Shown here: positions 1 to 61,819 of the stretch, in pieces | Layout: every line of letters starts with the position of its first letter | Position numbering within the stretch: position 1 is the first letter of the stretch | Source of the DNA: an uncultured Pseudomonadota bacterium | Lineage (GTDB): Bacteria; Pseudomonadota; Alphaproteobacteria; RF32; CAG-239 | Direction: 5' to 3' | Length of the DNA: 61,819 nt | Assembly (NCBI GenBank): GCA_949300375.1 | Contig: CASGEB010000009.1 | Location: 1-61,819, forward strand | The notes under the pieces: model-generated | Database searches by the model: none | What the model was told of the DNA's origin: nothing | Seen by the model: the letters and a program-made list of their open reading frames with translations, nothing else | Position numbers and translations under genes: made by a program

Positions 1-1
1 T

Positions 2-562
2 TATTCCAGCGAAACCGGATGTTCCTGCGGAACTTATTCCTGCTCTGACGGCTGCGGCGGAACAAGAAAATGTTGTTCTTCCTGTCCCGACCCCGAACCA
101 GAGCCGGATCCTACGCCAAGCTGCACGCATTCAACCCACAAAAGCTGCTCTTACGGCTGCGCATCTTATTGCCCTTGTTGTTCCGCCTGCAAAACCTGCA
201 AATCCGCTCCGCCTATTGAGGACGATGATGAAGAGGATACCACGCCTGTCGACCCCTGCGCCGGCGTATCCTGCCCAACAGCAAAAACTTGCTCTAACGG
301 TTGTGCAAGCAGTTCAACTGCTACAAGCTGCTGCCCGTCCGTATGCACTTCGTGCAAACCATGTTACATATGCTATGGGACTTGTTATGATGAACCTATG
401 TCTGAATGTGCCGGTTCTTGCTACCCGAGTGGCTGGTCTTGCATTGACTATCCGGAATGGGAAGATCCCAGCTCTCCTGGGGCTGGAAACGCCACTTGGT
501 ATTATTGCGCCTGTCCGCCCGGATATAAAAATATGAGCGATTGCAGTTGTTCTCTGCAATAA
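2..562 (+). CDS. Cysteine-rich protein, 3' part (5' end outside the window)
   Basis: My own translation of frame +2 (not in the ORF track because it has no start codon): YSSETGCSCGTYSCSDGCGG...CPDPEPEPDPTPSC...EDDDEED...WYYCACPPGYKNMSDCSCSLQ*. It is open for 186 codons with 33 Cys and stops at TAA 560-562. Confidence 0.85.
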   Translation, partial: YSSETGCSCGTYSCSDGCGGTRKCCSSCPDPEPEPDPTPSCTHSTHKSCSYGCASYCPCCSACKTCKSAPPIEDDDEEDTTPVDPCAGVSCPTAKTCSNGCASSSTATSCCPSVCTSCKPCYICYGTCYDEPMSECAGSCYPSGWSCIDYPEWEDPSSPGAGNATWYYCACPPGYKNMSDCSCSLQ

Positions 563-568
563 AGCTCT

Positions 569-598
569 AAAAAATCCTCGGCCTTGCACCGGGGATTT
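569..598. terminator. Hairpin between the convergent Cys-rich gene and pgeF
   Basis: aaatcctcgg-ccttgca-ccggggattt inverted repeat with an A-tract on the left. Confidence 0.55.
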
Positions 599-605
599 GG
601 CTAAA

Positions 606-1367
606 CTACAACCTGATAAGCGAAGCCTGGCAGGGAAAATCTTTCGGATCCCCTGCCAGTCCCTGATGACAATTACGGCGGTAGCTGAAATAATGCTTTT
701 CCTCTTGATAGGTATCAATTCCCGATACTGTAATATTTTTAATGCCGTATTGTCCCAAACGGAATTTAACCAGCCCCTCCAAATCAAATTGAAAATGGGC
801 ATTATCCTTTCCGGGAGCAAAAAAACGTTCATACAAAGGACTAACCGCTGTGCATTCCTCTTTCACTTCTGCCCCGACTTCAAATGACGGCTGTTGAATA
901 CACGGACCGAGCGCTGCGGCAATACATTCCGGCGCAGCCCCTTTCTTAAGCATTAAATCCAACGTATTTTCCAACACGCCGCGAACAGCGCCGCGCCAGC
1001 CGGCATGAGCCACCGCAATCACGCCATGCTCATAATCCGCCATCAACACCGGCGTACAATCGGCAGTAAACAGACCAAGTACCATTCCGGGCGTTTTTGT
1101 TACAACGCCGTCCGCCGCAATCTTTCCGATCGACGCTTCTTCGGCAAAATAAACATCCGTGCCTGACTGCTGCGCCAACACCATCAGATTCTCAAATTTG
1201 CCGCCGACGGTTTCAACCGCAATCCTCCGGTTTTCATCAACCCGGGCAGCAATATCCCCACACATTTTTCGCACGTTCAGACTGGCATATTTACCTTCCG
1301 AAACACCGCCTTCGCGCCCCAAAAAGCAATGCCGTTCCGCCGGCAGATTCGCCGCCCGGTAGCTCAT
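606..1367 (-). CDS. pgeF: PgeF/YfiH family (laccase-domain / purine nucleoside phosphorylase-like) protein
   Basis: Motifs ADGVVT, TADCTPVL, HAGWRG, GPCI, YFSYRR. Overlaps the deoB stop by 4 bp. Confidence 0.9.
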   Translation of the reverse strand: MSYRAANLPAERHCFLGREGGVSEGKYASLNVRKMCGDIAARVDENRRIAVETVGGKFENLMVLAQQSGTDVYFAEEASIGKIAADGVVTKTPGMVLGLFTADCTPVLMADYEHGVIAVAHAGWRGAVRGVLENTLDLMLKKGAAPECIAAALGPCIQQPSFEVGAEVKEECTAVSPLYERFFAPGKDNAHFQFDLEGLVKFRLGQYGIKNITVSGIDTYQEEKHYFSYRRNCHQGLAGDPKDFPCQASLIRL

Positions 1368-2581
1368 TTGCCCTCCCGCGTCAAAAAAGATGTCCCATAC
1401 TTCATTTTCTCCAGTCCGAAATATTCGGCAATTGTCTGCGCAATATCGGCAAATGTCCGGCGATGCCCGATAAATTCGGATTTTATCTTTTTGCCGAACA
1501 TAATAACCGGCACAAACTCGCGCGTATGATCCGTTCCGGCATAGGTCGGGTCATTACCGTGGTCAGCCGTAATAAAAACAATATCATCGTCTCGCAAAAC
1601 CTGTTCGATTTCCGGCAAACGGCTGTCAAAATATTCCAGCCCGCCGGCATAGCCTGCCACATCGCGGCGATGTCCCCATAACATATCAAAATCCACAAAA
1701 TTAGTAAAAACAATGCTGCCGCCGGGAACATTTTTAACCTCGTTAAGAGTCACGTTCCACAGTTCTTCCAATCCGCTGGCTTTCAGTTCTTTAGTCGTTC
1801 CCTGATGCGCATAAATATCACCGATTTTTCCGATGGCAACCACATTGCCGCCGGCATTTTTAACCTTGTCCAATATCGTCTCATCCGGCGGTGTTACCGA
1901 ATAGTCATGACGGTTTTTGGTTCGCACAAATTCGCCGGCCTTTTCTCCGACAAACGGACGGGCGATAATCCGGGCAATCCGATAAGGTTTAACTGCCTCA
2001 AAAGCAACCTCGCAAAGTTTATACAGGCGTTCCAGCCCAAAATATTTTTCATGCGCGGCAATCTGCAGACAACTGTCGGCAGAAGTATAAAAAATCGGTT
2101 TTCCGGTTTTGATATGTTCGTCGCCCAGCTCCTGGATGATGACTGTACCCGACGCTGCCTTATTGCCGAGAATCCCGTCTATACCGGCCTTTTGACAAAT
2201 CTCCGAAACCAACTCCGGCGGAAAAGACGGATAATCGGGTTTAAAATATCCCCATTCAAACAAAACCGGCACGCCGGCCATTTCCCAATGTCCGGAAGAC
2301 GTATCTTTGGCATGGCTGATCTCCTGCATAAAACCAAATTTTGCTTCCACCGACATTTTTGCCGGCGGCTGCACACCGAGCGGCGGAAAATATCCGCAGG
2401 CGGCTTTGGAAATCTCCGCCAGACCGAGATGCACCAGATTCGGAATTTTCAAACCCTGGTTTACCGTTGCAATATGGATAAAAGTATTGGCTCCGATATT
2501 GTCAAACTTGTCTGCGTCCGGCGCCTCTCCGACCCCGAATGAATCCATCATCAAAATGATCACTCTACCGTTTTTATTCAT
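1364..2581 (-). CDS. deoB: Phosphopentomutase
   Basis: DSFGVGEAPDA, KDTSSGHWE, YTSADS, FVDFDMLWGHRRD, TADHGNDPT, TDHTRE motifs. Confidence 0.95.
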   Translation of the reverse strand: MNKNGRVIILMMDSFGVGEAPDADKFDNIGANTFIHIATVNQGLKIPNLVHLGLAEISKAACGYFPPLGVQPPAKMSVEAKFGFMQEISHAKDTSSGHWEMAGVPVLFEWGYFKPDYPSFPPELVSEICQKAGIDGILGNKAASGTVIIQELGDEHIKTGKPIFYTSADSCLQIAAHEKYFGLERLYKLCEVAFEAVKPYRIARIIARPFVGEKAGEFVRTKNRHDYSVTPPDETILDKVKNAGGNVVAIGKIGDIYAHQGTTKELKASGLEELWNVTLNEVKNVPGGSIVFTNFVDFDMLWGHRRDVAGYAGGLEYFDSRLPEIEQVLRDDDIVFITADHGNDPTYAGTDHTREFVPVIMFGKKIKSEFIGHRRTFADIAQTIAEYFGLEKMKYGTSFLTREGK

Positions 2582-2650
2582 AAGCTTCGCCTTTCAATAT
2601 TACCTTGCCGGATTATATGCCCACGCACCGTTCCGGTCAACCTTGGTCAT

Positions 2651-2684
2651 AAAAAAATCCCCGCAGCAAAAAGCGCGGAGATTT
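2651..2684 (-). terminator. Rho-independent terminator of the atp operon
   Basis: aaatccccgc...gcggagattt stem followed by a U-tract on the minus strand, just after atpC. Confidence 0.6.
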
Positions 2685-2698
2685 CAAACAGGAAAAAT

Positions 2699-3073
2699 TT
2701 AACGATTCAACAAAGTCAGCTTATCAATAATCATCTGATAAAAATCTTTGTCGTCCTGATGAGCCGCCTCGTCCCTTTTTTCCGTCGCCCGGGCAATGTC
2801 AATATTATCAAAAGCCACAACTTTCTCAGCCGAAACCGCACACCTGTTGCGGGCAATATCCGCTACGCCGCCTTTAATAAAATAACGCTCCTGAGGTTTG
2901 TTGTCTTTGTCAAGCACCTGAAGCAGGCCGTTTGTCAACAAAACAAGCGTCGGCGCCCGGTCGGGAAGAATGGTGATATCCCCGTTTGCCGCCGGCAAAA
3001 CCACTTTGGCAACCGCCGCCGTCATTGAAATTTTATATGGCCGCGACAAGCGGAAAATAATCTCATTTCTCAT
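2699..3073 (-). CDS. atpC: ATP synthase F1 epsilon subunit
   Basis: VVLPAANGDITILPDRAP and YFIKGG resemble the epsilon N-terminal domain; last gene of the atpHAGDC order. Confidence 0.85.
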   Translation of the reverse strand: MRNEIIFRLSRPYKISMTAAVAKVVLPAANGDITILPDRAPTLVLLTNGLLQVLDKDNKPQERYFIKGGVADIARNRCAVSAEKVVAFDNIDIARATEKRDEAAHQDDKDFYQMIIDKLTLLNR

Positions 3074-3134
3074 CTTCTTTTCCTTTTTTACTACTCAGAC
3101 CAAATCTGCTTTTTTCAGCCGGTTTTCGTATCTG

Positions 3135-4814
<1,680 letters not shown>

Positions 4815-4849
4815 CTATAAACCGTTTGTTATTTATAATAATTTTTTTT

Positions 4850-5255
4850 TAAACCATCGTAAAACCGCTCTAATCTTTCCTCTTTTAGTCTGCTTTTAGA
4901 GAGATAGACAAAGTGGTTTCTAGATGTGAGAAAAATTTTAGTGTACACAGAAGTACATGAATTTTTCGAACCATCGTAAAACCGCTTTAGATACCCTATA
5001 AAAGCGGACTAATAATTTTGTTTTAGAGGAGCAGATAAAGTAATTTTTGAAGGCGAAAAAAATTCTAGTGTACACAAAAGTACATGAATTTTTTGAGACC
5101 GAGCAAAATTGCTCTACGCTTTCCTCTTTTAGTCTGCTTTTAGAGAGATAGATAAAGTGGTTTCTAGATGTGAGAAAAATTTTAGTGTACACAGAAGTAC
5201 ATGAATTTTTCGAACCATCGTAAAACCGCTTTAGATACTCTATAAAAGCGGACTA
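4850..5255. repeat. Array of ~125-bp imperfect palindromes (RPE-like miniature elements)
   Basis: Near-identical direct repeats at 4875-5011 and 5119-5255 (2 mismatches). Each has ends tagtctgctttta/taaaagcggacta and a central gtgtac-acagaa-gtacatga. A diverged unit lies at ~5020-5127 and a partial unit at ~4850-4885. Confidence 0.85.
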
Positions 5256-6173
5256 TATTGCTTCTGCGCCTGAAATAATCTCAGTCAATTCCGTCGTAAT
5301 CGCGGTTTGACGGATTCTGTTATATTTCAGGGTCAGACGGGAAATCATATCTTTGGCATTGCGCGTCGCATTATCCATAGAGGTCATCCGCGCGCCATGC
5401 TCCGAAGCCTGCGAATGGACAACCGCCTGAAACAAACTGGCCTTAAACATCAGCGGTAAAAGTCCTGCCAGCAGTTCCATTTTGTCAGGCTCATAATCAT
5501 AAAACGCGCCACGAACAACATTCGTCGGCAGATTAAGTTTGTTATACTCAAAATCCTCAATCTTCACCGGCAAAATCGAACTGATTTTTACCTGACGGCT
5601 GATTGCCGAAACAAAATAGCTGAACACCGCCTCACAGCAATCAATTTCGCCTTTGTCATAGGCGGCCAAAATCTGCCGGGCAATATCAGATGCCTCATAA
5701 TATTTGGCACCTTTGCTGCCTAATCCTTCCAACGTTTCGACAATCAGTCCGGCATACTTGCGTTTCAGAATATCCCGTCCTTTCTTACCGATGCAAAAAA
5801 CCTTAACTTTTTTGCCTTCCGCCAACAGTTCCTCAATCCGTTTGACCGCGGCTCTGGCCACATTGCTGTTAAAACCGCCGCACAAACCGCGATCGGATGT
5901 GAAAACAATCAAAAGATAAGTTTCATCCTTGCCTGTTCCGCGCAAGAGTTTGGGATAAATATAGCTGACGCCCCTTGCCGTTTCTTCCTGCTTGAGTTCA
6001 AAATAAACCCGGTTGGCAGAAGAAACGAGGTTATTGTTGTAGAAAGACGACTTCTCTATCAAACCCTGAGCCCGGCGCAGGCGGGAAGCTGCCACCAGTT
6101 TCATCGCCGACGTAATTTTCTGCGTCGATTTGATGGATTCAATCCGAGTGCGTAATTCTTTCAAACCTGCCAT
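5253..6173 (-). CDS. atpG: ATP synthase F1 gamma subunit
   Basis: KITSAMKLVAAS, SDRGLCGGFN, RQTAITTELTEIISGA. Confidence 0.98.
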   Translation of the reverse strand: MAGLKELRTRIESIKSTQKITSAMKLVAASRLRRAQGLIEKSSFYNNNLVSSANRVYFELKQEETARGVSYIYPKLLRGTGKDETYLLIVFTSDRGLCGGFNSNVARAAVKRIEELLAEGKKVKVFCIGKKGRDILKRKYAGLIVETLEGLGSKGAKYYEASDIARQILAAYDKGEIDCCEAVFSYFVSAISRQVKISSILPVKIEDFEYNKLNLPTNVVRGAFYDYEPDKMELLAGLLPLMFKASLFQAVVHSQASEHGARMTSMDNATRNAKDMISRLTLKYNRIRQTAITTELTEIISGAEAI

Positions 6174-6185
6174 AACCTGCCTCTC

Positions 6186-7736
6186 TTACGCTGCCTTTTC
6201 CTCACCGAGATATTCTGCCAGAAAACCGTCATAAAAGGCTTTAAGGGCACTCTCGGTATCTTCGGAAATAATCCTGTCTTTTCTGATACTTTCCAAAAGT
6301 TTCGGCTGATTTGCCTTCAAAGACGCAATGGCTTTTTTCTCAAAATCCTGCACTTCTTTAATGGCAATTTTATCCAAATATCCTTTGACACCGGCAAAAA
6401 TCGCCACGACTTCTTCTTCAACCGGCATCGGATGATTAACCGGCTGTTTCAAAAGTTCGGTCAGACGGGCTCCGCGCGCCAGCAGATTCTGCGTAGATGC
6501 ATCCAAATCGGAAGCAAACTGTGCAAACGCCGCCATTTCGCGATACTGAGCCAATTCCAATTTGATAGAACCGGCAACCTGTTTCATGGCCTTAATCTGC
6601 GCGGCAGACCCCACACGACTGACGGAAATGCCGACATTTACGGCCGGACGCACGCCCTGAAAGAACAAATTGGTCTCCAAAAAAATCTGCCCGTCGGTAA
6701 TTGAAATCACATTGGTCGGAATATAAGCCGAAACGTCTCCGGCCTGGGTTTCAATAACCGGCAGTGCGGTCAGAGAACCGGCGCCTTCTTCGTCGCTCAT
6801 TTTAGCCGCACGCTCCAGCAAACGCGAATGCAGATAAAAGACGTCGCCCGGATAAGCTTCACGCCCCGGCGGGCGGCGAAGAAGCAAAGACATCTGGCGA
6901 TAAGCCGTCGCCTGTTTGGACAGGTCGTCATAAAAGATAACGGCATGCATACCGTTGTCGCGGAAATACTCGCCCATTGCGCATCCGGAATACGGAGCCA
7001 GATACTGCATCGGCGCTGAATCCGACGCCGTTGCGGCCACGACAATGGTATAATCCATCGCGCCGTGATCCCGCAAAGTTTTAACAACCTGGGCAACGGT
7101 AGAACGTTTTTGTCCTACCGCAACATAAATACAATACAATTTATCTTTTTCCGATTTTGCTTTATCGTTAATCGACTTCTGGTTCAAAATCGTATCAATG
7201 ATAATGGATGTTTTTCCGGTCTGGCGGTCGCCGATGATAAGTTCGCGCTGGCCGCGGCCGATTGGAATAAGGCTGTCAATTATCTTCAAACCGGTCTGCA
7301 TCGGTTCATGAACGCTGCGGCGTGCAATAATGCCCGGAGCCTTAACTTCAGACATGCTGTACTCAGCGGCTTTAATCTCGCCTTTGCCGTCAATCGGTTT
7401 TCCGAGTGCATCAACCACGCGTCCGAGCAGTTCTTTGCCGACCGGAACGCTGACGATGCTGTCCGTTCTTTTAACCATATCGCCTTCGCGGATAAATTCG
7501 TCCGAACCGAAAATAACCACACCGACATTGTCTTCCTCCAGGTTCAGAGCCATTCCCTTAACACCGCTGGAAAATTCTACCAGTTCGCCGGCCTGAACTT
7601 TTTCCAAGCCATAAACTCGTGCAATTCCATCACCGACAGACAAAACCTGCCCGACTTCGGCCACATCGGCCATAATGTCGGAACCTTCGATTTTTTCTTT
7701 GATAATGGAAGATATCTCGCTGACGTTTACAGACAT
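6186..7736 (-). CDS. atpA: ATP synthase F1 alpha subunit
   Basis: [31 protein letters not shown]. Confidence 0.98.
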
Positions 7737-8290
7737 TATTGTCCACCTTTCATTATGTGTTCAAGACGATTCAGTTTTGCCAGGATAGTATCATCTATCA
7801 TGTTTGAACCGAATTTAATCTGCAGTCCACCCAAGATTTCCGGACAGACTTGATAATTAATCAAAACTTTCTGATTAAGCATTTTTTCCAAAGCAGCCTG
7901 CAGTTTTTTGTTCTGAGCCGGATTAAGAGGTTTTACGGCCTTCACTTGCACCTCGGCAATCCCGGCGCATTTATTGGCATAATGCTCAAATTCTTCCAAA
8001 ATAGATGCAAACTCTGCAAAACGTCCGTTTTCAGCCAAAATATCAAGGCAGCTTAACGTTTCGCGGTCAAGTTTCAGCTTATGCACAATCTGCTTTAAGG
8101 TATCTTTTTTAATTTGCGTTTCAATAATCGGATTCGCAAAAAACTTAACAAAATCAGGCAGCGCCGAAATCTCGGACAACAGCAGCGCCACATCTTTTTT
8201 AACCTTTTCAAGAACCTTCTTTTCTGCCGCCGCCTCATACAAAGCAATGGCATAAATAGAAGCTACTTTAGATTTTGAACGTTTTTTCAC
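7736..8290 (-). CDS. atpH: ATP synthase F1 delta subunit
   Basis: [18 protein letters not shown]...IDDT; first gene of the operon. Confidence 0.93.
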
Positions 8291-8504
8291 TTTTAAACAC
8301 TCGCAAAATCAATCCAATCTGGAAATTATAATATATAGCAATTTCTTTCTAATTTATTAACATTTGAGCCAATTTCCAAGCCCTTATTTTCAAATTTCCA
8401 GCAAAACGAATCCTGCCTGCGATTCGCTGAAAATAAAAATATTTTTTACGAACCTTTTTTTCCACATTTCACCCGATTTTCCGATTCTTTTTTCATTTTT
8501 TCTT

Positions 8505-8567
8505 TAGCCAAAATCCTCCCCCTGTTTTTCAATAATGCTTGACACACAAGCTTTGCTGTGTTATAGT
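8505..8567 (+). promoter_or_regulatory. Conserved cassette promoter, copy 1 (sigma70-like plus upstream boxes)
   Basis: GCCAAAAT at 8507, TTTTCA at 8526, TTGACA 8539-8544, 17-bp spacer, TATAGT 8562-8567. Confidence 0.8.
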
Positions 8568-8636
8568 AATCTTGATGTTGTTCCGAGGAGTTGTTTCGGA
8601 GCGGCATCCACATCTCCTGCTGTCTCCGGATGTTTT

Positions 8637-8980
8637 GTTTTAATGGTCATCCTCGGGCGGCTGGTTTTAATGGTCATCCCCGGGCGGCTGGTTACTTTAC
8701 GGTCATCCCCGGGCTTGACCCGGGGATCCACAGGCAACGGCAGGGGTTGTGAATAACATAACACCCGTCATTGCCGGACTTGCCCTGCTCGGCAGAGTTG
8801 GTGAATGGCAAAGGACTTTAAAAGCATTGTCATCCTCGGGGCGGCTTGTTTTAATTGTCATCCCCGGGCTGCGACCCGGGGATCCAAATGAACAATAAAG
8901 CCTTATGATTGACCTGGATTCTCGGATCACACCCTCAGGGTGACGCCAAGTGGATTGCCGGGTCAAGCCCGGCAATGACA
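8637..8980. repeat. Cluster of GTCAT...ATCCA REP-like palindromes and half-units in the cassette leader
   Basis: Full units at 8702-8730, 8857-8886 and inverted 8951-8980; variant at 8915-8946; 27-bp tandem half-units gttttaatggtcatcc[t/c]cgggcggctg at 8637-8690. Confidence 0.85.
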
Positions 8981-9015
8981 TAAGAAAAGAATTTTTATAA
9001 GGGAGGAGACCGAAA

Positions 9016-10512
9016 ATGAAAAACACTATGCTACACATGAAACTAAACGCTGCGGTGTCGGTATTTTCCATCGCCGCCGCTTTCTCGGTCTTTCTCCCAG
9101 CCTCTAATGCCTATGGTGGAATCTGTTTCTTGCCCGACTGTAATTTAGACTTACCATCATATGACGATGTCAACTCAGATTCTTCCTGGTGTCTGGACAA
9201 CGGTTATTACTTCTCTTGTCCGGACGGAACCTCTCCTGATTATTCTCAAACCTGCCCGCGTGATGAGAGTTATACCAAATGTTCTGCCGAACAATGGTGC
9301 AAAGACCAAGGATATGACAAAACAGAAGAATATTGCCGAAGTTTGGGAGACACCTGGTATGCCGACAAGGACACCAAATGTCCGAATGGTCAGAATTTAT
9401 ATAAAGAATGTGTCGAAGACACCGCCCAGGCCTGTGAGGACAAAGGTTATGTCAACAACTGTTCCCGTCCCGACAAGACCGAACTCTGCGAATGGAACTC
9501 TTCCTTTGCAAAATGCTGCAACGACACCGAATCAAACGGATGTCCCGAGAACTCGAAAGTTTCCGGCTGTGAAAACGGCACGATTGTCGGACAGGACACC
9601 TGCGGTTATGACTGTCATCAATGTTGTCAAACCTCCTGTCCGGCCGGTTATGCCTATACCGATGAACAAACTTCCGGCGGCACAAGCGGATATATCAAAG
9701 ACGGGGATGATTACTGTCTGCATTGCACGCGCGGAAAACTATATAAACGGAAAGAAAACCCCTGCACCGGTTATGACCTCTGCTCCGGTTATGGCGGGGT
9801 TGATAACGGGGACTATTGCTACACAGGTAACACAAAAAAATACTCAAAATGCCGCGAAGAATGTTTGCCGGGATATATTGAATGGTGCGACGCGCCGATA
9901 ACCGATTGCGAAAAGTTGGGATACAAAAAAACAGTTTCTCAATGCAACGGAAAATTTTCTTTCACCTGTCCGTTTAACAAAGACAAAGTTTTCTGCGCGG
10001 ATGATTGCAGCTATACTTTCACGGCATCTGACTGTGCCAGCCAAAACAAAAATATTGGTTCACAATCATGCACTCGAAACGGGACAACCTATTATGCCTC
10101 TTGTGGAACGACTTGCACAAACGGAAACTGTACATCCACACCTTCACAATCAGAATGCAACTACGTCTATTTGGCGTCAGATTGCGCCAACCAATGCAAA
10201 GATGTTGGGAGCAAATCATGTACCCGTGATGGAAAAACTTACTATGAAAGCTGTGGCAACACCAAATGTGCTGAAGACAAGCTCTGCAATGATAAAGGAA
10301 GCTGTATTACGCCATGGTACGGATATTGCTGCGATGATGTAGGATCCTGTGATACAACATTTTGCAAAGCATATAATTATCCGGATTGCAGCGATGTCAT
10401 AAACAGCTGTAAAAGCTTGGGAAGAACACCGAAATTTGACCGCTGTACCCAATCAGCCTCTGCTCATGTTGCAATATATACATGTGAAAAAGAATACCAA
10501 TGCTACATCTAA
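9016..10512 (+). CDS. Secreted cysteine-rich modular protein (long N-region + A + B + B + C modules)
   Basis: RBS gggagg at 9001; hydrophobic signal peptide ending ASNAYG; dense Cys; paralogue of 41518-42777. Confidence 0.9.
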   Translation: MKNTMLHMKLNAAVSVFSIAAAFSVFLPASNAYGGICFLPDCNLDLPSYDDVNSDSSWCLDNGYYFSCPDGTSPDYSQTCPRDESYTKCSAEQWCKDQGYDKTEEYCRSLGDTWYADKDTKCPNGQNLYKECVEDTAQACEDKGYVNNCSRPDKTELCEWNSSFAKCCNDTESNGCPENSKVSGCENGTIVGQDTCGYDCHQCCQTSCPAGYAYTDEQTSGGTSGYIKDGDDYCLHCTRGKLYKRKENPCTGYDLCSGYGGVDNGDYCYTGNTKKYSKCREECLPGYIEWCDAPITDCEKLGYKKTVSQCNGKFSFTCPFNKDKVFCADDCSYTFTASDCASQNKNIGSQSCTRNGTTYYASCGTTCTNGNCTSTPSQSECNYVYLASDCANQCKDVGSKSCTRDGKTYYESCGNTKCAEDKLCNDKGSCITPWYGYCCDDVGSCDTTFCKAYNYPDCSDVINSCKSLGRTPKFDRCTQSASAHVAIYTCEKEYQCYI

Positions 10513-10537
10513 ACCGGCATTCTATGGGAGAAAGATA

Positions 10538-11059
10538 ATGAAAAAAGACTTATTATCAGCTGCTATCGCTATATTAACCGTCACAACGGCTTCTAATGTC
10601 CGTGCAGCTTGTACTTCTACTCCGGACTGCAAATCTATGGGATACATTTACACTGTTGAAGAATGTTCCGGAAGTTATATAGCCTGCCCTTTTGATACCT
10701 CTAAAGTCTTTTGCTTTGACCCTTGTCTGTATACACTAAAGGCAGATAATTGCCCGGCATCACAAGGAAAAAGACCGGGTACACAATCTTGTATCAGAGG
10801 AGGAACAGTTTACTACGCAAATTGTGAAAATCTTTGTGATACTTTTGAAACCTATATTAATGGAACCTGTGTCCCAACAGTCTGCTGTGACAACACCAGT
10901 ACGTCAGAATATATTGATTCCGGCCTCTCCCTTTGTCGTAACACCTATAATTATCCGGACTGTACTTACCTTTTTGCCAGCTGCCGCAATGCTGGAGGAA
11001 CTGTTAAATACAATCACTGTATGCACCCTGGAATGGCCTCATTTAATTGTGAAAAATAA
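10538..11059 (+). CDS. Secreted cysteine-rich protein (A + B + divergent C)
   Basis: Start revised to MKKDLL (RBS gggag); signal peptide ending SNVRA; CTSTPDCKSMGY...ACPFD module; YPDC. Confidence 0.88.
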   Translation: MKKDLLSAAIAILTVTTASNVRAACTSTPDCKSMGYIYTVEECSGSYIACPFDTSKVFCFDPCLYTLKADNCPASQGKRPGTQSCIRGGTVYYANCENLCDTFETYINGTCVPTVCCDNTSTSEYIDSGLSLCRNTYNYPDCTYLFASCRNAGGTVKYNHCMHPGMASFNCEK

Positions 11060-11084
11060 CTTATATACTAAAGGGAATAAAAAA

Positions 11085-11831
11085 ATGAAAAAAGGATTAC
11101 TATTAGGCTCTGTCGGAATATTAACCATTCTCGGAAACACAAAAATCCAAGCCGGATGCATTCCGACTAACGATTGTTCTTCTTTAGGATACAAATACAC
11201 TAAAGATGAATGTTCTGGGCAAGGGATTGCCTGCCCCTTCGACGCTGCCAAATATAATTGCGAAAACCCGTGTACATACAAGGTGAGCCTTTCCGACTGT
11301 TCATCCAAATGTTTAAATAATGGTACAAAATCATGCACAAGAAACGGAACAACCTACTACGAATCTTGTGGCGTTTCCAAATGTTCCAGCGGATATGAAT
11401 GTCAAAACGGAAAATGCGTAACAGCATGTACCTATACATATTCAGAATATATGTGCAGCCAGGAATGCAAATCGCCGGCCGGACGTTCTTGTACAAGAAA
11501 TGGTATAACGTTCTATGAAAGTTGCGGAAATTACAAATGCCCAAGCGGAAAAAAATGCTACGAGGGCAGTTGCTACACCCCCGTTCCGGTCGGCGAATAC
11601 TGCTGCGGATATGAAAACCAATGCGGATACAGCGGGGGAACAAGCAGTTCTTTCGATAGCAGATGTTACAGCATATACGGACAAAGTTGTTATCAAAAAT
11701 GCAGATCCATGGGATACCCTGATTGCACAGACTGGATACCAAGCTGCTATGCAACGGGAAATTCTCCCCAGAGAAAAGGATGCAGTTCTGACGGAAATGC
11801 AACAAACTATGCTATAAGCTGGTATTGTTAA
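11085..11831 (+). CDS. Secreted cysteine-rich protein (A + B + B + C)
   Basis: Start revised to MKKGLLLG (RBS aaggga); CIPTNDCSSLGY...ACPFD; two SCTRNGxTxYESC repeats; CCGY...YPDC. Confidence 0.9.
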   Translation: MKKGLLLGSVGILTILGNTKIQAGCIPTNDCSSLGYKYTKDECSGQGIACPFDAAKYNCENPCTYKVSLSDCSSKCLNNGTKSCTRNGTTYYESCGVSKCSSGYECQNGKCVTACTYTYSEYMCSQECKSPAGRSCTRNGITFYESCGNYKCPSGKKCYEGSCYTPVPVGEYCCGYENQCGYSGGTSSSFDSRCYSIYGQSCYQKCRSMGYPDCTDWIPSCYATGNSPQRKGCSSDGNATNYAISWYC

Positions 11832-11874
11832 GCGACAAAAGATAGAAATTCTTCTTTTTATGCTTTTCGCTATC

Positions 11875-14058
11875 TTACATAAAGGAATACGGATCAATAT
11901 CCACTTCCACCCGCACGCCTGACGGAATCTTTACCTTTGCCAGCCAGTCGCGGATAACATCTTGGATTTTGATACTTTTTGACGTTTTCAACAGCAGCCG
12001 GAACCGAAATTTGTTGCGCAGCATAAAAATCGGCGCCGGCGCCGGCCCCAACGTCGTAATATACTCATTATTCGGCGCCACATTCCCGAGCCAGACCGCC
12101 AAACGTTCGGCTGTTTCCTGATTTGTCCCCGACACAATCAGCGCTGCTAATTTGCCGAACGGCGGCATTTTCAATATCTTCCGGCTTTGCTTTTCCAGTT
12201 TCAAAAACTCCTGCCGGTCATTATTGATTAACGCCTTTAAAACCGCATTTTCCGGATAAAGGGTCTGCACATAAACCGTTCCTTTTTTCTCTCCGCGCCC
12301 GGCCCGTCCGGAAACCTGCGAAAGCAGCTGATAAGTCTGCTCCGAAGCCCGAAGGTCGCTGCCCATCAGCCCCAAATCGGCATCCACAATGCCGACTAAA
12401 GTCAATGCCGGAAAATGGTGTCCTTTGGCCAAAATCTGCGTTCCGATAAGAATATCAACCAGCCCCTGCTCCATTTCTTTAATAACCGCTGAAACCTCGG
12501 CCATACTGGATGTAATATCGCTTGAGATAATTTTGACCCGCGCTGTCGGAAAGCGTGCTTTCACCTCTTCGGCAATCCGCTCCACCCCGGGGCCGCAGGC
12601 TGTCAGCCCTTCTTCAGAATGGCATTCCGGACATTCCTTTGGCATCGGCATGGAAAAACCGCAATGATGGCAAATCAGTTTTTTTTGCAAACGGTGTTCC
12701 GTTAACCAAGACGTACAATTCGGACATTGAATCCGATGCCCGCAATCCCGGCAGATGGTCAGCGGAGCATAACCGCGCCGGTTCAAAAACAACATTGATT
12801 GTTCGTTTTTATCCAGATTTTCCTTCAAAGCCGCAACCAGGCTCGGAGACAACCATGAAACGCCCCAGCTTCCTTTGACCGGCTTGTCTTTCTTCAAATC
12901 AACAACCTTAATTTCCGGCAGCTGCGCTGCGGCAAAACGGCTGGTCAGTTTCACACAGTCATATTTTCCTTCTTCAACATTATTGATTGTTTCCAAAGAC
13001 GGCGTCGCCGTTGACAGGATAATCGGAAAATTCTCAAACTTCGCCCGGACAACCGCCATATCCCGTCCCTGATAATTGACGACGTCTTCCTGCTTAAAAG
13101 AATGGTCATGACATTCGTCAACCACAATCAGCCCCAGATTTTTATAGGGCAAAAACAAGGCCGAACGCGCCCCGATCAACACCTGCGCCCTGCCGTCCGC
13201 CGCCGCTTTCCAGGTTTCGAGCCGTTCCCTGCTGCCAAGCGCCGAATGCCACTTGGCCGGCATAACGCCGAAACGTCGTTCAAAACGTCCGAGCCATTGT
13301 GTCGTCAAAGAAATTTCCGGCACCATAATCAAAACCTGTTTTCCTTGCCGGACAGTTTCCGCCACTGCTTCAAAATAAACTTCCGTTTTTCCGGAACCGG
13401 TTACGCCGTCCAACAAAGTTGCGGAAAACCCGTTGCCGACTTTTGACAACAACATTTCTGCCGCCGCTTGCTGTTCCTGCGTCAGGCTTACTTTTCCAAA
13501 ATCGGGAAGAGGACGCGCAAACACCCATTTGTCTTCCACTTCCACCGGCTCCAACACTCCGGCCTCTATCAATTTATTCACAACCGGCATTGTTACGCCG
13601 GCGCCTTTACAGATATCCGACCGGCTGAACGGCGCAAATTTTAAAAAATCCATCACCCGCCAGCGCGCATCGGAATTTTTGATTTTAGCCTCTGCCAGCG
13701 TTTTGCCGGAAAGTCTATAAAGCAGCAAAGTCTTCGGATCTTCAAACACGCCGCGCACGCTCAAAACCATTTTGAGCACCAAACCGGTAAAAGCCATATT
13801 ATATTGCGCCACAAAATCGACAAACTTTCTCAACGCGGCAGACAAGGGCGGAAAAGCATATTTCTCATTGACTGATTTGATTTTGGCATTGTCCAAACCG
13901 CAAGATTTGCCGATTTTCCAAACAACGCCTATAACCTGCTCGTGGCCAAACGGAACCCGGACAATATCGCCGATTCCGACATCATCCGCCGCCAGATAGT
14001 CAAAAACATTATTAAACGGCAGGGTCAGCATAACCCCGACAATTTTTCCCAAATTCAC
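11875..14058 (-). CDS. priA: Primosomal protein N'
   Basis: GVTGSGKTEVY, DECHD, four CxxC zinc motifs, QVSGRAGR, DIDPYSFM. Confidence 0.97.
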   Translation of the reverse strand: MNLGKIVGVMLTLPFNNVFDYLAADDVGIGDIVRVPFGHEQVIGVVWKIGKSCGLDNAKIKSVNEKYAFPPLSAALRKFVDFVAQYNMAFTGLVLKMVLSVRGVFEDPKTLLLYRLSGKTLAEAKIKNSDARWRVMDFLKFAPFSRSDICKGAGVTMPVVNKLIEAGVLEPVEVEDKWVFARPLPDFGKVSLTQEQQAAAEMLLSKVGNGFSATLLDGVTGSGKTEVYFEAVAETVRQGKQVLIMVPEISLTTQWLGRFERRFGVMPAKWHSALGSRERLETWKAAADGRAQVLIGARSALFLPYKNLGLIVVDECHDHSFKQEDVVNYQGRDMAVVRAKFENFPIILSTATPSLETINNVEEGKYDCVKLTSRFAAAQLPEIKVVDLKKDKPVKGSWGVSWLSPSLVAALKENLDKNEQSMLFLNRRGYAPLTICRDCGHRIQCPNCTSWLTEHRLQKKLICHHCGFSMPMPKECPECHSEEGLTACGPGVERIAEEVKARFPTARVKIISSDITSSMAEVSAVIKEMEQGLVDILIGTQILAKGHHFPALTLVGIVDADLGLMGSDLRASEQTYQLLSQVSGRAGRGEKKGTVYVQTLYPENAVLKALINNDRQEFLKLEKQSRKILKMPPFGKLAALIVSGTNQETAERLAVWLGNVAPNNEYITTLGPAPAPIFMLRNKFRFRLLLKTSKSIKIQDVIRDWLAKVKIPSGVRVEVDIDPYSFM

Positions 14059-14297
14059 CGCCTCCGGATTCTTTCAAACTTTTTCCATCATATCAAAAGC
14101 CATATAAAATAAAATAAAATTTTAAAATGCCCACAACAGAAAAATAATAAAAATTTCAAACAAGCCGGATAGTGTTAAATATGATAATACAGAAGAAATA
14201 TCTTCTTTTGAAATTTAATTTACATTGGCAATTTATTCTTTCTATACTCTGCCTATCTTTACCAAATAATTACCTTTTGAATTTACAATAAAACACT

Positions 14298-15239
14298 ATG
14301 AAAAGCGAAATCACATATCAGACAGACGAAGAAACTGCCGCCCTTATAAAAAAATGGAAAAACTGGCTGCAGAATGAACGCTGCTACTCGCCCAATACAC
14401 TTGACGGCTATTGCCGCGACTTATCAGATTTCTTCGTTTTTTTGCATAAAAGACTCAACCGGATTCCGAATCTGACTGTGCTGCAGGAAATTGACGTCCG
14501 AACGTTCCGCGGCTATATTTCTGCCCGGGCGGAAAGGCGGCTAAACAAAACAACAATAGCCCGCAATATCTCTACTTTAAAAAATTTCTTCCGCTGGTTG
14601 GACGATAACGGCATCATCAAAAATCCGGCATTAAGCGTTATTTCGTCTCCCAAACTTCCCAAAGCCCTTCCAAAAGCTCTGGACATCGGAGAAACGTTCA
14701 AAATTCTCAACAAAGCTGGAAACTACGCTAAAAATGAATGGCAGGGAGTTCGGGATACGGCCGTTTTTACATTGCTGTACGGTTGCGGTCTGCGTATCTC
14801 CGAAGCCTTGTCGCTAAATTTCGGCGACATCACCCGTCAGGCAAAAGTGGTACGCATCAGAGGTAAAGGTAATAAAGAAAGAATTGTGCCTCTGCTACCT
14901 GTTGTCATTGACGCGGTTGACGAATATCTTCAAAGCTGTCCCTACCAACTCAAAAAGGGCGAACCTTTATTTGTCGGCGCCCGCGGAGAAAGGCTGCTGC
15001 CCCGGATAATCCAAAGGCAGCTGCAAAAGATTCGGCTTGCATTGGGCCTGCCTGATTCTTTGACGCCCCATGCTCTGCGCCATTCTTTTGCCACTCACCT
15101 GTTGTCCGAGGGAACCGACCTGCGTTCGATTCAGGAACTGCTTGGACACAGTTCTCTGGCCACAACGCAAAGATACACCGATGTTCAAACCGAAACCCTC
15201 AAGAGAGAATATAAAAAAGCCGATTTGCTGGGAGATTAA
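14298..15239 (+). CDS. xerC: Tyrosine recombinase XerC
   Basis: LLYGCGLRISE, GKGNKER, TPHALRHSFATHLL, LLGHSSLATTQRYT; divergent from priA. Confidence 0.85.
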   Translation: MKSEITYQTDEETAALIKKWKNWLQNERCYSPNTLDGYCRDLSDFFVFLHKRLNRIPNLTVLQEIDVRTFRGYISARAERRLNKTTIARNISTLKNFFRWLDDNGIIKNPALSVISSPKLPKALPKALDIGETFKILNKAGNYAKNEWQGVRDTAVFTLLYGCGLRISEALSLNFGDITRQAKVVRIRGKGNKERIVPLLPVVIDAVDEYLQSCPYQLKKGEPLFVGARGERLLPRIIQRQLQKIRLALGLPDSLTPHALRHSFATHLLSEGTDLRSIQELLGHSSLATTQRYTDVQTETLKREYKKADLLGD

Positions 15240-15272
15240 AATCTGCCGGCAAAAGTTTTTCCGGCAACAAAC

Positions 15273-15307
15273 AAAAAAAGTACCGCCCTGTTCCGGCGGC
15301 ACTTTTT
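15273..15307. terminator. Bidirectional terminator between xerC and rpmG
   Basis: aaaaaagtaccgcc-ctgttcc-ggcggcacttttt. Confidence 0.65.
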
Positions 15308-15336
15308 CATTTCACTTACAAAACGCTCTAAAAAAA

Positions 15337-15504
15337 CTACTTCAGTTTTTTCTCAACAAACTCTTCGTGTTTTCTGGACTTCTTGTCATATTTTTTCAAA
15401 GTCAGTTTTTCCGGATGAGTTCTCGGATTTTTTTCAGCAAGAAAAAAAGTGCCTGTACCGGCCGTGCTTTCCATTTTTACTAAAACTTTAATTGCTTTTG
15501 CCAT
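15337..15504 (-). CDS. rpmG: 50S ribosomal protein L33
   Basis: My own translation (below the ORF-track cutoff): MAKAIKVLVKMESTAGTGTFFLAEKNPRTHPEKLTLKKYDKKSRKHEEFVEKKLK*. Confidence 0.93.
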   Translation of the reverse strand: MAKAIKVLVKMESTAGTGTFFLAEKNPRTHPEKLTLKKYDKKSRKHEEFVEKKLK

Positions 15505-15585
15505 TTTCTTTACTCTTAAAAGGTTACAAATTTAAAAACATTTGACTGCACTATACATTTTTTTAGCGCAATGTCAACAACAATT

Positions 15586-16683
15586 TCATAATTTTTTATA
15601 AATCAACGCTTTGGCAACCAAAAAGTCAAAAGGTTCATTTTCTCTTTGCTGACGCGGACAATCAGCAGCTTTTTGTTGATTGGCAACAAACTCGGGTTTT
15701 TGCCCCTCTCCCATAAACGCCGTACAAATGTCCGGAATCAAACCGCTTTTTGCCACCGGTGCGCCGGAAGGCCCGAAAAGCGCCGCTGTCGTCAAAGACA
15801 AGCGGGAGCCGTTCTCCAAATCCGACAATGTCTGCACCGTTCCTTTACCATAAGTCCGCGTTCCGACAAGCTCAGCCCGCCCTTGTTCCTGCAAACTCAA
15901 AGCCAAAACCTCGGCCGAAGAAGCAGTATCGGCATCAACAAGAACAACCAAAGGTTTTTGAGTCCACTCACCGCCGGACCGGGCATTATAAAACTTCTCC
16001 TCATTGTCAGCCACACTGTTGACCGACGCGATAATCCCGTCATCCAAAAACATATCGGCAATTTCAGACATCGCCGCCAACGACCCTCCGGAATTTCCCC
16101 GCAAATCCAAAACCATAGCGTCGGCATTTTTTTCGTTGGCCATCGCCTGACGCAGGAGAGACGGACTGTCTTTGTCAAAAACCTTAATTTTAATATGCAG
16201 CAGATTGCCCTTCCGATAAGCCGAAAAAGCCCGGTGGGGGATAAAAGCGCTATCGCCGGCCATATCCATGGCTTTATAATATTTGGAACCGTCATTCAAC
16301 GCAAGCGTCACAGCCGCCAGCATCTCGTCAGCAGCCTCAAAATCATGCAAAGAAATCTTCTCCGATATTTTTTTGACATCTTCCAACACTTCTTCTGCCA
16401 AAGCCGCCCAGCTTTCGGCTGTATCCTGTTCCGGCTTGCGCAGGCTCTTGGTCATTTTGCCGCCGTAATATACGGTAACGCGCCCGGCTTTCATACCGAA
16501 CTTCAGCCTGCCGTCCATATTCTGCAAGCCTTTAAGAGCCTCTTCCGTTATCCGTTCATAGCTTAAATGCTGAGGATTTTCTTCATGTATTTTTGCAAAA
16601 ACCGGCAGAAAAACGCCATAATCCGCTTTAACCGGAAATACCGCCGATAATCCCAAAATTAATGTAAAAATAAAACTGCGCAT
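15586..16683 (-). CDS. S41 family C-terminal processing peptidase-like protein, apparently without PDZ
   Basis: Signal peptide; LDLRGNSGG, TASSAE, GTRTYGKG. Confidence 0.85.
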   Translation of the reverse strand: MRSFIFTLILGLSAVFPVKADYGVFLPVFAKIHEENPQHLSYERITEEALKGLQNMDGRLKFGMKAGRVTVYYGGKMTKSLRKPEQDTAESWAALAEEVLEDVKKISEKISLHDFEAADEMLAAVTLALNDGSKYYKAMDMAGDSAFIPHRAFSAYRKGNLLHIKIKVFDKDSPSLLRQAMANEKNADAMVLDLRGNSGGSLAAMSEIADMFLDDGIIASVNSVADNEEKFYNARSGGEWTQKPLVVLVDADTASSAEVLALSLQEQGRAELVGTRTYGKGTVQTLSDLENGSRLSLTTAALFGPSGAPVAKSGLIPDICTAFMGEGQKPEFVANQQKAADCPRQQRENEPFDFLVAKALIYKKL

Positions 16684-16756
16684 CAGTCCCCGCTTTTTAT
16701 TGCCTTTGTTCTTATTCTGCCTCCGAAAAGCATTTTTGACAAGTCCGGCGCCAAAG

Positions 16757-18709
16757 TTATTCGTCGTAAAAACGAAAAGTCAGTCCGCCGGTTACCGGAT
16801 TAGCCTCCCGCAGCATCGCCTTAATCCTGTCGCCGAGTCGAAATTCCCGCTTGCTTCGCACTCCGGATAAAGAAAGCTTGTTTTCCGGCAAAATATAACG
16901 GTCATTCGGCAGCGTTTTCATAAGAATCAGCCCTTCGGCGCCGATGTCTTCAATCCGGACAAAAATCCCGGCACTGCTGAAACCGGTTATCACCACATCA
17001 AAAACCTGCCCTTGCGCCGGCTTGAGATACGCGGCCAGATAGCGCGACAACATTTCTCTTTCGGCATTGACGGCCTTACGCTCCGTTTCTGAAATATGAG
17101 CGCCGATGTCTTCAAACAGCTTGTTGTCGGCACGCTCATTCAACGCCCCTCCGTCAGGCAGTTTCAAAGCTTTAATCAGTGCTCTGTGAACCAGCAAATC
17201 TGCATACCGCCGGATCGGCGATGTAAAATGCACATAATCCTTCAGCCCCAATCCGAAATGCCCGATATTATGCGGACTATACACGGCCTGAGACTGCATC
17301 CGCAAAATCAAATCGCTGATGCCCGACTGCAGCCCCCGCTTTTCACAAGTCTCGGCAATTTTATTAAAATGCCCGGGCTTCAAGGCAGAAAGATCAGGAA
17401 GTTTCATTTTCAGTTCCCGCAGCAATCCTTCCAAATCCGGCAGCCTTTCCGCCCGCGGCTTGTCATGAATCCTATACATGACCGGTATTTTCTTTTTCTT
17501 CAAAGTCTGCGCCGCCGCAACATTTGCCGCAATCATAAACTCCTCGACAATCTTTTCGCTGAGCAGATGAGGGCATTTTTCCACAGACTTGACTGCGCCG
17601 GATTTGTCAAACCTGACTTTAAACTCATCGGTCTCCAGCTCCAGCGCTCCGCGTTTTTTCCGGGCTTTTGCCAAAGCCTGATAAGCCTCCCAAAGGGGCA
17701 TAATGACCGGATAAAAAAGCGGAGCCGTTTTATCGTTTCTGTTGCCGTCCAGCGCATTCTGTACTTCACTGTAAGTCAGCCTCTCGGCAGACCGGATAAC
17801 TGCCCGGTGAAAATTATGGCTCAGAATTTTCCCGTCATTGTCAATTTCAATAAAACAAGCCAGCACCGGACGTTTTTCGCGCGGCCGCAGCGAGCATAAA
17901 TCATTGCTCAAAACTTCCGGCAGCATCGGCACGACCATATCCGGCAAATAGACCGAATTTCCGCGCTTATAAGCCTCCCTGTCAAGTTCGGACAAATCCC
18001 GCACATAAAAGGCCACATCGGCAATCGCCACGCCGAGACGAAAACCGGTCGGCGTTTTTTCTGCCCAAACAGCATCGTCAAAATCTTTGGAATCATCTCC
18101 GTCAATCGTTACAAACGGCAGATTTGTCAAATCCAAACGCGCCGACGGATCAAAATCGGGCAGTTTTTTGACCTCTTTATTCGCCTTGTTCGAAAAAACA
18201 AACGGAATATCATACTTGTCCAACACCAAAACGGACGTTGCCTTATGAAGGTCAAACGGACCGATAACCCTGATGATGCGTGCAGTCTTAAACCTTTTGT
18301 CCCCTTCCAGAAAAAAGCTGACAAAATCGCCTTCTTTCAATCCCTTGCCGGAATTCAGCCAATATGTTTCACGCGAATTCTTTTCTGCGCTGACCACCAA
18401 CGCCTTTTCGCCATACTTTTCAATCACGCCGTAACGCTTTTCCACAAAATCATCTGCATTGCCGAGACGGGTAACCGGACGGGCTGAAAAAACGCCATGC
18501 AGATAAAACAATTTGGCCAAAACCACATCGCCCGGCATCAGCGCCGGTTTTATTCTTTTATTCGGCTGCACAAAAATCTCCGCCCCGGAAGGATTGTGCT
18601 TTTCACAAACAGTTCTGGCCAAAAGTTCTCCGTCTTCCGTTTCGCCGCAAATTTCAATTTTTATCAATTCCGGCAGCCGGCGTTTGCTTTTTTTAACTCT
18701 CTTAGCCAT
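16757..18709 (-). CDS. rnr: Ribonuclease R (RNB domain)
   Basis: TIDGDDSKDFDDA, EEFMIAAN, HFTSPIRRYADL, C-terminal S1 domain. Confidence 0.92.
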   Translation of the reverse strand: MAKRVKKSKRRLPELIKIEICGETEDGELLARTVCEKHNPSGAEIFVQPNKRIKPALMPGDVVLAKLFYLHGVFSARPVTRLGNADDFVEKRYGVIEKYGEKALVVSAEKNSRETYWLNSGKGLKEGDFVSFFLEGDKRFKTARIIRVIGPFDLHKATSVLVLDKYDIPFVFSNKANKEVKKLPDFDPSARLDLTNLPFVTIDGDDSKDFDDAVWAEKTPTGFRLGVAIADVAFYVRDLSELDREAYKRGNSVYLPDMVVPMLPEVLSNDLCSLRPREKRPVLACFIEIDNDGKILSHNFHRAVIRSAERLTYSEVQNALDGNRNDKTAPLFYPVIMPLWEAYQALAKARKKRGALELETDEFKVRFDKSGAVKSVEKCPHLLSEKIVEEFMIAANVAAAQTLKKKKIPVMYRIHDKPRAERLPDLEGLLRELKMKLPDLSALKPGHFNKIAETCEKRGLQSGISDLILRMQSQAVYSPHNIGHFGLGLKDYVHFTSPIRRYADLLVHRALIKALKLPDGGALNERADNKLFEDIGAHISETERKAVNAEREMLSRYLAAYLKPAQGQVFDVVITGFSSAGIFVRIEDIGAEGLILMKTLPNDRYILPENKLSLSGVRSKREFRLGDRIKAMLREANPVTGGLTFRFYDE

Positions 18710-19503
18710 CAGTTTTTCAACTCAACTATCAACGGCGTATGGTCGGACGGTTTGAAACTGCGTCTGGGGTTCTTGTCTACTTCGCAGAAAGACAACCGGT
18801 CGGCTGCTTGCGGCGAAAGCATCATATAATCGATTCGCATTCCGTTGTCCGCAAAAAAAGCCTGCCCGGCATAATCCCAAAACGTATAGCCTTTTTCCTG
18901 CGGATGCAAAAGCCGGAAAGCATCATAAAACCCAAGATACCTGATAGCCGTCAGTTTTTGCCGGACTTCTTCCCGGCACAAAGCATTATTCAAAAAAGCC
19001 TTCTCATCATACACGTCCCCTGCCGTCAAAATCACGTTAAAATCGCCTCCGAGCAAAACCGGACGGTTCAGCAGCAGCAAATCTTTTGCGTGCGCATACA
19101 AGGCGTCCATCCATTTGAGCTTATAAGCATATTTGCTGTCATCGTCAGGATTATTATACGGAGGATTCCCATTCGGCAAATAAAGCGACGCCGCACGCCA
19201 GACATCGCCGGCCGCTTCCGTTTCCACTTCCAGATACCGGGCTTGCTCATCTTTCAAACCGGGCAGCCCCTCTTCAATCACCTTTATCTTTTTTTTGGAA
19301 AGAACCGCAACGCCGTTATAGCTTTTCTGTCCGAGGATTGCCGCCTCATAACCGGCTGCCTGCAGTTCAAAAAAGGGAAAACCGTCATACTCGGTCTTAA
19401 TCTCCTGCAGCAAAACAATATCCGGACTTTTCTCTCTCAGCCAGCTGAGCAAATTCTCCATCCGGGCATTAATCGAATTTACGTTATAAGTTGCTGCAAT
19501 CAT
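18709..19503 (-). CDS. xth: Exodeoxyribonuclease III
   Basis: TYNVNSI, LQEIK, YNGVA, GDFN, RIDY, PSDH. Confidence 0.93.
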   Translation of the reverse strand: MIAATYNVNSINARMENLLSWLREKSPDIVLLQEIKTEYDGFPFFELQAAGYEAAILGQKSYNGVAVLSKKKIKVIEEGLPGLKDEQARYLEVETEAAGDVWRAASLYLPNGNPPYNNPDDDSKYAYKLKWMDALYAHAKDLLLLNRPVLLGGDFNVILTAGDVYDEKAFLNNALCREEVRQKLTAIRYLGFYDAFRLLHPQEKGYTFWDYAGQAFFADNGMRIDYMMLSPQAADRLSFCEVDKNPRRSFKPSDHTPLIVELKN

Positions 19504-19580
19504 CTCTTTTACCTTTTATTTAATCATTTTGCTTATACTCTTACAACGGATTTAAAATATTTTCAAGGAAAGATAATCTC

Positions 19581-20735
19581 ATGGAACTTGCCACCTATGC
19601 CACTCTGCCGGAACAAAGCCGCGGACGGCTTCACCCGGACTTTGCCAATCTCATCCGTTCGCCGTTCCAGCGCGACCGCGACCGTCTGATTCACTCTTCG
19701 GCCTTTCGCCGCCTTGACGGAAAAACACAGGTGTTTGCCTATCACGAAGGCAAAAATTACCGCACCAGACTGACTCACAGCATTGAGGTTGCCCAGATTA
19801 CCCGGACATTATGCAAAAGCCTCGGATTAAACGAAGAACTCGGAGAAGCCATTGCCCTGGATCATGATCTCGGACATTCCCCGTTTGGCCACGCCGGAGA
19901 GCGCGGTCTGCAAAAAGTTATGAAAAAATATGGCGGTTTTGACCACAATGTCCAGGCTCTGAAAATCGTAACCAAGCTTGAAACCCATTATCCGGACTTT
20001 CCCGGACTGAACCTGACCTGGGAAACCCTTGAAGGAACGGTCAAACATAATGGCCCCGTTAAAGGCTCCCTCAACAATTACCTCAAACAATTCAATCAAA
20101 TTTTTGATCTTGATTTGAAACACTATCCGTCGTTAGAAGCTCAAATCGCCGCCAATGCCGATGACATCGCCTATTTAAATCACGATATTGAAGACGGTTT
20201 TCGCGCCGGATTTTATACATTGGAGCAAATGCGGGAACTGCCTTTCATCAAAGAAATTTTAGACGGCCTGCATAAAAGCCATCCCGGCTCCGATGCCAAT
20301 GTCTGCATCTATGCCGTTACCCGGAATATGATTGCCAAAATGGTTTTTGACCTGCTTGACAACACCCGTGCCAATTTACAGAAATACAACATTCATACAG
20401 CCGAAGACGTAAGAAAACACAACGGTTTTCTGGTTTGTTTTTCACCGATGGTCGATGCCGAAATCTCACGGCTGCGCATTTTTTTAAAAGAACATTTCTA
20501 CACTCACACCAACGTTGTCCGGATGGATATGAAATCGCAAAAAATCATCGAAGAACTGTTTAATGTCTTTATGTCCGACTGGAAACTTCTTCCGGATTCC
20601 GAACGCCGCCTTTTGAGCGGGCAAAGTCCGGAAAACCAGATTGCCGACGTCATCTGCGCCTACATTGCCAATATGACCGATATGTACGCCATAGAAGAAC
20701 ACCAGAAGCTTTTTGACAATCTGACCAGATTTTAG
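19581..20735 (+). CDS. dgt: dGTP triphosphohydrolase (HD family)
   Basis: FQRDRDR, RRLDGKTQV, RTRLTHS, HDLGHSPFGH, DDIAYLNHD. Confidence 0.92.
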   Translation: MELATYATLPEQSRGRLHPDFANLIRSPFQRDRDRLIHSSAFRRLDGKTQVFAYHEGKNYRTRLTHSIEVAQITRTLCKSLGLNEELGEAIALDHDLGHSPFGHAGERGLQKVMKKYGGFDHNVQALKIVTKLETHYPDFPGLNLTWETLEGTVKHNGPVKGSLNNYLKQFNQIFDLDLKHYPSLEAQIAANADDIAYLNHDIEDGFRAGFYTLEQMRELPFIKEILDGLHKSHPGSDANVCIYAVTRNMIAKMVFDLLDNTRANLQKYNIHTAEDVRKHNGFLVCFSPMVDAEISRLRIFLKEHFYTHTNVVRMDMKSQKIIEELFNVFMSDWKLLPDSERRLLSGQSPENQIADVICAYIANMTDMYAIEEHQKLFDNLTRF

Positions 20736-20807
20736 GCTTTTGTTAAAAAATTATAAAGCTTTTATGATTATACTCAAAGTCAGACAATTACTTTAGGGAG
20801 ATAAAAA

Positions 20808-21764
20808 ATGTTTCCGGGGCTTCCTGACGACAACCAAGACAAACGCATAACCGCCGAACGCTTTAGCGAATTCCGGCAAAATATTGACAACCAGAATAAT
20901 TTTGCCTTTGAAGAACGGCGAAACGATCTGAACCGCTCAAAAAATGTTTTTATCGGCGCTGTTTCCGGCGTTGTTCTGGCCGGCATCGTCGGCTGGTTTG
21001 TTCTGTCGCCCCGCTACGCTCAGAATGATACAGCCGAGATTCCGGTTATCCGCCGTCCGCAGGCTGCCGTAAAAGTCCAGCCCAGCGATCCCGGCGGTAT
21101 GGAAATTCTTAACCAGGATAAAACTGTTTACAATATCATTGACAAAACATCAGGCGGAGAAAAACCGTCTGTAGAAAAACTTCTTCCGCCGCCTGAAGAA
21201 CCTCAAATTCCGGTAGTCTCCGCTGTTGCACCGGCAGCCGAAACAAACGCCGCGGCTAACACCGCAACAGAAATCAAAAAATCAGAAGTCAAAGCTGCGG
21301 AAGAAATCAAAGAAACCGCACCGGCTCAGGTTCTGATTTCCCAAGCGCAGGAAATTATAAAAACCGAAGAAAAGAAAAACGCTGTGCCGCTTCAACCGGC
21401 TAAAGAACAGGCTCCGGCTGCCGGACAGGAAAAGAAGATCGTCAACCTGCCGTCTATTGCCGTGCCAGAGCCGCAACCTGCCGCGCTGACCGTTGCTGAA
21501 AGCGGAAAAATCCCCGCCGGGCAATGGACGGTTCAGTTGATGTCTTCGCCTAACCAGAAGGCTGTTCAGTCCTCCTGGACAAACCTGAGCAAAAAACACG
21601 CATTCCTTGCACCTCTGCCGCATGAAATTGAAGCCGCGGACTTAGGCGCCAAAGGAACATACTACCGCCTGTACGCAGGAGCATTTGCCAACCGTGCCGA
21701 TGCCGACAGTTTGTGCGGACAAATCAAAAATGCCGGCGGCAGCTGTATTGTAAAGAAAAAATAA
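20808..21764 (+). CDS. SPOR-domain membrane protein (FtsN-like)
   Basis: Single TM segment, KVQPSDPGGM motif, Pro/Ala linker, C-terminal SPOR (VQLMS...YYRLYAG...C...C). Confidence 0.85.
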   Translation: MFPGLPDDNQDKRITAERFSEFRQNIDNQNNFAFEERRNDLNRSKNVFIGAVSGVVLAGIVGWFVLSPRYAQNDTAEIPVIRRPQAAVKVQPSDPGGMEILNQDKTVYNIIDKTSGGEKPSVEKLLPPPEEPQIPVVSAVAPAAETNAAANTATEIKKSEVKAAEEIKETAPAQVLISQAQEIIKTEEKKNAVPLQPAKEQAPAAGQEKKIVNLPSIAVPEPQPAALTVAESGKIPAGQWTVQLMSSPNQKAVQSSWTNLSKKHAFLAPLPHEIEAADLGAKGTYYRLYAGAFANRADADSLCGQIKNAGGSCIVKKK

Positions 21765-21768
21765 GCTT

Positions 21769-22425
21769 ATGGCAGCCGGTTTAATCATCAGCCTTTGCGC
21801 GGCAGTCATCGCCATCGTCGCCCACGAAATATCCCACGGCTGGGCAGCCCGGCTTTTGGGCGACGACACGGCATACCGGATGAACCGGCTGTCATTAAAT
21901 CCGCTGCATCATATTGATCCGGTCGGCACAATTATTCTGCCGGCTGTCTTAAGTCTTTCCCACTTGCCGGTTTTTGGTTGGGCAAAACCCGTTCCCGTCG
22001 ATTTTTCCCGCCTTCGCAATCCGACTTGGGCTGTTGTCGTCGTTGCCGCGGCAGGAATTGTTACCAATCTGGTTCTGGCGTTTATTTCCGCTTCGCTGAT
22101 TGTTTTTCACGCACCTGTTATGCCGGATGCTCTGAAAGCTTTTTTATCGGCATTCGCCATTGTCAATCTGGTTCTCGCTTTGTTTAACCTGATCCCCGTC
22201 CCGCCGCTTGACGGCTCAAAAATATTTTTCGGCTGGATTCAAAAACCCTGGGCGCAAAAATACGTTTTGTTTGAACGCCGGATGATTATACCGCTGCTGC
22301 TGGTTTTAATCATCCTGCCTTGGCTCGGACGGCAGTTCGGCTTCGGCGGAGACATTCTTACCGCCTACTTCAACTACGGACTGGGCGCGTTATTCCGCTT
22401 CATCCGCTTTATATACGGACTCTGA
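21769..22425 (+). CDS. Site-2 protease (M50) family protein
   Basis: HEISH, GWAKPVP, FNLIPVPPLDG. Confidence 0.92.
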   Translation: MAAGLIISLCAAVIAIVAHEISHGWAARLLGDDTAYRMNRLSLNPLHHIDPVGTIILPAVLSLSHLPVFGWAKPVPVDFSRLRNPTWAVVVVAAAGIVTNLVLAFISASLIVFHAPVMPDALKAFLSAFAIVNLVLALFNLIPVPPLDGSKIFFGWIQKPWAQKYVLFERRMIIPLLLVLIILPWLGRQFGFGGDILTAYFNYGLGALFRFIRFIYGL

Positions 22426-22435
22426 GGAGAAAAAT

Positions 22436-23521
22436 ATGAAAAAACCAATCCTTGCCGCTATGCTGTCTTGTTCAGGAACCTGCCTGACCGATGACGAAAA
22501 ACGGATATTTTCAGAATTCAATCCGCTGGGCATTACGCTGTTCAACCGCAATATTTCAAATCCTCACCAGATAAAAAAACTTGTGGCCGAAATCAAAGAA
22601 GCCATCGGCCGTAAAAGCGTATTGATTGCCATCGACCAGGAAGGCGGACGCGTCCGGCGGCTTCACGAACCGGATTTTCGGAGTTATATGGCGCAGCGCC
22701 AGCTTGGTGAAATTGCCGAAAGCTGTGGGCTTGACGAGGCAAAAAAAATCGCCGCCGCTCACGCTTGGCTGATTGCCGATGATTTATACGGTCTGGGAAT
22801 AAACTGGAACTATGCCCCTGTTATAGACCTTTGCCACCCGCAAACATCAAAAGTCCTGGCAAGCCGCTGTTTTTCCGCCTCTCCTCAAATCAATGCCGCA
22901 TTGGCAAGAACTATGCTTGAAACCTACCGACAAAGCGCCGTATGCCCCTGCATCAAACACCTTCCCGCCCTGGGACCGGCAGAAACCGATCCGCATCTGG
23001 AACTTCCGGTTATCCGCTGCCCGCTGAAAGAACTGGAAAAAGACTTCTCTGTTGCAGCTTCTCTGGCTGCCGACACGCCGGCCGCCATGACGGCTCATAT
23101 CCTGCTGCCGGAAATAGACAACCGTCTGCCGGCCACCCAGTCAACAAAAATTATTGCCGAAATCATCCGCGGTTTAATTGGTTTCCAGGGCTTTTTAATC
23201 AGCGATGCCATTGATATGCGCGCCTTAAACGGCTCCCTCGGATTAAAAACACAGCTTTCGCTTGACGCGGGCTGCGATGCTGTCTGCTATTGCGGCGGAA
23301 CGCTGCAGGGACTCACGGAAGTTTGCAAGAACTGCCGCCCGCTGAGCGATATTTCCTGCACCCGGCTTGAAAAAATCCGAAACCTCATTGCATCACCGCA
23401 CAAAACTGTTGATATTCCGCAAATTTATAAAGACTATTTGCATTTTAGTGTTAATCTGAAAAACTATGATGAAGATTATGATGCGACGGAAGTCCTGCAT
23501 CGTATGACATCCAACCAATAA
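22436..23521 (+). CDS. nagZ: Beta-N-acetylhexosaminidase (GH3)
   Basis: DQEGGRVRR, KHLP...DPH, MTAH, SDAIDM. Confidence 0.88.
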   Translation: MKKPILAAMLSCSGTCLTDDEKRIFSEFNPLGITLFNRNISNPHQIKKLVAEIKEAIGRKSVLIAIDQEGGRVRRLHEPDFRSYMAQRQLGEIAESCGLDEAKKIAAAHAWLIADDLYGLGINWNYAPVIDLCHPQTSKVLASRCFSASPQINAALARTMLETYRQSAVCPCIKHLPALGPAETDPHLELPVIRCPLKELEKDFSVAASLAADTPAAMTAHILLPEIDNRLPATQSTKIIAEIIRGLIGFQGFLISDAIDMRALNGSLGLKTQLSLDAGCDAVCYCGGTLQGLTEVCKNCRPLSDISCTRLEKIRNLIASPHKTVDIPQIYKDYLHFSVNLKNYDEDYDATEVLHRMTSNQ

Positions 23522-23533
23522 AGGAGAAAATAC

Positions 23534-23725
23534 GTGTTTACCGGCTTGTTAGAATGGATATTAATCATTGCGGCAATCGTAATTATTTTCAATGCCAACA
23601 ACTTGTCTTCCTGGAAAGAAACTGCCCGCAAAAAAATCGATGTATTAAAAAAAGCGGCGGCAGAAAAAAAAGTTGAACTCGAAAACAAAATCAACACTTC
23701 CAAAAATAAAAAAGACAAAGAATAA
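23534..23725 (+). CDS. TatA/E-like small membrane protein
   Basis: N-terminal TM (LEWILIIAAIVIIF) followed by a charged amphipathic helix; RBS aaggag; tat genes usually lie downstream of nagZ in alphaproteobacteria. Confidence 0.55.
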   Translation: MFTGLLEWILIIAAIVIIFNANNLSSWKETARKKIDVLKKAAAEKKVELENKINTSKNKKDKE

Positions 23726-23751
23726 TCCTCAGATAAATGTCTCTGATGTCC

Positions 23752-23787
23752 AAAATCGCGGTATTCTCAAGAATATTGCGATTTTTT
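23752..23787 (+). terminator. Rho-independent terminator
   Basis: aaaatcgcggtattc-tcaa-gaatattgcgatttttt. Confidence 0.7.
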
Positions 23788-23884
23788 ATATAAAAATCAA
23801 ATAACTATAGACTTTTCCCTGAATTTATGCTATATTTGATTATAGATTGTTAGAATAACAATTAATTTTACGCGGAGAAAGGCC

Positions 23885-24322
23885 ATGAGCATTAGCGCTA
23901 CCAGAAGAGTAACCGGCTCACCGAGAACCGATCGCAACTACACAGTTTCCCGTGGGCATGGCGAAAGTTTTGTGGAAAACGTCGACACATCCAACAATGT
24001 GTTTATTAATGAAGACGTCCGCAACGATGATAACCGGAGACAAAATCCCAAACAAAAATTTCAAGACGAAACAACGTCTGAAAAAAGTTCATCGTCGTCT
24101 ACTTCTGCCGCCTACGTTCCCAATGCAATCGAAGCCATTGCGGCCAGCAATTTGTATGAAACTTCCGGAGAAAATGCTTATCATTCGACCAAAAACGTCA
24201 GCGTATATGACAACAATCAGTCTTATGTCAAAGATGATAACAACGACAAACTTCCGCAATCTTATCTGAAACATTTCTACGAAAACAATCAGCCGCCGGA
24301 AGAAGTTGACGAACTGGTATAA
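23885..24322 (+). CDS. Hypothetical hydrophilic Asn/Ser/acidic protein
   Basis: RBS ggag, 145-aa ORF, no recognised motif. Confidence 0.65.
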   Translation: MSISATRRVTGSPRTDRNYTVSRGHGESFVENVDTSNNVFINEDVRNDDNRRQNPKQKFQDETTSEKSSSSSTSAAYVPNAIEAIAASNLYETSGENAYHSTKNVSVYDNNQSYVKDDNNDKLPQSYLKHFYENNQPPEEVDELV

Positions 24323-24447
24323 CCTTTTTTCTAATTTCCATTGCCTTTAAAACCCCCTTTTCCGACTTATATGGAAAAAGGAACAAAAATCTTTCGAAAA
24401 TCAAAAGATTACAAACCGGATTAAAACAACAACAAAAGGATATATCA

Positions 24448-24657
24448 ATGCAAAAAGGTACTGTAAAGTGGTTTAACGTCAAAAAGGGCTATGGTTTTAT
24501 CACTCCGGAAAACAGCGACAAAGACATCTTCGTCCACATCACGGCTTTGGAAAAGAACGGTCTTCGCCGTTTAAATGACGGCGACGTCGTCAACTTTGAG
24601 GTTTACAATGACCGCGGCCGTCAGGCAGCCGGAAACATCGACCTCATCCGTCAATAA
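24448..24657 (+). CDS. Cold-shock protein
   Basis: GTVKWFN..KGYGFI and DIFVH RNP motifs. Confidence 0.95.
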   Translation: MQKGTVKWFNVKKGYGFITPENSDKDIFVHITALEKNGLRRLNDGDVVNFEVYNDRGRQAAGNIDLIRQ

Positions 24658-24670
24658 CAACGGCTTAAAG

Positions 24671-24726
24671 CTCCCGTTTTGATCTGTCCAACTTTTGGGA
24701 AACAGATCACACCGGGAGTTTTTTTA
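24671..24726 (+). terminator. Terminator after the csp gene
   Basis: ctccc...tgatctgt...acagatca...gggag followed by a T-tract. Confidence 0.6.
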
Positions 24727-24786
24727 TTATTTATACAAGTCAAAAATCTTTTCAAACCCCAAACTACGGAACATATTACTAAAAAA

Positions 24787-25386
24787 TTACTGACATACAT
24801 AATATGCATTGCCAAAATAACCATAGTAACTATCTCCTTCACAAAGCTGGAAAACAGGATTGCGGCCGGAAGCACGGCAGCTTGCATGCATATCGCTGCA
24901 ATCCGGATAACCGCGGTATCTGCATTGTTCATAACAGCTCCGGCCATAGTAGCTTTGACAATAACTGTCATTGGAATTTGAAGTTCCGCCATTATACCCG
25001 CATTCATAAACATATCCGCAACACCAGCCGCTTGCTGAAACAGAAGTAAAACACGTTCCGTTATAACAGCTTTGCCCGCTTGAGCATTTGGAAGAACCGC
25101 AGGAAGCGTAATAAGTTACGCCATTTCTGACGCAGGAGGAAGAGCCTGGGTTTTGGCAGTTAGCGGCGCAGGCCTCGGCGGTGTAGGTGTAATCGCAGGT
25201 CTGCGGGTCGAAACAAAAATATTTTGTTGTGTCAAACGGACATTTAACCCCGTCGTTCGGGCATTCATCGGCGGTATATTTATAACCCATTGCCTCACAG
25301 TCCGGGGTCTGGGTGCAGGCCGCTAAGACATAACCGGATGCAAGAGCGGTACAGCACAAGGCGCTCCAAAAAATATATTGTTTCAT
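24787..25386 (-). CDS. Secreted cysteine-rich protein (A + B + C)
   Basis: Start revised to MKQYIFW (RBS gggagagg); CTQTPDCEAMGY...KCPFD; SCVRNGVTYYASC; CCGY...GRSCYEQC...YPDC...YVCQ*. Confidence 0.9.
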   Translation of the reverse strand: MKQYIFWSALCCTALASGYVLAACTQTPDCEAMGYKYTADECPNDGVKCPFDTTKYFCFDPQTCDYTYTAEACAANCQNPGSSSCVRNGVTYYASCGSSKCSSGQSCYNGTCFTSVSASGWCCGYVYECGYNGGTSNSNDSYCQSYYGRSCYEQCRYRGYPDCSDMHASCRASGRNPVFQLCEGDSYYGYFGNAYYVCQ

Positions 25387-25420
25387 CAAACCTCTCCCGT
25401 CAAAACAAACACATAGGGAT

Positions 25421-25482
25421 ACTATACCACACCTCAAACGAATAGTCAATATATAATGAAAAGTATGACGGGGATTTTGGCC
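25421..25482 (-). promoter_or_regulatory. Conserved cassette promoter, copy 2
   Basis: Minus strand: GCCAAAAT from 25481, TTTTCATTA, TTGACT 25449-25444, 17-bp spacer, TATAGT 25426-25421. Confidence 0.78.
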
Positions 25483-25489
25483 AAAAGAC

Positions 25490-25524
25490 AAAAAAATTCC
25501 TTAATTTTTCTAAAAATTAAGGGA
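25490..25524 (-). terminator. Terminator after the 25544-26419 gene
   Basis: ccttaattttt-ct-aaaaattaagg hairpin with a U-tract on the minus strand. Confidence 0.55.
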
Positions 25525-25543
25525 CTTTGAAAAACAAAAAAAC

Positions 25544-26419
25544 TCACCGTTCATAATAATTTTCATAGCGGTTCATTTTATTAACAGTATAACTAACCAT
25601 ATTTTCAAGAGAACTGGCAAATCGCTGTTCCATAATTTCTGCTCGTCCGGCCTCTGCAAAACATTTATGTTTCTTGTGCAATTCCGCCAAGTCGTGGTAA
25701 ATTTCCTGTTTGCGTTTAAACTTATTGCTCCTTTTCCAATCCAGCCAGTTTATTGCACTAATCATCTGCTCCATACACAAAACTCTTTCTCCGTACCAGA
25801 GAGCCGGATCTTCAAGTTTACGCGCCATTACATTATACATAACATAAGCCGTATTGCGGATTTTTTTAAAAGCATCGTTTTTTTCCTGCTCATTCATTTT
25901 TTTATATTTAAATGTCCTGACCGATGCTTTAAAAGCCTTTTCCAAGGGACTATGCCCGATTTCAACCAGTTTTTGGCCTTTTTCTTTTCTTTTGCGCAGC
26001 CGGGGCGGCAATTCTTCTTTTAATGTCTGTTTCAGATTTTTAAAATCCCGCTCTAACCGCTCCACCTGCTCGGACGTGAGATACTTTTTAATACGCGTCA
26101 TCTTTTCCAAAGCACAATAAGCATATTCATACAGCGGGTCTGAACGCTGATAATACTCATTCATCCCGGACACCCGATAATAGGAATCCAAAGCATTAAA
26201 GGCCTCATACACTTCAATCATCGGCAAAAGCTTTTCATCCTGACGGCCGTTGCGGGCGATAAACTCCATTTTTTCCTTAACTTCTAAAGCGGGCAGTCTT
26301 TCTGAAGACTGTAAAAAACGCTCGGCCATTATCCTCTCGGCCTCTGCTGCCCGATTTGAAACATACAATTCACAAATTGTTTTTAACAATATCGGATATT
26401 TATCTGCTGACCGAACCAT
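25544..26419 (-). CDS. Hypothetical charged, probably helical protein
   Basis: 291-aa ORF directly downstream of the GNAT gene; no recognised motif. Confidence 0.7.
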   Translation of the reverse strand: MVRSADKYPILLKTICELYVSNRAAEAERIMAERFLQSSERLPALEVKEKMEFIARNGRQDEKLLPMIEVYEAFNALDSYYRVSGMNEYYQRSDPLYEYAYCALEKMTRIKKYLTSEQVERLERDFKNLKQTLKEELPPRLRKRKEKGQKLVEIGHSPLEKAFKASVRTFKYKKMNEQEKNDAFKKIRNTAYVMYNVMARKLEDPALWYGERVLCMEQMISAINWLDWKRSNKFKRKQEIYHDLAELHKKHKCFAEAGRAEIMEQRFASSLENMVSYTVNKMNRYENYYER

Positions 26420-26433
26420 ATTGAAAAGCCTCT

Positions 26434-26871
26434 TTAAAGTTCTTTGACCATCTTGGCGAAAGTAATGCCTTTTTCTTCAAAAATATCGCCTTCCTGCACA
26501 AAACCAAGCTTATCATAAAAAGCAACCACCGAAAGCATGGCGTGCATCACCAACCGGGAGTATCCGGCTTCTTTGGCGCGCTTTTCGGCATATTCTACCA
26601 ACTGACGCCCGACTCCTTCGCCCTGATATTTAGAATCCACCGCCACCTGCATCATTCTGATAACCTCATTATCAACCGGCACCAGCATCAACCCGCCGAT
26701 AAGTTTGTCATCCAGGCTTTCTATACAACCGATATGCAGATAACCGGCTTCCTGTGGGCGATAAGTATCCAAAAACTTCAACCCCAGCGGTTTCAAAAGG
26801 ATTTTATAGCGCAATTCCACCAACTCGTCATAACGGCTGGAACCATAATCAATATCAATCAGCTTTCTCAT
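26434..26871 (-). CDS. GNAT family N-acetyltransferase
   Basis: VAVDSKYQGEGVGRQL acetyl-CoA motif, FYDKLGF. Confidence 0.9.
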   Translation of the reverse strand: MRKLIDIDYGSSRYDELVELRYKILLKPLGLKFLDTYRPQEAGYLHIGCIESLDDKLIGGLMLVPVDNEVIRMMQVAVDSKYQGEGVGRQLVEYAEKRAKEAGYSRLVMHAMLSVVAFYDKLGFVQEGDIFEEKGITFAKMVKEL

Positions 26872-27004
26872 CGCACGCCTCCTTTTGTATTTTTTATTCA
26901 GTATAACCGCTTTTCTTGATTAGTACAATCAATATTATATTGCTTAATCCAAAAATTTCATTTATTTTCTGATTTAACAACAACCAACGGGAATAAAAAA
27001 CAAG

Positions 27005-28810
27005 ATGAGTACAGATTTAAGCTTAATTCGCAATTTTGCAATTATCGCCCACATTGACCACGGCAAATCCACCCTGGCCGACCGCCTGATAGAATTTTGC
27101 GGCGGACTCGAAAAACGGGAAATGCAGGAACAGGTTTTGGATTCAATGGATATTGAGCGCGAACGCGGCATCACAATCAAAGCCCAGACCGTCCGGCTGA
27201 ATTACAAAGCAAAAGACGGCAACACCTATCAGCTGAATCTGATGGACACCCCCGGACATGTCGACTTTTCATATGAAGTCTCACGCTCATTGGCCTCCTG
27301 CGAAGGATCGGTTCTGGTCGTCGATGCGACTCAGGGCGTTGAAGCCCAAACGCTGGCAAATGTCTATCTGGCCATTGACAACAACCATGAAATTATTCCC
27401 GTCTTAAACAAAATAGACCTGCCGTCGGCAGACCCGGAAAGAGTAAAAACCCAGATTGAAGATGTTATCGGACTGGATACCTCCGACGCGGTTGAAACTT
27501 CCGGCAAAACCGGACTGGGCGTCGATGAGCTTTTGGAAGCCGTTGTCCGCCGCCTGCCTGCTCCTCAGGGAGATGTCGACGCACCGTTAAAGGCTCTGTT
27601 GATTGACAGCTGGTACGATCCTTATCTCGGCGTTATTATTCTGGTCAGAATCAAAGACGGCGTCTTAAAGCGCAAAACTCAGATTCGGATGATGTCCAAC
27701 AACAGCACCTATTTGGTGGACAAAGTCGGAATTTTCACCCCGAAAATGCAGGATATAGAAGCCCTCTATCCCGGAGAAATCGGCTTTATTACAGCCAGCA
27801 TCAAAAGTGTCAGCGACTGCCACGTCGGAGATACCATTACCGACAACAAAGCTCCCTGCGCCCAAGCCTTGCAGGGCTTTAAGCCTTCTGTTCCGGTCGT
27901 GTTCTGCTCTATATTTCCGGTTGACAGCAGCGAGTACGAGGCCTTAAAAGACGCTCTGGCCAAACTCAAATTAAACGACGCCAGCATTGATTATCAAAAT
28001 GAGAACTCGGCCGCTTTGGGATTGGGCTTTCGCTGCGGTTTTCTCGGACTTTTGCATATGGAAATCATTGAAGAGCGTCTGGAACGGGAATTCGATTTGG
28101 ATTTAATCATCACTGCGCCGTCGGTTGCCTACAAAATCAATATGACCGACGGCTCGCAGATAACCTTGCACAATCCTGCCGATATGCCGGATCTGACCCA
28201 GATAAAATCCATCGAAGAACCATGGGTAAAAGCAACTATTCTGGTGCCGGACAACTACCTTGGAGCGGTTTTAAAACTCTGCACCGAACGCCGCGGCGAA
28301 CAGGTCGAACTGACTTATGCCGGCAGCCGGGCAATGGTCGTTTACAAAATTCCGCTTAACGAAATCGTCTTTGATTTTTATGACCGCTTAAAGTCCATCA
28401 CCAGCGGCTATGCCAGCTTTGATTACGAAATCATCGGCTATGAAGAATCTGACCTTGTCAAAGTTGAAATTCTGATTAACGAAGAACCTATCGACGCTCT
28501 GGCCTTTTTGAGCCACAGAAGCGATGCCGAAAGCCGCGGCCGGCAGATATGCGAAAGACTAAAAGACCTGATTCCGAGACATCTGTTCAAAATTCCGATT
28601 CAGGCTGCTATCGGCGGAAGAATTGTCGCCCGGGAGACAATCTCTGCCCTGCGCAAAGACGTTACCGCCAAATGCTATGGCGGCGATATTACCCGCAAAA
28701 GAAAATTATTGGAAAAACAAAAGAAAGGGAAAAAGAAAATGCGCCAGTTCGGCAAAGTCGAAATCCCGCAAAGCGCATTCATTGAAGCTCTGCGTATCGG
28801 AGACGACTAA
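27005..28810 (+). CDS. lepA: Elongation factor 4
   Basis: [39 protein letters not shown]. Confidence 0.98.
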
Positions 28811-28825
28811 AACGCCCTGCAATGC

Positions 28826-28863
28826 AAAAAAAAAAAAACGGAAGCTCAGACTTCCGTTTTTTT
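28826..28863. terminator. Bidirectional terminator between lepA and fabZ
   Basis: A-tract-cggaag-ctcaga-cttccg-T-tract. Confidence 0.75.
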
Positions 28864-28891
28864 GTTATTGTTGCATCCTCTGATACAAAAT

Positions 28892-29332
28892 TTACAACAC
28901 AATCATTGCCGTAAACTCAGCCTCCGACACTACTTTGCCGTCGACTTCGCATTGCCCTTTGAACACAAAAACCTTGCCGCGTTCTTTAATCTTCTCAACA
29001 TGCATAATCAACTGATCACCCGGCTTTACCGGTTTTCTGAACTTTACGCCGTCAATCGACATAAAATAAACCCCGGGTTTCTTTTCAAGATTCGTCATAC
29101 TGGAAATCGCCAGCGCGCCGGCCGTCTGAGCCATGGCCTCAATTTGCAAAACGCCGGGCATTACCGGATTCCCCGGAAAATGGCCTTGAAAAAATTCTTC
29201 ATTCATTGTTACGTTTTTCAGGCCAAAACCTTTAACCCCGGGTTCTTCTACCGTCAAACGGTCAACCAGCAAAAACGGATAACGGTGCGGCAAAAACTCC
29301 ATAATTTGTTCAATATTATAAATTTCAGACAT
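28892..29332 (-). CDS. fabZ: 3-hydroxyacyl-ACP dehydratase
   Basis: LPHRYPFLLVD, FQGHFP, PGVLQIEAMAQ. Confidence 0.97.
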   Translation of the reverse strand: MSEIYNIEQIMEFLPHRYPFLLVDRLTVEEPGVKGFGLKNVTMNEEFFQGHFPGNPVMPGVLQIEAMAQTAGALAISSMTNLEKKPGVYFMSIDGVKFRKPVKPGDQLIMHVEKIKERGKVFVFKGQCEVDGKVVSEAEFTAMIVL

Positions 29333-29368
29333 TTATTTTCCTTTTCAATCAGTTCAAAATTAACAACA

Positions 29369-30388
29369 CTATTTCTTCACTTTAACAGCATTCTGCAAAA
29401 AGGCCGTCTGGCGCATAAATTGTTTAATCGGCACCACCGGATAACCCATAACCACGGCGCCGGGTTCTACATTGCTCATCACGCCGGATTGAGCGGCAAT
29501 CTGCGCACCGGAACCGATATGAATATGGTCCGCCAAACCGACCTGCCCGCCGCAAACAACATAATCGCCCAAAACTGTACTGCCGGCAATACCGACCTGC
29601 GACACCAAAATACATCCTTTTCCCAGCCGGACATTATGCGCCACTTGAACCAGATTATCAATCCGGCAGCCGTCGCCGATAACCGTATCATCCAACGCGC
29701 CTCTGTCCACACAGGAATTAGCGCCGATTTCAACATCGTTTCCGATAATCACCAATCCCAGTTGCGGGATCCGTTTATGCTGCCCGCCAATCATCATAAA
29801 GCCAAAACCGTCTTGCCCGATGCGCGCCCCGCTGAAAATATGGCAATTCTCTCCCATTCTGCAAAAAGCAATATGAGCGCCGGCACCGATTCTCGACCCC
29901 TGTCCGATTTCGCAATTATCATCAATAATAACATTAGCCTCAATAATACAGTTATTGCCGATTTTGACATTTTTGCCAATGACGGCGTTTTCTCCGACAA
30001 AACAGTTCATCCCGAGCTGAGCCGACTTGTCTATCTTGGCCGATGCGGCAATCTGCGCCTCCGGAAGCGGAATTTCATAAAACAGGGAATTCAGTTTCAA
30101 AAAGGCAAGTTTCGGATTTCCGCAAACCAAAACGGCAGTTCCCGGCGCAACAAATTGTGCAAGCTCTTCTGTTGTAACGCAAGCCGTAGCCTTGATTTTA
30201 GCAGCTTCATTCTTTGCTTTTTTATCATAGAAAAAGCAAACATCGCCTTTCCGGGCATTTTCCATCGTGGCAATATCATTAACTTCCAAACCCGATTTGT
30301 CATTGTCGGAAATCCGCGCCTCACATATCCGGGCAATCTCTGCCAGACTGAACGGCCCGTTGTTGCGATAAAAAGATTTGTCTACCAT
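29369..30388 (-). CDS. lpxD: UDP-3-O-acyl-glucosamine N-acyltransferase
   Basis: Hexapeptide repeats, [18 protein letters not shown]. Confidence 0.95.
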
Positions 30389-30405
30389 TTTTTCCTCCTC
30401 AGACA

Positions 30406-30437
30406 GTTTAGAGCAACTCGCCGAATTGCTCTAAACA
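30406..30437. other. Intergenic hairpin between bamA and lpxD
   Basis: gtttagagcaa-ctcgccgaa-ttgctctaaac, perfect 11-bp stem. Confidence 0.5.
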
Positions 30438-30451
30438 GTTTATTCTCAAAA

Positions 30452-32713
30452 TTACAATCTCGTACCGAAATTCAAACGGAAAGTCTCGGTCTTATCATAA
30501 TCTTCCTTAACAATCGGGAACGCAATGTCCACATCAATTTGCCCCATCGGCGACAGCCATTGGAAACCAAAACCTGCTGCAACACGCGGAGAAGAAGAGT
30601 ATTCCACAATTCTGCGGTCAATATCATCCGGCTCGCCCAACATACCCATATCAACAAAGGTACGTCCGCGAATACCGACCTCGTCCAATCCGATCGGAAA
30701 AGACATTTCCGCACCGGTATACAACATCCAGTTACCGCCCAAAGCATCGTCCGTATATTTATCACGGGCTCCGATACCGGCAAATTCAAAGCCCCGAAGC
30801 GTTGACCCGCCGAGATAATACCGCTGAGCCAAACGAACGTCTTCGTCGCCGTAACCGGTAATATAACCGGCATTGGCAAAGAGTTTGAAAGTATAATAAT
30901 CGGCCAGCGTATGATATGTATAAGCCTTAACGTCAAACTTAAGATATTTTTCATCACCGCCGGCTCCGGCCACATCATTGCCGAACGACAGGTAATATCC
31001 TTCTTTCGGATTAATCGAACTGTCGCGTTTGTCATAATACAAAGTCTGTCCGATAACCGAACCGGTACTCGTTCCTTCCTCCCGTTTAATATAAATGGAA
31101 GAATATTCATCAACATTCGAAATTTTATCCTGCCGTAAAGTATAGCGAAGCTGTTGGGACAAATCATCCGTATAGTTCCATCCCAAACGCAGGCGTCCGC
31201 CGGTCGTTTCACTATCATACGAGCCTTCATCCTGATAATCCTGCTCACTGCGGAACAAATCGACGCCGGCTCTCAGAGGCTGCCCCATAAAATAGGGTTC
31301 CGTAAAGCTCAAATCATATTCCTGCGCTCGTTGTGAAACAGAAACATCTGCCCCTAGCTGCTGGCCTTTACCCTGGAAGTTCTCTTCATAAATTCCGGCA
31401 CGAACCAAAGCGCCGTTAACGGTAGAATATCCGACGCCGACATTAAATGAACCGGTTGATTTCTCCTCAACATTAACATTAACGTCAGCCTTGTTATTAT
31501 CCGTCGGAACAGTTTCAATATCAACTTTGCTGAAATAATTCAAACGTTCGACATTGCGGCGGGAAGCTCTGATTTTGGCAGCATTAAAGGCATCGCCTTC
31601 CTCAATGCGGAACTCGCGGCGGATAACTTCGTCATTCGTCCGGGTATTGCCGGAAATATTAATTCTGTCGACAAAAATGCGTTCGCCTTCGTTAATATTA
31701 AAAATAACATCAATTTTGCCGCTTGCGGTATGCCGAACCAGCTGCGGTTCAACCTCGACAAAGGCAAATCCTTTCTTGCCGAGTTCTTCTGTCAGCGCCG
31801 TTACGGTATTTTCTACTTTCTGGGCATTATACCAGTCGCCTTTTTCAAACAACACTTCTTCATACATCGGATCGACGTTAACTTCTGAAATTTGCGACTT
31901 GATGGTAATATCGCCGATTTTATAACGCGGTCCTTCATCCAAAACGTAAGTAATAACAAAAGACGTCTTATCCGGACTAAGCTCAGCCACTGCCGAAGAT
32001 ACCGCAAAATCCGCATAACCATGTTTCAGATAAAAGCGGCGCAGCAGCTCTTTGTCATAATTTGTTTTTTCGGCATCATAATTTTCTTTGGAAGAAAAGA
32101 TTCGAAACCAACGGGTCTCTTTGCTCATAATCTCGCCTTGCAAATCATCGTCGGAATAATGCGTATTGCCAATAAAGTTAATCTTGCTGATAGAGGCAAC
32201 AGGTCCTTCATCAATTTCATAAATCAAATCGACGCGGTTTTCGGAACGGACAATAACTTTCGGCTCAACAACCACGGCATAACGGCCGGCACGCTTATAA
32301 ATCTCCAAAATACGTTGAACGTCTTCCTGTACCTTGGCTTTTGAAAAAACGGAACGGGGAGCCAGCTGAACCTCTTGTTCCAACATGGCATCGTCAATTT
32401 TCTCATTGCCGTCAAAAACGCGTTTATTAACAATCGGATTTTCAATTAACCTGATATTCAAGTTTCCGGCAGCGCTGACATCCATCACGACATCGGCAAA
32501 CAAACCGGTATTATACAGGCGTTTCAGGGCATCATCCAGCTCTTCCTGCGAAACGCTTTCGTTTTTCTGTATATTAATATATGAAAGCACCGTCTCAAGT
32601 TCGACTCTCTGCAGCCCGCTCACATCAATATTCCGAACCTGCACATCTGCCGCGTTTACGCTTGTCGAATACATCAACGACAAGGCCAGTCCCATAAGTC
32701 CAACTTTCTTCAT
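30452..32713 (-). CDS. bamA: Outer membrane protein assembly factor BamA
   Basis: Signal peptide, POTRA-like repeats, LRGF motif, SPMG, C-terminal FRLNFG. Confidence 0.95.
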   Translation of the reverse strand: MKKVGLMGLALSLMYSTSVNAADVQVRNIDVSGLQRVELETVLSYINIQKNESVSQEELDDALKRLYNTGLFADVVMDVSAAGNLNIRLIENPIVNKRVFDGNEKIDDAMLEQEVQLAPRSVFSKAKVQEDVQRILEIYKRAGRYAVVVEPKVIVRSENRVDLIYEIDEGPVASISKINFIGNTHYSDDDLQGEIMSKETRWFRIFSSKENYDAEKTNYDKELLRRFYLKHGYADFAVSSAVAELSPDKTSFVITYVLDEGPRYKIGDITIKSQISEVNVDPMYEEVLFEKGDWYNAQKVENTVTALTEELGKKGFAFVEVEPQLVRHTASGKIDVIFNINEGERIFVDRINISGNTRTNDEVIRREFRIEEGDAFNAAKIRASRRNVERLNYFSKVDIETVPTDNNKADVNVNVEEKSTGSFNVGVGYSTVNGALVRAGIYEENFQGKGQQLGADVSVSQRAQEYDLSFTEPYFMGQPLRAGVDLFRSEQDYQDEGSYDSETTGGRLRLGWNYTDDLSQQLRYTLRQDKISNVDEYSSIYIKREEGTSTGSVIGQTLYYDKRDSSINPKEGYYLSFGNDVAGAGGDEKYLKFDVKAYTYHTLADYYTFKLFANAGYITGYGDEDVRLAQRYYLGGSTLRGFEFAGIGARDKYTDDALGGNWMLYTGAEMSFPIGLDEVGIRGRTFVDMGMLGEPDDIDRRIVEYSSSPRVAAGFGFQWLSPMGQIDVDIAFPIVKEDYDKTETFRLNFGTRL

Positions 32714-32741
32714 CAGTCAAAATCCTTATTCTCAAAAAACA

Positions 32742-33890
32742 CTACACAAAAATTCTTTTGAATAAATGTACCAAATCATTCCAGGTTGCAAAAATCACTA
32801 AAGCCATTATTACCCCAAAACCAAATCTGAACATATATTCTTTTATTTTTTCCCCAATTTCTCTGCGGGCAATCATTTCGACAATCGAAATCACGGCCTG
32901 CCCGCCGTCCAAAACCGGAATGGGAAACAGATTAATCAAACCGAGATTAATGGAAAGCAGCGCCATAAAAACCATAAAATCAATCAGTCCGCGTTCTTTG
33001 CTGATATCGCCGGACATCTCCGCAATCCGGATAACGCCGCCGACATCGTCGGAAGCCCTTTTCCCGGTCAGCATCTGTCCGACGCCGCGCAGTGTTGCCG
33101 TTGTAATATCCCAAGTTTCGGCACACGCTTCTTTAAACGATTCGGCAAAAGACAAATCCTGTTTATCCAATTCAACGGCATTGACAGAACGAACGCCAAG
33201 CAGCAGCTTTTGTTGTTTAGGCGCGTTCTCGCTGTCATATTCGCTGGTAGGAACCTCTAACTCTTTCAAAGTAACATGAATATTCAAAACTTTGTCGCCG
33301 CGTTGAATAACGACATCGGCTTTTTTGTCAACGCTCAAATCCACTTCGCGCTGCAAATCGGCAAAAGTATCAATTTTTTTGCCGTTTATCTCCAATACCC
33401 GGTCATTTTTCAAAATCCCCGCGGCCTGAGCAGCACCGCCTTCAAGCACCTCGCCTATAACCGGAGGAAAAGTCAGACGGCCGAGAAAGAAAAATATCGC
33501 TGTAAAAATAAAAATGGCAAACAAATAATTGGCCGCCGGACCGGCAAGCGTAATCGCCAGTTTTTTAGAAGGAGGCTGAGCCGTAAACGTTTTTTTCAAA
33601 TCTTCTTCCGAAAGAGATTTAACTTCTTCGCTTTCCGTCGCGCTGGCCGCATCGGCGTCGCCCAGCATCTTGACATAACCGCCCAGCGGAACAGCGCAAA
33701 CTTTCCAGCGCGTTCCCGACTTATCATCAACCCCCCAAAGTTCTTTGCCGAAACCAAGCGAAAATTCCTCCACCTTGACGCCGACAAACTTGGCTACCGC
33801 AAAATGCCCGAGTTCATGCACAAAAACCAATATTCCCAATAAGACAATAAAAGGAACCAAATAATAAAAGATATCAATCAGCCAATCCAT
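32742..33890 (-). CDS. rseP: RIP metalloprotease RseP
   Basis: HELGH, PLGGYVKM, PDZ region, NLFPIPVLDGG; start revised to MDWLID. Confidence 0.93.
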   Translation of the reverse strand: MDWLIDIFYYLVPFIVLLGILVFVHELGHFAVAKFVGVKVEEFSLGFGKELWGVDDKSGTRWKVCAVPLGGYVKMLGDADAASATESEEVKSLSEEDLKKTFTAQPPSKKLAITLAGPAANYLFAIFIFTAIFFFLGRLTFPPVIGEVLEGGAAQAAGILKNDRVLEINGKKIDTFADLQREVDLSVDKKADVVIQRGDKVLNIHVTLKELEVPTSEYDSENAPKQQKLLLGVRSVNAVELDKQDLSFAESFKEACAETWDITTATLRGVGQMLTGKRASDDVGGVIRIAEMSGDISKERGLIDFMVFMALLSINLGLINLFPIPVLDGGQAVISIVEMIARREIGEKIKEYMFRFGFGVIMALVIFATWNDLVHLFKRIFV

Positions 33891-33894
33891 CTTC

Positions 33895-34695
33895 CTACAT
33901 CCCGCTGCTGATAAAACCAACAATAAACAAAGCCAGATAAAGCATCGGCGCAGCAAAAATCAAACCGTCCACCCGGTCAAACATTCCGCCGTGTCCCGGA
34001 ATAAGATTGCTGGAATCTTTCAAACCCAAACGGCGTTTAATTGCCGATTCGACCAAATCGCCGATCTGAGCGACCACGGCCACCGCCGCCGCCAAAAGAC
34101 AGAAATAAAGCAACGGCTCTGTACCGGCATAGTAATAAACCAGCGCTCCCGTCACGGCCACTGCCAACGCAATACCGCCGATAAGACCGGACCAGGTTTT
34201 GTTCGGACTGATTTTCGGAGCAAGTTTCGGCCCTTTAAGCGTCGAACCAACAAAATATCCGCCGATATCAACGCTCCAAACAGCCAGGAAAAACCACAAA
34301 GTCAAAGCAAAACCGCCAAATTCGTACAGCCAGTTGATTGATCCGGCACCGATGGCAATATACGGAACGCCGAGCATCAGCAGATATTTATGCTCCTCGT
34401 GGCGCGCCAGCCAGATTGCCGTCAGCCAGCAAACCAGCACCACCGTACCCCATATAATCCCGGGAAAAGGAACCATGGACGAAAGCACGGCCGGCACGGT
34501 ATAAGCTATGGCAAAAGCGTTCTGACGGGAACTCGGCACCATCGAACTCCACTCCCAGGCCAGCAAAACGCCAATCGCCATCACCAGAAAATTTATAAAT
34601 GGAGTGCCGTAAAACAATGCTCCCAAAACAACCGGTATCATAACAACTGCCGAAACCGTACGTTTCAGCAAAGATCTGGCTTTAGATTTTTCCAT
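33895..34695 (-). CDS. cdsA: Phosphatidate cytidylyltransferase
   Basis: ISPNKTWSG, GDLVES, KDSSNLIPGHGGMFDRVD; start revised to MEKSKAR. Confidence 0.93.
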   Translation of the reverse strand: MEKSKARSLLKRTVSAVVMIPVVLGALFYGTPFINFLVMAIGVLLAWEWSSMVPSSRQNAFAIAYTVPAVLSSMVPFPGIIWGTVVLVCWLTAIWLARHEEHKYLLMLGVPYIAIGAGSINWLYEFGGFALTLWFFLAVWSVDIGGYFVGSTLKGPKLAPKISPNKTWSGLIGGIALAVAVTGALVYYYAGTEPLLYFCLLAAAVAVVAQIGDLVESAIKRRLGLKDSSNLIPGHGGMFDRVDGLIFAAPMLYLALFIVGFISSGM

Positions 34696-35392
34696 ATCTT
34701 CTCTCCCTTGCATTAAAATTCTTAATAATATCTTCCAGACACTTGCGGTCAAAATCCGGCCACAAAACATCTGTAAAATAAAATTCCGCATAAGCAATCT
34801 GCCACAACAGATAATTGCTGACCCGCTGCTCGCCGCTGGTTCTGATAACCAAATCCGGATCGGGAATATCCTTTGTATAAAGCAATCCGGCAAACATTTT
34901 GGCATCAACCTCTTCCGGATCGATATCGCCTTGCTTGGCCAGGGCGGCAATTTTCCGGGCGGCCTGCACAATCTCCTGCCGGGAACCGTAACTGAGCGCA
35001 ATACACAATGTCATTTTATCATTGCCGGCCGTTTCTTCTTCCAGTTTACTCATCGATTCGACAATATCCGCCGGCAGCATGGAACGCTCGCCGATAAAAA
35101 TAATCCGGACGCCGTTTTCCTGTAATTCTTTCAAATCAGACTTCAGATATTCGCGCAAAAGCCCCATCAGGGTTTCCACCTCTTCTGCCGGGCGCTGCCA
35201 ATTCTCGGTCGAAAAAGCATACAGCGTCAGGTACTTCACCCCCATTTCTCCGGCTGCCCGCGTAATTTCTTTTACTGTTTCTGCACCTTTCTTATGCCCG
35301 ACAGAACGCAGCAAACCTCTTTTCTTGGCCCAGCGTCCGTTTCCGTCCATAATAATCGCAATATGTTGCAGATTGCCTGTCTTAGTCGTCAA
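34682..35392 (-). CDS. uppS: Undecaprenyl diphosphate synthase
   Basis: HIAIIMDGNGRWA, FSTENW, IRTSGEQRVSNYLLWQ. Confidence 0.96.
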   Translation of the reverse strand: MTTKTGNLQHIAIIMDGNGRWAKKRGLLRSVGHKKGAETVKEITRAAGEMGVKYLTLYAFSTENWQRPAEEVETLMGLLREYLKSDLKELQENGVRIIFIGERSMLPADIVESMSKLEEETAGNDKMTLCIALSYGSRQEIVQAARKIAALAKQGDIDPEEVDAKMFAGLLYTKDIPDPDLVIRTSGEQRVSNYLLWQIAYAEFYFTDVLWPDFDRKCLEDIIKNFNARERRYGKI

Positions 35393-35439
35393 AATATTCC
35401 TCGTAACTTATTCTCGTTCAAAAAAAACACGGCTCTTGC

Positions 35440-36000
35440 TTATACCTGTAAAATATCCTTTTCTTTCAGTGCCTGAAGCTCATCAATTTTCTTAATCGAT
35501 TCGTCCGTCAGTTTCTGAATTTCATTTTCAAATCTTTTTTCTTCATCCTCTGAAATGGCATTGTCTTTTTTCAGTTTTTTAATCCCGTCGATTCCGTCGC
35601 GGCGGACGTTACGAACGGCCACTTTAGCCTGTTCGGCATATTTTCCGGCAACCTTAACCAGCTCTTTTCTTCTTTCTTCGCTGAGCGGCGGGATTGGAAT
35701 ACGGATAAGCTGCCCGTCTGATACGGGATTCAACCCCAAATCAGATTCGCGGATAGCTTTCTCGGCCGACTTTGCCAAGCTCTTATCCCAAACGCTGACG
35801 GAAAGCGTCCTGGCATCGGGAACACTGACGGTTCCGACCTGATTCAGCGGGGTCATCGACCCGTAGGCCTCTACCATAATGCCGTCCAGCAGGCTGGCAT
35901 GGGCGCGTCCGGCACGCAAACCGCCGAAATCGTTCTTCAATGCGTCGATTGTTTTATCCATTCTTGTTCTGGTATCGGTCTTTATCTCATTAAAATCCAT
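35440..36000 (-). CDS. frr: Ribosome recycling factor
   Basis: [20 protein letters not shown]. Confidence 0.97.
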
Positions 36001-36003
36001 AAT

Positions 36004-36723
36004 CTATTCCTCGCTTTTAATTATCGTAAACTCGCCTTTGCCGCACACAGCTTTCATCAGGGCCTTTTCAGCGGCCTGGGCAAACACCACAACCGGAATG
36101 TTATTTTCCCGCGCCAGGGCGATTGCCGTCGTATCCATCACCTTAAGTTGCTTATTGATAACCGTATCATAATCAATAACCTGATATTTCCGCGCCTGCG
36201 GATTCTTCAGCGGATCGCTGTCATAAACGCCGTCCACCTGCGTTGCTTTCAAAATCACGTCGCATTTCATCTCCGAGGCCCGGAGCGCTGCTGCCGTATC
36301 GGTCGTAAAAAACGGATTCCCCGTTCCCGCTGCAAAGATGACCACTCTTCCCTTCTCCAAATGGCGCAACGCCTTGCGATAAACATAATGCTCGCAAACA
36401 TCGGGAATATTCAGAGCCGACATAACCCTTGCCGCCGCGCCGATCCGTTCTAAAGCATTTTGAATAAAAAGCGCATTCATAACCGTCGCCAGCATACCGA
36501 CCTGATGAGCCACAACCGGCGCCATTTCTTTTGAAGCATCTTTTGCGCCGCGAAAGATATTGCCGCCGCCGATAACAACGCAGACTTCCGTCCCTGTATC
36601 GGCAATTTCCTTAATCTGCGCCGCCAAAGCGTCAACAACCTCTTCCGACATTCCGTAAGGCTTGTTTCCCAAAAGTCCCTCGCCGGAAAGTTTCAGCAGA
36701 ATTCTTTTATAAACAGGCTTCAT
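36004..36723 (-). CDS. pyrH: UMP kinase
   Basis: LKLSGE, GGGNIFRG, GTGNPFFTTD; alternative start at 36729. Confidence 0.96.
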   Translation of the reverse strand: MKPVYKRILLKLSGEGLLGNKPYGMSEEVVDALAAQIKEIADTGTEVCVVIGGGNIFRGAKDASKEMAPVVAHQVGMLATVMNALFIQNALERIGAAARVMSALNIPDVCEHYVYRKALRHLEKGRVVIFAAGTGNPFFTTDTAAALRASEMKCDVILKATQVDGVYDSDPLKNPQARKYQVIDYDTVINKQLKVMDTTAIALARENNIPVVVFAQAAEKALMKAVCGKGEFTIIKSEE

Positions 36724-36921
36724 AAGCATCCTTAAACAAATACATTTTTTTACATATTAACGTCTTTAACAGATTTGTCATCATATTTCTTTACTTTATA
36801 TAAAAGAAAAATGCAACCTTATGCAAGTTATCTCCACCATAAAAAATAATATTGAAAAAACGGCGGCTTCGTTTTAAATTTGAAATAAAATTTTGAGACA
36901 TAAAACATAAGGATTGGTTCT

Positions 36922-37560
36922 ATGATGACAGCTTTTATATTCTCTGCCCTCGGAGGCTATCTGCTCGGCTCTGTGCCTTTCGGCCTTGTTCTGACCAGAA
37001 TAGCCGGTTTGGGCGACATTCGCAAAATCGGCTCGGGTAACATCGGCGCCACCAACGTTTTGCGTACCGGCCGCAAAGACCTGGCGCTGTTAACGGTTCT
37101 GCTGGATGCCTTCAAAGCCGGCATAGCTGCACTGGTTGCCAAACATCTGGTAACAAACGAGGCCATGATATTCTGCGAATATCTGACCTCCGTCAACACG
37201 GTTGCCGCGCTGATTGCCGGCACCGCCGCCGTCATCGGACACAATTTTCCGGTCTGGCTCAGATTTAAAGGCGGCAAAGGCGTCGCCTCTGCTTTTGGTT
37301 TCATCTTGGTTCTGTCGCCGGCGGTTGCAGGTCTGGCTCTTCTGACCTGGCTGGTTGTTGCTTTTGTTACGCGCTATTCGTCGTTATCGGCAATTACTGC
37401 CGCCGCTATGGTGCCTTTTTATGCCTTTTTCCTTTCCTCACCGGTTTATACGGTTTTTTATACCGCAATCGCGCTTTTGGTGCTGCTCCGCCATCATGCC
37501 AACATCGCCCGCCTGATTAAAGGCGAAGAAAGCAAAATTTCTTTTAAGAAGAAAAAATGA
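36922..37560 (+). CDS. plsY: Glycerol-3-phosphate acyltransferase PlsY
   Basis: GSGNIGATNVLR, FKGGKGVA, RHHANI. Confidence 0.95.
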   Translation: MMTAFIFSALGGYLLGSVPFGLVLTRIAGLGDIRKIGSGNIGATNVLRTGRKDLALLTVLLDAFKAGIAALVAKHLVTNEAMIFCEYLTSVNTVAALIAGTAAVIGHNFPVWLRFKGGKGVASAFGFILVLSPAVAGLALLTWLVVAFVTRYSSLSAITAAAMVPFYAFFLSSPVYTVFYTAIALLVLLRHHANIARLIKGEESKISFKKKK

Positions 37561-38669
37561 GCAAAGAAAAAGAAACAGAAATCATAGACTGCCTGCGCCT
37601 GATTAATTCGGAAAATATCGGACCGGTTACTTTTTATAAACTAATTGACAAACACGGCACGATAGCCGCCGCGCTTGATGCCCTGCCGGTCGAAATGAAA
37701 ATTTCCCCCTGCCCGAAAGCGGATGCCGAAGCCGAACTTGAAAGGGCGCAAAAAATCGGCGCAAAAATCATCACTTACCGCGATCGGGAATATCCCGCTT
37801 TGCTAAAACCGCTTAACGACCGCCCGCCGCTGTTATATGTCCTCGGCAACCCCGCATTACTCAACCTGCCGCTCAGCATTTCCATTGTCGGCGCGCGCAA
37901 TGCCACAATTAACGGCCGTAAAACCGCCTCAAAAATCGCCCACGATCTGACAAACAACAAAATTTTAGTCATCTCGGGAATGGCGCGCGGCATCGATTCG
38001 GCGGCTCATAAAGGGGCAATGTACGCCTGTGCTCAACAAGGTCCCACGATAGCAGTACTCGGAACAGGCGTTGACATTCCTTACCCAAAAGAAAACTCAG
38101 GTCTGTATAACCAAATCATTGAGCAAGGCGCCATTATCTCGGAGTTTCCGCTCGGGACTTTGCCGCAGGCCGCCAATTTTCCGCGCCGCAACCGCATTGT
38201 CGCCGGGCTTTCCTGCGGAACATTGGTTGTCGAAGCGTCTTTAAATTCCGGCTCGCTGATTACCGCCCGGCTGGCTTTGGAACAAGGACGTGATATCTTT
38301 GCCGTTCCCGGCTCGCCGCAGGACAACCGCTCGCTAGGCCCCAACAAATTAATCAAAGACGGCGCCGTTCTGGTTGAATCCGCTGACGATATTTTGGAAA
38401 CCTTATCCCAAACTCACAGTGTCCAACTGACAGAATATATTGACAAGTTGCAAAAAAATGCCGATATTCCGGAAGAAGAAAACGAAGCGGAAGATTTGCC
38501 GGAAAACATCTGCCTGGTCGACTATATCAGCCGCGAGGGCGTCTATGTTGACGAACTGATTCGCACAACCGGCCTGACGGTTTCCGAGCTTTCGCCGCTC
38601 CTTTTGGAATTGGAATTAAACGGTAAAATCGAAAGACAGCCCGGCAACAAAGTTGCCCTCATAAAATAG
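37557..38669 (+). CDS. dprA: DNA processing protein DprA
   Basis: IVGAR, SGMARGID, FPRRNRIVAG, SGSLITA. Confidence 0.95.
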   Translation: MSKEKETEIIDCLRLINSENIGPVTFYKLIDKHGTIAAALDALPVEMKISPCPKADAEAELERAQKIGAKIITYRDREYPALLKPLNDRPPLLYVLGNPALLNLPLSISIVGARNATINGRKTASKIAHDLTNNKILVISGMARGIDSAAHKGAMYACAQQGPTIAVLGTGVDIPYPKENSGLYNQIIEQGAIISEFPLGTLPQAANFPRRNRIVAGLSCGTLVVEASLNSGSLITARLALEQGRDIFAVPGSPQDNRSLGPNKLIKDGAVLVESADDILETLSQTHSVQLTEYIDKLQKNADIPEEENEAEDLPENICLVDYISREGVYVDELIRTTGLTVSELSPLLLELELNGKIERQPGNKVALIK

Positions 38670-38681
38670 AGACGGAAGAAA

Positions 38682-41135
38682 ATGAAATTAGTTATTGTAG
38701 AATCTCCGGCCAAAGCCAAAACCATCAACAAATACCTTGGCAGCGATTATAAAGTTCTTGCCAGTTTCGGCCACATTCGCGACTTGCCGAGCAAAGACGG
38801 CTCCGTCAAACCGGACGAAGATTTTGCCATGAGCTGGGAATTAAGCCCCGGCGGCCAAAAACGCTTAAAAGACATCATTGATGCCGTCAAAGACGCCGAC
38901 ACGATAGTTCTCGCATCCGACCCGGATAGAGAAGGAGAAGCCATCGCCTGGCATATTCTGGAAGAATTGAAAAACCGCAAAAAAATCAAAGACAAAAAAA
39001 TTGAACGCGTTGTCTTTCACGAAATCACCAAACGCGCCGTTACGGAAGCTATCAAAAACCCGCGCCAGATTGACGACAACCTGGTTTCGGCCTATATGGC
39101 GCGCCGCGCTTTGGACTATCTCGTCGGCTTTACCTTGTCGCCGGTTTTATGGCGCAAACTCCCGGGCTCCAAATCTGCCGGACGCGTCCAGTCCGTTGCC
39201 CTGCGCCTGATTTGCGACCGCGAAACCGAGATTGAAAAGTTCAAACCGGAAGAATATTGGACAATCGACGTTGATCTGATTACCAAAACCCAGGCATTGA
39301 TAAAATCGCACCTGATGACGCTCGACGGCAAGAAGCTTGAAAAATTTGACATTAATACTGAAGAAAAAGCCCTTGCCGCCAAAGCCAAAATCGAGGCACA
39401 GGAGTTTAGCATCGCCAGCGTTGAACGCAAAAAAGCCAACCGTTATCCGGCACCGCCGTTCACAACTTCGACCCTGCAACAGGAAGCGGCCCGCAAATTG
39501 CGTTATTCGGCCAAAAAAACCATGCAGATTGCACAAAAGCTTTATGAAGCCGGTTTAATTACATATATGCGTACTGACGCGGTAAACCTTTCTCAGGAGG
39601 CCATTGCCGCCTGCCGCGAGGCTATCGTAAAATATTTTGGTGAGGCTTATCTGCCCAAAACAGCCAAAGAATACAAAACCAAGTCCAAAAACGCACAGGA
39701 AGCGCACGAAGCCATCCGTCCGTCCGACGTGATGAATACGCCGAAGAAAATGGAAACCAAGCTGGATTCCGATTCTCACAAACTGTATGAACTGATTTGG
39801 AAACGTACGGTTGCCTGCCAGATGAATCCGGCGGTTCTGAATAAGGTTACAATCGATTCGATTTCTGCCGACAAGCAAATCATCCTGCGCGCCAACGGAC
39901 AAGTCATCAATTTTGACGGATTCCTGAAACTGTATCAGGAAAGCAAAGACGACAGCGATGAAGACGATGAAAACCGCATTCTGCCGAATGTTGAAGAAGG
40001 CGAAAACGTCAACAAGGGAGAAATCACCACCGACCAGCATTTCACCACGCCGCCGCCGCGCTTTACTGAAGCCAGTCTGGTAAAAAAACTGGAAGAACTC
40101 GGCATCGGCCGTCCGTCGACTTACGCGACGATTATTTCCGTTCTGCAGGAGCGCAAATATGTCCGGGTCGAAAAACTGCGCTTTATTCCGGAAGACCGCG
40201 GGCGTATTGTTACCGTATTCCTGGAAAACTTTTTCAAAAAATATGTAGAATACGACTTTACGGCCCAACTGGAAGAATATCTGGATGACATCTCCGCCGG
40301 TGAAATGGAATGGAAAAAACTTCTGGGCGGTTTTTGGGCAAAATTCATTAAGACGGTTGAATCGGTTCAGCCGCTCCAAATTACCGAAGTCATCAACAAG
40401 ATTGACGAAGCGCTGTCTTTCCACCTCTTTCCGCCGCGTGAAGACGGCTCTGACCCGCGGGTCTGCCCGGAATGCGGCAAAGGCCGTCTGAGTATCAAAC
40501 TCGGCAAATTCGGCGCCTTTATCGGCTGCTCCAATTATCCGGAATGCAAATATACCAAACCGCTGGTCGATACCTCCGATGAAGAAGCTGCCGATTCGCA
40601 AAAGCCCAAATCCGGCGAGGATAAAGTTCTGGGCGAGCTGAACGGGATGAAAATTTACCTCAAAAAAGGCCCGTACGGATTTTATCTGCAACTGGGCGAA
40701 GACGCCACGGCCACAACCGAAAAGCCAAAACGTTCCGCCTTGCCAAAAAATCTGAGCCCGGAAGAAATCACGTATGAACAGGCGGCAACGTTATTAAGCC
40801 TGCCCAAACAGCTCGGCAACGGCATTGAGGTCAATATCGGAAAATTCGGCCCTTACATCAAACAGGGCGGAAAATCCAAATCGCTGACCGGCAATGACAA
40901 TATTTTCAATATTACGTTGGAACGGGCGGAAGAAATTTTGAAGAACGTTGCCGAACGTCCGGCCGGAAAAGTCATCGGACAACACCCGAAAGACAAAGCC
41001 GATATTACGTTGAATGTCGGACGTTACGGTCCGTATCTGAAATGGGGCAAAAACAACTATGCCCTGCCGAAAGCGCTAAAAGACAAAGAACCGACTTTGG
41101 AAGAAGCGCTCCAAATTATTAATGCAAAAAAATAA
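38682..41135 (+). CDS. topA: DNA topoisomerase I
   Basis: VESPAKAK, DPDREGE, GRVQS, ITYMRTD, one zinc ribbon and C-terminal GxFGPY repeats. Confidence 0.98.
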   Translation: MKLVIVESPAKAKTINKYLGSDYKVLASFGHIRDLPSKDGSVKPDEDFAMSWELSPGGQKRLKDIIDAVKDADTIVLASDPDREGEAIAWHILEELKNRKKIKDKKIERVVFHEITKRAVTEAIKNPRQIDDNLVSAYMARRALDYLVGFTLSPVLWRKLPGSKSAGRVQSVALRLICDRETEIEKFKPEEYWTIDVDLITKTQALIKSHLMTLDGKKLEKFDINTEEKALAAKAKIEAQEFSIASVERKKANRYPAPPFTTSTLQQEAARKLRYSAKKTMQIAQKLYEAGLITYMRTDAVNLSQEAIAACREAIVKYFGEAYLPKTAKEYKTKSKNAQEAHEAIRPSDVMNTPKKMETKLDSDSHKLYELIWKRTVACQMNPAVLNKVTIDSISADKQIILRANGQVINFDGFLKLYQESKDDSDEDDENRILPNVEEGENVNKGEITTDQHFTTPPPRFTEASLVKKLEELGIGRPSTYATIISVLQERKYVRVEKLRFIPEDRGRIVTVFLENFFKKYVEYDFTAQLEEYLDDISAGEMEWKKLLGGFWAKFIKTVESVQPLQITEVINKIDEALSFHLFPPREDGSDPRVCPECGKGRLSIKLGKFGAFIGCSNYPECKYTKPLVDTSDEEAADSQKPKSGEDKVLGELNGMKIYLKKGPYGFYLQLGEDATATTEKPKRSALPKNLSPEEITYEQAATLLSLPKQLGNGIEVNIGKFGPYIKQGGKSKSLTGNDNIFNITLERAEEILKNVAERPAGKVIGQHPKDKADITLNVGRYGPYLKWGKNNYALPKALKDKEPTLEEALQIINAKK

Positions 41136-41140
41136 AGCCC

Positions 41141-41171
41141 AATCCCCGTTCTCCCGAACGGGGATTTCTTT
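41141..41171 (+). terminator. topA terminator
   Basis: aatccccgtt-ctcccg-aacggggatt followed by tcttt. Confidence 0.75.
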
Positions 41172-41177
41172 ATCTTC

Positions 41178-41240
41178 TAGCCAAAATACCACTCCAACTT
41201 TTCATTAATCATTGACACTGGCGTTTTGTTGTGGTATAGT
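41178..41240 (+). promoter_or_regulatory. Conserved cassette promoter, copy 3
   Basis: GCCAAAAT at 41180, TTTTCA at 41199, TTGACA 41212-41217, 17-bp spacer, TATAGT 41235-41240. Confidence 0.8.
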
Positions 41241-41266
41241 AGTTTTTAATAATGTTTCTTTTGTCT

Positions 41267-41307
41267 TGTCATTCTGCGTCACCCTGAGGGTGTGACCCGA
41301 GAATCCA
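41267..41307. repeat. REP-like unit with an internal insert, in the cassette leader
   Basis: tgtcattct-gcgtcaccctgagggtgtgacccgagaatcca; 41276-41307 is the reverse complement of 8915-8946 (1 mismatch). Confidence 0.75.
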
Positions 41308-41517
41308 CCTGCACGGCAGGCGCGCGGCGAGTTGAATGCACTGAGCTCAAGAGACCGCGATGCTATGACGGGGTTTGGAATGACAAAAGAAGAAAAGAAT
41401 TTTTATTAACTATTCCGGGCACGATGTTGTTCGGAAAAAAGAAAAGAGCAACGCGAAAGCTTTGGCACGATGATGACAAATGATCGGGTCAAGCACGTTT
41501 GCTTGGGGAGGAGACCG

Positions 41518-42777
41518 ATGAGAAATTATAACACTATGCTACACATGAAACTAAACGCTGCGGTGTCGGTATTTTCTATCGCCGCTGCTTTCTCGGTCTT
41601 CCTCCCGCCCTCTAATGCCTATGGAGGAGTCTGTTTTTTGCCTGACTGTAATCTGGACGGCACCTCTTTTGATGACGTCAACTCCGATTCTTCCTGGTGT
41701 ATTGATAATGGCTACTATTTCACCTGTCCCGAAGGCACGGCTCCTGATTATTCTCAGACCTGCCCGCGTGACGAGAGCTACACCAAATGTTCCTCCGAGC
41801 AATGGTGCATTGACAACGGTTACACCAAAACCGCTCAATCCTGTTATGACCTCGGGCCGACCTGGTTCCCGCAAAACCTCTGTCCAAAAGGCTTTGACCT
41901 CTACAAATCCTGTGTCGAAGACACCGCTCAGGCCTGTGAGGACAAAGGCTATGTCAACAACTGTTCCCGTCCCGACAAGACCGAGATTTGTGAATGGGAT
42001 TCTTCTTTTGCCAAATGCTGCAACGATACCGAATCAAACGGATGTCCCGAGAACTCGAAAGTCTCAGGCTGTGAAGACGGCACGATTGTCGGACAGGACA
42101 CCTGCGGTTATGACTGTCATCAATGTTGTCAGACCTCCTGTCCGGCCGGTTATGCCTATACCGATGAAGAAACCTCCGGCGGCACGAGCGGATATATCAA
42201 AGACATGGCGAATGAAGACGATTACTGTCTGCACTGCACACGCGGCAAACTGTATAAACGGAAAGAAAACCCCTGTACCGGTTATGACCTCTGTTCGACT
42301 TATGGCGGGGTTGATAACGGGGATTATTGTTATACGGGGAATACGAAGAAATATTCGAAATGTCTGACCGAATGCCGGCCGGGATATATAGAATGGTGCG
42401 ACACGCCGGTCACCGATTGTGAGAAACTGGGCTATACGCAGACGGCGGCGGAATGTGCGAACGTGCCGGCTGTCGCCTGCCCGTTCAACGGGGATAAGTG
42501 GTATTGTAAAGATTACAGCAATGTCCCGACGAGCGGGCGCTGTTGCGGATATATTAACGATTGCGGATACAACGGAGAAACATCAAGTTCTTATGATTCT
42601 AATTGTCAAAGTTATTATGGCAGAAGTTGTTATGAACAGTGCAAGAGTTATGGATTCCCTGATTGTCCTGATATGCAGGCGAGCTGTCGAGCCTCAGGCG
42701 GTACCCCGGTCTTCGATGGTTGCAACTACGACGGCTACCCCACCAACGACTACCTCGCCTACTTCCTCTGCCAGTAG
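41518..42777 (+). CDS. Secreted cysteine-rich modular protein (long N-region + A + C)
   Basis: RBS ggggaggag; signal peptide nearly identical to that of the 9016 gene; C-module CCGY...GRSCYEQC...PDC...FLCQ*. Confidence 0.9.
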   Translation: MRNYNTMLHMKLNAAVSVFSIAAAFSVFLPPSNAYGGVCFLPDCNLDGTSFDDVNSDSSWCIDNGYYFTCPEGTAPDYSQTCPRDESYTKCSSEQWCIDNGYTKTAQSCYDLGPTWFPQNLCPKGFDLYKSCVEDTAQACEDKGYVNNCSRPDKTEICEWDSSFAKCCNDTESNGCPENSKVSGCEDGTIVGQDTCGYDCHQCCQTSCPAGYAYTDEETSGGTSGYIKDMANEDDYCLHCTRGKLYKRKENPCTGYDLCSTYGGVDNGDYCYTGNTKKYSKCLTECRPGYIEWCDTPVTDCEKLGYTQTAAECANVPAVACPFNGDKWYCKDYSNVPTSGRCCGYINDCGYNGETSSSYDSNCQSYYGRSCYEQCKSYGFPDCPDMQASCRASGGTPVFDGCNYDGYPTNDYLAYFLCQ

Positions 42778-42788
42778 TCGTCTCTGCC

Positions 42789-43019
42789 TGTCATTGCCGG
42801 GGGATTTCTTCTTTTGTCATTCTCGGGCTGCGACCCGAGAATCCAGATAAAAAAGAAGCCATATGATTGACCTGGATCCCCGGGTCAAGCCCGGGGATGA
42901 CAAATAAAAAAAAAGAGCCCGGGGATGAAGAAAGAAAAAAGAGAACCAGGGGCTGAAAAAATAAAAAGGTGCTTAGGAATGACAAATAAAAAAGTGCTTG
43001 GGATAACAGAATAGAAAAC
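42789..43019. repeat. Inverted REP doublet plus tandem degenerate half-units
   Basis: Full units at 42816-42845 and inverted 42873-42902; half-units start at 42789, 42917, 42945, 42971 and 42996. Confidence 0.8.
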
Positions 43020-43042
43020 GGCAATTAAAAAGGAGAAAAGTT

Positions 43043-43483
43043 ATGAGAAAAGGAATGTTGATAACCGTGGCGGGGATGGCTTTGTTAGCCGGAACTGCCG
43101 ATGTCCGGGCCGCTTGTATTCCGACGCAGGACTGCGCCAGCCTCGGCTATAAATACACCGCCGCACAATGCCCCGACGGCGCCATCGCCTGCCCCGATGA
43201 CAGCGGCTCCACCACCCCAGACCCGGCTCCTTCCGTCCCGACAAGCGGATATTGCTGCGGGTATACGACTTATTGCGGATATAGTGGAGGAACGTCAAGT
43301 TATAGTGACTCAAGCTGTCGTAGTTATTGGGGTAGAAGTTGTTATGAACAATGCAAGAGTTATGGATACCCTGATTGTACTGATATGCACGCCCGTTGTC
43401 GAGCCTCCGGCGGTACCCCGGTCTTCCAGGGTTGCACCAAGGGCTACAACACCAACTTCGTCGCCCTCTTCGCGTGCCAGTAG
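43043..43483 (+). CDS. Secreted cysteine-rich protein (truncated A + Pro/Thr linker + C)
   Basis: RBS aaggag; signal peptide ending ADVRA; CIPTQDCASLGY; C-module ending FACQ*. Confidence 0.9.
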   Translation: MRKGMLITVAGMALLAGTADVRAACIPTQDCASLGYKYTAAQCPDGAIACPDDSGSTTPDPAPSVPTSGYCCGYTTYCGYSGGTSSYSDSSCRSYWGRSCYEQCKSYGYPDCTDMHARCRASGGTPVFQGCTKGYNTNFVALFACQ

Positions 43484-43495
43484 TCGTCTCTGCCT

Positions 43496-43525
43496 GTCAT
43501 TGCCGGGCTGCGACCCGGCAATCCA
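43496..43525. repeat. REP-like palindrome
   Basis: gtcattgccgggctgcgacccggcaatcca. Confidence 0.85.
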
Positions 43526-43591
43526 GAAAGCCAATAAAGCCGATTTATTAATGTGAGTACCCGCCCGGAAAAAACCGGTCATTGATGTTTT

Positions 43592-44740
43592 TTAATCCGA
43601 TTTTCCGAGATTAACATTCCTGTTGATATGAACACACAAGATAATCCCGAAAGACGCCATCACCGATAAGATAACCGTTCCGCCGTAAGAAATCAGCGGC
43701 AGCGGAATTCCGACCACCGGCAGCAGCCCCAAAACCATTGCCGTATTAATACAAACATACAGGAAAAAGTTTGTCGCCAAACCGATTGCCACCAGTTTGC
43801 CGAAGTAGCTCGTACTGCGCAGCGCAAAAGCAAAGCTGTAAGCTATAATCAGCATATTCAGCAAAATCACAAACACGGCGCCGACCATTCCGAATTCCTC
43901 AGAAAGCATTGTAAAAATAAAGTCGGTATGTTTCTCCGGCAAAAAGTTCAAATGGCTCTGCGTTCCTTTCAAAAAGCCCTTACCGAACACACCGCCCGAA
44001 CCGAGCGCAATTTTAGACTGGATAATATGATACCCGGCGCCCAGCGGATCCCTTTCCGGATTCAAAAAGGTCAAAACGCGGTTTTGCTGATATTCCCGCA
44101 AAAAATGCCAGGCAACCGGCGCCATAATAACCGCACCTAAAAATACTGCGCCAAACTTCCACAGCTGCACACCGACCACAAAAAACATCGCCCCGGCCGT
44201 CATCAAAAGCATCATCGCCGTTCCCAAATCCGGCTGGGTCAAAACCAGAAAAGCCGGAAACAAGACCAGCAGCAGCGGCGGAATAATGCCGCGAACGGTC
44301 TCAATCGTCTGCAGAGGCGTTCCGTGAAAATACTTTGCCAAAGCCAAAACCAATGCGATTTTCATCAGCTCGGACGGCTGCAGATTAAAAAACTTCAGAT
44401 TAATCCAGCGCTGCGCCCCCATGCCGACATGCCCCATCACTTCCACATAAATCAACAAAAGCAGCACAATAAAATAAAAGAAATAAGCATAACGCAGCAA
44501 ATATTTAATATTAATCATCGCCAGAAAAATCATCAGCCCGAAAGCCACGCAGAACCGCAACAGATGTTTCAGCGCCCACTGATTCCAATCCCCGTTTGCC
44601 GCCGAATAGAGCATAATCACGCCGACCGAAACCAAAAGCACAATAAACAAAATATAAGAAAAGCTTAAGTTAAAAAACTTCTCTTTCAAGGACATACTCT
44701 GATTTCTGATACTTGTTTCATAAAATTTATACATCGGCAA
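43592..44740 (-). CDS. rodA: Rod shape-determining protein RodA
   Basis: GAQRWI, QPSE, QPDLGT, LPEKHTDFIF, PLISYGG; follows mrdA. Confidence 0.95.
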   Translation of the reverse strand: MPMYKFYETSIRNQSMSLKEKFFNLSFSYILFIVLLVSVGVIMLYSAANGDWNQWALKHLLRFCVAFGLMIFLAMINIKYLLRYAYFFYFIVLLLLIYVEVMGHVGMGAQRWINLKFFNLQPSELMKIALVLALAKYFHGTPLQTIETVRGIIPPLLLVLFPAFLVLTQPDLGTAMMLLMTAGAMFFVVGVQLWKFGAVFLGAVIMAPVAWHFLREYQQNRVLTFLNPERDPLGAGYHIIQSKIALGSGGVFGKGFLKGTQSHLNFLPEKHTDFIFTMLSEEFGMVGAVFVILLNMLIIAYSFAFALRSTSYFGKLVAIGLATNFFLYVCINTAMVLGLLPVVGIPLPLISYGGTVILSVMASFGIILCVHINRNVNLGKSD

Positions 44741-44743
44741 ATC

Positions 44744-46567
44744 CTATTCTATCACCTTTTTAACCGGGTCGAGCTTTAGCGCCTCCTGCAAAAGTTTGCT
44801 GGCTATCGGCGCCGCCACGGAAGAACCGCCGCCGCCGTGTTCCACCAGAACCACAACGGCATATTTCGGATTGTTATGCGGAGCATAGCCGACAAACAAC
44901 GCATGGTTTCTGAGCCGCCAGGGCAGTTCGCTTTCTTTCAAAATACCGGTCTGACGTTCTTTCAGGGAGATGCGCCGCACCTGGGTTGTTCCGGTTTTGC
45001 CGCCCATTTTCATCCCGTTATAATCAAAACGTGACATATAGGCCGTTCCGCCGGGAACATTCACCACGTTAAACATTCCTTCTTTCACGATATCAAGATA
45101 AGTCGGCGACAAGTTGATTTTCTTGATATTCTTCTGTTCTTCCTCGCTCACGCGCAAAAATGTCGGCTTAACCTCATAACCGCCGTTTACCAGCCGGGCC
45201 ATCATCGTTACCAACTGCAGCGGCGTTGTCAGAATATATCCCTGCCCAATGCCGGAAATCAGTGTTTCTCCCGGATGCCATGGTTCTTTATAACGTTTTT
45301 GTTTCCAGGCCTTATCCGGAATCAGACCGGCTTTTTCATTATCCAGCCCGATGCCGATTTTCTCCCCCAACCCGAGGCGGCGGGCCATATCGGCAATTTT
45401 CTCAATTCCGACCTTTTGCGCCGTTTCATAAAAGAAAATATCGCAGGAATGCTGCAAAGCCTGCACCACATCCAAATAGCCGTGCCCGGAATGTTTCCAG
45501 CAGTGGAACGGATGCGACCCCAAAAACATTTTTCCGGCGCAGAAAAAGCGCGTTTCCGGTTTAATCGCACCGGACTCCAACCCGGCAAGCGCAACAATCA
45601 TCTTAAAAGTCGAGCCCGGAGAATACTGCCCGGCAATCACTTTATTGGTCAGCGGATGGCGTTCGTTATTAAGCAAAGCTTTCCAATCATCGTTGCTGAT
45701 TCCGGTTACCATCAGATTCGGGTCATAAGACGGCGTTGAAACAAAAGCCAAAATCTCACCGTTATGAACATCCATCAACACAACCGCGCCGCTTTCTTCT
45801 CCCAAAAGCTCAAAAGCTTTTGACTGCAGCCGGGCATCAATGCTCAAATCGACCCTTTCGCCCAAAACACCGTCATTTTTCTCAATCTCTTTCATCACCC
45901 GGCCATAGGCGTTAACTTCCAGTTTTTGGTTGCCGCCCCTGCCGCGCAGACGTTTTTCAAAAAACTTCTCAATCCCTGCTTTGCCGATTTTAAAACCGGG
46001 AACTTCCAACAACGGATCATCTTTCACGTCACTGTCCGAAACTGATGACACATACCCGAGCAGATGCGTCATTTTTTCGCCGAAAGGATAATAACGCGAC
46101 AAGCCCTCATCAATCACAATCCCCGGCAGGCTCGGCGCATTAAGCTGGATTCTCGCCACTTCTTCCCAGGTCAGATTATCTTTGATTTTAATCGGCACAA
46201 AGCTTCTTTTCCGTTTCAGCTCCTTTTTGATTTTTTCCTCTTCCGCTTCAGTCAACGGCATAATTTTCTTAAACGCGTCTAAAGTTTCCTGCACATTCGG
46301 CGTCTGTTCCGCCACAATAGAAACCTGAAAATTCTGCCGGTTAGACGCCAGATGTTCCTGATTCCGGTCATAAATAATCCCACGCGGCGGAATCAGCAAG
46401 CGGGTACTGATTCGGTTTTCATCCGCCAGCATTTTGTATTTATCGGCCTGATACACCTGCAAATAATAGAGCCGCCCGATAATAATCATAAACATCACAA
46501 ACTCCGCCGCTGCCAAAATCAGCGACCGTTTGATTAAAACCTTCCCTTTATCATTATCCCGGTTCAT
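44744..46567 (-). CDS. mrdA: Penicillin-binding protein 2
   Basis: PGSTFK (SxxK), SCD, KTGT; mre context. Confidence 0.95.
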   Translation of the reverse strand: MNRDNDKGKVLIKRSLILAAAEFVMFMIIIGRLYYLQVYQADKYKMLADENRISTRLLIPPRGIIYDRNQEHLASNRQNFQVSIVAEQTPNVQETLDAFKKIMPLTEAEEEKIKKELKRKRSFVPIKIKDNLTWEEVARIQLNAPSLPGIVIDEGLSRYYPFGEKMTHLLGYVSSVSDSDVKDDPLLEVPGFKIGKAGIEKFFEKRLRGRGGNQKLEVNAYGRVMKEIEKNDGVLGERVDLSIDARLQSKAFELLGEESGAVVLMDVHNGEILAFVSTPSYDPNLMVTGISNDDWKALLNNERHPLTNKVIAGQYSPGSTFKMIVALAGLESGAIKPETRFFCAGKMFLGSHPFHCWKHSGHGYLDVVQALQHSCDIFFYETAQKVGIEKIADMARRLGLGEKIGIGLDNEKAGLIPDKAWKQKRYKEPWHPGETLISGIGQGYILTTPLQLVTMMARLVNGGYEVKPTFLRVSEEEQKNIKKINLSPTYLDIVKEGMFNVVNVPGGTAYMSRFDYNGMKMGGKTGTTQVRRISLKERQTGILKESELPWRLRNHALFVGYAPHNNPKYAVVVLVEHGGGGSSVAAPIASKLLQEALKLDPVKKVIE

Positions 46568-46569
46568 GC

Positions 46570-47106
46570 CTATTCCTCATCCGCAATCATATTATTCTGC
46601 ACAAAAGCCAGTATCAGGCTCAAAAACGGATACACGGCCACAGTAAACATAAAACTGAAAAACACAATCGAAAACGGCAGAAATTGTGCATAATAAATCG
46701 ACAAGACCAGCCACTTGGTAATAAAGGCCGCAAAAGACATAATTATAAAACCATACCAGGTAATGACAAACGGCTTGCCGTTAAAAAAGCGGATCAGGCT
46801 GTTTAACAGCACATAAAGCACCAACATCGAAAAAATATTGGCGCCGAACGGCACGTTGCTGATAATATCATCCACCAGCCCCAAAAAATAAACCGAAAGC
46901 AGATTAAACAAATCCGGCCGGTGAATCAGCCAATAATAAACACAAACAAAACCGATTGCCGGACGAATATTATAAACCGGAAAAAGATCCAGCGGCGTAT
47001 AAGAGATGAACAACAGAAGCAGCGACGAAATAAGCGGCAGCAGCCTCTGCAAATAAGACATCAAATTTTCGTTCCAATCATCAAGCATGCTTTTTCCGCG
47101 CCGCAT
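46570..47106 (-). CDS. mreD: Rod shape-determining protein MreD
   Basis: Polytopic membrane ORF (YYWLIHRPD, LGLVDD) between mreC and mrdA; alternative start at 47088. Confidence 0.85.
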   Translation of the reverse strand: MRRGKSMLDDWNENLMSYLQRLLPLISSLLLLFISYTPLDLFPVYNIRPAIGFVCVYYWLIHRPDLFNLLSVYFLGLVDDIISNVPFGANIFSMLVLYVLLNSLIRFFNGKPFVITWYGFIIMSFAAFITKWLVLSIYYAQFLPFSIVFFSFMFTVAVYPFLSLILAFVQNNMIADEE

Positions 47107-47951
47107 TAATCAATTAAAACTTCATCCAGATTATAATCCACCAGCTTAATATATTCCAATCGGTCAAGATTGCTGAAAGTCGAAACTTTCACGTTATTTT
47201 TCTCAATCGAACTGATACGCCCGATTGGAAGCCCTGCCGGAAAAACGCCGGCAACGCCGGAAGTAACAATTCTGTCGCCGACCGAAAGCTCTGCCTCCAG
47301 CGGAATAAAAATCATTTTCGGATAAGGCGTATTATCGCCGGATAAAATTCCGCGCACCCGCGTCCGTTCAACCATCACCGGGATTTTCGAGTTGATATCG
47401 GTAATCAGGATAATTTTGGAATACATTTCGCCGACTTTGTCGATTCTGCCGACCACGCCCTTATCGCTCAGGGCAACCTGCCCTTTTTTCACCTTATTGA
47501 TATGCCCGGTATATGCAATCAGCGAATGAGAAAAAGCATCGCCTTCTTCGGCAATAACCCGCGCCGTCACATATTTGGCTTCCGGCGGCGGCGTATAATT
47601 GAGCATATTGGCCAGCAGATTGTTTTCAATTTCCAGCGCCTTTGCCCGATCCAAAATCCCCATCAGATATCTGTTCTCATCCCGTAGTTTTTTATTATCC
47701 GTCCTGATTTGCTTCAATTCTTTAAAATAATCATAAACGCCGGCAACCGCCCTGGCCGGAACGACAAAGACATCAATAACCGGACTCAGAATATCCGTAA
47801 CGACCGATGATGTTTTTTCAATCAAAATCGTGTCGGTTTTATTAATCAGCATCAAAATAAAAGCCGATAAAAACAACAATACCAGCGCAAACTTTTTCGC
47901 CAGTTTCCTGATATTGCTAAAATGGATAAACAAGCTTTTCCGCCGTTTCAT
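47106..47951 (-). CDS. mreC: Rod shape-determining protein MreC
   Basis: TM, coiled coil, GVVGRI, VTSGVAGVFPAGLPIG. Confidence 0.93.
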   Translation of the reverse strand: MKRRKSLFIHFSNIRKLAKKFALVLLFLSAFILMLINKTDTILIEKTSSVVTDILSPVIDVFVVPARAVAGVYDYFKELKQIRTDNKKLRDENRYLMGILDRAKALEIENNLLANMLNYTPPPEAKYVTARVIAEEGDAFSHSLIAYTGHINKVKKGQVALSDKGVVGRIDKVGEMYSKIILITDINSKIPVMVERTRVRGILSGDNTPYPKMIFIPLEAELSVGDRIVTSGVAGVFPAGLPIGRISSIEKNNVKVSTFSNLDRLEYIKLVDYNLDEVLID

Positions 47952-48039
47952 AACCGCCTTTCAATCTGATGGTAAAAAAACAAAGGGCTGCCGGTCAGAT
48001 GCTGCCTTGCACCTTTCCGGCCCCTTTGCATAATCAAAA

Positions 48040-49080
<1,041 letters not shown>

Positions 49081-49182
49081 TTAGATTTTCTCCACAAAAA
49101 AGATTTCACAAAATTTTGTTATTGCCATAATTTTTATAACTATAACGAATTTTATGCAACAGCTTATCTTTATTTTTTAACA

Positions 49183-50115
49183 TTAATTAACAATTTTTTT
49201 AACGACGGAAACATCGCCGTCATAGCAATGGTCCAAAATAATCCGGGCAGCCAGTTTGTTTGCAAACCATGTCCGCTGGCGCTTGGCATACTGCCTGCTG
49301 TGCAGTTTGGCTTTTTCAACTGCCTCTTTTTTGGAACACTGCCCTTTCAGATAAGCCAGCAGTTCCGGAACGCCGAGCGCACGCATCGCCGGCAGCTTGT
49401 TGTTATATTTTTTTGCATAAATATTTTCAGCCTCTTCCAAAGCTCCTGCCTCCATCATCTTGTCAAAACGGCAAAAGCAGCGTTCGTCAAGTTCTTCCTG
49501 CGGCGGTAATATTTTCACCACGGTAAATTCGGCGTCGGGCAGCACTTTTTTCATCGGAAGCTTGTGCCATTCGCTCAGCGTTTTTCCTGTATCAAGCCAG
49601 ACTTCATAAGCACGCCGCACCCTCGTTGTGTCATTGCGGTTCAGCCGCGCCGCCGCTTCGGCATCAACTTCCGCCAGTTTGGCGTGCAAAGCCTGAACGC
49701 CGTCGGTTTCCAGCATTTCCATAACTTTTTGGCGAACTTCAGGCTTGGTCTCGGGGATTGGCGTCGTGCCGTTAATCAGATTGTCGATATACAGTCCCGT
49801 CCCGCCGACAACGACCGGCGTTTTTCCTTCTTTCCAGGCTTTTCTGATTTCTTCTGCCGCCAGATTAAGCCATTCCACAACCGATCCGCTTTTTTCAATT
49901 CCCCAAATTTCATAAAGCCGGTGCGGCACGATTTTTTTGTCCCGGTCATCCGGACAAGCCGACAACAACGGCGTACAATTATAAACCTGCTGAGAGTCGG
50001 CGTTAATAACCACGCCGTCCGCAGCTCTGGCCACGTCAATCGCCAGCTGCGACTTTCCGGAAGCCGTCGGCCCGGCAATAACAATAACCCTGCGTTTCTC
50101 TTGCTTTGCGCTCAT
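49183..50115 (-). CDS. miaA: tRNA dimethylallyltransferase
   Basis: GPTASGKS, NADSQQVY, GGTGLY, YAKRQRTWF. Confidence 0.95.
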   Translation of the reverse strand: MSAKQEKRRVIVIAGPTASGKSQLAIDVARAADGVVINADSQQVYNCTPLLSACPDDRDKKIVPHRLYEIWGIEKSGSVVEWLNLAAEEIRKAWKEGKTPVVVGGTGLYIDNLINGTTPIPETKPEVRQKVMEMLETDGVQALHAKLAEVDAEAAARLNRNDTTRVRRAYEVWLDTGKTLSEWHKLPMKKVLPDAEFTVVKILPPQEELDERCFCRFDKMMEAGALEEAENIYAKKYNNKLPAMRALGVPELLAYLKGQCSKKEAVEKAKLHSRQYAKRQRTWFANKLAARIILDHCYDGDVSVVKKIVN

Positions 50116-51033
50116 TTACCCTCTCTGCATTTTCCGGCAGCCGGCATCTTCAACCAGCATGGCACAAAGCTGCTCATAAGAAATCCCGGCATATTTCGCC
50201 TGTTCCGGAACCAGGGAAAGCGGCGTCAACCCCGGATGGGTATTGACTTCCAGAAAGACCACGCCGTCCGCCGGATTATAACGGAAATCACAGCGAGAAA
50301 CCGTCCAGCAGCCTAATGTCCTGTGCACAATCTCGGCATACCGTTTGCAGGTTTCGGCAACATCTTCCGGAATTTCCGCCGGCAGAATATGCTCGGTTGC
50401 CCCGTTGGTATATTTGGCATGATAATCATAAAAATTAACTTTCGGACGCAGTTCCGTAACAACATAGGCCTTGCCCTGCAAACACATACAGGTCAGTTCT
50501 TTGCCGTCAATAAACCGCTCAACCATTACCTCTGTTTCGTCATTATCATACACGGCGGCATCAGCATCTTCCGGCTTCCGGATAATATAAACACCGACGC
50601 TGGAACCGTCCGAAACCGGTTTAACCACATACGGCATCGGAAGATCCTTGGCCAGCTGCTTAAAAGTTCCGGCTTTCATCTTATCCCCCTGCACAACCTT
50701 GACCCCGGCCTGAGAAACCAGCATCTTGGTCAGAACTTTGTTCATTCCGATTGCCGAAGCCAGCATCCCGGAATGTGTATACGGAACCTGCAGCATATCC
50801 AACAGCGCCTGTATCTCCCCGTCTTCTCCCCAATTGCCGTGCAGGGCATTAAACACGACATCCGGTTTTTCGGCGTTCAGCACCCTGATAAATTCGGCCG
50901 TGTCTTTCAGATCATGGCAAACAATCTCATAACCGCCGTTTTTCAAAGCTTCGGCCACGCCTTGCCCGCTGACCAGACTAACTTCCCTTTCCGCGGAAAA
51001 GCCGCCGCTCAGCACCAAAACTTTTTTGCTCAT
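50116..51033 (-). CDS. ddl: D-alanine--D-alanine ligase
   Basis: GGFSAEREVS, LHGNWGEDG, GSSVG, EVNTHPG. Confidence 0.95.
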   Translation of the reverse strand: MSKKVLVLSGGFSAEREVSLVSGQGVAEALKNGGYEIVCHDLKDTAEFIRVLNAEKPDVVFNALHGNWGEDGEIQALLDMLQVPYTHSGMLASAIGMNKVLTKMLVSQAGVKVVQGDKMKAGTFKQLAKDLPMPYVVKPVSDGSSVGVYIIRKPEDADAAVYDNDETEVMVERFIDGKELTCMCLQGKAYVVTELRPKVNFYDYHAKYTNGATEHILPAEIPEDVAETCKRYAEIVHRTLGCWTVSRCDFRYNPADGVVFLEVNTHPGLTPLSLVPEQAKYAGISYEQLCAMLVEDAGCRKMQRG

Positions 51034-51100
51034 TTTTTTATTCCCTTTCTGAAAATTTATGTTATTCTACGCAAAAATGTTTTAAGAAAGACTAACACAG

Positions 51101-51880
51101 ATGAAAAAATTTTGCCTGGTTTCCTTGTTTTTGCTGCTGTTTTCTTTTCAGGCGCAGGCAGCAGCCGTACAACATAACTTTACGGTATTTCTCGGGCCTT
51201 TCAACGCCGGAAAAACACGTTTCAGCTATTTTCTGACGCCCCAAGATTACAGCGTCCGGTCCATCGTTAAAACAGCCGGAATTTTTGATACATTATATCC
51301 GTTCAGGGCTGAATACGCCACAACCGGAAAAATTGACGGCAAAGATATGGAAACCTCAAGCTACAAATACAAATCTCAAAGCCGTTTCACCTCCCGACGC
51401 AAAGAGCTGGTTTATGACGAACACGGCAATCCTGTCTTCCGCATCAGTGCAAAAAATAACAAAGTAAAAAAAGTAGAAATCCAACCGTCGCCGGACAACA
51501 AAGATACGACTGATCTTCAAACCGTTATTGCCGAGCTTGCCCTGCAATACAACAAAACCAAAAGCTGCAATGCCCGCATGCAGGTTTTTGACGGCAAACG
51601 CCGCTTTGACACCATATTCAAAGACGAAGGAACGGAAGAAATCAGCGCCAACGAATATTCGCCCTATGCCGGCACGGCGCACAAATGTTCAATGTACATT
51701 GACAAGCTCCTAAACGACGGCGATGATCTGTTATGGGAACTGACTTCCGAAAAACCGATTATCTTTTGGATTTTGGAAGATAAGGAAAGCAAACTTCCGT
51801 TCATTGCCCGGGTCGAGGTTGAAGACACGCCGTTGGGCAGATTGCTGGCTTATACGCAAACTATTCAGACAGAGAAATAA
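51101..51880 (+). CDS. Exported protein, DUF3108-like
   Basis: Signal peptide ending AQA; VFDGKRRFD motif; family assignment from recall only. Confidence 0.6.
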   Translation: MKKFCLVSLFLLLFSFQAQAAAVQHNFTVFLGPFNAGKTRFSYFLTPQDYSVRSIVKTAGIFDTLYPFRAEYATTGKIDGKDMETSSYKYKSQSRFTSRRKELVYDEHGNPVFRISAKNNKVKKVEIQPSPDNKDTTDLQTVIAELALQYNKTKSCNARMQVFDGKRRFDTIFKDEGTEEISANEYSPYAGTAHKCSMYIDKLLNDGDDLLWELTSEKPIIFWILEDKESKLPFIARVEVEDTPLGRLLAYTQTIQTEK

Positions 51881-51881
51881 A

Positions 51882-53279
51882 ATGCTTCAAAAATCAGAAC
51901 TTCTGCTTCCGGCCGGTTCGCTGGTCAAACTCAAAACCGCCGTTCTCTACGGCGCCGATGCCGTTTATGCCGGCACGCCGGACATGTGCCTGCGCGCCCA
52001 GTCAAAAATGACAATGGAAGATTTGAAAGAAGGCGTTGAGTTTGTTCACGCCCGCGGCAAAAAAATCTACCTGACATTAAACCTGTTTATGCATAACCGC
52101 GATGTGGAAAAGCTGCCGCAATTCGTTGCAACCCTGCGCGAACTCAAACCCGACGGAGTATTGATTGCCGACCCAGGTGTTTTTCAATACGTCAAAGACA
52201 ATGCGCCGGAATTAAACCTTTTTGTCTCCACTCAGGCAAACATCTGTTCGTGGCAGGCCGTTAAATTCTGGCAAAAGCAAGGAGCAAAACTCTGCGTCCT
52301 CGGCCGTGAAGTTACTTATGAAGAAATGAAAGAAATCAGGGAAAAATGTCCCGATATTCTGCTTGAATGCTTTATGCACGGCGCAATGTGTATGTCTTAT
52401 TCCGGCCGCTGCCTGATCTCCAATTATCTGGCCGACCGCAGTTCCAACCAGGGTAAATGCGCCCACTGCTGCCGCTGGCATTACAAACTGCACCTGCGTT
52501 TAAAAGATGGCAATATCAAAGAAATCGAAATCAATGACCAAAACAAAGACGCCTTTGAGTTTCTGCTGGAAGAAGAGTTCCGTCCCGGCGAATATTTTGA
52601 GGTTATGGAAGACGAACACGGCGGTTATATGCTCAACTCCAAAGATATGTGCCTGATGCCCCGGTTGGATGATCTCTTAAAAATCGGTATGGATTCGCTC
52701 AAAGTAGAAGGCCGCAACAAAACCGAATATTATGCCGGCATCGTCGCCCGTGCCTACCGCAAAGCAATCGACGATTATTATGCCGCGCCGGACAAATGGG
52801 ACTATCACAAATATATGCCGGAACTAGATACTTTGCAAAACCGCGGCTATTGCCTCGGATTTCACGACGGTAAACTGACCGGCATCAGCCAGAATTATGA
52901 ATATACCCGCACGTTGGGCGATTGGCTTTTTGCCGGTTCTATCGTCGAATGGCAGGGCAATGACGCTGTTTTTGAAATCCGGAATTATATCAACGGCGGC
53001 GAATTCATCGAATTCTTAATCCCGGGAAGCTTGGAAAACATCCGCCTGACGCTGAACGAATTTGAAGATGCCGAAACCGGCGAAACCACCCCGAAAGTTT
53101 CGGCTGGGCAAGGCAAAAAAATCCGCATAAAACCGGAGGCCTGGTCAAAACCGATACAAGAAATAAAAAAACTTCTGCCGCAATATGTCATCGCCCGCAA
53201 ACCGGCGGCGTTAACACCGGAAAACGAGCAAATGCTGCAGCATAAAAAATCAGAATTCGCCATTCTTTGCGGCAAATAG
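51882..53279 (+). CDS. U32 family peptidase-like protein (TrhP/YegQ-type tRNA hydroxylation)
   Basis: ELLLPAG, YGADAVYAG, HGAMCMSYSGRC, SLKVEGR; start revised to MLQKSEL. Confidence 0.88.
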   Translation: MLQKSELLLPAGSLVKLKTAVLYGADAVYAGTPDMCLRAQSKMTMEDLKEGVEFVHARGKKIYLTLNLFMHNRDVEKLPQFVATLRELKPDGVLIADPGVFQYVKDNAPELNLFVSTQANICSWQAVKFWQKQGAKLCVLGREVTYEEMKEIREKCPDILLECFMHGAMCMSYSGRCLISNYLADRSSNQGKCAHCCRWHYKLHLRLKDGNIKEIEINDQNKDAFEFLLEEEFRPGEYFEVMEDEHGGYMLNSKDMCLMPRLDDLLKIGMDSLKVEGRNKTEYYAGIVARAYRKAIDDYYAAPDKWDYHKYMPELDTLQNRGYCLGFHDGKLTGISQNYEYTRTLGDWLFAGSIVEWQGNDAVFEIRNYINGGEFIEFLIPGSLENIRLTLNEFEDAETGETTPKVSAGQGKKIRIKPEAWSKPIQEIKKLLPQYVIARKPAALTPENEQMLQHKKSEFAILCGK

Positions 53280-53316
53280 ATATCCCCGGCTAAAACTTTG
53301 GATTTGTAAGACATAT

Positions 53317-53357
53317 AAAAAATTGCTCTTTCTTATCAAAAGAAAGAGCAATTTTTT
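53317..53357. terminator. Bidirectional terminator between the U32 gene and ftsZ
   Basis: aaaaaattgctctttctt-atcaa-aagaaagagcaatttttt. Confidence 0.8.
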
Positions 53358-53379
53358 ACACTCATCCGAAGAACAGTTT

Positions 53380-55065
53380 TTACCTTCTGCGCAGAAAAGA
53401 GGGAATATCCAAGTTCATCTTGTCTTCATAGTCATTATCGGCAAAAGAGGGAGAAACCGGCTCCTGAAAACGCTCGTTTTCTTTCTGTTTTTTGCGGTTT
53501 CTTCTCGCTATCGAAAAACCGGTAACCCGCTCAATTAATGTCGGCGTATGTTCTTCCTCGTCCACAATCAGTTGCTCCGGTTCTTCTCTTTTCGGTGCAA
53601 AGATTCCCGGATTATGCTCCGGAAACAGTTCGGGTTCTTCTTCTACGGCCCGTACGGTTGTCTTAGCCGAAAAAACATTTTCGTCTGAAGCCAGAATATT
53701 GTTCAAAGTTGCGGCATCATTTGCCGAAGTATCTTCTGTTTTGTTGATAATAGCCTTAAACAAAGCCGAAGCCTTGGGCATCTCATCCATGACCGAAGAT
53801 TTTTCCAACATATCAAAATCTTCAAAATTTTTCTTTTCGACCGGAGTTTCTGCTGCAGGCGCAGGTTTGGCGGTGGCAGTTTCTTTTGCAATTTTCTCTT
53901 CTTCAAAAGAGACAATTTCTGCCATATCAATGGTCTCTTCCATTTCTTCGGCCTCATTGGTATTATGCGCCGAGAATTTCTCCAAGTTTGAATCGATTTC
54001 AACATTCGGGGCAATCGGAGCGGAAACCTTTTCTTCCGTAAAGCTCTCGGCAATATATTCCTGAGCTTTCGGAGCTTTGGCTTTTGCCGCGATGGCGTCT
54101 CCGATACCGGTTGCCACAATTGAAACGCGGATTTTGCCGACCAAAGATTCGTCATAACTGGAACCGAAAATAATATTGGCTTCTTCATCAACTTCTTCTT
54201 TAATCCGGCTTGCAGCCTCGTCAATTTCAAACAAAGTAATGTCAGATCCGCCGGTAATATTAATCAGCACGCCCTTTGCCCCATGCATAGAACAGTCATC
54301 AAGCAACGGATTGGAAAGAGCTTGCTCGGCAGCCTTAACGGCGCGGTCATCGCCTTCGGCCTCGCCCGTTCCCATAATAGCTTTGCCTTTATCTTCCATA
54401 ATTGACTTAATATCGGCAAAGTCCAGATTAATCAGCCCTGGCATCATCATCAGGTCGGTAATGGAACGCACACCGGCGTACAAAACATTATCAGCCATCA
54501 CAAAGGCATCGGCCAGTGTGGTATTCTTATCGGCAACCCGAAACAGATTCTGGTTAGGAATAATAATGATACTGTCAACTTCTTTGGTAAAATTCTCAAC
54601 TGCCGTTTCCGCCGTTTCCATTCTTTTACGTCCTTCAAACTGGAACGGTTTGGTAACCACGCCGACGGTCAGGATTCCTTTTTCTTTGGCAATTTTAGCC
54701 ACAACCGGCGCGGCGCCGCTTCCGGTACCGCCGCCCATTCCGGCCGTAATAAACACCATATTGGCGCCTTCAAGCTCTTTCTCAATTTCTGCTCTGGCTT
54801 CTTCCGCCGCCATTTTTCCGACTTCCGGCCGGGCACCGGCGCCAAGCCCCTGGGTTGTTTCCAAACCGAGCTGGATTTTTCTGCTGGCCGACGAATGCGC
54901 CAAGGCCTGAGCATCGGTATTGGCAACAATAAAATCAACACCTTCCAGATTCTGTGCAATCATATTATTCACAGCGTTCCCGCCGCCGCCGCCGACGCCG
55001 ATAACCGAAATCCGCGGTTTCAGATGCATAACTGTTTTTTCAGGAACTGCTAATTTGATTGACAT
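53380..55065 (-). CDS. ftsZ: Cell division protein FtsZ
   Basis: [23 protein letters not shown], long acidic linker, C-terminal LDIPSFLRR; alternative GTG start at 55077. Confidence 0.97.
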
Positions 55066-55145
55066 GGTGTTTCTCACTCCAAAATACTAAAATCCACTTT
55101 GGATATCAGTATAAGCTTTCAATCATTAAGTTTTGGTTACCAAGA

Positions 55146-56387
55146 TTAAAAATTTTGCTTTATCCACGAGAAAATTTTGCCTAACCCGCCGGCGCTGCGA
55201 ACCGGTCGGTTAATAATCTTGTTCGGGCGTTTTTCGGTATAATTCAGGGCATACATCAGCAGCCCGACGCAGGTTGAATAAGCCGGATTGGTAAAAACTT
55301 CCGGCTGATTGATATCAGGCTTCGGTTTCCATACGCGCACCTCTTTATCCAACACCATCGCCGCCACTTCGCGAATGCCGGGAAGCTGGCTTCCTCCGCC
55401 GGTCAAAACCACACGATGGCTTGGCATATCTTTCAATCCCTGCTCTTCCAGCTTTCTGTTGACCAGTTCAAAAATCTCTTCAATCCGCGGCGTAATAATA
55501 CTAATCAAATCAGCCTTGGTAATCTGCCGGATACTGCTGTCATCTTCTTCCCCGACCGGATAAACGTTAATGGTTTCTTCTTTATCTTTACTGGTCAGAA
55601 AAGCACAGCCGTGATAGGTCTTTAACCGCTCTGCATTGGCAATCGACGTTGTCAGCCCATAAGCAATATCGTTTGTAACATTGTTGCCGCCCACCGGCAA
55701 AGCGGAAAAATACACCGGATAACCATGGCGAAACGTTGCAATGCTCGTCGTTCCGCCGCCGATATCAATCACCGTTGCGCCAATCTCTTTTTCATCTTCG
55801 ACCAGACACGCCAATCCGGACGCATAAGAAGAAAAAGCTCTGCCCACAATCTCAAGATGAGCATTTTCAATCACGGTTGAAAGATTGCGGTATGTAATAT
55901 CGGGTACCAGTCCCAATACGATGTCGACTGCCAGTTTTTCAGCAAAAATATTCCTCGGGTCTTTAATCTCTTCTCCACCGTCCAAACGATAATTCGTCGG
56001 CAGACAGTGAATCAGCTCGCATCCGTCCACGCTGATTTTATTCAGCCCTTTTTCCAAAACTTTGTTTAAATCCGCCTCATTAATCGGACGGTTTTTATTA
56101 AGGGAAATTGAGGCGTTTTTAATAGAACTGTGAACCTTGTCGCCGGAAATATTCACAATTATCTTGCTGATACGTTCGTTTGCCCTTTGTTCGGCCGCTT
56201 CCACAGCATTGCAGACAGCCAGCGTTGCTTTGTTAATATCGGTAACAACGCCGTTTTTAATGCCGCTGGAAGCGTTATATCCGTAACCGGCAATTTTAAT
56301 CTGCCCTTCTCTGCTGACTTTTGCAATCACACAGCACACTTTTGAAGATCCGACGTCCAAAGCTGCAAATGTAGACGATTTGTTCAA
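55146..56387 (-). CDS. ftsA: Cell division protein FtsA
   Basis: [22 protein letters not shown]-terminal amphipathic WIKQNF. Confidence 0.95.
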   Translation of the reverse strand: MNKSSTFAALDVGSSKVCCVIAKVSREGQIKIAGYGYNASSGIKNGVVTDINKATLAVCNAVEAAEQRANERISKIIVNISGDKVHSSIKNASISLNKNRPINEADLNKVLEKGLNKISVDGCELIHCLPTNYRLDGGEEIKDPRNIFAEKLAVDIVLGLVPDITYRNLSTVIENAHLEIVGRAFSSYASGLACLVEDEKEIGATVIDIGGGTTSIATFRHGYPVYFSALPVGGNNVTNDIAYGLTTSIANAERLKTYHGCAFLTSKDKEETINVYPVGEEDDSSIRQITKADLISIITPRIEEIFELVNRKLEEQGLKDMPSHRVVLTGGGSQLPGIREVAAMVLDKEVRVWKPKPDINQPEVFTNPAYSTCVGLLMYALNYTEKRPNKIINRPVRSAGGLGKIFSWIKQNF

Positions 56388-56442
56388 GTTCTCCCCCTTC
56401 TCAAACTTTCCGGTTTGTTCCGACGGTGTCGTTCTGTCGTTT

Positions 56443-57312
56443 TCAGGTCGCTCTTTCCTTGCCGTTATTAAGCCTTACCGGCTCTTCCGGAGCAGTCTTT
56501 TTTATTTTGATAATCACCTTGTCTTTTAATCTTAAATCAATTATGGTTAATTTACGTTTAAGAATCCCCTTTGTCGTATTCAATTTTAACAATTTTTTCC
56601 AGGCTTTCTCGACGCCGTCTTCCGGAAGCTTGATTGTAATTCCGTCTTTAATATCATCCAAGACCAGATTCCAACGCCTTTGAGAAATATAATTAGCCAC
56701 TTTGACACGCTTAAAAACAGTATTGTCTTTTTGAATAATCTCCAATAAAGCATTAATATTTTCCGGAGCGCCGGCACCGACAATCAGCAAAATCGGCTTA
56801 TCGGGCTTAAAGGCTGCGTCAATAACCTTGCCGTCTTCATCAATCGGATGAAATTTCTCGGAAATCTGCCAAATGGACTTAACCTTTTTTTCCTCAATAT
56901 TAATCAAGACCACATTCGGCATAAAAGATTTTCTGACCACGGCGCTTTTGACCCAGGGCAGTTTTTCCACTTTTTTCCTGATTTCCGCCACATTGACTTC
57001 AAAAATATTATCCTGCCTGGTAAGATTCACGGCTTGTCGCAACGCCTCAACCGAAGTCCGTTTATTGCCAAAGACCAAAACATCCTCAACGCCGAAACCG
57101 TGCCGGCTGCTGAAAGCATAAAATTCTTCGGTCCATTCGCTGAATTGTTTGCTCACCAGGCTTTGTTTAACTGTTGCCGTCAGCGAAGCCAAAACCAAAA
57201 TCACACCGAGAACGACCAGGCTTCCGGCCAGCCGAAAAGGCCATTCGGCCGGAAAACGGACAATATCCTCCAGCGGGTCAGGCGCCACTTTGGTTTTGTT
57301 TTTTCCAAACAT
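56443..57312 (-). CDS. ftsQ: Cell division protein FtsQ
   Basis: TM, POTRA (LPWVKSAVV), RRWNL, IDLR; directly upstream of ftsA; start coupled to the murB stop. Confidence 0.88.
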   Translation of the reverse strand: MFGKNKTKVAPDPLEDIVRFPAEWPFRLAGSLVVLGVILVLASLTATVKQSLVSKQFSEWTEEFYAFSSRHGFGVEDVLVFGNKRTSVEALRQAVNLTRQDNIFEVNVAEIRKKVEKLPWVKSAVVRKSFMPNVVLINIEEKKVKSIWQISEKFHPIDEDGKVIDAAFKPDKPILLIVGAGAPENINALLEIIQKDNTVFKRVKVANYISQRRWNLVLDDIKDGITIKLPEDGVEKAWKKLLKLNTTKGILKRKLTIIDLRLKDKVIIKIKKTAPEEPVRLNNGKERAT

Positions 57313-58247
57313 TACTTTTTCATAATTCCCATACGTTTGACTTCCCATTCCAAAACAATGGAAGTCTTGTCTTTTACCCGGTTGATAATCTCTTCCCCAA
57401 GCGTTTCGATGTCATTTGCCGTTGCTTTGCCCGTATTGATTAAAAAATTGCAATGCTTTTCCGAAACCTTCGCCCCGTTCACGCTCAAACCGCAGCAGCC
57501 GGATTTCTTAATCAATTCCCAAGCCTTCAGACCTTCAGGATTTTTAAATGTCGAACCGGCGGTTTTTTCGTTGTAAGGCTGATTCGCCATCCGGTATTGT
57601 TTTTGCTCCTCCAAAATCCGGGCAATATTTTCTTTTTTATCCTTGGCAACCCGGAAAGTAATCGACGTAATAATCCAGTCGTCGGGAAAAAGGCTGCTGC
57701 GGTATGAAAGCATTAAATCATCCACCGTAACGGTCTTTTTTTCGCCCCGTCCGTTCACAATCGTCGCCCGGGCAATCACATCTTTCACACAGCGCCCGAA
57801 ACAACCCGCGTTTGTTTTAACTGAACCGCCGATAACCCCGGGAATTGAACATAGAAACTCCAATCCGCCAAGCTCATGTTCCAGCATAACTTTTTTCAAA
57901 TCGGCATTTCTGACGCCGGCAAAACAAGTTATTTCATTACCCGAAATCTTTATCTGCCTGAAATATTTTGTATCCAGCCGGATAACAACGCCGGTAATCC
58001 CTCCGTCCCTCACCAGCAGATTGGAACCGCCGCCGATAACACAGACCGGCAGATTATACGGCATCATTTTGAGAAAATATCCCAAATCATCTTCATCCTC
58101 GGGATGAAACATCACATCTGCCGGACCGCCCACGCCGAACCAAGTATATTTTGACATCGGAACGTCTGTGTCATAACGTCCGCGAACCTCAGGCAGAAAA
58201 TCAACCAGTTTCTTTTTCTGAGGCCATATTTTTTTCAACCCGAACAT
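57312..58247 (-). CDS. murB: UDP-N-acetylenolpyruvoylglucosamine reductase
   Basis: GGGSNLLV, IPGVIGG, AGSTFKNP, KHCNF, LEWEV. Confidence 0.96.
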   Translation of the reverse strand: MFGLKKIWPQKKKLVDFLPEVRGRYDTDVPMSKYTWFGVGGPADVMFHPEDEDDLGYFLKMMPYNLPVCVIGGGSNLLVRDGGITGVVIRLDTKYFRQIKISGNEITCFAGVRNADLKKVMLEHELGGLEFLCSIPGVIGGSVKTNAGCFGRCVKDVIARATIVNGRGEKKTVTVDDLMLSYRSSLFPDDWIITSITFRVAKDKKENIARILEEQKQYRMANQPYNEKTAGSTFKNPEGLKAWELIKKSGCCGLSVNGAKVSEKHCNFLINTGKATANDIETLGEEIINRVKDKTSIVLEWEVKRMGIMKK

Positions 58248-58261
58248 AATTTACCTCCCTG

Positions 58262-59377
58262 TTATTTCGCCGAAATCTCACGTTCAACCGCATCGGCAAA
58301 ACGTTGGGCGGCATCAGTAATTGCAACTTTGCGTGCATTATCCGACATTTTTTTCATTTTCTTCGGATCCGCTATTGCCTCTTTAATAATATCCGCCAAA
58401 ATTTCCGGCGTAAATTCTTTCTGCCTGATAACGTTTGAAGCGCCGGCATCAGACAAAGTCTGGGCATTATAACTCTGATGGTCGTCGGCGGCAATCGGCA
58501 GCGGCACCAAAACCGACGGCAGACCGGCGATGGCTATTTCGGAAACAGACGACGCCCCCGCCCGTGAAATAATCAAATCAGTCGCGGCATACAACTCGTC
58601 CATATTATCAAAAAAAGCAGAAACCACCACTTCGGCGCCGCAATTGTTATAAGCGTTTTCCACCAGCGTAACATCATCTTTGCGGCATTGCTGAAAAATT
58701 TTCAATTTTTTCTGTTCCGTTTTACCCAAAAGCGCTATTGCTGCCGGCACTACTTCGCCAAAAACTTTAGCACCCTGACTGCCGCCCAGAACCAAAAGCT
58801 GAAAAGTATCCGCCGCCTGACGTTCTTTATACTTGCCTTCTCCCGTCTTCACAATCGCATCGCGAACCGGCATGCCTGTCAGCAGGGATTTAACGTTCGC
58901 CGGCGTATATTTGACATTTTTAAAACTCTGCGCAATCAACGCGGCATATTTGCTCAAAAAACGGTTTGTCCGGCTCATCACGGCATTTTGCTCATGCAAA
59001 ATCAAATCCGTCCCTAGCAGAATAGCGGCCATTGAAGCCGGAAAAGAAGCATAGCCACCAAAGCCGACCACACATTTCGGACGTTTTTTCAAAATCAGAA
59101 AACCAGCTTGCAAAACACCTATGCAAGTCTTAAACAAACTCTTGATTTTAAACCACTTTGATTTTCCGACCAGCGCCCCGGCCCAAACGGCATAATTCGG
59201 GATCTCTCCCAAACGGCCTTTATAATTGTCTTTGCCGCGGCTGTCGGTTATCAACGCCAGACGATATCCGCGTTTCAAGAGTTCTTCCGCCAAAGCCTCG
59301 GCCGGATAAATATGGCCGCCCGTTCCGCCGGCCGTTAAAAAGATTAAAGGCTTTGCTTTCTTTTTAGTACGTTTCAT
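58262..59377 (-). CDS. murG: MurG glycosyltransferase
   Basis: GGTGGHIYP, GFGGY, HEQN, GGSQGA, RAGAS; start uncertain. Confidence 0.95.
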   Translation of the reverse strand: MKRTKKKAKPLIFLTAGGTGGHIYPAEALAEELLKRGYRLALITDSRGKDNYKGRLGEIPNYAVWAGALVGKSKWFKIKSLFKTCIGVLQAGFLILKKRPKCVVGFGGYASFPASMAAILLGTDLILHEQNAVMSRTNRFLSKYAALIAQSFKNVKYTPANVKSLLTGMPVRDAIVKTGEGKYKERQAADTFQLLVLGGSQGAKVFGEVVPAAIALLGKTEQKKLKIFQQCRKDDVTLVENAYNNCGAEVVVSAFFDNMDELYAATDLIISRAGASSVSEIAIAGLPSVLVPLPIAADDHQSYNAQTLSDAGASNVIRQKEFTPEILADIIKEAIADPKKMKKMSDNARKVAITDAAQRFADAVEREISAK

Positions 59378-60515
59378 CCTTATCCTCCGCATGCACATTT
59401 TTCCGGGTTATAGCCAGCAGCATCCCCATTCCCAGCGCCGTTGCCAAAACCGAAGACCCGCCGTAAGAAACAAACGGCATCGTCATCCCTTTGGTCGGCA
59501 TCAGATGCAGGGTCGACGCCATATTGATAATGCCCTGCACGCCAAAAGACGCGCTCAGGCCGGAAGCCGACAAAATAATAAACAGATTATTGTCTTTAAG
59601 GGAAATAATCATTGAACGTATGACTATTATGGCAAAGACCGCCACAATAAACAAGCACAAAATAAGTCCGTATTCTTCCGCGGCCACCGCAAAAATAAAA
59701 TCGGTATGCGCATCGGGAATATTCATTTTAACCACGCCTTCGCCGGGACCTTTGCCAAACAGACTGCCGTTTTGAAAAGCCTCCAGAGATTTCCGCACCT
59801 GATAGCTCAAATCGCTGCCGGAAACCAAAAACTGGTTAACCCGGTTATGAACATGATCAAGCGTAAAATACGCCGTCAGGGCAATCCCGGCAAACACGGC
59901 AATAAGAGCGCCGACAAGTTTCATCGACAACCCCGCCAGAAAGAACTGAAAACCCCAAATGGCGCAAACAACAACCGTCATGCCAAAATCAGGCTGCAGC
60001 AGCAACAATCCGACTGTCAGAGCAAAAAGAAAAGATGAAATCATATTGCCGGGAAAATTCGCTGATTTCTGCTGGCCGTCAAACAACCACGCCGCCACGA
60101 CAATAAACGTCGGTTTGACAAATTCCGAAGGCTGCAGCGTAAAGCCGAAAAGCCGGATCCAGCGTGTTGCTCCTTTAACCTCAAATCCCCACAGCAAAGT
60201 AAAAATCATCAGCACTATCGTTGCCGCGTATCCGAGAATGGCAACCCGGCGGATAGTCTTCAGGTTTTGCATAGATAAAAAAAGCATCAAAGCAAGCGCC
60301 AGCGGCATAAAAAACAGCTGGCGTTTTACAAAATGATAACTGTCCGCCCCAATCCGGTTGGCCACGGAAGGACTGGCGGAAAAAGTCAACAGCAGCCCGA
60401 CCAGAACAAGCGCCAAAATCAAGGAAAGCAAGACCTTGTCAACAGTCCACCACCAATTGCTCAAAACACTCCGGCTGTTTCTGGCCAAACTAAACAACAT
60501 ATTCTTATCTCGCAT
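59364..60515 (-). CDS. ftsW: Cell division protein FtsW
   Basis: GATRW, QPSEFVKP, QPDFG, PDAHTDFIF, PTKGMTMPFVSYGGS. Confidence 0.95.
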   Translation of the reverse strand: MRDKNMLFSLARNSRSVLSNWWWTVDKVLLSLILALVLVGLLLTFSASPSVANRIGADSYHFVKRQLFFMPLALALMLFLSMQNLKTIRRVAILGYAATIVLMIFTLLWGFEVKGATRWIRLFGFTLQPSEFVKPTFIVVAAWLFDGQQKSANFPGNMISSFLFALTVGLLLLQPDFGMTVVVCAIWGFQFFLAGLSMKLVGALIAVFAGIALTAYFTLDHVHNRVNQFLVSGSDLSYQVRKSLEAFQNGSLFGKGPGEGVVKMNIPDAHTDFIFAVAAEEYGLILCLFIVAVFAIIVIRSMIISLKDNNLFIILSASGLSASFGVQGIINMASTLHLMPTKGMTMPFVSYGGSSVLATALGMGMLLAITRKNVHAEDKDETY

Positions 60516-61587
60516 TCAAAGACATTAACGCAGCCGCGGCCAAAATCAGAGCCACAATCCAAAAACGCACGACAACACGGGTCTCCGGCCATCCCGATTG
60601 TTCAAAATGGTGATGAATCGGCGCCATTTTGAAAAAACGTTTGCCTCCTGTTTTTTTAAAATATGCCACCTGTATCATAACGGATAACGCCTCAAGCACA
60701 AAGATTCCGCCGGCAATTGCCAAAACAATTTCTTGTTTCAGCATCACGGCAATCGTACCGAGCAAACCACCCAAGGCCAAAGAGCCGGTATCGCCCATAA
60801 AAACCTTTGCCGGAGAACAGTTAAACCACAAAAAGCCGAGACAACTGCCGATAACCGCTGCACAAACAACAGACACTTCACCGACATTCGGCAGCTTTGC
60901 CAAAGCAAACATATTGACCATCGGGCTGCCGCCGATATAAGCAAAAACCAAGAAAACAAACAAAGCCGCAATCATCAATCCGGAAGCCAGCCCGTCCAAC
61001 CCGTCAGAAAGATTAACGGCATTGGAAGCCCCGACAATAACGACCATGGCAAACGGAATATAAAACAGCCACAAATTAATGGCCAAATCTTTAAAATACG
61101 GAATAGTCAGGCTGAAACGGTTCTGTTCCGGCGTCAGATAAGAAACCACCAAAACAGAAACCAACGCCGTAGAAAACTGCAGCAAAAGCTTCATCCCCGG
61201 GGTCATGGCATTAGCCGTCTGCTTTTTGACTTTAACATAATCATCGGCAAAACCGACAAAACCATAAACCAACAACACCAGAATACAAACCCAGACCAAA
61301 GGATCATTCCAATACGCCCATAAAATCGTTGACAAAATGCCGCTGCCCAAAATCATCAGGCCGCCCATTGTCGGCGTTCCTTTTTTTGTCAGCAAATGGC
61401 TTTGCGGACCGTCTTCCCGGATTGGTTGCCCTTTTCCCTGATGCTTGCGTAAAAAATTAATGATTCGCTCCCCGCAAACCAACACCAGAATAAAAGCCGT
61501 AAAAAAGGCCGCAGCAGCACGCCACGCAAGCGTTGAACTGAATACCGGCATTTCATTTGCCACTGATTGAAATAGACTGTCAAACAT
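60505..61587 (-). CDS. mraY: Phospho-N-acetylmuramoyl-pentapeptide transferase
   Basis: KGTPTMGG, DDY, NAVNLSDGLDGL, FMGDTG, MAPIHHHFE. Confidence 0.97.
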   Translation of the reverse strand: MFDSLFQSVANEMPVFSSTLAWRAAAAFFTAFILVLVCGERIINFLRKHQGKGQPIREDGPQSHLLTKKGTPTMGGLMILGSGILSTILWAYWNDPLVWVCILVLLVYGFVGFADDYVKVKKQTANAMTPGMKLLLQFSTALVSVLVVSYLTPEQNRFSLTIPYFKDLAINLWLFYIPFAMVVIVGASNAVNLSDGLDGLASGLMIAALFVFLVFAYIGGSPMVNMFALAKLPNVGEVSVVCAAVIGSCLGFLWFNCSPAKVFMGDTGSLALGGLLGTIAVMLKQEIVLAIAGGIFVLEALSVMIQVAYFKKTGGKRFFKMAPIHHHFEQSGWPETRVVVRFWIVALILAAAALMSLNAR

Positions 61588-61705
61588 GAGAATAGTTCTC
61601 CGGATGATAAAATTTTATTTTTTATCCTAACCGGAATTTCTAAAATAAACATTAAGATATTAACATCAAAAAAACTTTTCCTTTTTCATAATTCGCTCCT
61701 TTTCC

Positions 61706-61768
61706 TAGCCAAAATCCCCGTTACACTTTTCATTAAGCATTGACACGGGCGTTTTGTTATGGTATAGT
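61706..61768 (+). promoter_or_regulatory. Conserved cassette promoter, copy 4 (downstream gene outside the window)
   Basis: GCCAAAAT at 61708, TTTTCA at 61727, TTGACA 61740-61745, 17-bp spacer, TATAGT 61763-61768. Confidence 0.8.
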
Positions 61769-61819
61769 GGTCTTTAGATGTTGTTCTTGAGGAACCGGTT
61801 ATCCTTAGGCAGCTTGTTT

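Follow-up and report, generated by a model that had tools for sequence, protein, structure and literature searches.

Among described systems, the gene family reported here most resembles the Erp (OspE/F-related) proteins of Borrelia burgdorferi, in which a conserved promoter/operator region (the 'upstream homology box') and leader are joined to diverse mature parts in many paralogs. As described in print, erp genes combine one promoter, leader and localization sequence with many diverse external parts, are co-expressed, and include several members that are host-binding adhesins (PMC10016077). The counterpart of the common Erp unit in our family is the promoter, signal peptide and module A, and that of the diverse part is module C. 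No sequence homology between the two was found, and the likeness is one of analogy. The Erp proteins are lipoproteins whose genes have known regulators and are located on cp32 prophage plasmids, whereas the present proteins are extremely Cys-rich, are encoded on the chromosome and have what read as signal-peptidase-I-type sites.

Two other systems invite comparison. The variant-specific surface proteins of the eukaryote Giardia, like the proteins examined here, belong to a gut organism, are exported and rich in Cys and make up a large family, but they have CXXC repeats, a membrane anchor and a conserved tail and are expressed one at a time. In contrast, the genes of our family stand, locus by locus, under their own promoters, their orthologs are stable under purifying selection, and the sequences of the six complete window proteins show neither recurrent CXXC motifs nor a membrane anchor nor a cytoplasmic tail that is conserved. 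The Lcl_C/DUF1566 domain (PF07603) is named after the Legionella collagen-like adhesin Lcl, for which glycosaminoglycan binding and a role as an extracellular adhesin are described (PMC11162425). Distant relatives of our family carry a signal peptide and modules A and B before Lcl_C, whereas in the family itself module C, which is unrelated to Lcl_C, stands in that C-terminal place.

The window (the whole stretch analyzed, 61,819 nucleotides) is contig C9 of an alphaproteobacterial gut MAG (1.64 Mb, 57 contigs). A sequence-only reading of this DNA had described six complete signal-peptide Cys-rich genes at three loci, a further Cys-rich gene cut by the left edge, and Cys-scaffold modules common to the six. 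All of these genes are present as described (Table 1), and HMMs that we built for five modules (D, A, B, C and E) and used genome-wide recover shared A/B/C/D architectures. The loci are chromosomal and lie amid housekeeping genes, for example in the atpH-priA and topA-rodA intervals, and fam1, fam2 and fam3 apparently form a three-gene operon. The five modules recombine freely into many combinations; module E, which is present in the edge gene, is counted in the family because D-E, D-E-B and E-B-C architectures occur on other contigs. Module B is a unit of ~50 aa with eight Cys that occurs in tandem arrays (two copies in fam1 and fam3, four in P0075 and P0076), and an alignment of 40 A-B-C proteins contains invariant Cys columns.

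Table 1. Positions of family genes, promoter cassettes and repeat-associated features in the window
Feature	Position	Strand	Details
Edge ORF	2..562	+	3' part of family gene truncated at left contig end; 186 aa with 33 Cys; module E
Locus 1 cassette	8507..8567	+	GCCAAAAT 8507-8514, TTTTCA 8526-8531, TTGACA 8539-8544, TATAGT 8562-8567; 17-nt spacer; TG; 11/12 consensus
Putative structured leader, 440 nt	8576..9015	+	Three perfect REP-like units (8705-8727, 8860-8883, 8954-8976) and further half-sites
fam1	9016..10512	+	498 aa; signal peptide + D-A-B-B; dN/dS 0.13 vs G010 ortholog
fam2	10538..11059	+	Signal peptide + A-B + degenerate C (C'); 25 nt after fam1; dN/dS 0.23
fam3	11085..11831	+	Signal peptide + A-B-B-C; 25 nt after fam2; dN/dS 0.10
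fam4	24787..25386	-	199 aa; signal peptide + A-B-C; modeled reference member; pLDDT 76; dN/dS 0.09
Locus 2 cassette	25421..25481	-	Short-leader, A-first subtype; TTGACT-17-TATAGT; 10/12; TG present
Locus 3 cassette	41180..41240	+	Directly after topA terminator hairpin (41141-41166); 11/12; TG present
fam5	41518..42777	+	Signal peptide + D-A-C
Two REP-like hairpin units	42819..42898		Between fam5 and fam6
fam6	43043..43483	+	146 aa; signal peptide + truncated A (A', 4 Cys) + C; without own promoter cassette
REP-like hairpin unit	43499..43522		Just 3' of fam6
Fourth cassette	61708..61768	+	Aimed off right window/contig end; gene beyond assembly break; unlisted in the sequence-only reading

The module HMMs identified 57 family ORF pieces in the genome (2.31% of its length), 34 of them truncated at contig ends, and 36 of the 114 contig ends have a family ORF within 1.5 kb. 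With a single query, the number of matches per species of the genus ranges from 5 to 43. Copy number is neither low nor invariant, and the family is genome-wide, as had been proposed, with these 57 pieces accompanied by 33 copies of the promoter cassette described below.

The three window loci share a cassette of the form GCCAAAAT-N11-TTTTCA-N7-TTGAC(A/T)-N17-TATAGT with TG ahead of the -10 hexamer, and thus each begins with a fixed-spacing promoter motif as the sequence-only reading had noted. Its core is a consensus -35 separated by a 17-nt spacer from an extended -10 (TGnTATAGT), ahead of which lie the GCCAAAAT box, at about -65, and the A/T-rich TTTTCA, at about -47. The fit to a sigma-70 promoter with an extended -10 (TTGACA, 17 nt, TGnTATAAT-like) is 11, 10 and 11 of 12 at the three loci, which predicts a promoter at each. 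Of 33 copies of the strict fixed-spacing pattern in this genome (G000), 20 are upstream of a family ORF, 13 are aimed off a contig end and none is ahead of any other kind of gene. A looser pattern gave 37 matches. Among the 34 that have the full cassette, 20 have a family ORF downstream and 14 face a contig end no more than ~500 nt away, and the other three lack the TTTTCA box and look like chance matches. Five other species of the genus have 30, 26, 22, 6 and 3 copies of the strict pattern, which was absent from the 35 other genomes searched, and a reversed-pattern control gave no match in any of the 41 genomes. Across species the three boxes are fixed while the spacers between them vary, and in G007 and G008 all six sampled sites with enough downstream sequence head a D-type Cys-rich signal-peptide gene. 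By these pattern searches, the motif in this genome is essentially confined to the family, all of whose transcription units it heads, and it accompanies the family in other species. One regulator may control the cassette, as the sequence-only reading proposed, or it may act as a strong constitutive promoter whose GCCAAAAT box serves as a passive UP-like element rather than as a regulator site, and the near-identity of the promoters could be due to recent duplication alone.

At the DNA level the paralogs show the patchwork identity that had been reported. The promoter and module D are common to fam1 and fam5 (82% over 938 nt, with 60-nt blocks from 41% to 98%), which are unrelated further 3', and module C and the 3' flank are common to fam5 and fam6 (79% over 268 nt). 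Between fam4 and its paralog on contig C22, dN is 0 and dS 0.05 in module A, dS is 0.42 in module B, and in module C synonymous sites are saturated with dN 0.30, rising to ~1 in the tail. Because of this saturation, positive selection on the module C 'head' cannot be shown. The 5' unit (promoter, leader peptide and module A) is nearly identical in some paralogs, and module C is old and paralog-specific, its C-terminal hairpin being hypervariable in sequence between paralogs. Such mosaics, with near-identical 5' ends and paralog-specific C-terminal modules, support the proposed recombination among paralogs.

We regard the chances as about even that these genes, dispersed over the chromosome, encode a lineage-specific superfamily of modular proteins of uncultured gut Alphaproteobacteria that are exported and rich in disulfides, and that, by analogy with the architecture of Borrelia Erp, they provide a stable, co-regulated repertoire of binding proteins. 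The 5' unit would then be a common 'express, export and scaffold' cassette homogenized by gene conversion, and the C-terminal module (three helices and a beta-hairpin, hypervariable between paralogs) would be the specificity-determining head. A common cassette joined to such heads would imply a stable set of binding proteins, located in the envelope or outside the cell, which are probably made together and at high level. Every one of them would have a gut ligand of its own, perhaps host enzymes, host mucus or glycans, or other microbes. The proteins may be covalently linked to one another or to a partner through a conserved unpaired Cys. More tentatively, and with the balance against it, the family might be a new superfamily of disulfide-knotted modules with new folds, in which a hard-wired, duplicated regulon of at least 33 transcription units, its private promoter and leader kept uniform by gene conversion, displays or releases combinatorial ligand-binding heads with the free Cys as a tether. 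If so, the repertoire would be the main interface of uncultured gut Alphaproteobacteria, including human-gut lineages, with host mucus, host enzymes or nearby microbes.

At the start of each of the six complete window proteins, a basic n-region is followed by a hydrophobic core and a VxA/SxA site, and a Cys lies one or two residues beyond. From our inspection of the cleavage sites (VRA/AC, IQA/GC, VLA/AC and SNA/YGG), and of position -3 relative to the Cys (R, Q, N or Y in most members), the leaders read as signal peptidase I type rather than as a lipobox. No classical type II secretion system was found in the genome, whose sole secretin belongs to a type IVb-pilus-like cluster, and the proteins may thus be retained in the periplasm. 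Two DsbA-like genes are present, but neither DsbB nor VKOR was found in this genome (98.9% complete), which leaves re-oxidation of DsbA unexplained. The gut lumen is also largely anoxic. Both points count against the main reading, and the DsbA-like genes count for it.

A periplasmic location would suit a disulfide-crosslinked structural coat, for which the chlamydial Cys-rich outer membrane complex is the functional comparison and in which Cys-rich proteins would polymerize in the periplasm or outer membrane and toughen the envelope. The Cys count is odd in 36 of 40 mature A-B-C proteins, implying one unpaired Cys in each of the 36, and module A has five Cys in 14 of 18 complete copies. Near-consensus promoters, the high total output that ~33 transcription units would suggest, and the failure to identify an outer-membrane export route are likewise compatible with a coat. 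We nevertheless consider a coat unlikely, as it leaves unexplained the dozens of distinct C-terminal modules, which orthologs apparently keep (most clearly in fam4). Moreover, the usual machinery of the cell wall is retained in the genome, with RodA, PBP2 and BamA encoded in the window, and no homology to chlamydial Cys-rich proteins was detected (no Pfam matches).

The sequence-only reading knew of no named family for these proteins, and neither our profile searches nor our fold search mapped them to a characterized one. Pfam and NCBIfam gave no match at E<=1 for any of the seven window proteins, PADLOC and PHROGs gave none at E<=0.01 for any of five proteins, and relatives in the database carry no precomputed Pfam domain. 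Distant relatives detected with the family profile have a signal peptide, A and B ahead of Lcl_C domains (in P0099 the Lcl_C match scores 56.2 bits against a cut-off of 34.9; those in P0096 and P0098 fall below it), which places A and B in architectures of the extracellular adhesin type and hints at a head-and-stalk arrangement. In one relative, 3630 aa long, 17 stretches match. Lcl_C itself is absent from all seven window proteins according to Pfam, and a whole-genome search for it gave zero matches, but the control of that search was also silent everywhere, which makes the zero uninformative. In the AF2 model of fam4, the sole usable model, module B is predicted to form small beta-hairpins preceded by a helix and module C three helices with a terminal hairpin. 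Foldseek found no fold match to this model in the PDB (best E 2.7).

Alternatively, the tandem disulfide-knotted modules, especially B, might inhibit host or microbial proteases in the gut in the manner of multi-Kazal or antistasin-type inhibitors. Such inhibitors resemble module B in their small tandem Cys-knot units of ~50 aa and, in part, in Cys/Tyr spacing. The Kazal signature is C-x7-C-x6-Y-x3-C-x2,3-C, and four of the six window copies of B have the spacing C-x7-C-x6-Y-x3-C-x4-C, in which the last interval departs from the signature, with two extra Cys (eight rather than six in all). Sub-threshold profile matches are also enriched for such domains: haemadin matched at E 0.075, and Kazal/follistatin domains of WFIKKN2, follistatin and FSTL1 made up three of six matches of a B-only profile to the PDB (E 5.3-9.1), none of them significant. 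We still think a protease-inhibitor arsenal quite unlikely. Module B has no significant sequence or fold match to Kazal/follistatin or antistasin domains, the Kazal models in Pfam are silent at E<=1, and Foldseek returned no inhibitor fold. The predicted order of secondary structure also differs, with the helix of the modeled module B before the hairpins rather than after them, and modules D, A, C and E would be left unexplained.

The likening of these genes to the variable surface proteins of protists is not supported by comparison with a sister species. The window is collinear with G010 from position 9181 to 41251 at ~92% DNA identity, and fam1-4 keep their positions there with dN/dS of 0.09-0.23, indicating purifying selection. 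Values for flanking frames are 0.01-0.17 in 19 of 20 tested, so that fam1-4 fall within or just above the housekeeping range, and neither rapid turnover nor diversifying selection was found at these orthologous loci. In fam4, the one gene with module C for which a profile in 60-nt blocks was made, conservation between the orthologs is higher in the C-terminal part than in the 5' part. The family comprises real genes under constraint.

These results weigh heavily against a repertoire of recombination-diversified Cys-rich coats of which one or a few are expressed at once for immune evasion, as in Giardia. The family is large and dispersed with mosaic paralogs and a hypervariable C-terminal hairpin, its number of matches differs among species, and the organism is apparently host-associated, all of which speak for such a repertoire. 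However, besides the synteny and purifying selection of fam1-4, each locus has its own complete, near-consensus promoter, and hence silent cassettes and a single expression site are both missing. No conserved sequence upstream of the cassette could form an invertible element, the flanks being unique, and short C and T runs within the cassette have constant length in 14 identical copies. The window proteins also lack the three Giardia features named above. We therefore regard variant antigens as very unlikely, and the family is probably not a switch-type antigenic-variation system. A switching mechanism is not supported, given an intact promoter per locus, no promoterless silent cassettes and no candidate invertible element.

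Loci 1 and 3 also carry a REP-like repeat, which the sequence-only reading had found nowhere else in the window. That description holds for complete units, since all six perfect hairpins lie in these two loci, but not for half-sites, 11 of whose 14 matches do (0.27 expected; none of 100 shuffles reached 14). The units are 23-24 nt long with a perfect 9-nt stem, occur in clusters and in both orientations and have three stem variants that covary. Exclusivity to the family is not borne out genome-wide, where 33 of 88 perfect units are near family ORFs, 31 are near contig ends only and 24 are elsewhere. Units are nevertheless enriched beside family genes, since the zones reaching up to 700 nt from a family ORF, in which these 33 lie, make up 5% of the genome. 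Selfish spread of a promoter-gene-REP unit as a mobile or recombination-prone cassette, its copy number reflecting its own propagation over host benefit, might draw on this clustering, on the sharp 5' edge common to the 33 cassette copies beside unrelated flanks (majority-base fraction ~0.4 to 0.98) and on the placement of loci between unrelated housekeeping genes, but is extremely improbable given that the window loci have no accompanying transposase or integrase, that loci are positionally stable between species with genes under purifying selection, that the extra 15-20 nt which subsets of copies have in common upstream are as expected from ordinary duplication, and that 24 units lie away from the family.

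As short, perfect, multi-copy intergenic palindromes, these units resemble the REP and other palindromic intergenic repeats of Proteobacteria, but they differ in their strong concentration within leaders and 3' flanks that belong to a single gene family. The putative leader of locus 1, with its transcription start inferred from the -10 hexamer, has a predicted minimum free energy of -186.5 kcal/mol (z = -5.03).

Five module HMMs (D, A, B, C and E), seeded with the window proteins and iterated over all ORFs of the genome, marked 57 family ORF pieces in G000, the genome to which the window belongs as contig C9 (1,641,518 bases in 57 contigs, 98.9% complete), bearing out the dispersed genome-wide repertoire proposed in the sequence-only reading. 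Contig ends cut 34 of these pieces, and a family ORF lies within 1.5 kb of 36 of the 114 contig ends. The family therefore appears to be a main cause of the fragmentation of this assembly, and its share of the genome (2.31%) is a lower bound because pieces are cut by contig ends; the case is a warning that short-read MAGs systematically truncate such genes. It is the largest paralogous family of these bacteria and carries no annotation at all. The lineage is uncultured. According to record titles and one run label, these small-genome Alphaproteobacteria are present in gut metagenomes of human, mouse, deer and chicken, and record titles place loci related to the family in human, mouse and deer gut MAGs. 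Family loci sit among housekeeping genes, and the window also encodes BamA, RodA and PBP2.

Positions, strands and settings of features discussed in the text (window coordinates unless a contig is named)
Feature	Position	Strand	Setting or property
Left-edge ORF	2-562		186 aa, including 33 Cys
Locus 1 (fam1-3)			between atpH and priA
REP-like units in loci 1 and 3	8705-8976, 42819-43522		all six units of the window
First fam4 neighbor	23885-24322	+	dN/dS 0.12 against G010
TTG-started ORF	24787-25491		
Second fam4 neighbor	25544-26419	-	dN/dS 0.04 against G010
647-aa ORF	28862-30805	+	dS 0.055, dN/dS 1.81 against G010
ORFs downstream of bamA	28892-29332, 29369-30388	-	overlapped by the 647-aa ORF
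topA	38682-41135	+	98.5% identical to G010 ortholog, dS 0.067
Locus 3 (fam5-6)			between topA and rodA
Fourth promoter cassette	61708-61768	+	75 nt from right contig end
Secretin cluster	contig C11, ~12000-21900		type IVb-pilus-like

Each of the three window loci (locus 2 being fam4) carries GCCAAAAT-N11-TTTTCA-N7-TTGAC(A/T)-N17-TATAGT, with TG ahead of the -10 hexamer. Scored independently against the consensus, the three loci match at 11, 10 and 11 of 12 positions, in agreement with the earlier claim that all begin with the same fixed-spacing promoter. A looser pattern gave 37 matches in G000, 34 of them with the whole cassette; the matches at C1 12700, C7 55954 and C18 41022 (contig and position) lack the TTTTCA box and were set aside as chance. 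A same-strand family ORF lies downstream of 20 of the 34 whole cassettes, each of the other 14 faces a contig end no more than ~500 nt away, and none in G000 stands ahead of a non-family gene, so the promoter is indeed enriched upstream of family members genome-wide. Among these 14 is the fourth cassette of the window, which lies so close to the right contig end that a further family gene should start just past the window.

When 33 copies of the cassette were aligned, similarity began sharply at CTAGCCAAAAT, where the majority-base fraction rises from ~0.4 to 0.98. The 5' flanks are unrelated and often consist of the neighboring gene's terminator, and small subsets of copies have an additional 15-20 nt in common 5' of the cassette. 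There are two subtypes: the first precedes D-first genes and has leaders of 150-500 nt that are rich in REP-like hairpins, and the second precedes A-first genes and has a short leader with the ribosome-binding site GGGAGAGG. Six species of the genus have 33, 30, 26, 22, 6 and 3 copies of the strict pattern. A search of 35 other genomes found none, and the reversed-pattern control gave zero matches in every genome searched. Between species the three boxes are constant and the spacers variable, as expected if the boxes are functional elements; the GCCAAAAT box might be either a regulator site or an UP-like element for RNA polymerase. In two of the other species (G007 and G008), D-type Cys-rich signal-peptide genes lie downstream at all six sampled sites (one requested downstream region, of 206 bases at a contig end, was left out of scoring). 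In the sister species G010, coordinate comparison paired at least 13 of the 30 cassette sites with family matches among the matches listed.

All six complete genes described earlier are present in the window. Each encoded protein begins with basic residues and a hydrophobic core, and a Cys stands one or two residues beyond a VxA or SxA site; from the sequence we read these leaders as signal peptidase I type rather than lipobox-bearing. Cys makes up ~10-13% of the mature window proteins. Module architectures in the genome include D-A-B-B, D-A-C, A-B-C, A-B-B-C, A-C, D-E-E, D-E-B and E-B-C, and the last three combinations place the Cys-rich gene cut by the left edge, which consists of module E, in the same superfamily. 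Complete copies of module A have five Cys in 14 of 18 cases and those of module B eight in 20 of 24, while the HMM core of module C has nine in 16 of 17 copies, with one extra Cys beside the C-terminus. Public gene calls for A-first relatives of fam4 (P0008-P0010) have ~35-50 surplus N-terminal residues because they read through the conserved promoter and leader, and the window's own TTG-started ORF likewise does so.

The sequence-only reading had likened the family to the variant Cys-rich surface antigens of protists, and this model is the one that the data weaken most. The window is collinear from 9181 to 41251 with contig 16 of G010 at ~92% identity, and both ends of that contig fall inside family loci. 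Fam1-4 occupy equal positions in both species, with dN/dS values of 0.13, 0.23, 0.10 and 0.09, respectively, next to 0.01-0.17 for 19 flanking frames, a range that excludes the 647-aa ORF. These retained positions and low ratios mark fam1-4 as stable orthologs under purifying selection. A bacterial equivalent of protist antigenic variation would be more exotic than this system. The excluded ORF has no Pfam match and, given its overlap with minus-strand ORFs, is probably a spurious antisense frame.

Paralogs, in turn, are mosaics, as the earlier observation of patchwork identity had indicated. Fam1 and fam5 have the promoter and module D in common, with block identities ranging from 41 to 98%, and beyond that point show no resemblance. 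Between fam4 and its paralog on contig C22, module A differs hardly at all (dN 0, dS 0.05) and module B has been diverging for longer (dS 0.42); in module C synonymous sites are saturated and the tail is effectively unalignable. Between the fam4 orthologs, the C-terminal part is more conserved than the 5' part. The simplest account would be that gene conversion keeps the promoter-leader-A(-B) unit evolving in concert, that domains become shuffled and that every C module is old and individually maintained. The family would then offer a clean natural case in which promoter and leader evolve in concert and the payload diverges.

The REP-like unit spans 23-24 nt, of which a loop of 5-6 nt is enclosed by a perfect 9-nt stem. 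Its three stem variants (ATCCCCGGG in 48 units, ATTCTCGGG in 20 and ATTGCCGGG in 19) covary perfectly and the loops occur in both orientations, which implies that selection acts on the hairpin itself. As claimed earlier, all units of the window lie at two of its loci (1 and 3). Of the 88 units in the genome, 33 fall in the 5% that lies within 700 nt of family ORFs; another 31 have only a contig end nearby, and the remaining 24 are elsewhere. The predicted fold of the putative 440-nt leader of locus 1 is much more stable than those of shuffled versions (z = -5.03). Transcript stabilization, attenuation and service as a recombination substrate are possible roles for the repeat. No RNA run was found for window 20800-28800: the one candidate, with 9% of the sampled words, consists of contigs, probably DNA, from a relative ~92% identical, and is thus uninformative on expression.

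The view that no named bacterial family accounts for these proteins stood up to database searches: Pfam and NCBIfam gave no match at E<=1 for any of seven window proteins, and PADLOC and PHROGs none for any of five. No Rfam family matched within the window. A search of 5.8 billion clustered proteins found 67 relatives of fam4 and 39 of module D, none with a Pfam domain; the few with names are without exception 'hypothetical protein' entries of Alphaproteobacteria MAGs. When 40 A-B-C proteins were combined into a profile and searched against 1.84 billion representatives, there were 623 matches at E<=1e-3 but 20 at E<=1e-30, most of the weak ones covering the signal peptide and module A only. 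In nine long matches that were scanned, Lcl_C domains were found above the cut-off in P0099 and below it in two others, and 17 stretches of another public protein, P0111 (3630 aa), match the profile. An Lcl_C search of G000 gave no match, but its control likewise matched in no genome, which makes this search uninformative. For fam4, AF2 gave a usable model (pLDDT 76, pTM 0.53) that predicts small beta-hairpins for module B and three helices plus a terminal beta-hairpin for module C. Foldseek found no match to it in the PDB (best E 2.7), and the ESM Atlas gave no usable match. An alignment of 34 rows yielded only a poor model of module D (mean pLDDT 50.2, pTM 0.33). Literature searches found no published description of the family.

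Export of the family proteins across the inner membrane is well founded; their oxidation and outer-membrane passage are not. G000 has two DsbA-like genes, and neither DsbB nor VKOR was detected in this 98.9% complete assembly. Its sole detected secretin belongs to a cluster that also has TcpQ, a PilO-like protein, a T2SSE-family ATPase and a T2SSF-family protein, and a classical type II secretion system was not detected.

We give about an even chance to a reading in which these exported, disulfide-rich proteins of modular build form a stable repertoire under common regulation, and in which a common cassette would handle expression, export and scaffolding and would carry diverse C-terminal binding heads. 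Binding would be the most likely function because C modules differ between paralogs yet are conserved between orthologs, because the C-terminal hairpin is hypervariable between paralogs, and because modules A and B are found in adhesin-type proteins elsewhere. A disulfide-crosslinked envelope coat is an unlikely alternative. In 36 of the 40 A-B-C proteins the mature form has an odd Cys total, as a rule 23, or 31 where module B is doubled, and module A is the source of the odd Cys. As a lead, this points to one conserved unpaired Cys that could, under either reading, make an intermolecular bond; a two-copy complex prediction for mature fam4 (residues 23-199), run without controls, scored 0.00 and neither supports nor opposes binding. 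Somewhat more doubtful still is an arsenal of protease inhibitors. Sequence profiles searched against the PDB matched haemadin only (E 0.075), and a B-only profile gave six matches (E 1.3-9.1), three of them Kazal/follistatin domains, a weak lead that does not establish membership. That the cassette is simply selfish is very improbable.

For a repertoire with binding heads, the nearest architectural analog is Borrelia Erp, in which one promoter, leader and localization sequence is reported to be joined to many diverse external parts that are co-expressed and have adhesin functions (PMC10016077). The two have a shared promoter and leader with diverse payload in common but no homology, and the present proteins are neither lipoproteins nor plasmid-borne. 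The system is of a known kind, namely a lineage-specific expanded exported family with a shared upstream region in a host-associated small-genome bacterium, and its protein modules, promoter cassette and carrier lineage are undescribed as far as our literature searches go. It is real, large, clean and testable. With the promoter cassette and the five module profiles, annotators can recognize it, and its proteins, of roughly 150-500 aa, are compact experimental targets that could be made in oxidizing hosts. Should the C-terminal modules be binding heads, the organism probably meets its host mainly through this family; new disulfide-rich folds, if that is what the modules are, would add to the few bacterial Cys-knot scaffolds.

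Two observations concern genes beside the family loci. All genes of the collinear stretch other than topA are ~90-94% identical to G010 (dS 0.2-0.76), and the far higher identity of topA suggests a recent homologous exchange between both species adjoining locus 3. Neither neighbor of fam4 matches Pfam at E<=1e-5, yet both are kept in G010.

Follow-up and report, generated by a model that had tools for sequence, protein, structure and literature searches.

What do two short, invariantly spaced boxes upstream of a near-consensus promoter do in front of the cysteine-rich genes of an uncultured gut alphaproteobacterium: do they place these genes under a common input, or do they mark the end of a mobile cassette? 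The question arises from the window, by which we mean the whole stretch of 61,819 nucleotides analysed here. It corresponds to contig C9 of a MAG (G000) of 1.64 Mb in 57 contigs with a G+C content of 44.6%, the assembly of which lacks a 16S rRNA gene. Contigs from two chicken-gut runs (X1 and X2, with shares of 0.10 and 0.06, both probably DNA) are 90–95% like the window. The promoter copies and their associated features are as follows.

8505–8567, plus strand: promoter copy 1, with TA at 8505–8506, box 1 (GCCAAAAT) at 8507–8514, box 2 (TTTTCAATA) at 8526–8534, the −35 TTGACA at 8539–8544, TG at 8559–8560 and the −10 TATAGT at 8562–8567
8568–9015, plus strand: leader of copy 1, with a predicted 15-bp 5′ hairpin at 8574–8608 and 27-nt tandem units at 8637–8714
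8702–8731, 8857–8886 and 8950–8979, plus strand, in the same leader: REP-like hairpins
25421–25481, minus strand: promoter copy 2, of subtype B, with TTGACT as its −35
41180–41240, plus strand: promoter copy 3, directly 3′ of the topA terminator hairpin (41141–41166)
61708–61768, plus strand: promoter copy 4, whose leader is cut by the contig end at 61819

The sequence-only reading had described a promoter/operator in four copies with invariant spacing. All four are present, at 8507–8567(+), 25481–25421(−), 41180–41240(+) and 61708–61768(+), each with 0 mismatches to the 61-nt pattern, and the distances are exact: GCCAAAAT and TTTTCAWTA begin 32 bp and 13 bp, respectively, ahead of TTGACW, and a 17-bp spacer ending in TGT or TGG leads to TATAGT. 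None of 100 dinucleotide shuffles of the window contained a match, so none is expected by chance. In a consensus scan copies 1–3 are each the top sigma-70-like site of their own region, with 10–11 of the 12 hexamer positions plus the TG. These scanned copies thus have hexamers near TTGACA and TATAAT within the 16–18 bp separation of sigma-70-type promoters, and copy 4 has the same core. Scans of the window against Rfam (at the gathering threshold) and for tRNAs gave no matches.

Four is the correct count for the window; as a description of the element it is an undercount imposed by the window's limits. With 3 mismatches to the pattern allowed, the whole genome contains 38 copies, against 0 for a reversed-pattern control; a fourth mismatch raises the count to 39. 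The exact core alone, TTGACW-N14-TGnTATAGT, occurs 38 times, with box 1 in 37/38 and box 2 in 38/38 of these sites at no more than one mismatch. Fifteen of the 39 copies run off a contig end ahead of any gene, family genes reach many other contig ends with their 3′ parts, and the window itself starts and ends inside cassettes. The cysteine-rich family therefore fragments the assembly, accounting for the breaks at about one in four contig ends.

The genes that accompany the promoter copies in the window, and a further member of their family, are listed below.

2–562, plus strand: 3′ part of another cysteine-rich family gene, 186 aa, 17.7% Cys, cut by the contig start
9016–10512, plus strand: first gene of cassette 1, 498 aa, 11.4% Cys, with a signal peptide and no Pfam or NCBIfam family
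10466–11059 and 10860–11831 (ATG starts), plus strand: two more cysteine-rich ORFs of cassette 1, neither with its own family promoter
24787–25386, minus strand: gene of cassette 2, 199 aa, 12.6% Cys, with a lipoprotein-type signal ending LAAC and its ATG 34 nt after the −10
41470–42777, plus strand: first gene of cassette 3 (P0003), a 435-aa ORF, 10.3% Cys
43043–43483, plus strand: second gene of cassette 3, 146 aa, cysteine-rich, without its own promoter, behind a block of REP-like repeats at 42888–43018

The true start of the 41470 ORF may be at 41518 or later, because the N-terminus conserved in alignments of the family begins at residues 17–23. These cassettes lie among housekeeping genes (atpH/priA, topA/ftsW (ftsW/rodA) and beside mraY). 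The window also contains an intergenic tandem repeat at 4845–5230, with a 117-nt unit in 3.2 copies at 69% matches.

The motif had been proposed to head the cysteine-rich cassettes and to be missing in front of housekeeping genes, and tabulation of the downstream genes bears this out across the genome. A family gene follows on the same strand in 23/24 judgeable copies, the exception being an orphan on contig C4, and among 172 distinct copies from nine genomes the same holds for 130 of the 135 that could be judged. Conversely, only 2/42 TTGACW-N17-TATA[AG]T sites of the genome lie outside the family, and every family gene with an N-terminus of the form MRNDN.. or MKQYIF.. has a promoter copy no more than 489 nt upstream. 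Each cassette consists of one to three cysteine-rich genes, the second and third of which have no family promoter of their own. Thus, the same conserved DNA lies 5′ of the promoter at the loci of one gene family and not elsewhere, a layout of the erp-operator type. The unit looks like a promoter specific to cysteine-rich cassettes and, as far as sequence can tell, would fit a cis-acting site that defines a single regulon. The orphan (C4:49448(−)) is a degenerate promoter with its leader that runs into a convergent gene, and decayed copies with a broken −35 or −10 are found at C16:9868(+) and at about 1170(+) on C51.

The family proteins contain 10–13% cysteine and have a signal peptide or a lipoprotein signal, as predicted from their sequences. 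Searches of three of them against Pfam and NCBIfam gave no match, nor did a sequence search of the PDB, and the best score in the ESM Atlas, 0.78, provided no lead. All 165 database relatives are unnamed or called hypothetical, none has a Pfam domain, and the sources, where named, are alphaproteobacterial MAGs throughout. The AlphaFold model of P0003, made from a 65-sequence alignment, has a mean pLDDT of 64.7, with residues 70–220 at 82–94; in this region the model predicts repeats of a helix-strand-strand module rich in cysteine pairs that could form disulfides. Foldseek matched the model to no solved fold in the PDB (best E-value 2.8). Searches of titles and abstracts in the open literature gave no paper on this family or its promoter.

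Among relatives, the promoter family is narrowly distributed. Pattern matches occur in 6/10 other genomes of the genus, five of which have 22–35 copies each and one of which (G002) has 3, with reversed-pattern controls at 0. Of 14 other genera in the same taxonomic family, two have a single match each, and no match was obtained in any of 16 genomes from other taxonomic families. One such lone copy (G019:C30:51–111, L031), the sole copy in that genome of another genus, sits on a 1.3-kb contig, which suggests transfer or mis-binning; together with G001:C9:17519–17579 (L212) it represents a divergent promoter subtype before family genes that are 65–68% identical. The promoter family is present where the gene family has expanded to 36–44 matches. 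Three complete genomes of the same genus (G003, G004 and G006) have 0–1 core sites and 2–11 weak family matches. Their cysteine-rich genes (L282–L295) mostly lie directly behind another cysteine-rich gene in operon-like arrays, and the short spacers of these arrays, examined in 14 upstream regions, contain a ribosome-binding site and no promoter-like site. As judged from unrooted comparisons, the dispersed, promoter-headed layout looks like an innovation of one sub-clade.

Since the full pattern forces its own specified positions, we re-ascertained the copies on the core promoter alone. With the −10 relaxed to TATA[AG]T, 40 core sites of the genome could be judged; box 1 was present with at most one mismatch in 39/40 and box 2 with at most two in 40/40, against a background for both boxes together of 11 in 200,000 random positions. 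Five congeners gave 142 core-only matches, 129 of which also fit the full pattern by comparison of coordinates. Degenerate boxes at the same spacing were found in 11 of the 12 further matches with readable upstream DNA; the remaining two of these 13 are one cut by a contig end and one unrelated promoter. Part of the claimed invariance of spacing is built into this ascertainment because the core pattern fixes the spacer length, and the near-invariant TG before the −10 is likewise built in, as it belongs to the core pattern.

The earlier observation that the boxes are kept and the bases between them vary stands under this core-only ascertainment, both within and across species. In 169 distinct core-ascertained copies from six genomes, which within any one genome are kin homogenised by recombination and not independent events, box 1 has on average 1.73 bits of information per position and box 2 has 1.64 bits, compared to 0.81 and 0.48 bits for the linkers, 0.47 for the 10 nt upstream and 0.23 for the sequence beyond. 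Values of 1.7–1.9 bits are reached by the Cs in either box and by the T that precedes box 1 by two bases (1.9 for the T), which makes the element more base-specific than a plain A/T tract. At two loci orthologous between G000 and G010, no position has changed in box 1 (0/16), the −35 (0/12) or the TG (0/4), whereas 10/20 positions of linker 1 and 8/28 of the spacer have. Relative to the inferred start, box 1 occupies −67 to −60 and is followed by a C-rich linker 1 (about −59 to −50) and then by box 2 and linker 2, both rich in A and T. With the TA on either side included, the boxes read as an imperfect dyad (TA-N3-AAAA-N12-TTTT-N3-TA) whose inner triplets differ and whose centre falls about 54 bp before that start. 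The box 1 8-mer as such is common, with 349 occurrences in the genome; 30 non-coding occurrences outside the core promoters share no context and no promoter context, and at least two of them are decayed family copies.

The leaders downstream of the promoters vary in length and content. Subtype B copies have their start codon 34 nt after the −10, and the other leaders of the genome extend over about 110–450 nt and are filled with REP-like hairpins. The leader of copy 1 (457 nt) folds far better than its shuffles (z = −6), with the 15-bp hairpin at its inferred 5′ end; over 147 leaders, 5′-proximal hairpins are common and of mixed origin (mean −10.5 versus −7.2 kcal/mol). The REP-like hairpins are spread through the genome as a family of about 110 members, with four stem variants that are compensatory and perfectly complementary. 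Their unit has a fixed 5-nt start, an 8–9-bp stem, a 3–4-nt loop and a fixed tail, occurs in both orientations and is also found at 43496–43525. We considered these hairpins as part of the promoter element and rejected this, as only 22/120 lie in leaders on the promoter strand.

The variation between boxes had also been taken to indicate selection rather than recent duplication. The first half of this claim is supported by the diverged linkers and retained boxes, but the opposition is drawn too sharply. The copies of the genome fall into a few near-identical subtypes, which are mosaics put together from an upstream, a spacer and a leader module. Upstream module A, for example, is found with spacer A and with spacer C, and in either case with leader 1 as well as with leader 2. 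Such mosaic combinations show frequent recombination among copies, and the near-identity of the mosaic subtypes indicates that duplication and gene conversion are also at work. At the copy 1 locus, G010 even has a different promoter-leader module before the orthologous gene. The copies spread and swap segments, and the boxes are what survives. The contrast of boxes and linkers is internal to the same copies and so helps the case for selection, short of proof.

Comparison with congeners shows that whole cassettes come and go at fixed intergenic sites. The copy 1 site is filled in G000, G010, G001 and G008 and empty in G007, G004 and G002, where the gaps between the flanking matches are 124, 219 and 487 bp, respectively. 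The copy 3 site is filled in G000, G010 and G009, empty in G007 (72 bp) and occupied by a small unrelated ORF in G001, G008 and G002; only 2/77 relatives with the flank available have a copy after topA. The copy 2 site is colinear in G010, and G007, G009 and G002 have different or longer DNA there; in G008 and G001 its two flanks fall on separate contigs, which break at family genes or a promoter copy. Across the six species in which the boxes persist, the housekeeping flanks are only 78–93% identical at the copy 1 and copy 2 loci and 85–98% at copy 3. The genome also encodes two serine recombinases of about 200 aa (Resolvase), at C5:16631–17212 (L280) and C12:43719–44312 (L281), the latter with an HTH_7 domain; the C5 gene lies directly behind a chloramphenicol acetyltransferase gene (PF00302, E = 1.5e-75). 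Recombinase homologues are missing from G003, G004 and G006, which may simply follow phylogeny.

Such turnover gives some substance to the proposal that the conserved unit is the left end of a mobile cassette, with box 1 a recombinase site rather than a transcriptional element. Homology among copies does start sharply, two bases before box 1, and variable occupancy, the rarity of the copy after topA and the two encoded recombinases all fit. Most of the proposal fails nevertheless. The 3′ flanks of 39 cassettes are heterogeneous and have no common right end, and comparison of filled and empty sites revealed no target duplication and no terminal inverted repeat, so that two defined ends are not seen. 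At the copy 3 locus the acquired DNA starts upstream of box 1 and includes a terminator hairpin, a near-identical version of which (1 base different) follows the last gene of a preceding cassette elsewhere. For the sharp left edge, the functional boundary of a promoter is therefore the better reading. Homologues of the recombinases also occur in three genera without the promoter family. Together with its flanks, box 1 is similar to a half-site of the crossover sites of Hin/Gin-type invertases; the corresponding reading as a serine-recombinase site was dropped, as the boxes are far too widely spaced for it and the recombinase homologues extend to those three genera. What remains of the proposal is the movement of cassettes, and we regard box 1 as a cassette end as extremely unlikely. 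The boxes could instead be functionless passengers of a recently duplicated unit kept uniform by gene conversion. The near-identical copies and mosaic modules would be expected from such a process, but linkers, spacer and leaders have diverged in the very copies in which the boxes have not; moreover, the boxes persist across six species and in divergent subtypes, and they decay in copies that have lost their gene or have a broken core. Hitch-hiking of this kind is very unlikely. Promoter switches, moreover, are typically met in large surface-protein families that have one promoter at each locus (PMC2268961), and an invertible promoter like those of the Mycoplasma penetrans mpl genes, or slippage in a poly-nucleotide spacer, would account for the arrangement. 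However, none of 172 copies is inverted relative to its family gene, in assemblies that show the majority form only, and 32 copies have no recurrent flanking inverted repeat (longest exact repeat 7.25 nt on average, compared to 6.4 nt in shuffles). The spacers listed are free of the long homopolymers that a slippage promoter would have, and all family 5′ ends of the genome have a copy with the fixed 17-bp spacing, so a switch of either type is almost certainly not what these boxes represent. With flanking inverted repeats, inverted copies, a common right end and target duplications all missing, the unit is best described as a family promoter and not as the terminus of a mobile element.

The main rival to a sequence-specific protein is contact by RNA polymerase itself. 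At strong sigma-70 promoters of the UP-element type, of which E. coli rrnB P1 is an example, near-consensus hexamers are combined with A/T tracts upstream of the −35; the UP element is an A/T-rich block at about −40 to −60, and sites contacted by the alpha subunit have A4 or T4 cores. The promoters described here share the near-consensus hexamers and the conserved upstream A/T tracts, and the tracts could be contacted by the alpha C-terminal domains, which would raise promoter strength with no dedicated regulator. Both boxes have an A4 or T4 core, box 2 and linker 2 form an A/T-rich stretch directly upstream of the −35, the core is the closest to consensus in the genome, as selection for sheer strength would produce, and no regulator was found. 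Against this, conservation of the Cs in the boxes and of the flanking T equals that of the tracts. Unlike at rrnB P1-type promoters, the tracts lie within conserved bases other than A or T, are split by a C-rich linker and reach to about −67, and their centres are 16 bp apart, or some 1.5 helical turns, which would place them on opposite faces of the helix. Three tRNA promoter-like sites of the genome lack boxes at this spacing, although with n = 3 this is weak evidence. On balance, we consider a purely UP-like role somewhat unlikely.

The reading that we prefer is that of a common family promoter region with a selected upstream cis-regulatory site, which would probably provide a single input for some 40 cassettes. 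It builds on direct observations of copy number, exclusivity to the family, fixed spacing, position-specific conservation and mosaic recombination; transcription, the start site and a binding partner are what we infer from these. Each cassette would be headed by a near-consensus promoter for the housekeeping sigma factor, with TTGACW as the −35, a 17-bp spacer and an extended −10 of TGnTATAGT, and RNA polymerase would start about 7 nt after TATAGT. The boxes would be a cis-regulatory site under purifying selection, and their retention as a common site is the reason for proposing that the approximately 40 cassettes answer to one input. Two features, the dyad and the conservation of box bases other than A or T to the same degree as the tracts, make a sequence-specific DNA-binding protein, activator or repressor, our preferred candidate for that input, an identification to which we give slightly less than an even chance.

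The layout has a precedent in Borrelia burgdorferi, where all erp operons, which encode OspE/F-related lipoproteins, have a conserved 5′ operator through which BpaB, BpuR and EbfC can switch all loci together (PMC9112904). The likeness is that of a multigene family of surface lipoproteins with the same conserved DNA 5′ of the promoter at every locus. The differences are that the erp loci are on cp32 prophages, whereas the cassettes lie between chromosomal housekeeping genes, and that the erp operator spans about 145 bp with several sites, whereas the conserved part here is about 30 bp; the likeness is one of layout, with none expected in sequence. Of the systems considered here, the erp operator is the closest functional analogue. 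The mpl (P35) family of M. penetrans has 38 lipoprotein genes, most with their own invertible promoter (PMC2268961). It resembles the present family in that the surface-protein genes number in the dozens, are dispersed and are each headed by a copy of the family promoter; the features of inversion described for mpl are absent here, where flanking inverted repeats and copies in the OFF orientation were looked for and not found.

An extension of the preferred reading is that the 30-bp dyad may be the operator of one dedicated master regulator that switches or rations the approximately 40 cassettes, whose products would be cysteine-rich surface proteins of a structurally new class. We put this forward only as a speculation and think it unlikely. 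If true, it would be a bacterial counterpart of the cysteine-rich variant-surface-protein repertoires of gut protists, one that arose within a single genus as operon-bound genes gained a portable promoter and scattered through the chromosome. For the biology of these organisms, the finding means that uncultured gut Alphaproteobacteria with small genomes give the best promoters of the genome to uncharacterised, cysteine-rich proteins predicted to be secreted. The promoter could be used as a genome-wide marker of the family, as a testable operator in the search for a regulator and as a portable strong promoter for the lineage, and the occurrence of operon-chained and dispersed, promoter-headed genes within one genus may serve as a natural experiment on the way in which a gene family turns into a dispersed and possibly variable surface repertoire.

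Follow-up and report, generated by a model that had tools for sequence, protein, structure and literature searches.

The stretch of DNA analysed here (61,819 nt, called the window below) carries two genes, A and B, for modular secreted proteins rich in cysteine; about 50 copies of this kind occur in the genome, which is that of an uncultured gut alphaproteobacterium. The reading that we consider likely is that of a mosaic, multicopy family whose members end in a loop of NNC codons, derived from a diversity-generating retroelement (DGR), with the loops by now most likely frozen. A preliminary description of the window had explained the patchwork identity of A and B by segments imported from donor paralogues with different replication-strand histories. 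As a whole, this interpretation holds in part: several results speak for exchange among dispersed paralogues, the part concerning strand history is weakly supported, and the C-ending end of B is better attributed to another mechanism.

The family is lineage-specific and comprises 53 ORFs or fragments in this genome, 32 of which lie at contig ends. It accounts for about 2% of the genome (about 2.3% of 1.6 Mb), and its existence is established. The host of A and B is a chicken-gut alphaproteobacterium, represented by a short-read MAG. This genome of the window, G000, has a completeness of 98.9% and a smallest contig of 3460 nt. The gut Alphaproteobacteria concerned are host-associated and small in genome size, and their sources are chicken-gut and bird runs and other MAG records. 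The C-terminal module of the proteins comprises about 85 residues with 10 cysteines, and its variable part extends without interruption over 11-15 codons flanked by two cysteines. Profile searches gave no Pfam or NCBIfam family for the proteins and no PDB relative of the module at E<=1, searches of Atlas and Rfam returned no match, and a C-type-lectin signature was not detected by sequence in the C-terminal module. A description of the family was not found in the main texts searched, and PMC8144416 makes no mention of cysteine, Alphaproteobacteria or AAC. The proteins are putative binding proteins. The features of the window are collected in Table 1. The true start of B is probably an internal ATG before MLHMKLN. 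Gene A has a syntenic orthologue in a sister species, L004, with 90.7% identity over 1332 nt, and the region downstream is 92% identical over 3481 nt.

Table 1. Members of the cysteine-rich family in the window, with segments and other features of genes A and B.
Feature	Position	Strand	Remarks
Partial family gene, another subtype	2..559	+	at contig edge
Gene A	9016..10512	+	498 aa; type-1 N-terminal part, two Cys repeats and C-terminal module, loop decayed
Small family gene, decayed loop	10538..11059	+	tail conserved between species to the same degree as flanks
Small family gene, decayed loop	11085..11831	+	tail conserved between species to the same degree as flanks
Small family gene, G-rich coding strand	24787..25386	-	loop mostly NNT or NNA; NNC 2/15 codons
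Gene B	41470..42777	+	435 aa as listed; type-1 Cys-rich N-terminal part fused to DGR-target-type module (last ~85 residues)
S3	41770..41912	+	A outlier: 60.8% to B, dS saturated
S4	41913..42175	+	homogenised tract, contains 42079-42168; A-B 93.5%, dS 0.30
S6-S7	42301..42540	+	B-type allele, G/T-ending codons; amino acids partly common with A; synonymous sites saturated
T-ending part of DGR-target-type C-terminal module, then conserved pre-loop motif	42541..42723	+	motif CRASGGTPVFxxC at 42685-42723
NNC loop	42724..42768	+	15/15 codons NNC, between last two cysteines; ends 9 nt before stop
REP-like hairpin 3' of B	42816..42844	+	pattern search: 3 matches in window vs 0 expected; folded
Small family gene, DGR-target type	43043..43483	+	146 aa; loop 43436-43468

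The patchwork itself is readily confirmed. In a codon alignment, 9577-9666 of A and 42079-42168 of B match at 89 of 90 nt (exact runs of 55 and 36 nt), the single difference being CAA/CAG. The peptide DYCYTGNTKKYSKC, encoded at 9811-9852 and again at 42322-42363, differs at 11 of 14 codons, all of them synonymous; in ten of these codons the 9-kb copy ends in C or A and the 42-kb copy in T or G, and GGT/GGG is the sole exception. Synonymous divergence had been proposed as a check and is indeed far from uniform: from S2 to S7, dS between A and B amounts to 1.13, saturation, 0.30 (41913-42175), 0.57, 2.01 (42301-42420) and saturation. Orthologue pairs show 0.10-0.42 in S3-S7 and 0.55-0.82 in S2, with A and L004 saturated in S3. 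Synonymous differences between A and B affect 11 of 82 codons in 41914-42175 vs 14 of 34 in 42301-42420 (Fisher p=0.0022), and the same comparison for three control pairs (two orthologue pairs, and B with its distant copy L003) gives p values of 0.45-0.83. The maximum chi-square of a sliding 30-codon comparison of A and B was reached in 234 of 5000 permutations, and the longest run of matching polymorphic sites in this pair, 42077-42129, has p=0.0235, uncorrected for 15 pairs. Taken alone, the A-B tract is thus only modestly significant (p=0.02-0.05).

Further support comes from the sister species and from the segment trees. L001 and L004 have a run of 64 matching polymorphic sites in common (p<0.0005). 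In S3, L004 is 99.3-100% identical to the paralogues of its own genome (L001, L006, L008, L009; to L008 without any difference) and 95.8% identical to B, vs 63.6% to its orthologue A. Within-genome paralogues are closer than orthologues in this segment, and the family evolves in concert. In the S4 tree, A groups with the copies C37 and C6end of its own genome (88/94), and the partners of L004 are B, L001 and L002; in the S6-S7 tree, A and L004 together are split from all others (100/100). Supported topologies thus differ between segments. All copies are 79-98% identical in S4, which encodes a conserved Cys-rich core, and one might ascribe the patchwork to constraint or mutation rates that vary along a pair of old paralogues, with no exchange at all. 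B and L003, however, differ about equally in S4 and S6 (dS 0.93 and 0.84; synonymous differences at 23 of 75 vs 12 of 36 codons, p=0.83), and S4 is therefore not simply slow-evolving. Neither the well-supported change of topology nor the 36% difference between A and its orthologue in S3 agrees with such an explanation, which is in our view very improbable.

An artefact of assembly has to be considered as well, since the genome is a short-read MAG in which so many family ORFs are cut by contig ends. The contig ends overlap by 99 nt, the join of C49 and C37 rests on such an overlap, and a contig might have switched paralogue at shared k-mers. Yet the longest exact match of A and B is 55 nt and thus below 99, and the arrangement of B recurs in the independently assembled sister species, where L001 and L002 are 95-98% identical to B in S3, S4 and S6, 92-97% in S5 and 91% in S7. 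Unitigs of other runs, moreover, bridge 42144-42282 (S4/S5) and 42262-42410 (S5/S6) without a difference. A chimera can hardly be upheld against these data.

We conclude that segmental exchange among dispersed paralogues, as proposed in the preliminary description, is supported by uneven dS, discordant segment trees, concerted evolution and a long shared run of polymorphic sites, and that A and B are mosaic genes. Copies of the family would evolve through mutual recombination or gene conversion and through shuffling of modules, which is why stretches of A and B differ in age. The stretch 41913-42175 was probably homogenised around the time of the split from the sister species, 42301-42540 would represent two old allele types, and one of the two orthologues, A or L004, was presumably overwritten in 41770-41912 after the species split.

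Less straightforward is the composition of B. The blocks of third positions reported earlier are found again in 20-codon windows, with G at 7-10 of 20 in 42310-42489, T at 10-13 of 20 in 42550-42669 and C at 16 of 20 in 42700-42759. As had been noted, C prevails on the + strand (GC skew negative in 29 of 30 2-kb windows), and third positions show a strong strand-specific bias across the genome: the G+T share at third positions, K3, is 0.605 in 354 leading-strand genes vs 0.442 in 242 lagging-strand genes. With a K3 of 0.62-0.65 (about 0.64 for S6 and S7 together), 42301-42540 of B exceeds the 99th percentile (0.613) of 894 80-codon windows from lagging-strand genes. As K3 tracks the strand in genome and family, this block is leading-like on the lagging strand. 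A type-1 gene on the leading strand of a congener (G001) has K3 0.65 throughout (range 0.54-0.72), and residue composition therefore does not fix K3 in the family.

These values are what one would expect if a paralogue long resident on the leading strand had been the source of the G/T-ending block 42301-42684 and the blocks of B recorded exchange between opposite strands. The DGR locus of G001 lies just past a sign change of the GC skew, which would suit such a history, as would the damped strand contrast within the family (K3 0.495, n=9, vs 0.458, n=19; p=0.07, with many NNY codons as a possible confounder), which is suggestive only but expected if copies move or exchange. Against this stands the behaviour of the block in other copies. 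Its K3 is 0.48-0.65 in all nine B-type copies at flank skews of -0.18 to +0.16, so that composition following the strand of the carrier copy was not seen among them, and C37, which alone among the copies has a clearly G-rich strand, is lower in S6 than B (0.50 vs 0.65). T-ending codons in the following part of the module, from 42541, number 20-27 of 48 in the same nine copies on any strand, and 16 of 44 in A and L004. With the same codon choices, 42301-42540 is 95.8-97.6% identical in the sister species, whose copies likewise sit on C-rich coding strands. The near-identical donors that had been predicted for the segments of B were not found in the assembly, the best matches to 42301-42540 in its own genome being C37 and C19 with 88-92.5%, and relatives of the C-terminal module of B within the genus do not exceed 82%. 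Conserved in the sister species and without a near-identical donor, the B-type block thus goes back a long way in the module and was not imported recently. Differences between A and B over 42301-42420 are asymmetric in direction by 11:2 (binomial p=0.02, region chosen post hoc), and the asymmetry returns in the sister species as 10:2 for L004 and L002, which places any transfer before the split. From the claim of different strand histories, the dependence of K3 on the replication strand stands, and our data do not support recent acquisition from a donor on the opposite strand; an origin of the block on the leading strand at an earlier time appears fairly unlikely. Within the mosaic family that we favour, the composition blocks of B would follow module borders: C/A-ending codons prevail over the first two thirds, in line with adjoining lagging-strand genes, and 42301-42684 would be an old G/T-ending module found also in sister species.

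The C-ending block at the end of B had been read in the same way, as the trace of a different strand history, and here we arrive at another explanation. We interpret 42724-42768 as the footprint of a DGR variable loop: the last 15 codons before the final cysteine would all be NNC because such an element uses, or once used, the loop as its variable region. Adenine-specific mutagenesis would turn AAC into NNC and allow any of 15 residues in a loop flanked by two cysteines. B carries variable codons of the kind used to recognise such regions (AAY-derived NNC/NNY at the C-terminal end of the ORF), and the pattern is not confined to B. NNC codons make up 144 of 213 loop codons in the family tails of this genome and 97 of 127 in those of relatives, loop lengths range from 8 to 16 codons, and the 340 loop residues of the family include ten K, E or R and not a single Q, M or W. 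The pre-loop motif could be aligned in 25 family tails.

Two congeners, G001 and G008, carry cassettes in the order target, Avd, template repeat (TR) and RT, in which the template is a run of AAC codons. In G001, a target of 247 aa is followed by Avd (PF22296, 63.9 bits at a cut-off of 40), by the TR, TGC (AAC)4 GAC (AAC)4 GCC AAC TTC GCG TGC CAG, and by the RT (RVT_1, 68.8 bits). All 13 mismatches between this TR and its variable region (VR) in cis fall on template adenines, as do 15 of 16 in G008. These congeners thus possess a DGR. An RT was found in 7 of 10 genomes of the same genus, the TR pattern in one of 11 genus genomes (G001 only) and in none of 61 genomes at the level of the taxonomic family, a sample without G001 and hence without a positive control. 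A 24-nt AAC/GAC word matched 95 stretches of the genome contigs, and 2 of the 80 loci taken had family context, namely those of G001 and G008; the remaining ones were rejected as DGR templates, being low-complexity matches.

Residues 164-247 of the G001 target align to 42517-42774 of B with 69% identity, and the AAC runs of the congener templates lie at the position matching the B loop. The end of the small gene downstream of B, 43416-43483, aligns to the G001 TR with 13 of 17 mismatches at template adenines, a fixed GCC codon and the loop length being kept. In the B loop, TTC CTC follows 13 variable codons, in contrast to the known templates, which are 11-12 codons long and close with TTC GCG or TTC CGT. 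The sequence TGCCAGTAG with a GC-rich stretch is found here as well as in the VR and TR of G001. REP-like hairpins follow the stop codons of both genes, 39 nt after that of B (z=-1.7) and 13 nt after that at 43483 (z=-2.9), and are common genome-wide. Since a template repeat matching the B loop was not found in G000 by a scan for AAC-rich frames, the TR pattern or tblastn, we infer direct homing to B solely from the codon pattern and the family context.

The element itself is absent from this genome. Profile searches of the 98.9% complete G000 gave no match for RVT_1 and none for bAvd, and tblastn with RT and Avd of G001 found neither a match nor a fragment. Together with the scan for AAC-rich frames and the TR pattern, which were likewise empty, this led us to reject a DGR cassette in the assembled G000. 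Contig C37 is syntenic with the DGR locus of G001 (81% over 8.5 kb); there, the VR runs directly into the sequence 3' of the TR, and Avd and RT are gone. Loss of both genes from this locus would have left the loops as orphans. Among the 23 runs compared, as contigs that lose rare variants, those of X1, X2 and X6 cover 42682-42798 or more and those of X5 reach 42750, all with 0 differences, and no other letters inside 42724-42768 occurred among the rows listed; the source sample itself is perhaps represented by X1 and X2. A joint 42723>42812 in X1 probably belongs to another paralogue. Contigs from three studies agree exactly in the B loop, which is therefore probably a fossil, now inactive.

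It is conceivable that a DGR still acts on B, either from a cassette that was not assembled or binned or from a mobile element. RT cassettes of congeners do sit on short contigs or contig ends (G008:C83 has 3121 nt, below the smallest contig of the MAG, and in G009:C18 the RT starts at 485), and the RT-less genomes G000, G010 and G007 keep loops with 13-15 NNC codons out of 13-16. With a dS of about 0.9 between B and L003, such pure loops are hard to reconcile with an old loss. The syntenic locus, on the other hand, is assembled through without Avd and RT, no fragment of either was met elsewhere in the genome, and the constancy of the B loop across studies speaks for a silent state. We therefore regard continuing activity as rather improbable, and frozen loops as the better account. 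The pristine loops of RT-less species are nevertheless a hint of a trans-acting or mobile cassette. Tentatively, and with somewhat more doubt than confidence, one may go further and see in the family a new DGR scaffold: a small, disulfide-rich, secreted module with a contiguous, (AAC)n-written tip loop of 11-15 residues that is closed by two cysteines and can be randomised throughout, present in dozens of copies, fused by recombination to larger Cys-rich proteins, exchanged across both strands and served by a trans-acting or mobile cassette that visits RT-less species.

From a biological point of view, the patchwork of A and B is an ordinary outcome of exchange in a multigene family, and the useful result is what this family is. 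These gut Alphaproteobacteria would devote about 2% of a genome to secreted, Cys-rich proteins with a retroelement-written C-terminal loop. G001 and G008 offer concrete loci for the study of a DGR whose template is nearly all AAC and whose variable region is very short, and the active-looking, orphaned and decayed loops form a natural series for dating DGR loss. A word of caution also follows, as single-letter runs at third positions can mark a mutagenic mechanism instead of strand bias.

Three known systems invite comparison. Replication-strand asymmetry, according to the literature on GC and TA skew, re-equilibrates slowly after a gene changes strand. As in such cases, third positions here are strongly biased by strand and one block of B misfits its strand; unlike them, the misfit goes with the module itself in every copy and species examined, and an inversion or donor is not traceable. 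Segmental gene conversion in multigene families of surface proteins is familiar from opa and pil of Neisseria, msp2 of Anaplasma and vls of Borrelia. With these the present family has in common dispersed paralogues, patchy identity, a conserved leader and, in some segments, a likeness within the genome that exceeds that of orthologues. It differs in that there is neither an architecture of expression site and silent cassettes nor a sign of programmed switching, and in that the variation of the tip loop would come from a retroelement and not from cassette recombination.

Variable proteins of DGRs include Mtd of the Bordetella phage BPP-1, TvpA of Treponema and LdtA of Legionella. In agreement with known DGRs, the congeners show the order target-Avd-TR-RT, the variable region occupies the very C-terminal end, template adenines are where mismatches fall, and one template serves several targets. 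The family differs from them in its single variable run between two cysteines, in having no Pfam, NCBIfam or PDB relative, and in targets drawn from a multicopy family with about 50 members, some of them fused to a larger Cys-rich protein, with the cassette absent here and the loops orphaned. Indels beside AAC runs, as they appear in the DGR survey of Wu et al. 2018 (PMC5758913), fit the range of loop lengths in the family.

Genes A and B, whose patchwork similarity the preliminary description had reported, are members of a large family of secreted Cys-rich proteins (see table). The MAG containing the window contig comprises 57 contigs and 1.64 Mb, and metagenome runs from chicken gut and from birds, of eight studies in all, contain DNA nearly identical to the window. 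Both products carry a signal peptide and 10-11% Cys; no Pfam or NCBIfam family was found for either. The same genome has 53 family ORFs or fragments with 100 aa or more (12,326 codons, approximately 2.3% of the genome); contig ends cut 32 of them, and seven members lie in the window. A sequence search returned 49 relatives, every one unnamed or "hypothetical", and a profile search over 1.84 billion representatives gave 17 matches at E<=1e-30. No description of the family was found by literature searches or by term look-ups in survey papers.

Coordinates of family genes, hairpins and DGR-associated repeats
Feature	Location	Strand	Remark
Gene A	window, 9016-10512	+	498 aa ORF
Gene B	window, 41470-42777	+	435 aa ORF
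Family member	window, 2-559		
Family member	window, 10538-11059		
Family member	window, 11085-11831		
Family member	window, 24787-25386	-	
Family member	window, 43043-43483		
REP-like hairpin (GTCATTSYCGG...CCGRSAATCC)	window, 8952-8979	-	
REP-like hairpin (GTCATTSYCGG...CCGRSAATCC)	window, 42816-42844	+	
REP-like hairpin (GTCATTSYCGG...CCGRSAATCC)	window, 43496-43524	+	
TR/VR pair of G002	L039 (G002:C39), 11348-11461 and 7274-7387		16/16 mismatches at template A, coding strand
AAC-rich repeat row near RT	L045 (G004:C6), 4730-6400		G004

B is a type-1 part fused to the terminal ~85 residues of a target-type module; A combines a type-1 part with nearly an entire target-type protein, its loop decayed. 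The borders of the fused modules in B coincide with composition steps along the gene. No part of the family is repeated more often than the leader with the signal-peptide part (window 41470-41612 and 9001-9127), which is found with 70-97% identity at 14 further places on 11 contigs of the same genome and at dozens of places in congeners. Some 60 nt in front of the probable start codon belong to it, still in frame. A sigma-70-like site (11/12 match, with TG) lies upstream of B at 41212-41240. REP-like hairpins flank family genes, with three matches in the window against none expected, and the genome has related repeats on dozens of its contigs; they may serve as rearrangement substrates.

Third positions along B are G-rich, then T-rich and finally C-ending, as described before, and the C-ending tail is the most informative feature of the A/B observation. 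The final two cysteines of B enclose 15 codons (42724-42768), every one of them NNC. We gathered the equivalent position from 25 family tails of this genome and its relatives. These loops, 8-20 codons long, are hypervariable at codon positions 1 and 2; C occupies position 3 in 144 of 213 codons from this genome and in 97 of 127 from relatives. Among 340 loop residues only 10 are K, E or R, and Q, M and W do not occur. The NNC and residue patterns together are the product expected of adenine mutagenesis of AAC codons. A reverse transcriptase (RT) is present in 7 of 10 same-genus genomes. In the congener G001, a type-1 gene is followed by a 247-aa target, the accessory protein Avd (PF22296, 63.9 bits), the template repeat (TR) and the RT (RVT_1, 68.8 bits), the target-Avd-TR-RT cassette of a diversity-generating retroelement (DGR). 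Its TR reads ...TTC CAG AAT TGC (AAC)4 GAC (AAC)4 GCC AAC TTC GCG TGC CAG TAG, and all 13 differences from the variable region (VR) in cis fall on template adenines; in another G001 target, at a separate place, the fixed GAC and GCC codons are retained. In the window gene starting at 43043, the loop (43436-43468) matches the G001 template in length and keeps the GCC codon, differing at 13 adenines and four other bases. By these sequence comparisons, the C-ending tail of B would be a variable loop of DGR type, in a family of Cys-rich targets that had not been described before. Another family tail, on own contig C2 (86024-86539, -), has an unusually long Asn-rich loop with AAC in 7 of 13 consecutive codons and resembles an AAC template copied with hardly any mutation.

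No RT was found in the genome of the window itself. Its contig C37 shares synteny with the DGR locus of G001 (81% over 8.5 kb), aligns to the G001 VR and then straight to post-template sequence; counterparts of Avd and RT are missing at this locus, and REP-like repeats fill ~700 nt before synteny resumes. Beside the syntenic block, the RT is likewise absent in the sister species G010 and in G007, and present in G009. We read the loops of the window as orphans, most likely frozen. Contigs of two metagenome runs of one study (X1 and X2, perhaps the source sample) and of a run of another study (X6) carry the loop-bearing tail of B unchanged; in a run of a third study (X5) it is unchanged up to 42750. 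In the small genes starting at 10538 and 11085, the loops are decayed and conserved between species to the same degree as their flanks. Because loops in three RT-less genomes are still almost pure NNC, despite a dS of ~0.9 between B and the copy L003 of a more distant species, an unassembled or mobile cassette that acts on them is a live alternative. We regard it as unlikely, as C37 was assembled without Avd or RT and the tail of B shows no difference in the contigs of these runs. Where the DGR locus used to be, the type-1/B-type gene (C37:1-935) is broken into two frames (ORFs 1-531 and 432-812) by a tandem duplication of 23 nt, and is probably a pseudogene.

The codon alignment reproduces the near-identity of A and B (89 of 90 nt) as well as the shared peptide in which 11 of 14 codons differ synonymously, 10 of the 11 from C/A to T/G. 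For a comparison by segments (S2-S7 along B), we added own-genome copies on C37, C19, C6 and C49, L003, and the copies L001, L002 and L004, assigned to G010 by identity to that genome. L004 is the syntenic orthologue of A (92% over 3481 nt downstream). Between A and B, dS is far from uniform: 1.13 in S2, saturated in S3 (41770-41912), 0.30 in S4 (41913-42175), 0.57 in S5, 2.01 in S6 (42301-42420) and saturated in S7. Orthologue pairs show 0.10-0.42 in S3-S7 and 0.55-0.82 in S2, with A-L004 saturated in S3. Segment trees conflict. The S6-S7 tree sets A and L004 apart from all others (100/100). In that of S4, A clusters with copies of its own genome (88/94), and L004 with B, L001 and L002. For S3, L004 shows no difference from one G010 paralogue, and the branch leading to A has a length of 0.5-0.6 changes per site; L004 shares 99.3-100% with four G010 paralogues versus 63.6% with A. 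A GENECONV-style run test gave p=0.0235 for A-B (run at 42077-42129) and p<0.0005 for L001-L004 (run of 64 polymorphic sites). Since dS heterogeneity, tree conflict, identities and run test agree, the proposed segmental exchange among dispersed family copies is supported. The signal is strongly significant in G010 and modest for the A-B tract, whose age is about that of the species split rather than recent.

Uneven constraint was considered as a source of the pattern. Codons with synonymous differences between A and B number 11 of 82 in S4 versus 14 of 34 in S6 (p=0.0022), while two orthologue pairs and B-L003 give p 0.45-0.83 for the same contrast. S4 is not slow-evolving, because B-L003 dS is 0.93 there versus 0.84 in S6; this argues against constraint instead of exchange. 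An assembly artefact was rejected as well: A and B share no exact match longer than 55 nt, against a contig-end overlap of 99 nt, the B arrangement recurs in G010 (95-98% in S3, S4 and S6, 92-97% in S5, 91% in S7), and unitigs of other runs span 42144-42282 and 42262-42410 with zero differences.

The preliminary description had explained the switches in third-position composition by segments from donor paralogues with different replication-strand histories. Its premise is sound. The + strand is indeed C-rich (GC skew negative in 29 of 30 2-kb windows), GC3 skew follows coding-strand skew (r=0.71 for 1248 long-ORF proxies of the genome), and the G+T share at third positions (K3) is 0.605 on leading and 0.442 on lagging strands. 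S6-S7 of B (K3 ~0.64) lies above 0.613, the 99th percentile for 80-codon windows on lagging strands. The residue composition of the family does not fix K3, because the leading-strand type-1 gene of G001 has 0.65 throughout. As a recent event, however, the mechanism is not supported: G010 has the G/T-ending block at 95.8-97.6% identity, and no near-identical donor for it was found in the own assembly. All nine B-type copies have K3 of 0.48-0.65 in the block at flank skews of -0.18 to +0.16, the C37 copy on a G-rich strand has 0.50 in S6, below the 0.65 of B, and the 11:2 direction asymmetry of A-B recurs as 10:2 for L004-L002. The block is a property of the module, not of B's recent past; an old leading-strand residence, e.g. 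at the DGR locus, is possible. Family-wide, the strand contrast in K3 is damped (0.495 vs 0.458, p=0.07), which fits movement between strands but is confounded by many NNY codons.

Some further skew patterns were observed. The minus-strand family member of the window lies on a G-rich coding strand and has a GC3 skew of -0.44 versus +0.2 to +0.4 in its neighbours; its loop is mainly NNT or NNA (NNC in 2 of 15 codons). At the G001 DGR locus (L040, on G001:C3), GC skew changes from -0.1 to +0.2 ~1 kb ahead of the type-1 gene (gene orientation), adjoining a 1-kb stretch of 30% GC; the site of the change could be a replication origin. The own contigs C49 (reverse; skew -0.2, gene orientation) and C37 (+0.2) join in a family gene via a 99-nt overlap.

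The genus also holds a second, ordinary DGR type, seen in G002 as RT and Avd with a 114-nt TR/VR pair, and G004 has an AAC-rich repeat row near its RT. The template of G008 follows the design of G001, (AAC)3 GAC (AAC)6 GCG AAA; of its 16 mismatches 15 fall on A, and there is a deletion of one codon. Tandem AAC repeats in DGR templates, with indels beside them, are described by Wu et al. 2018 (PMC5758913).
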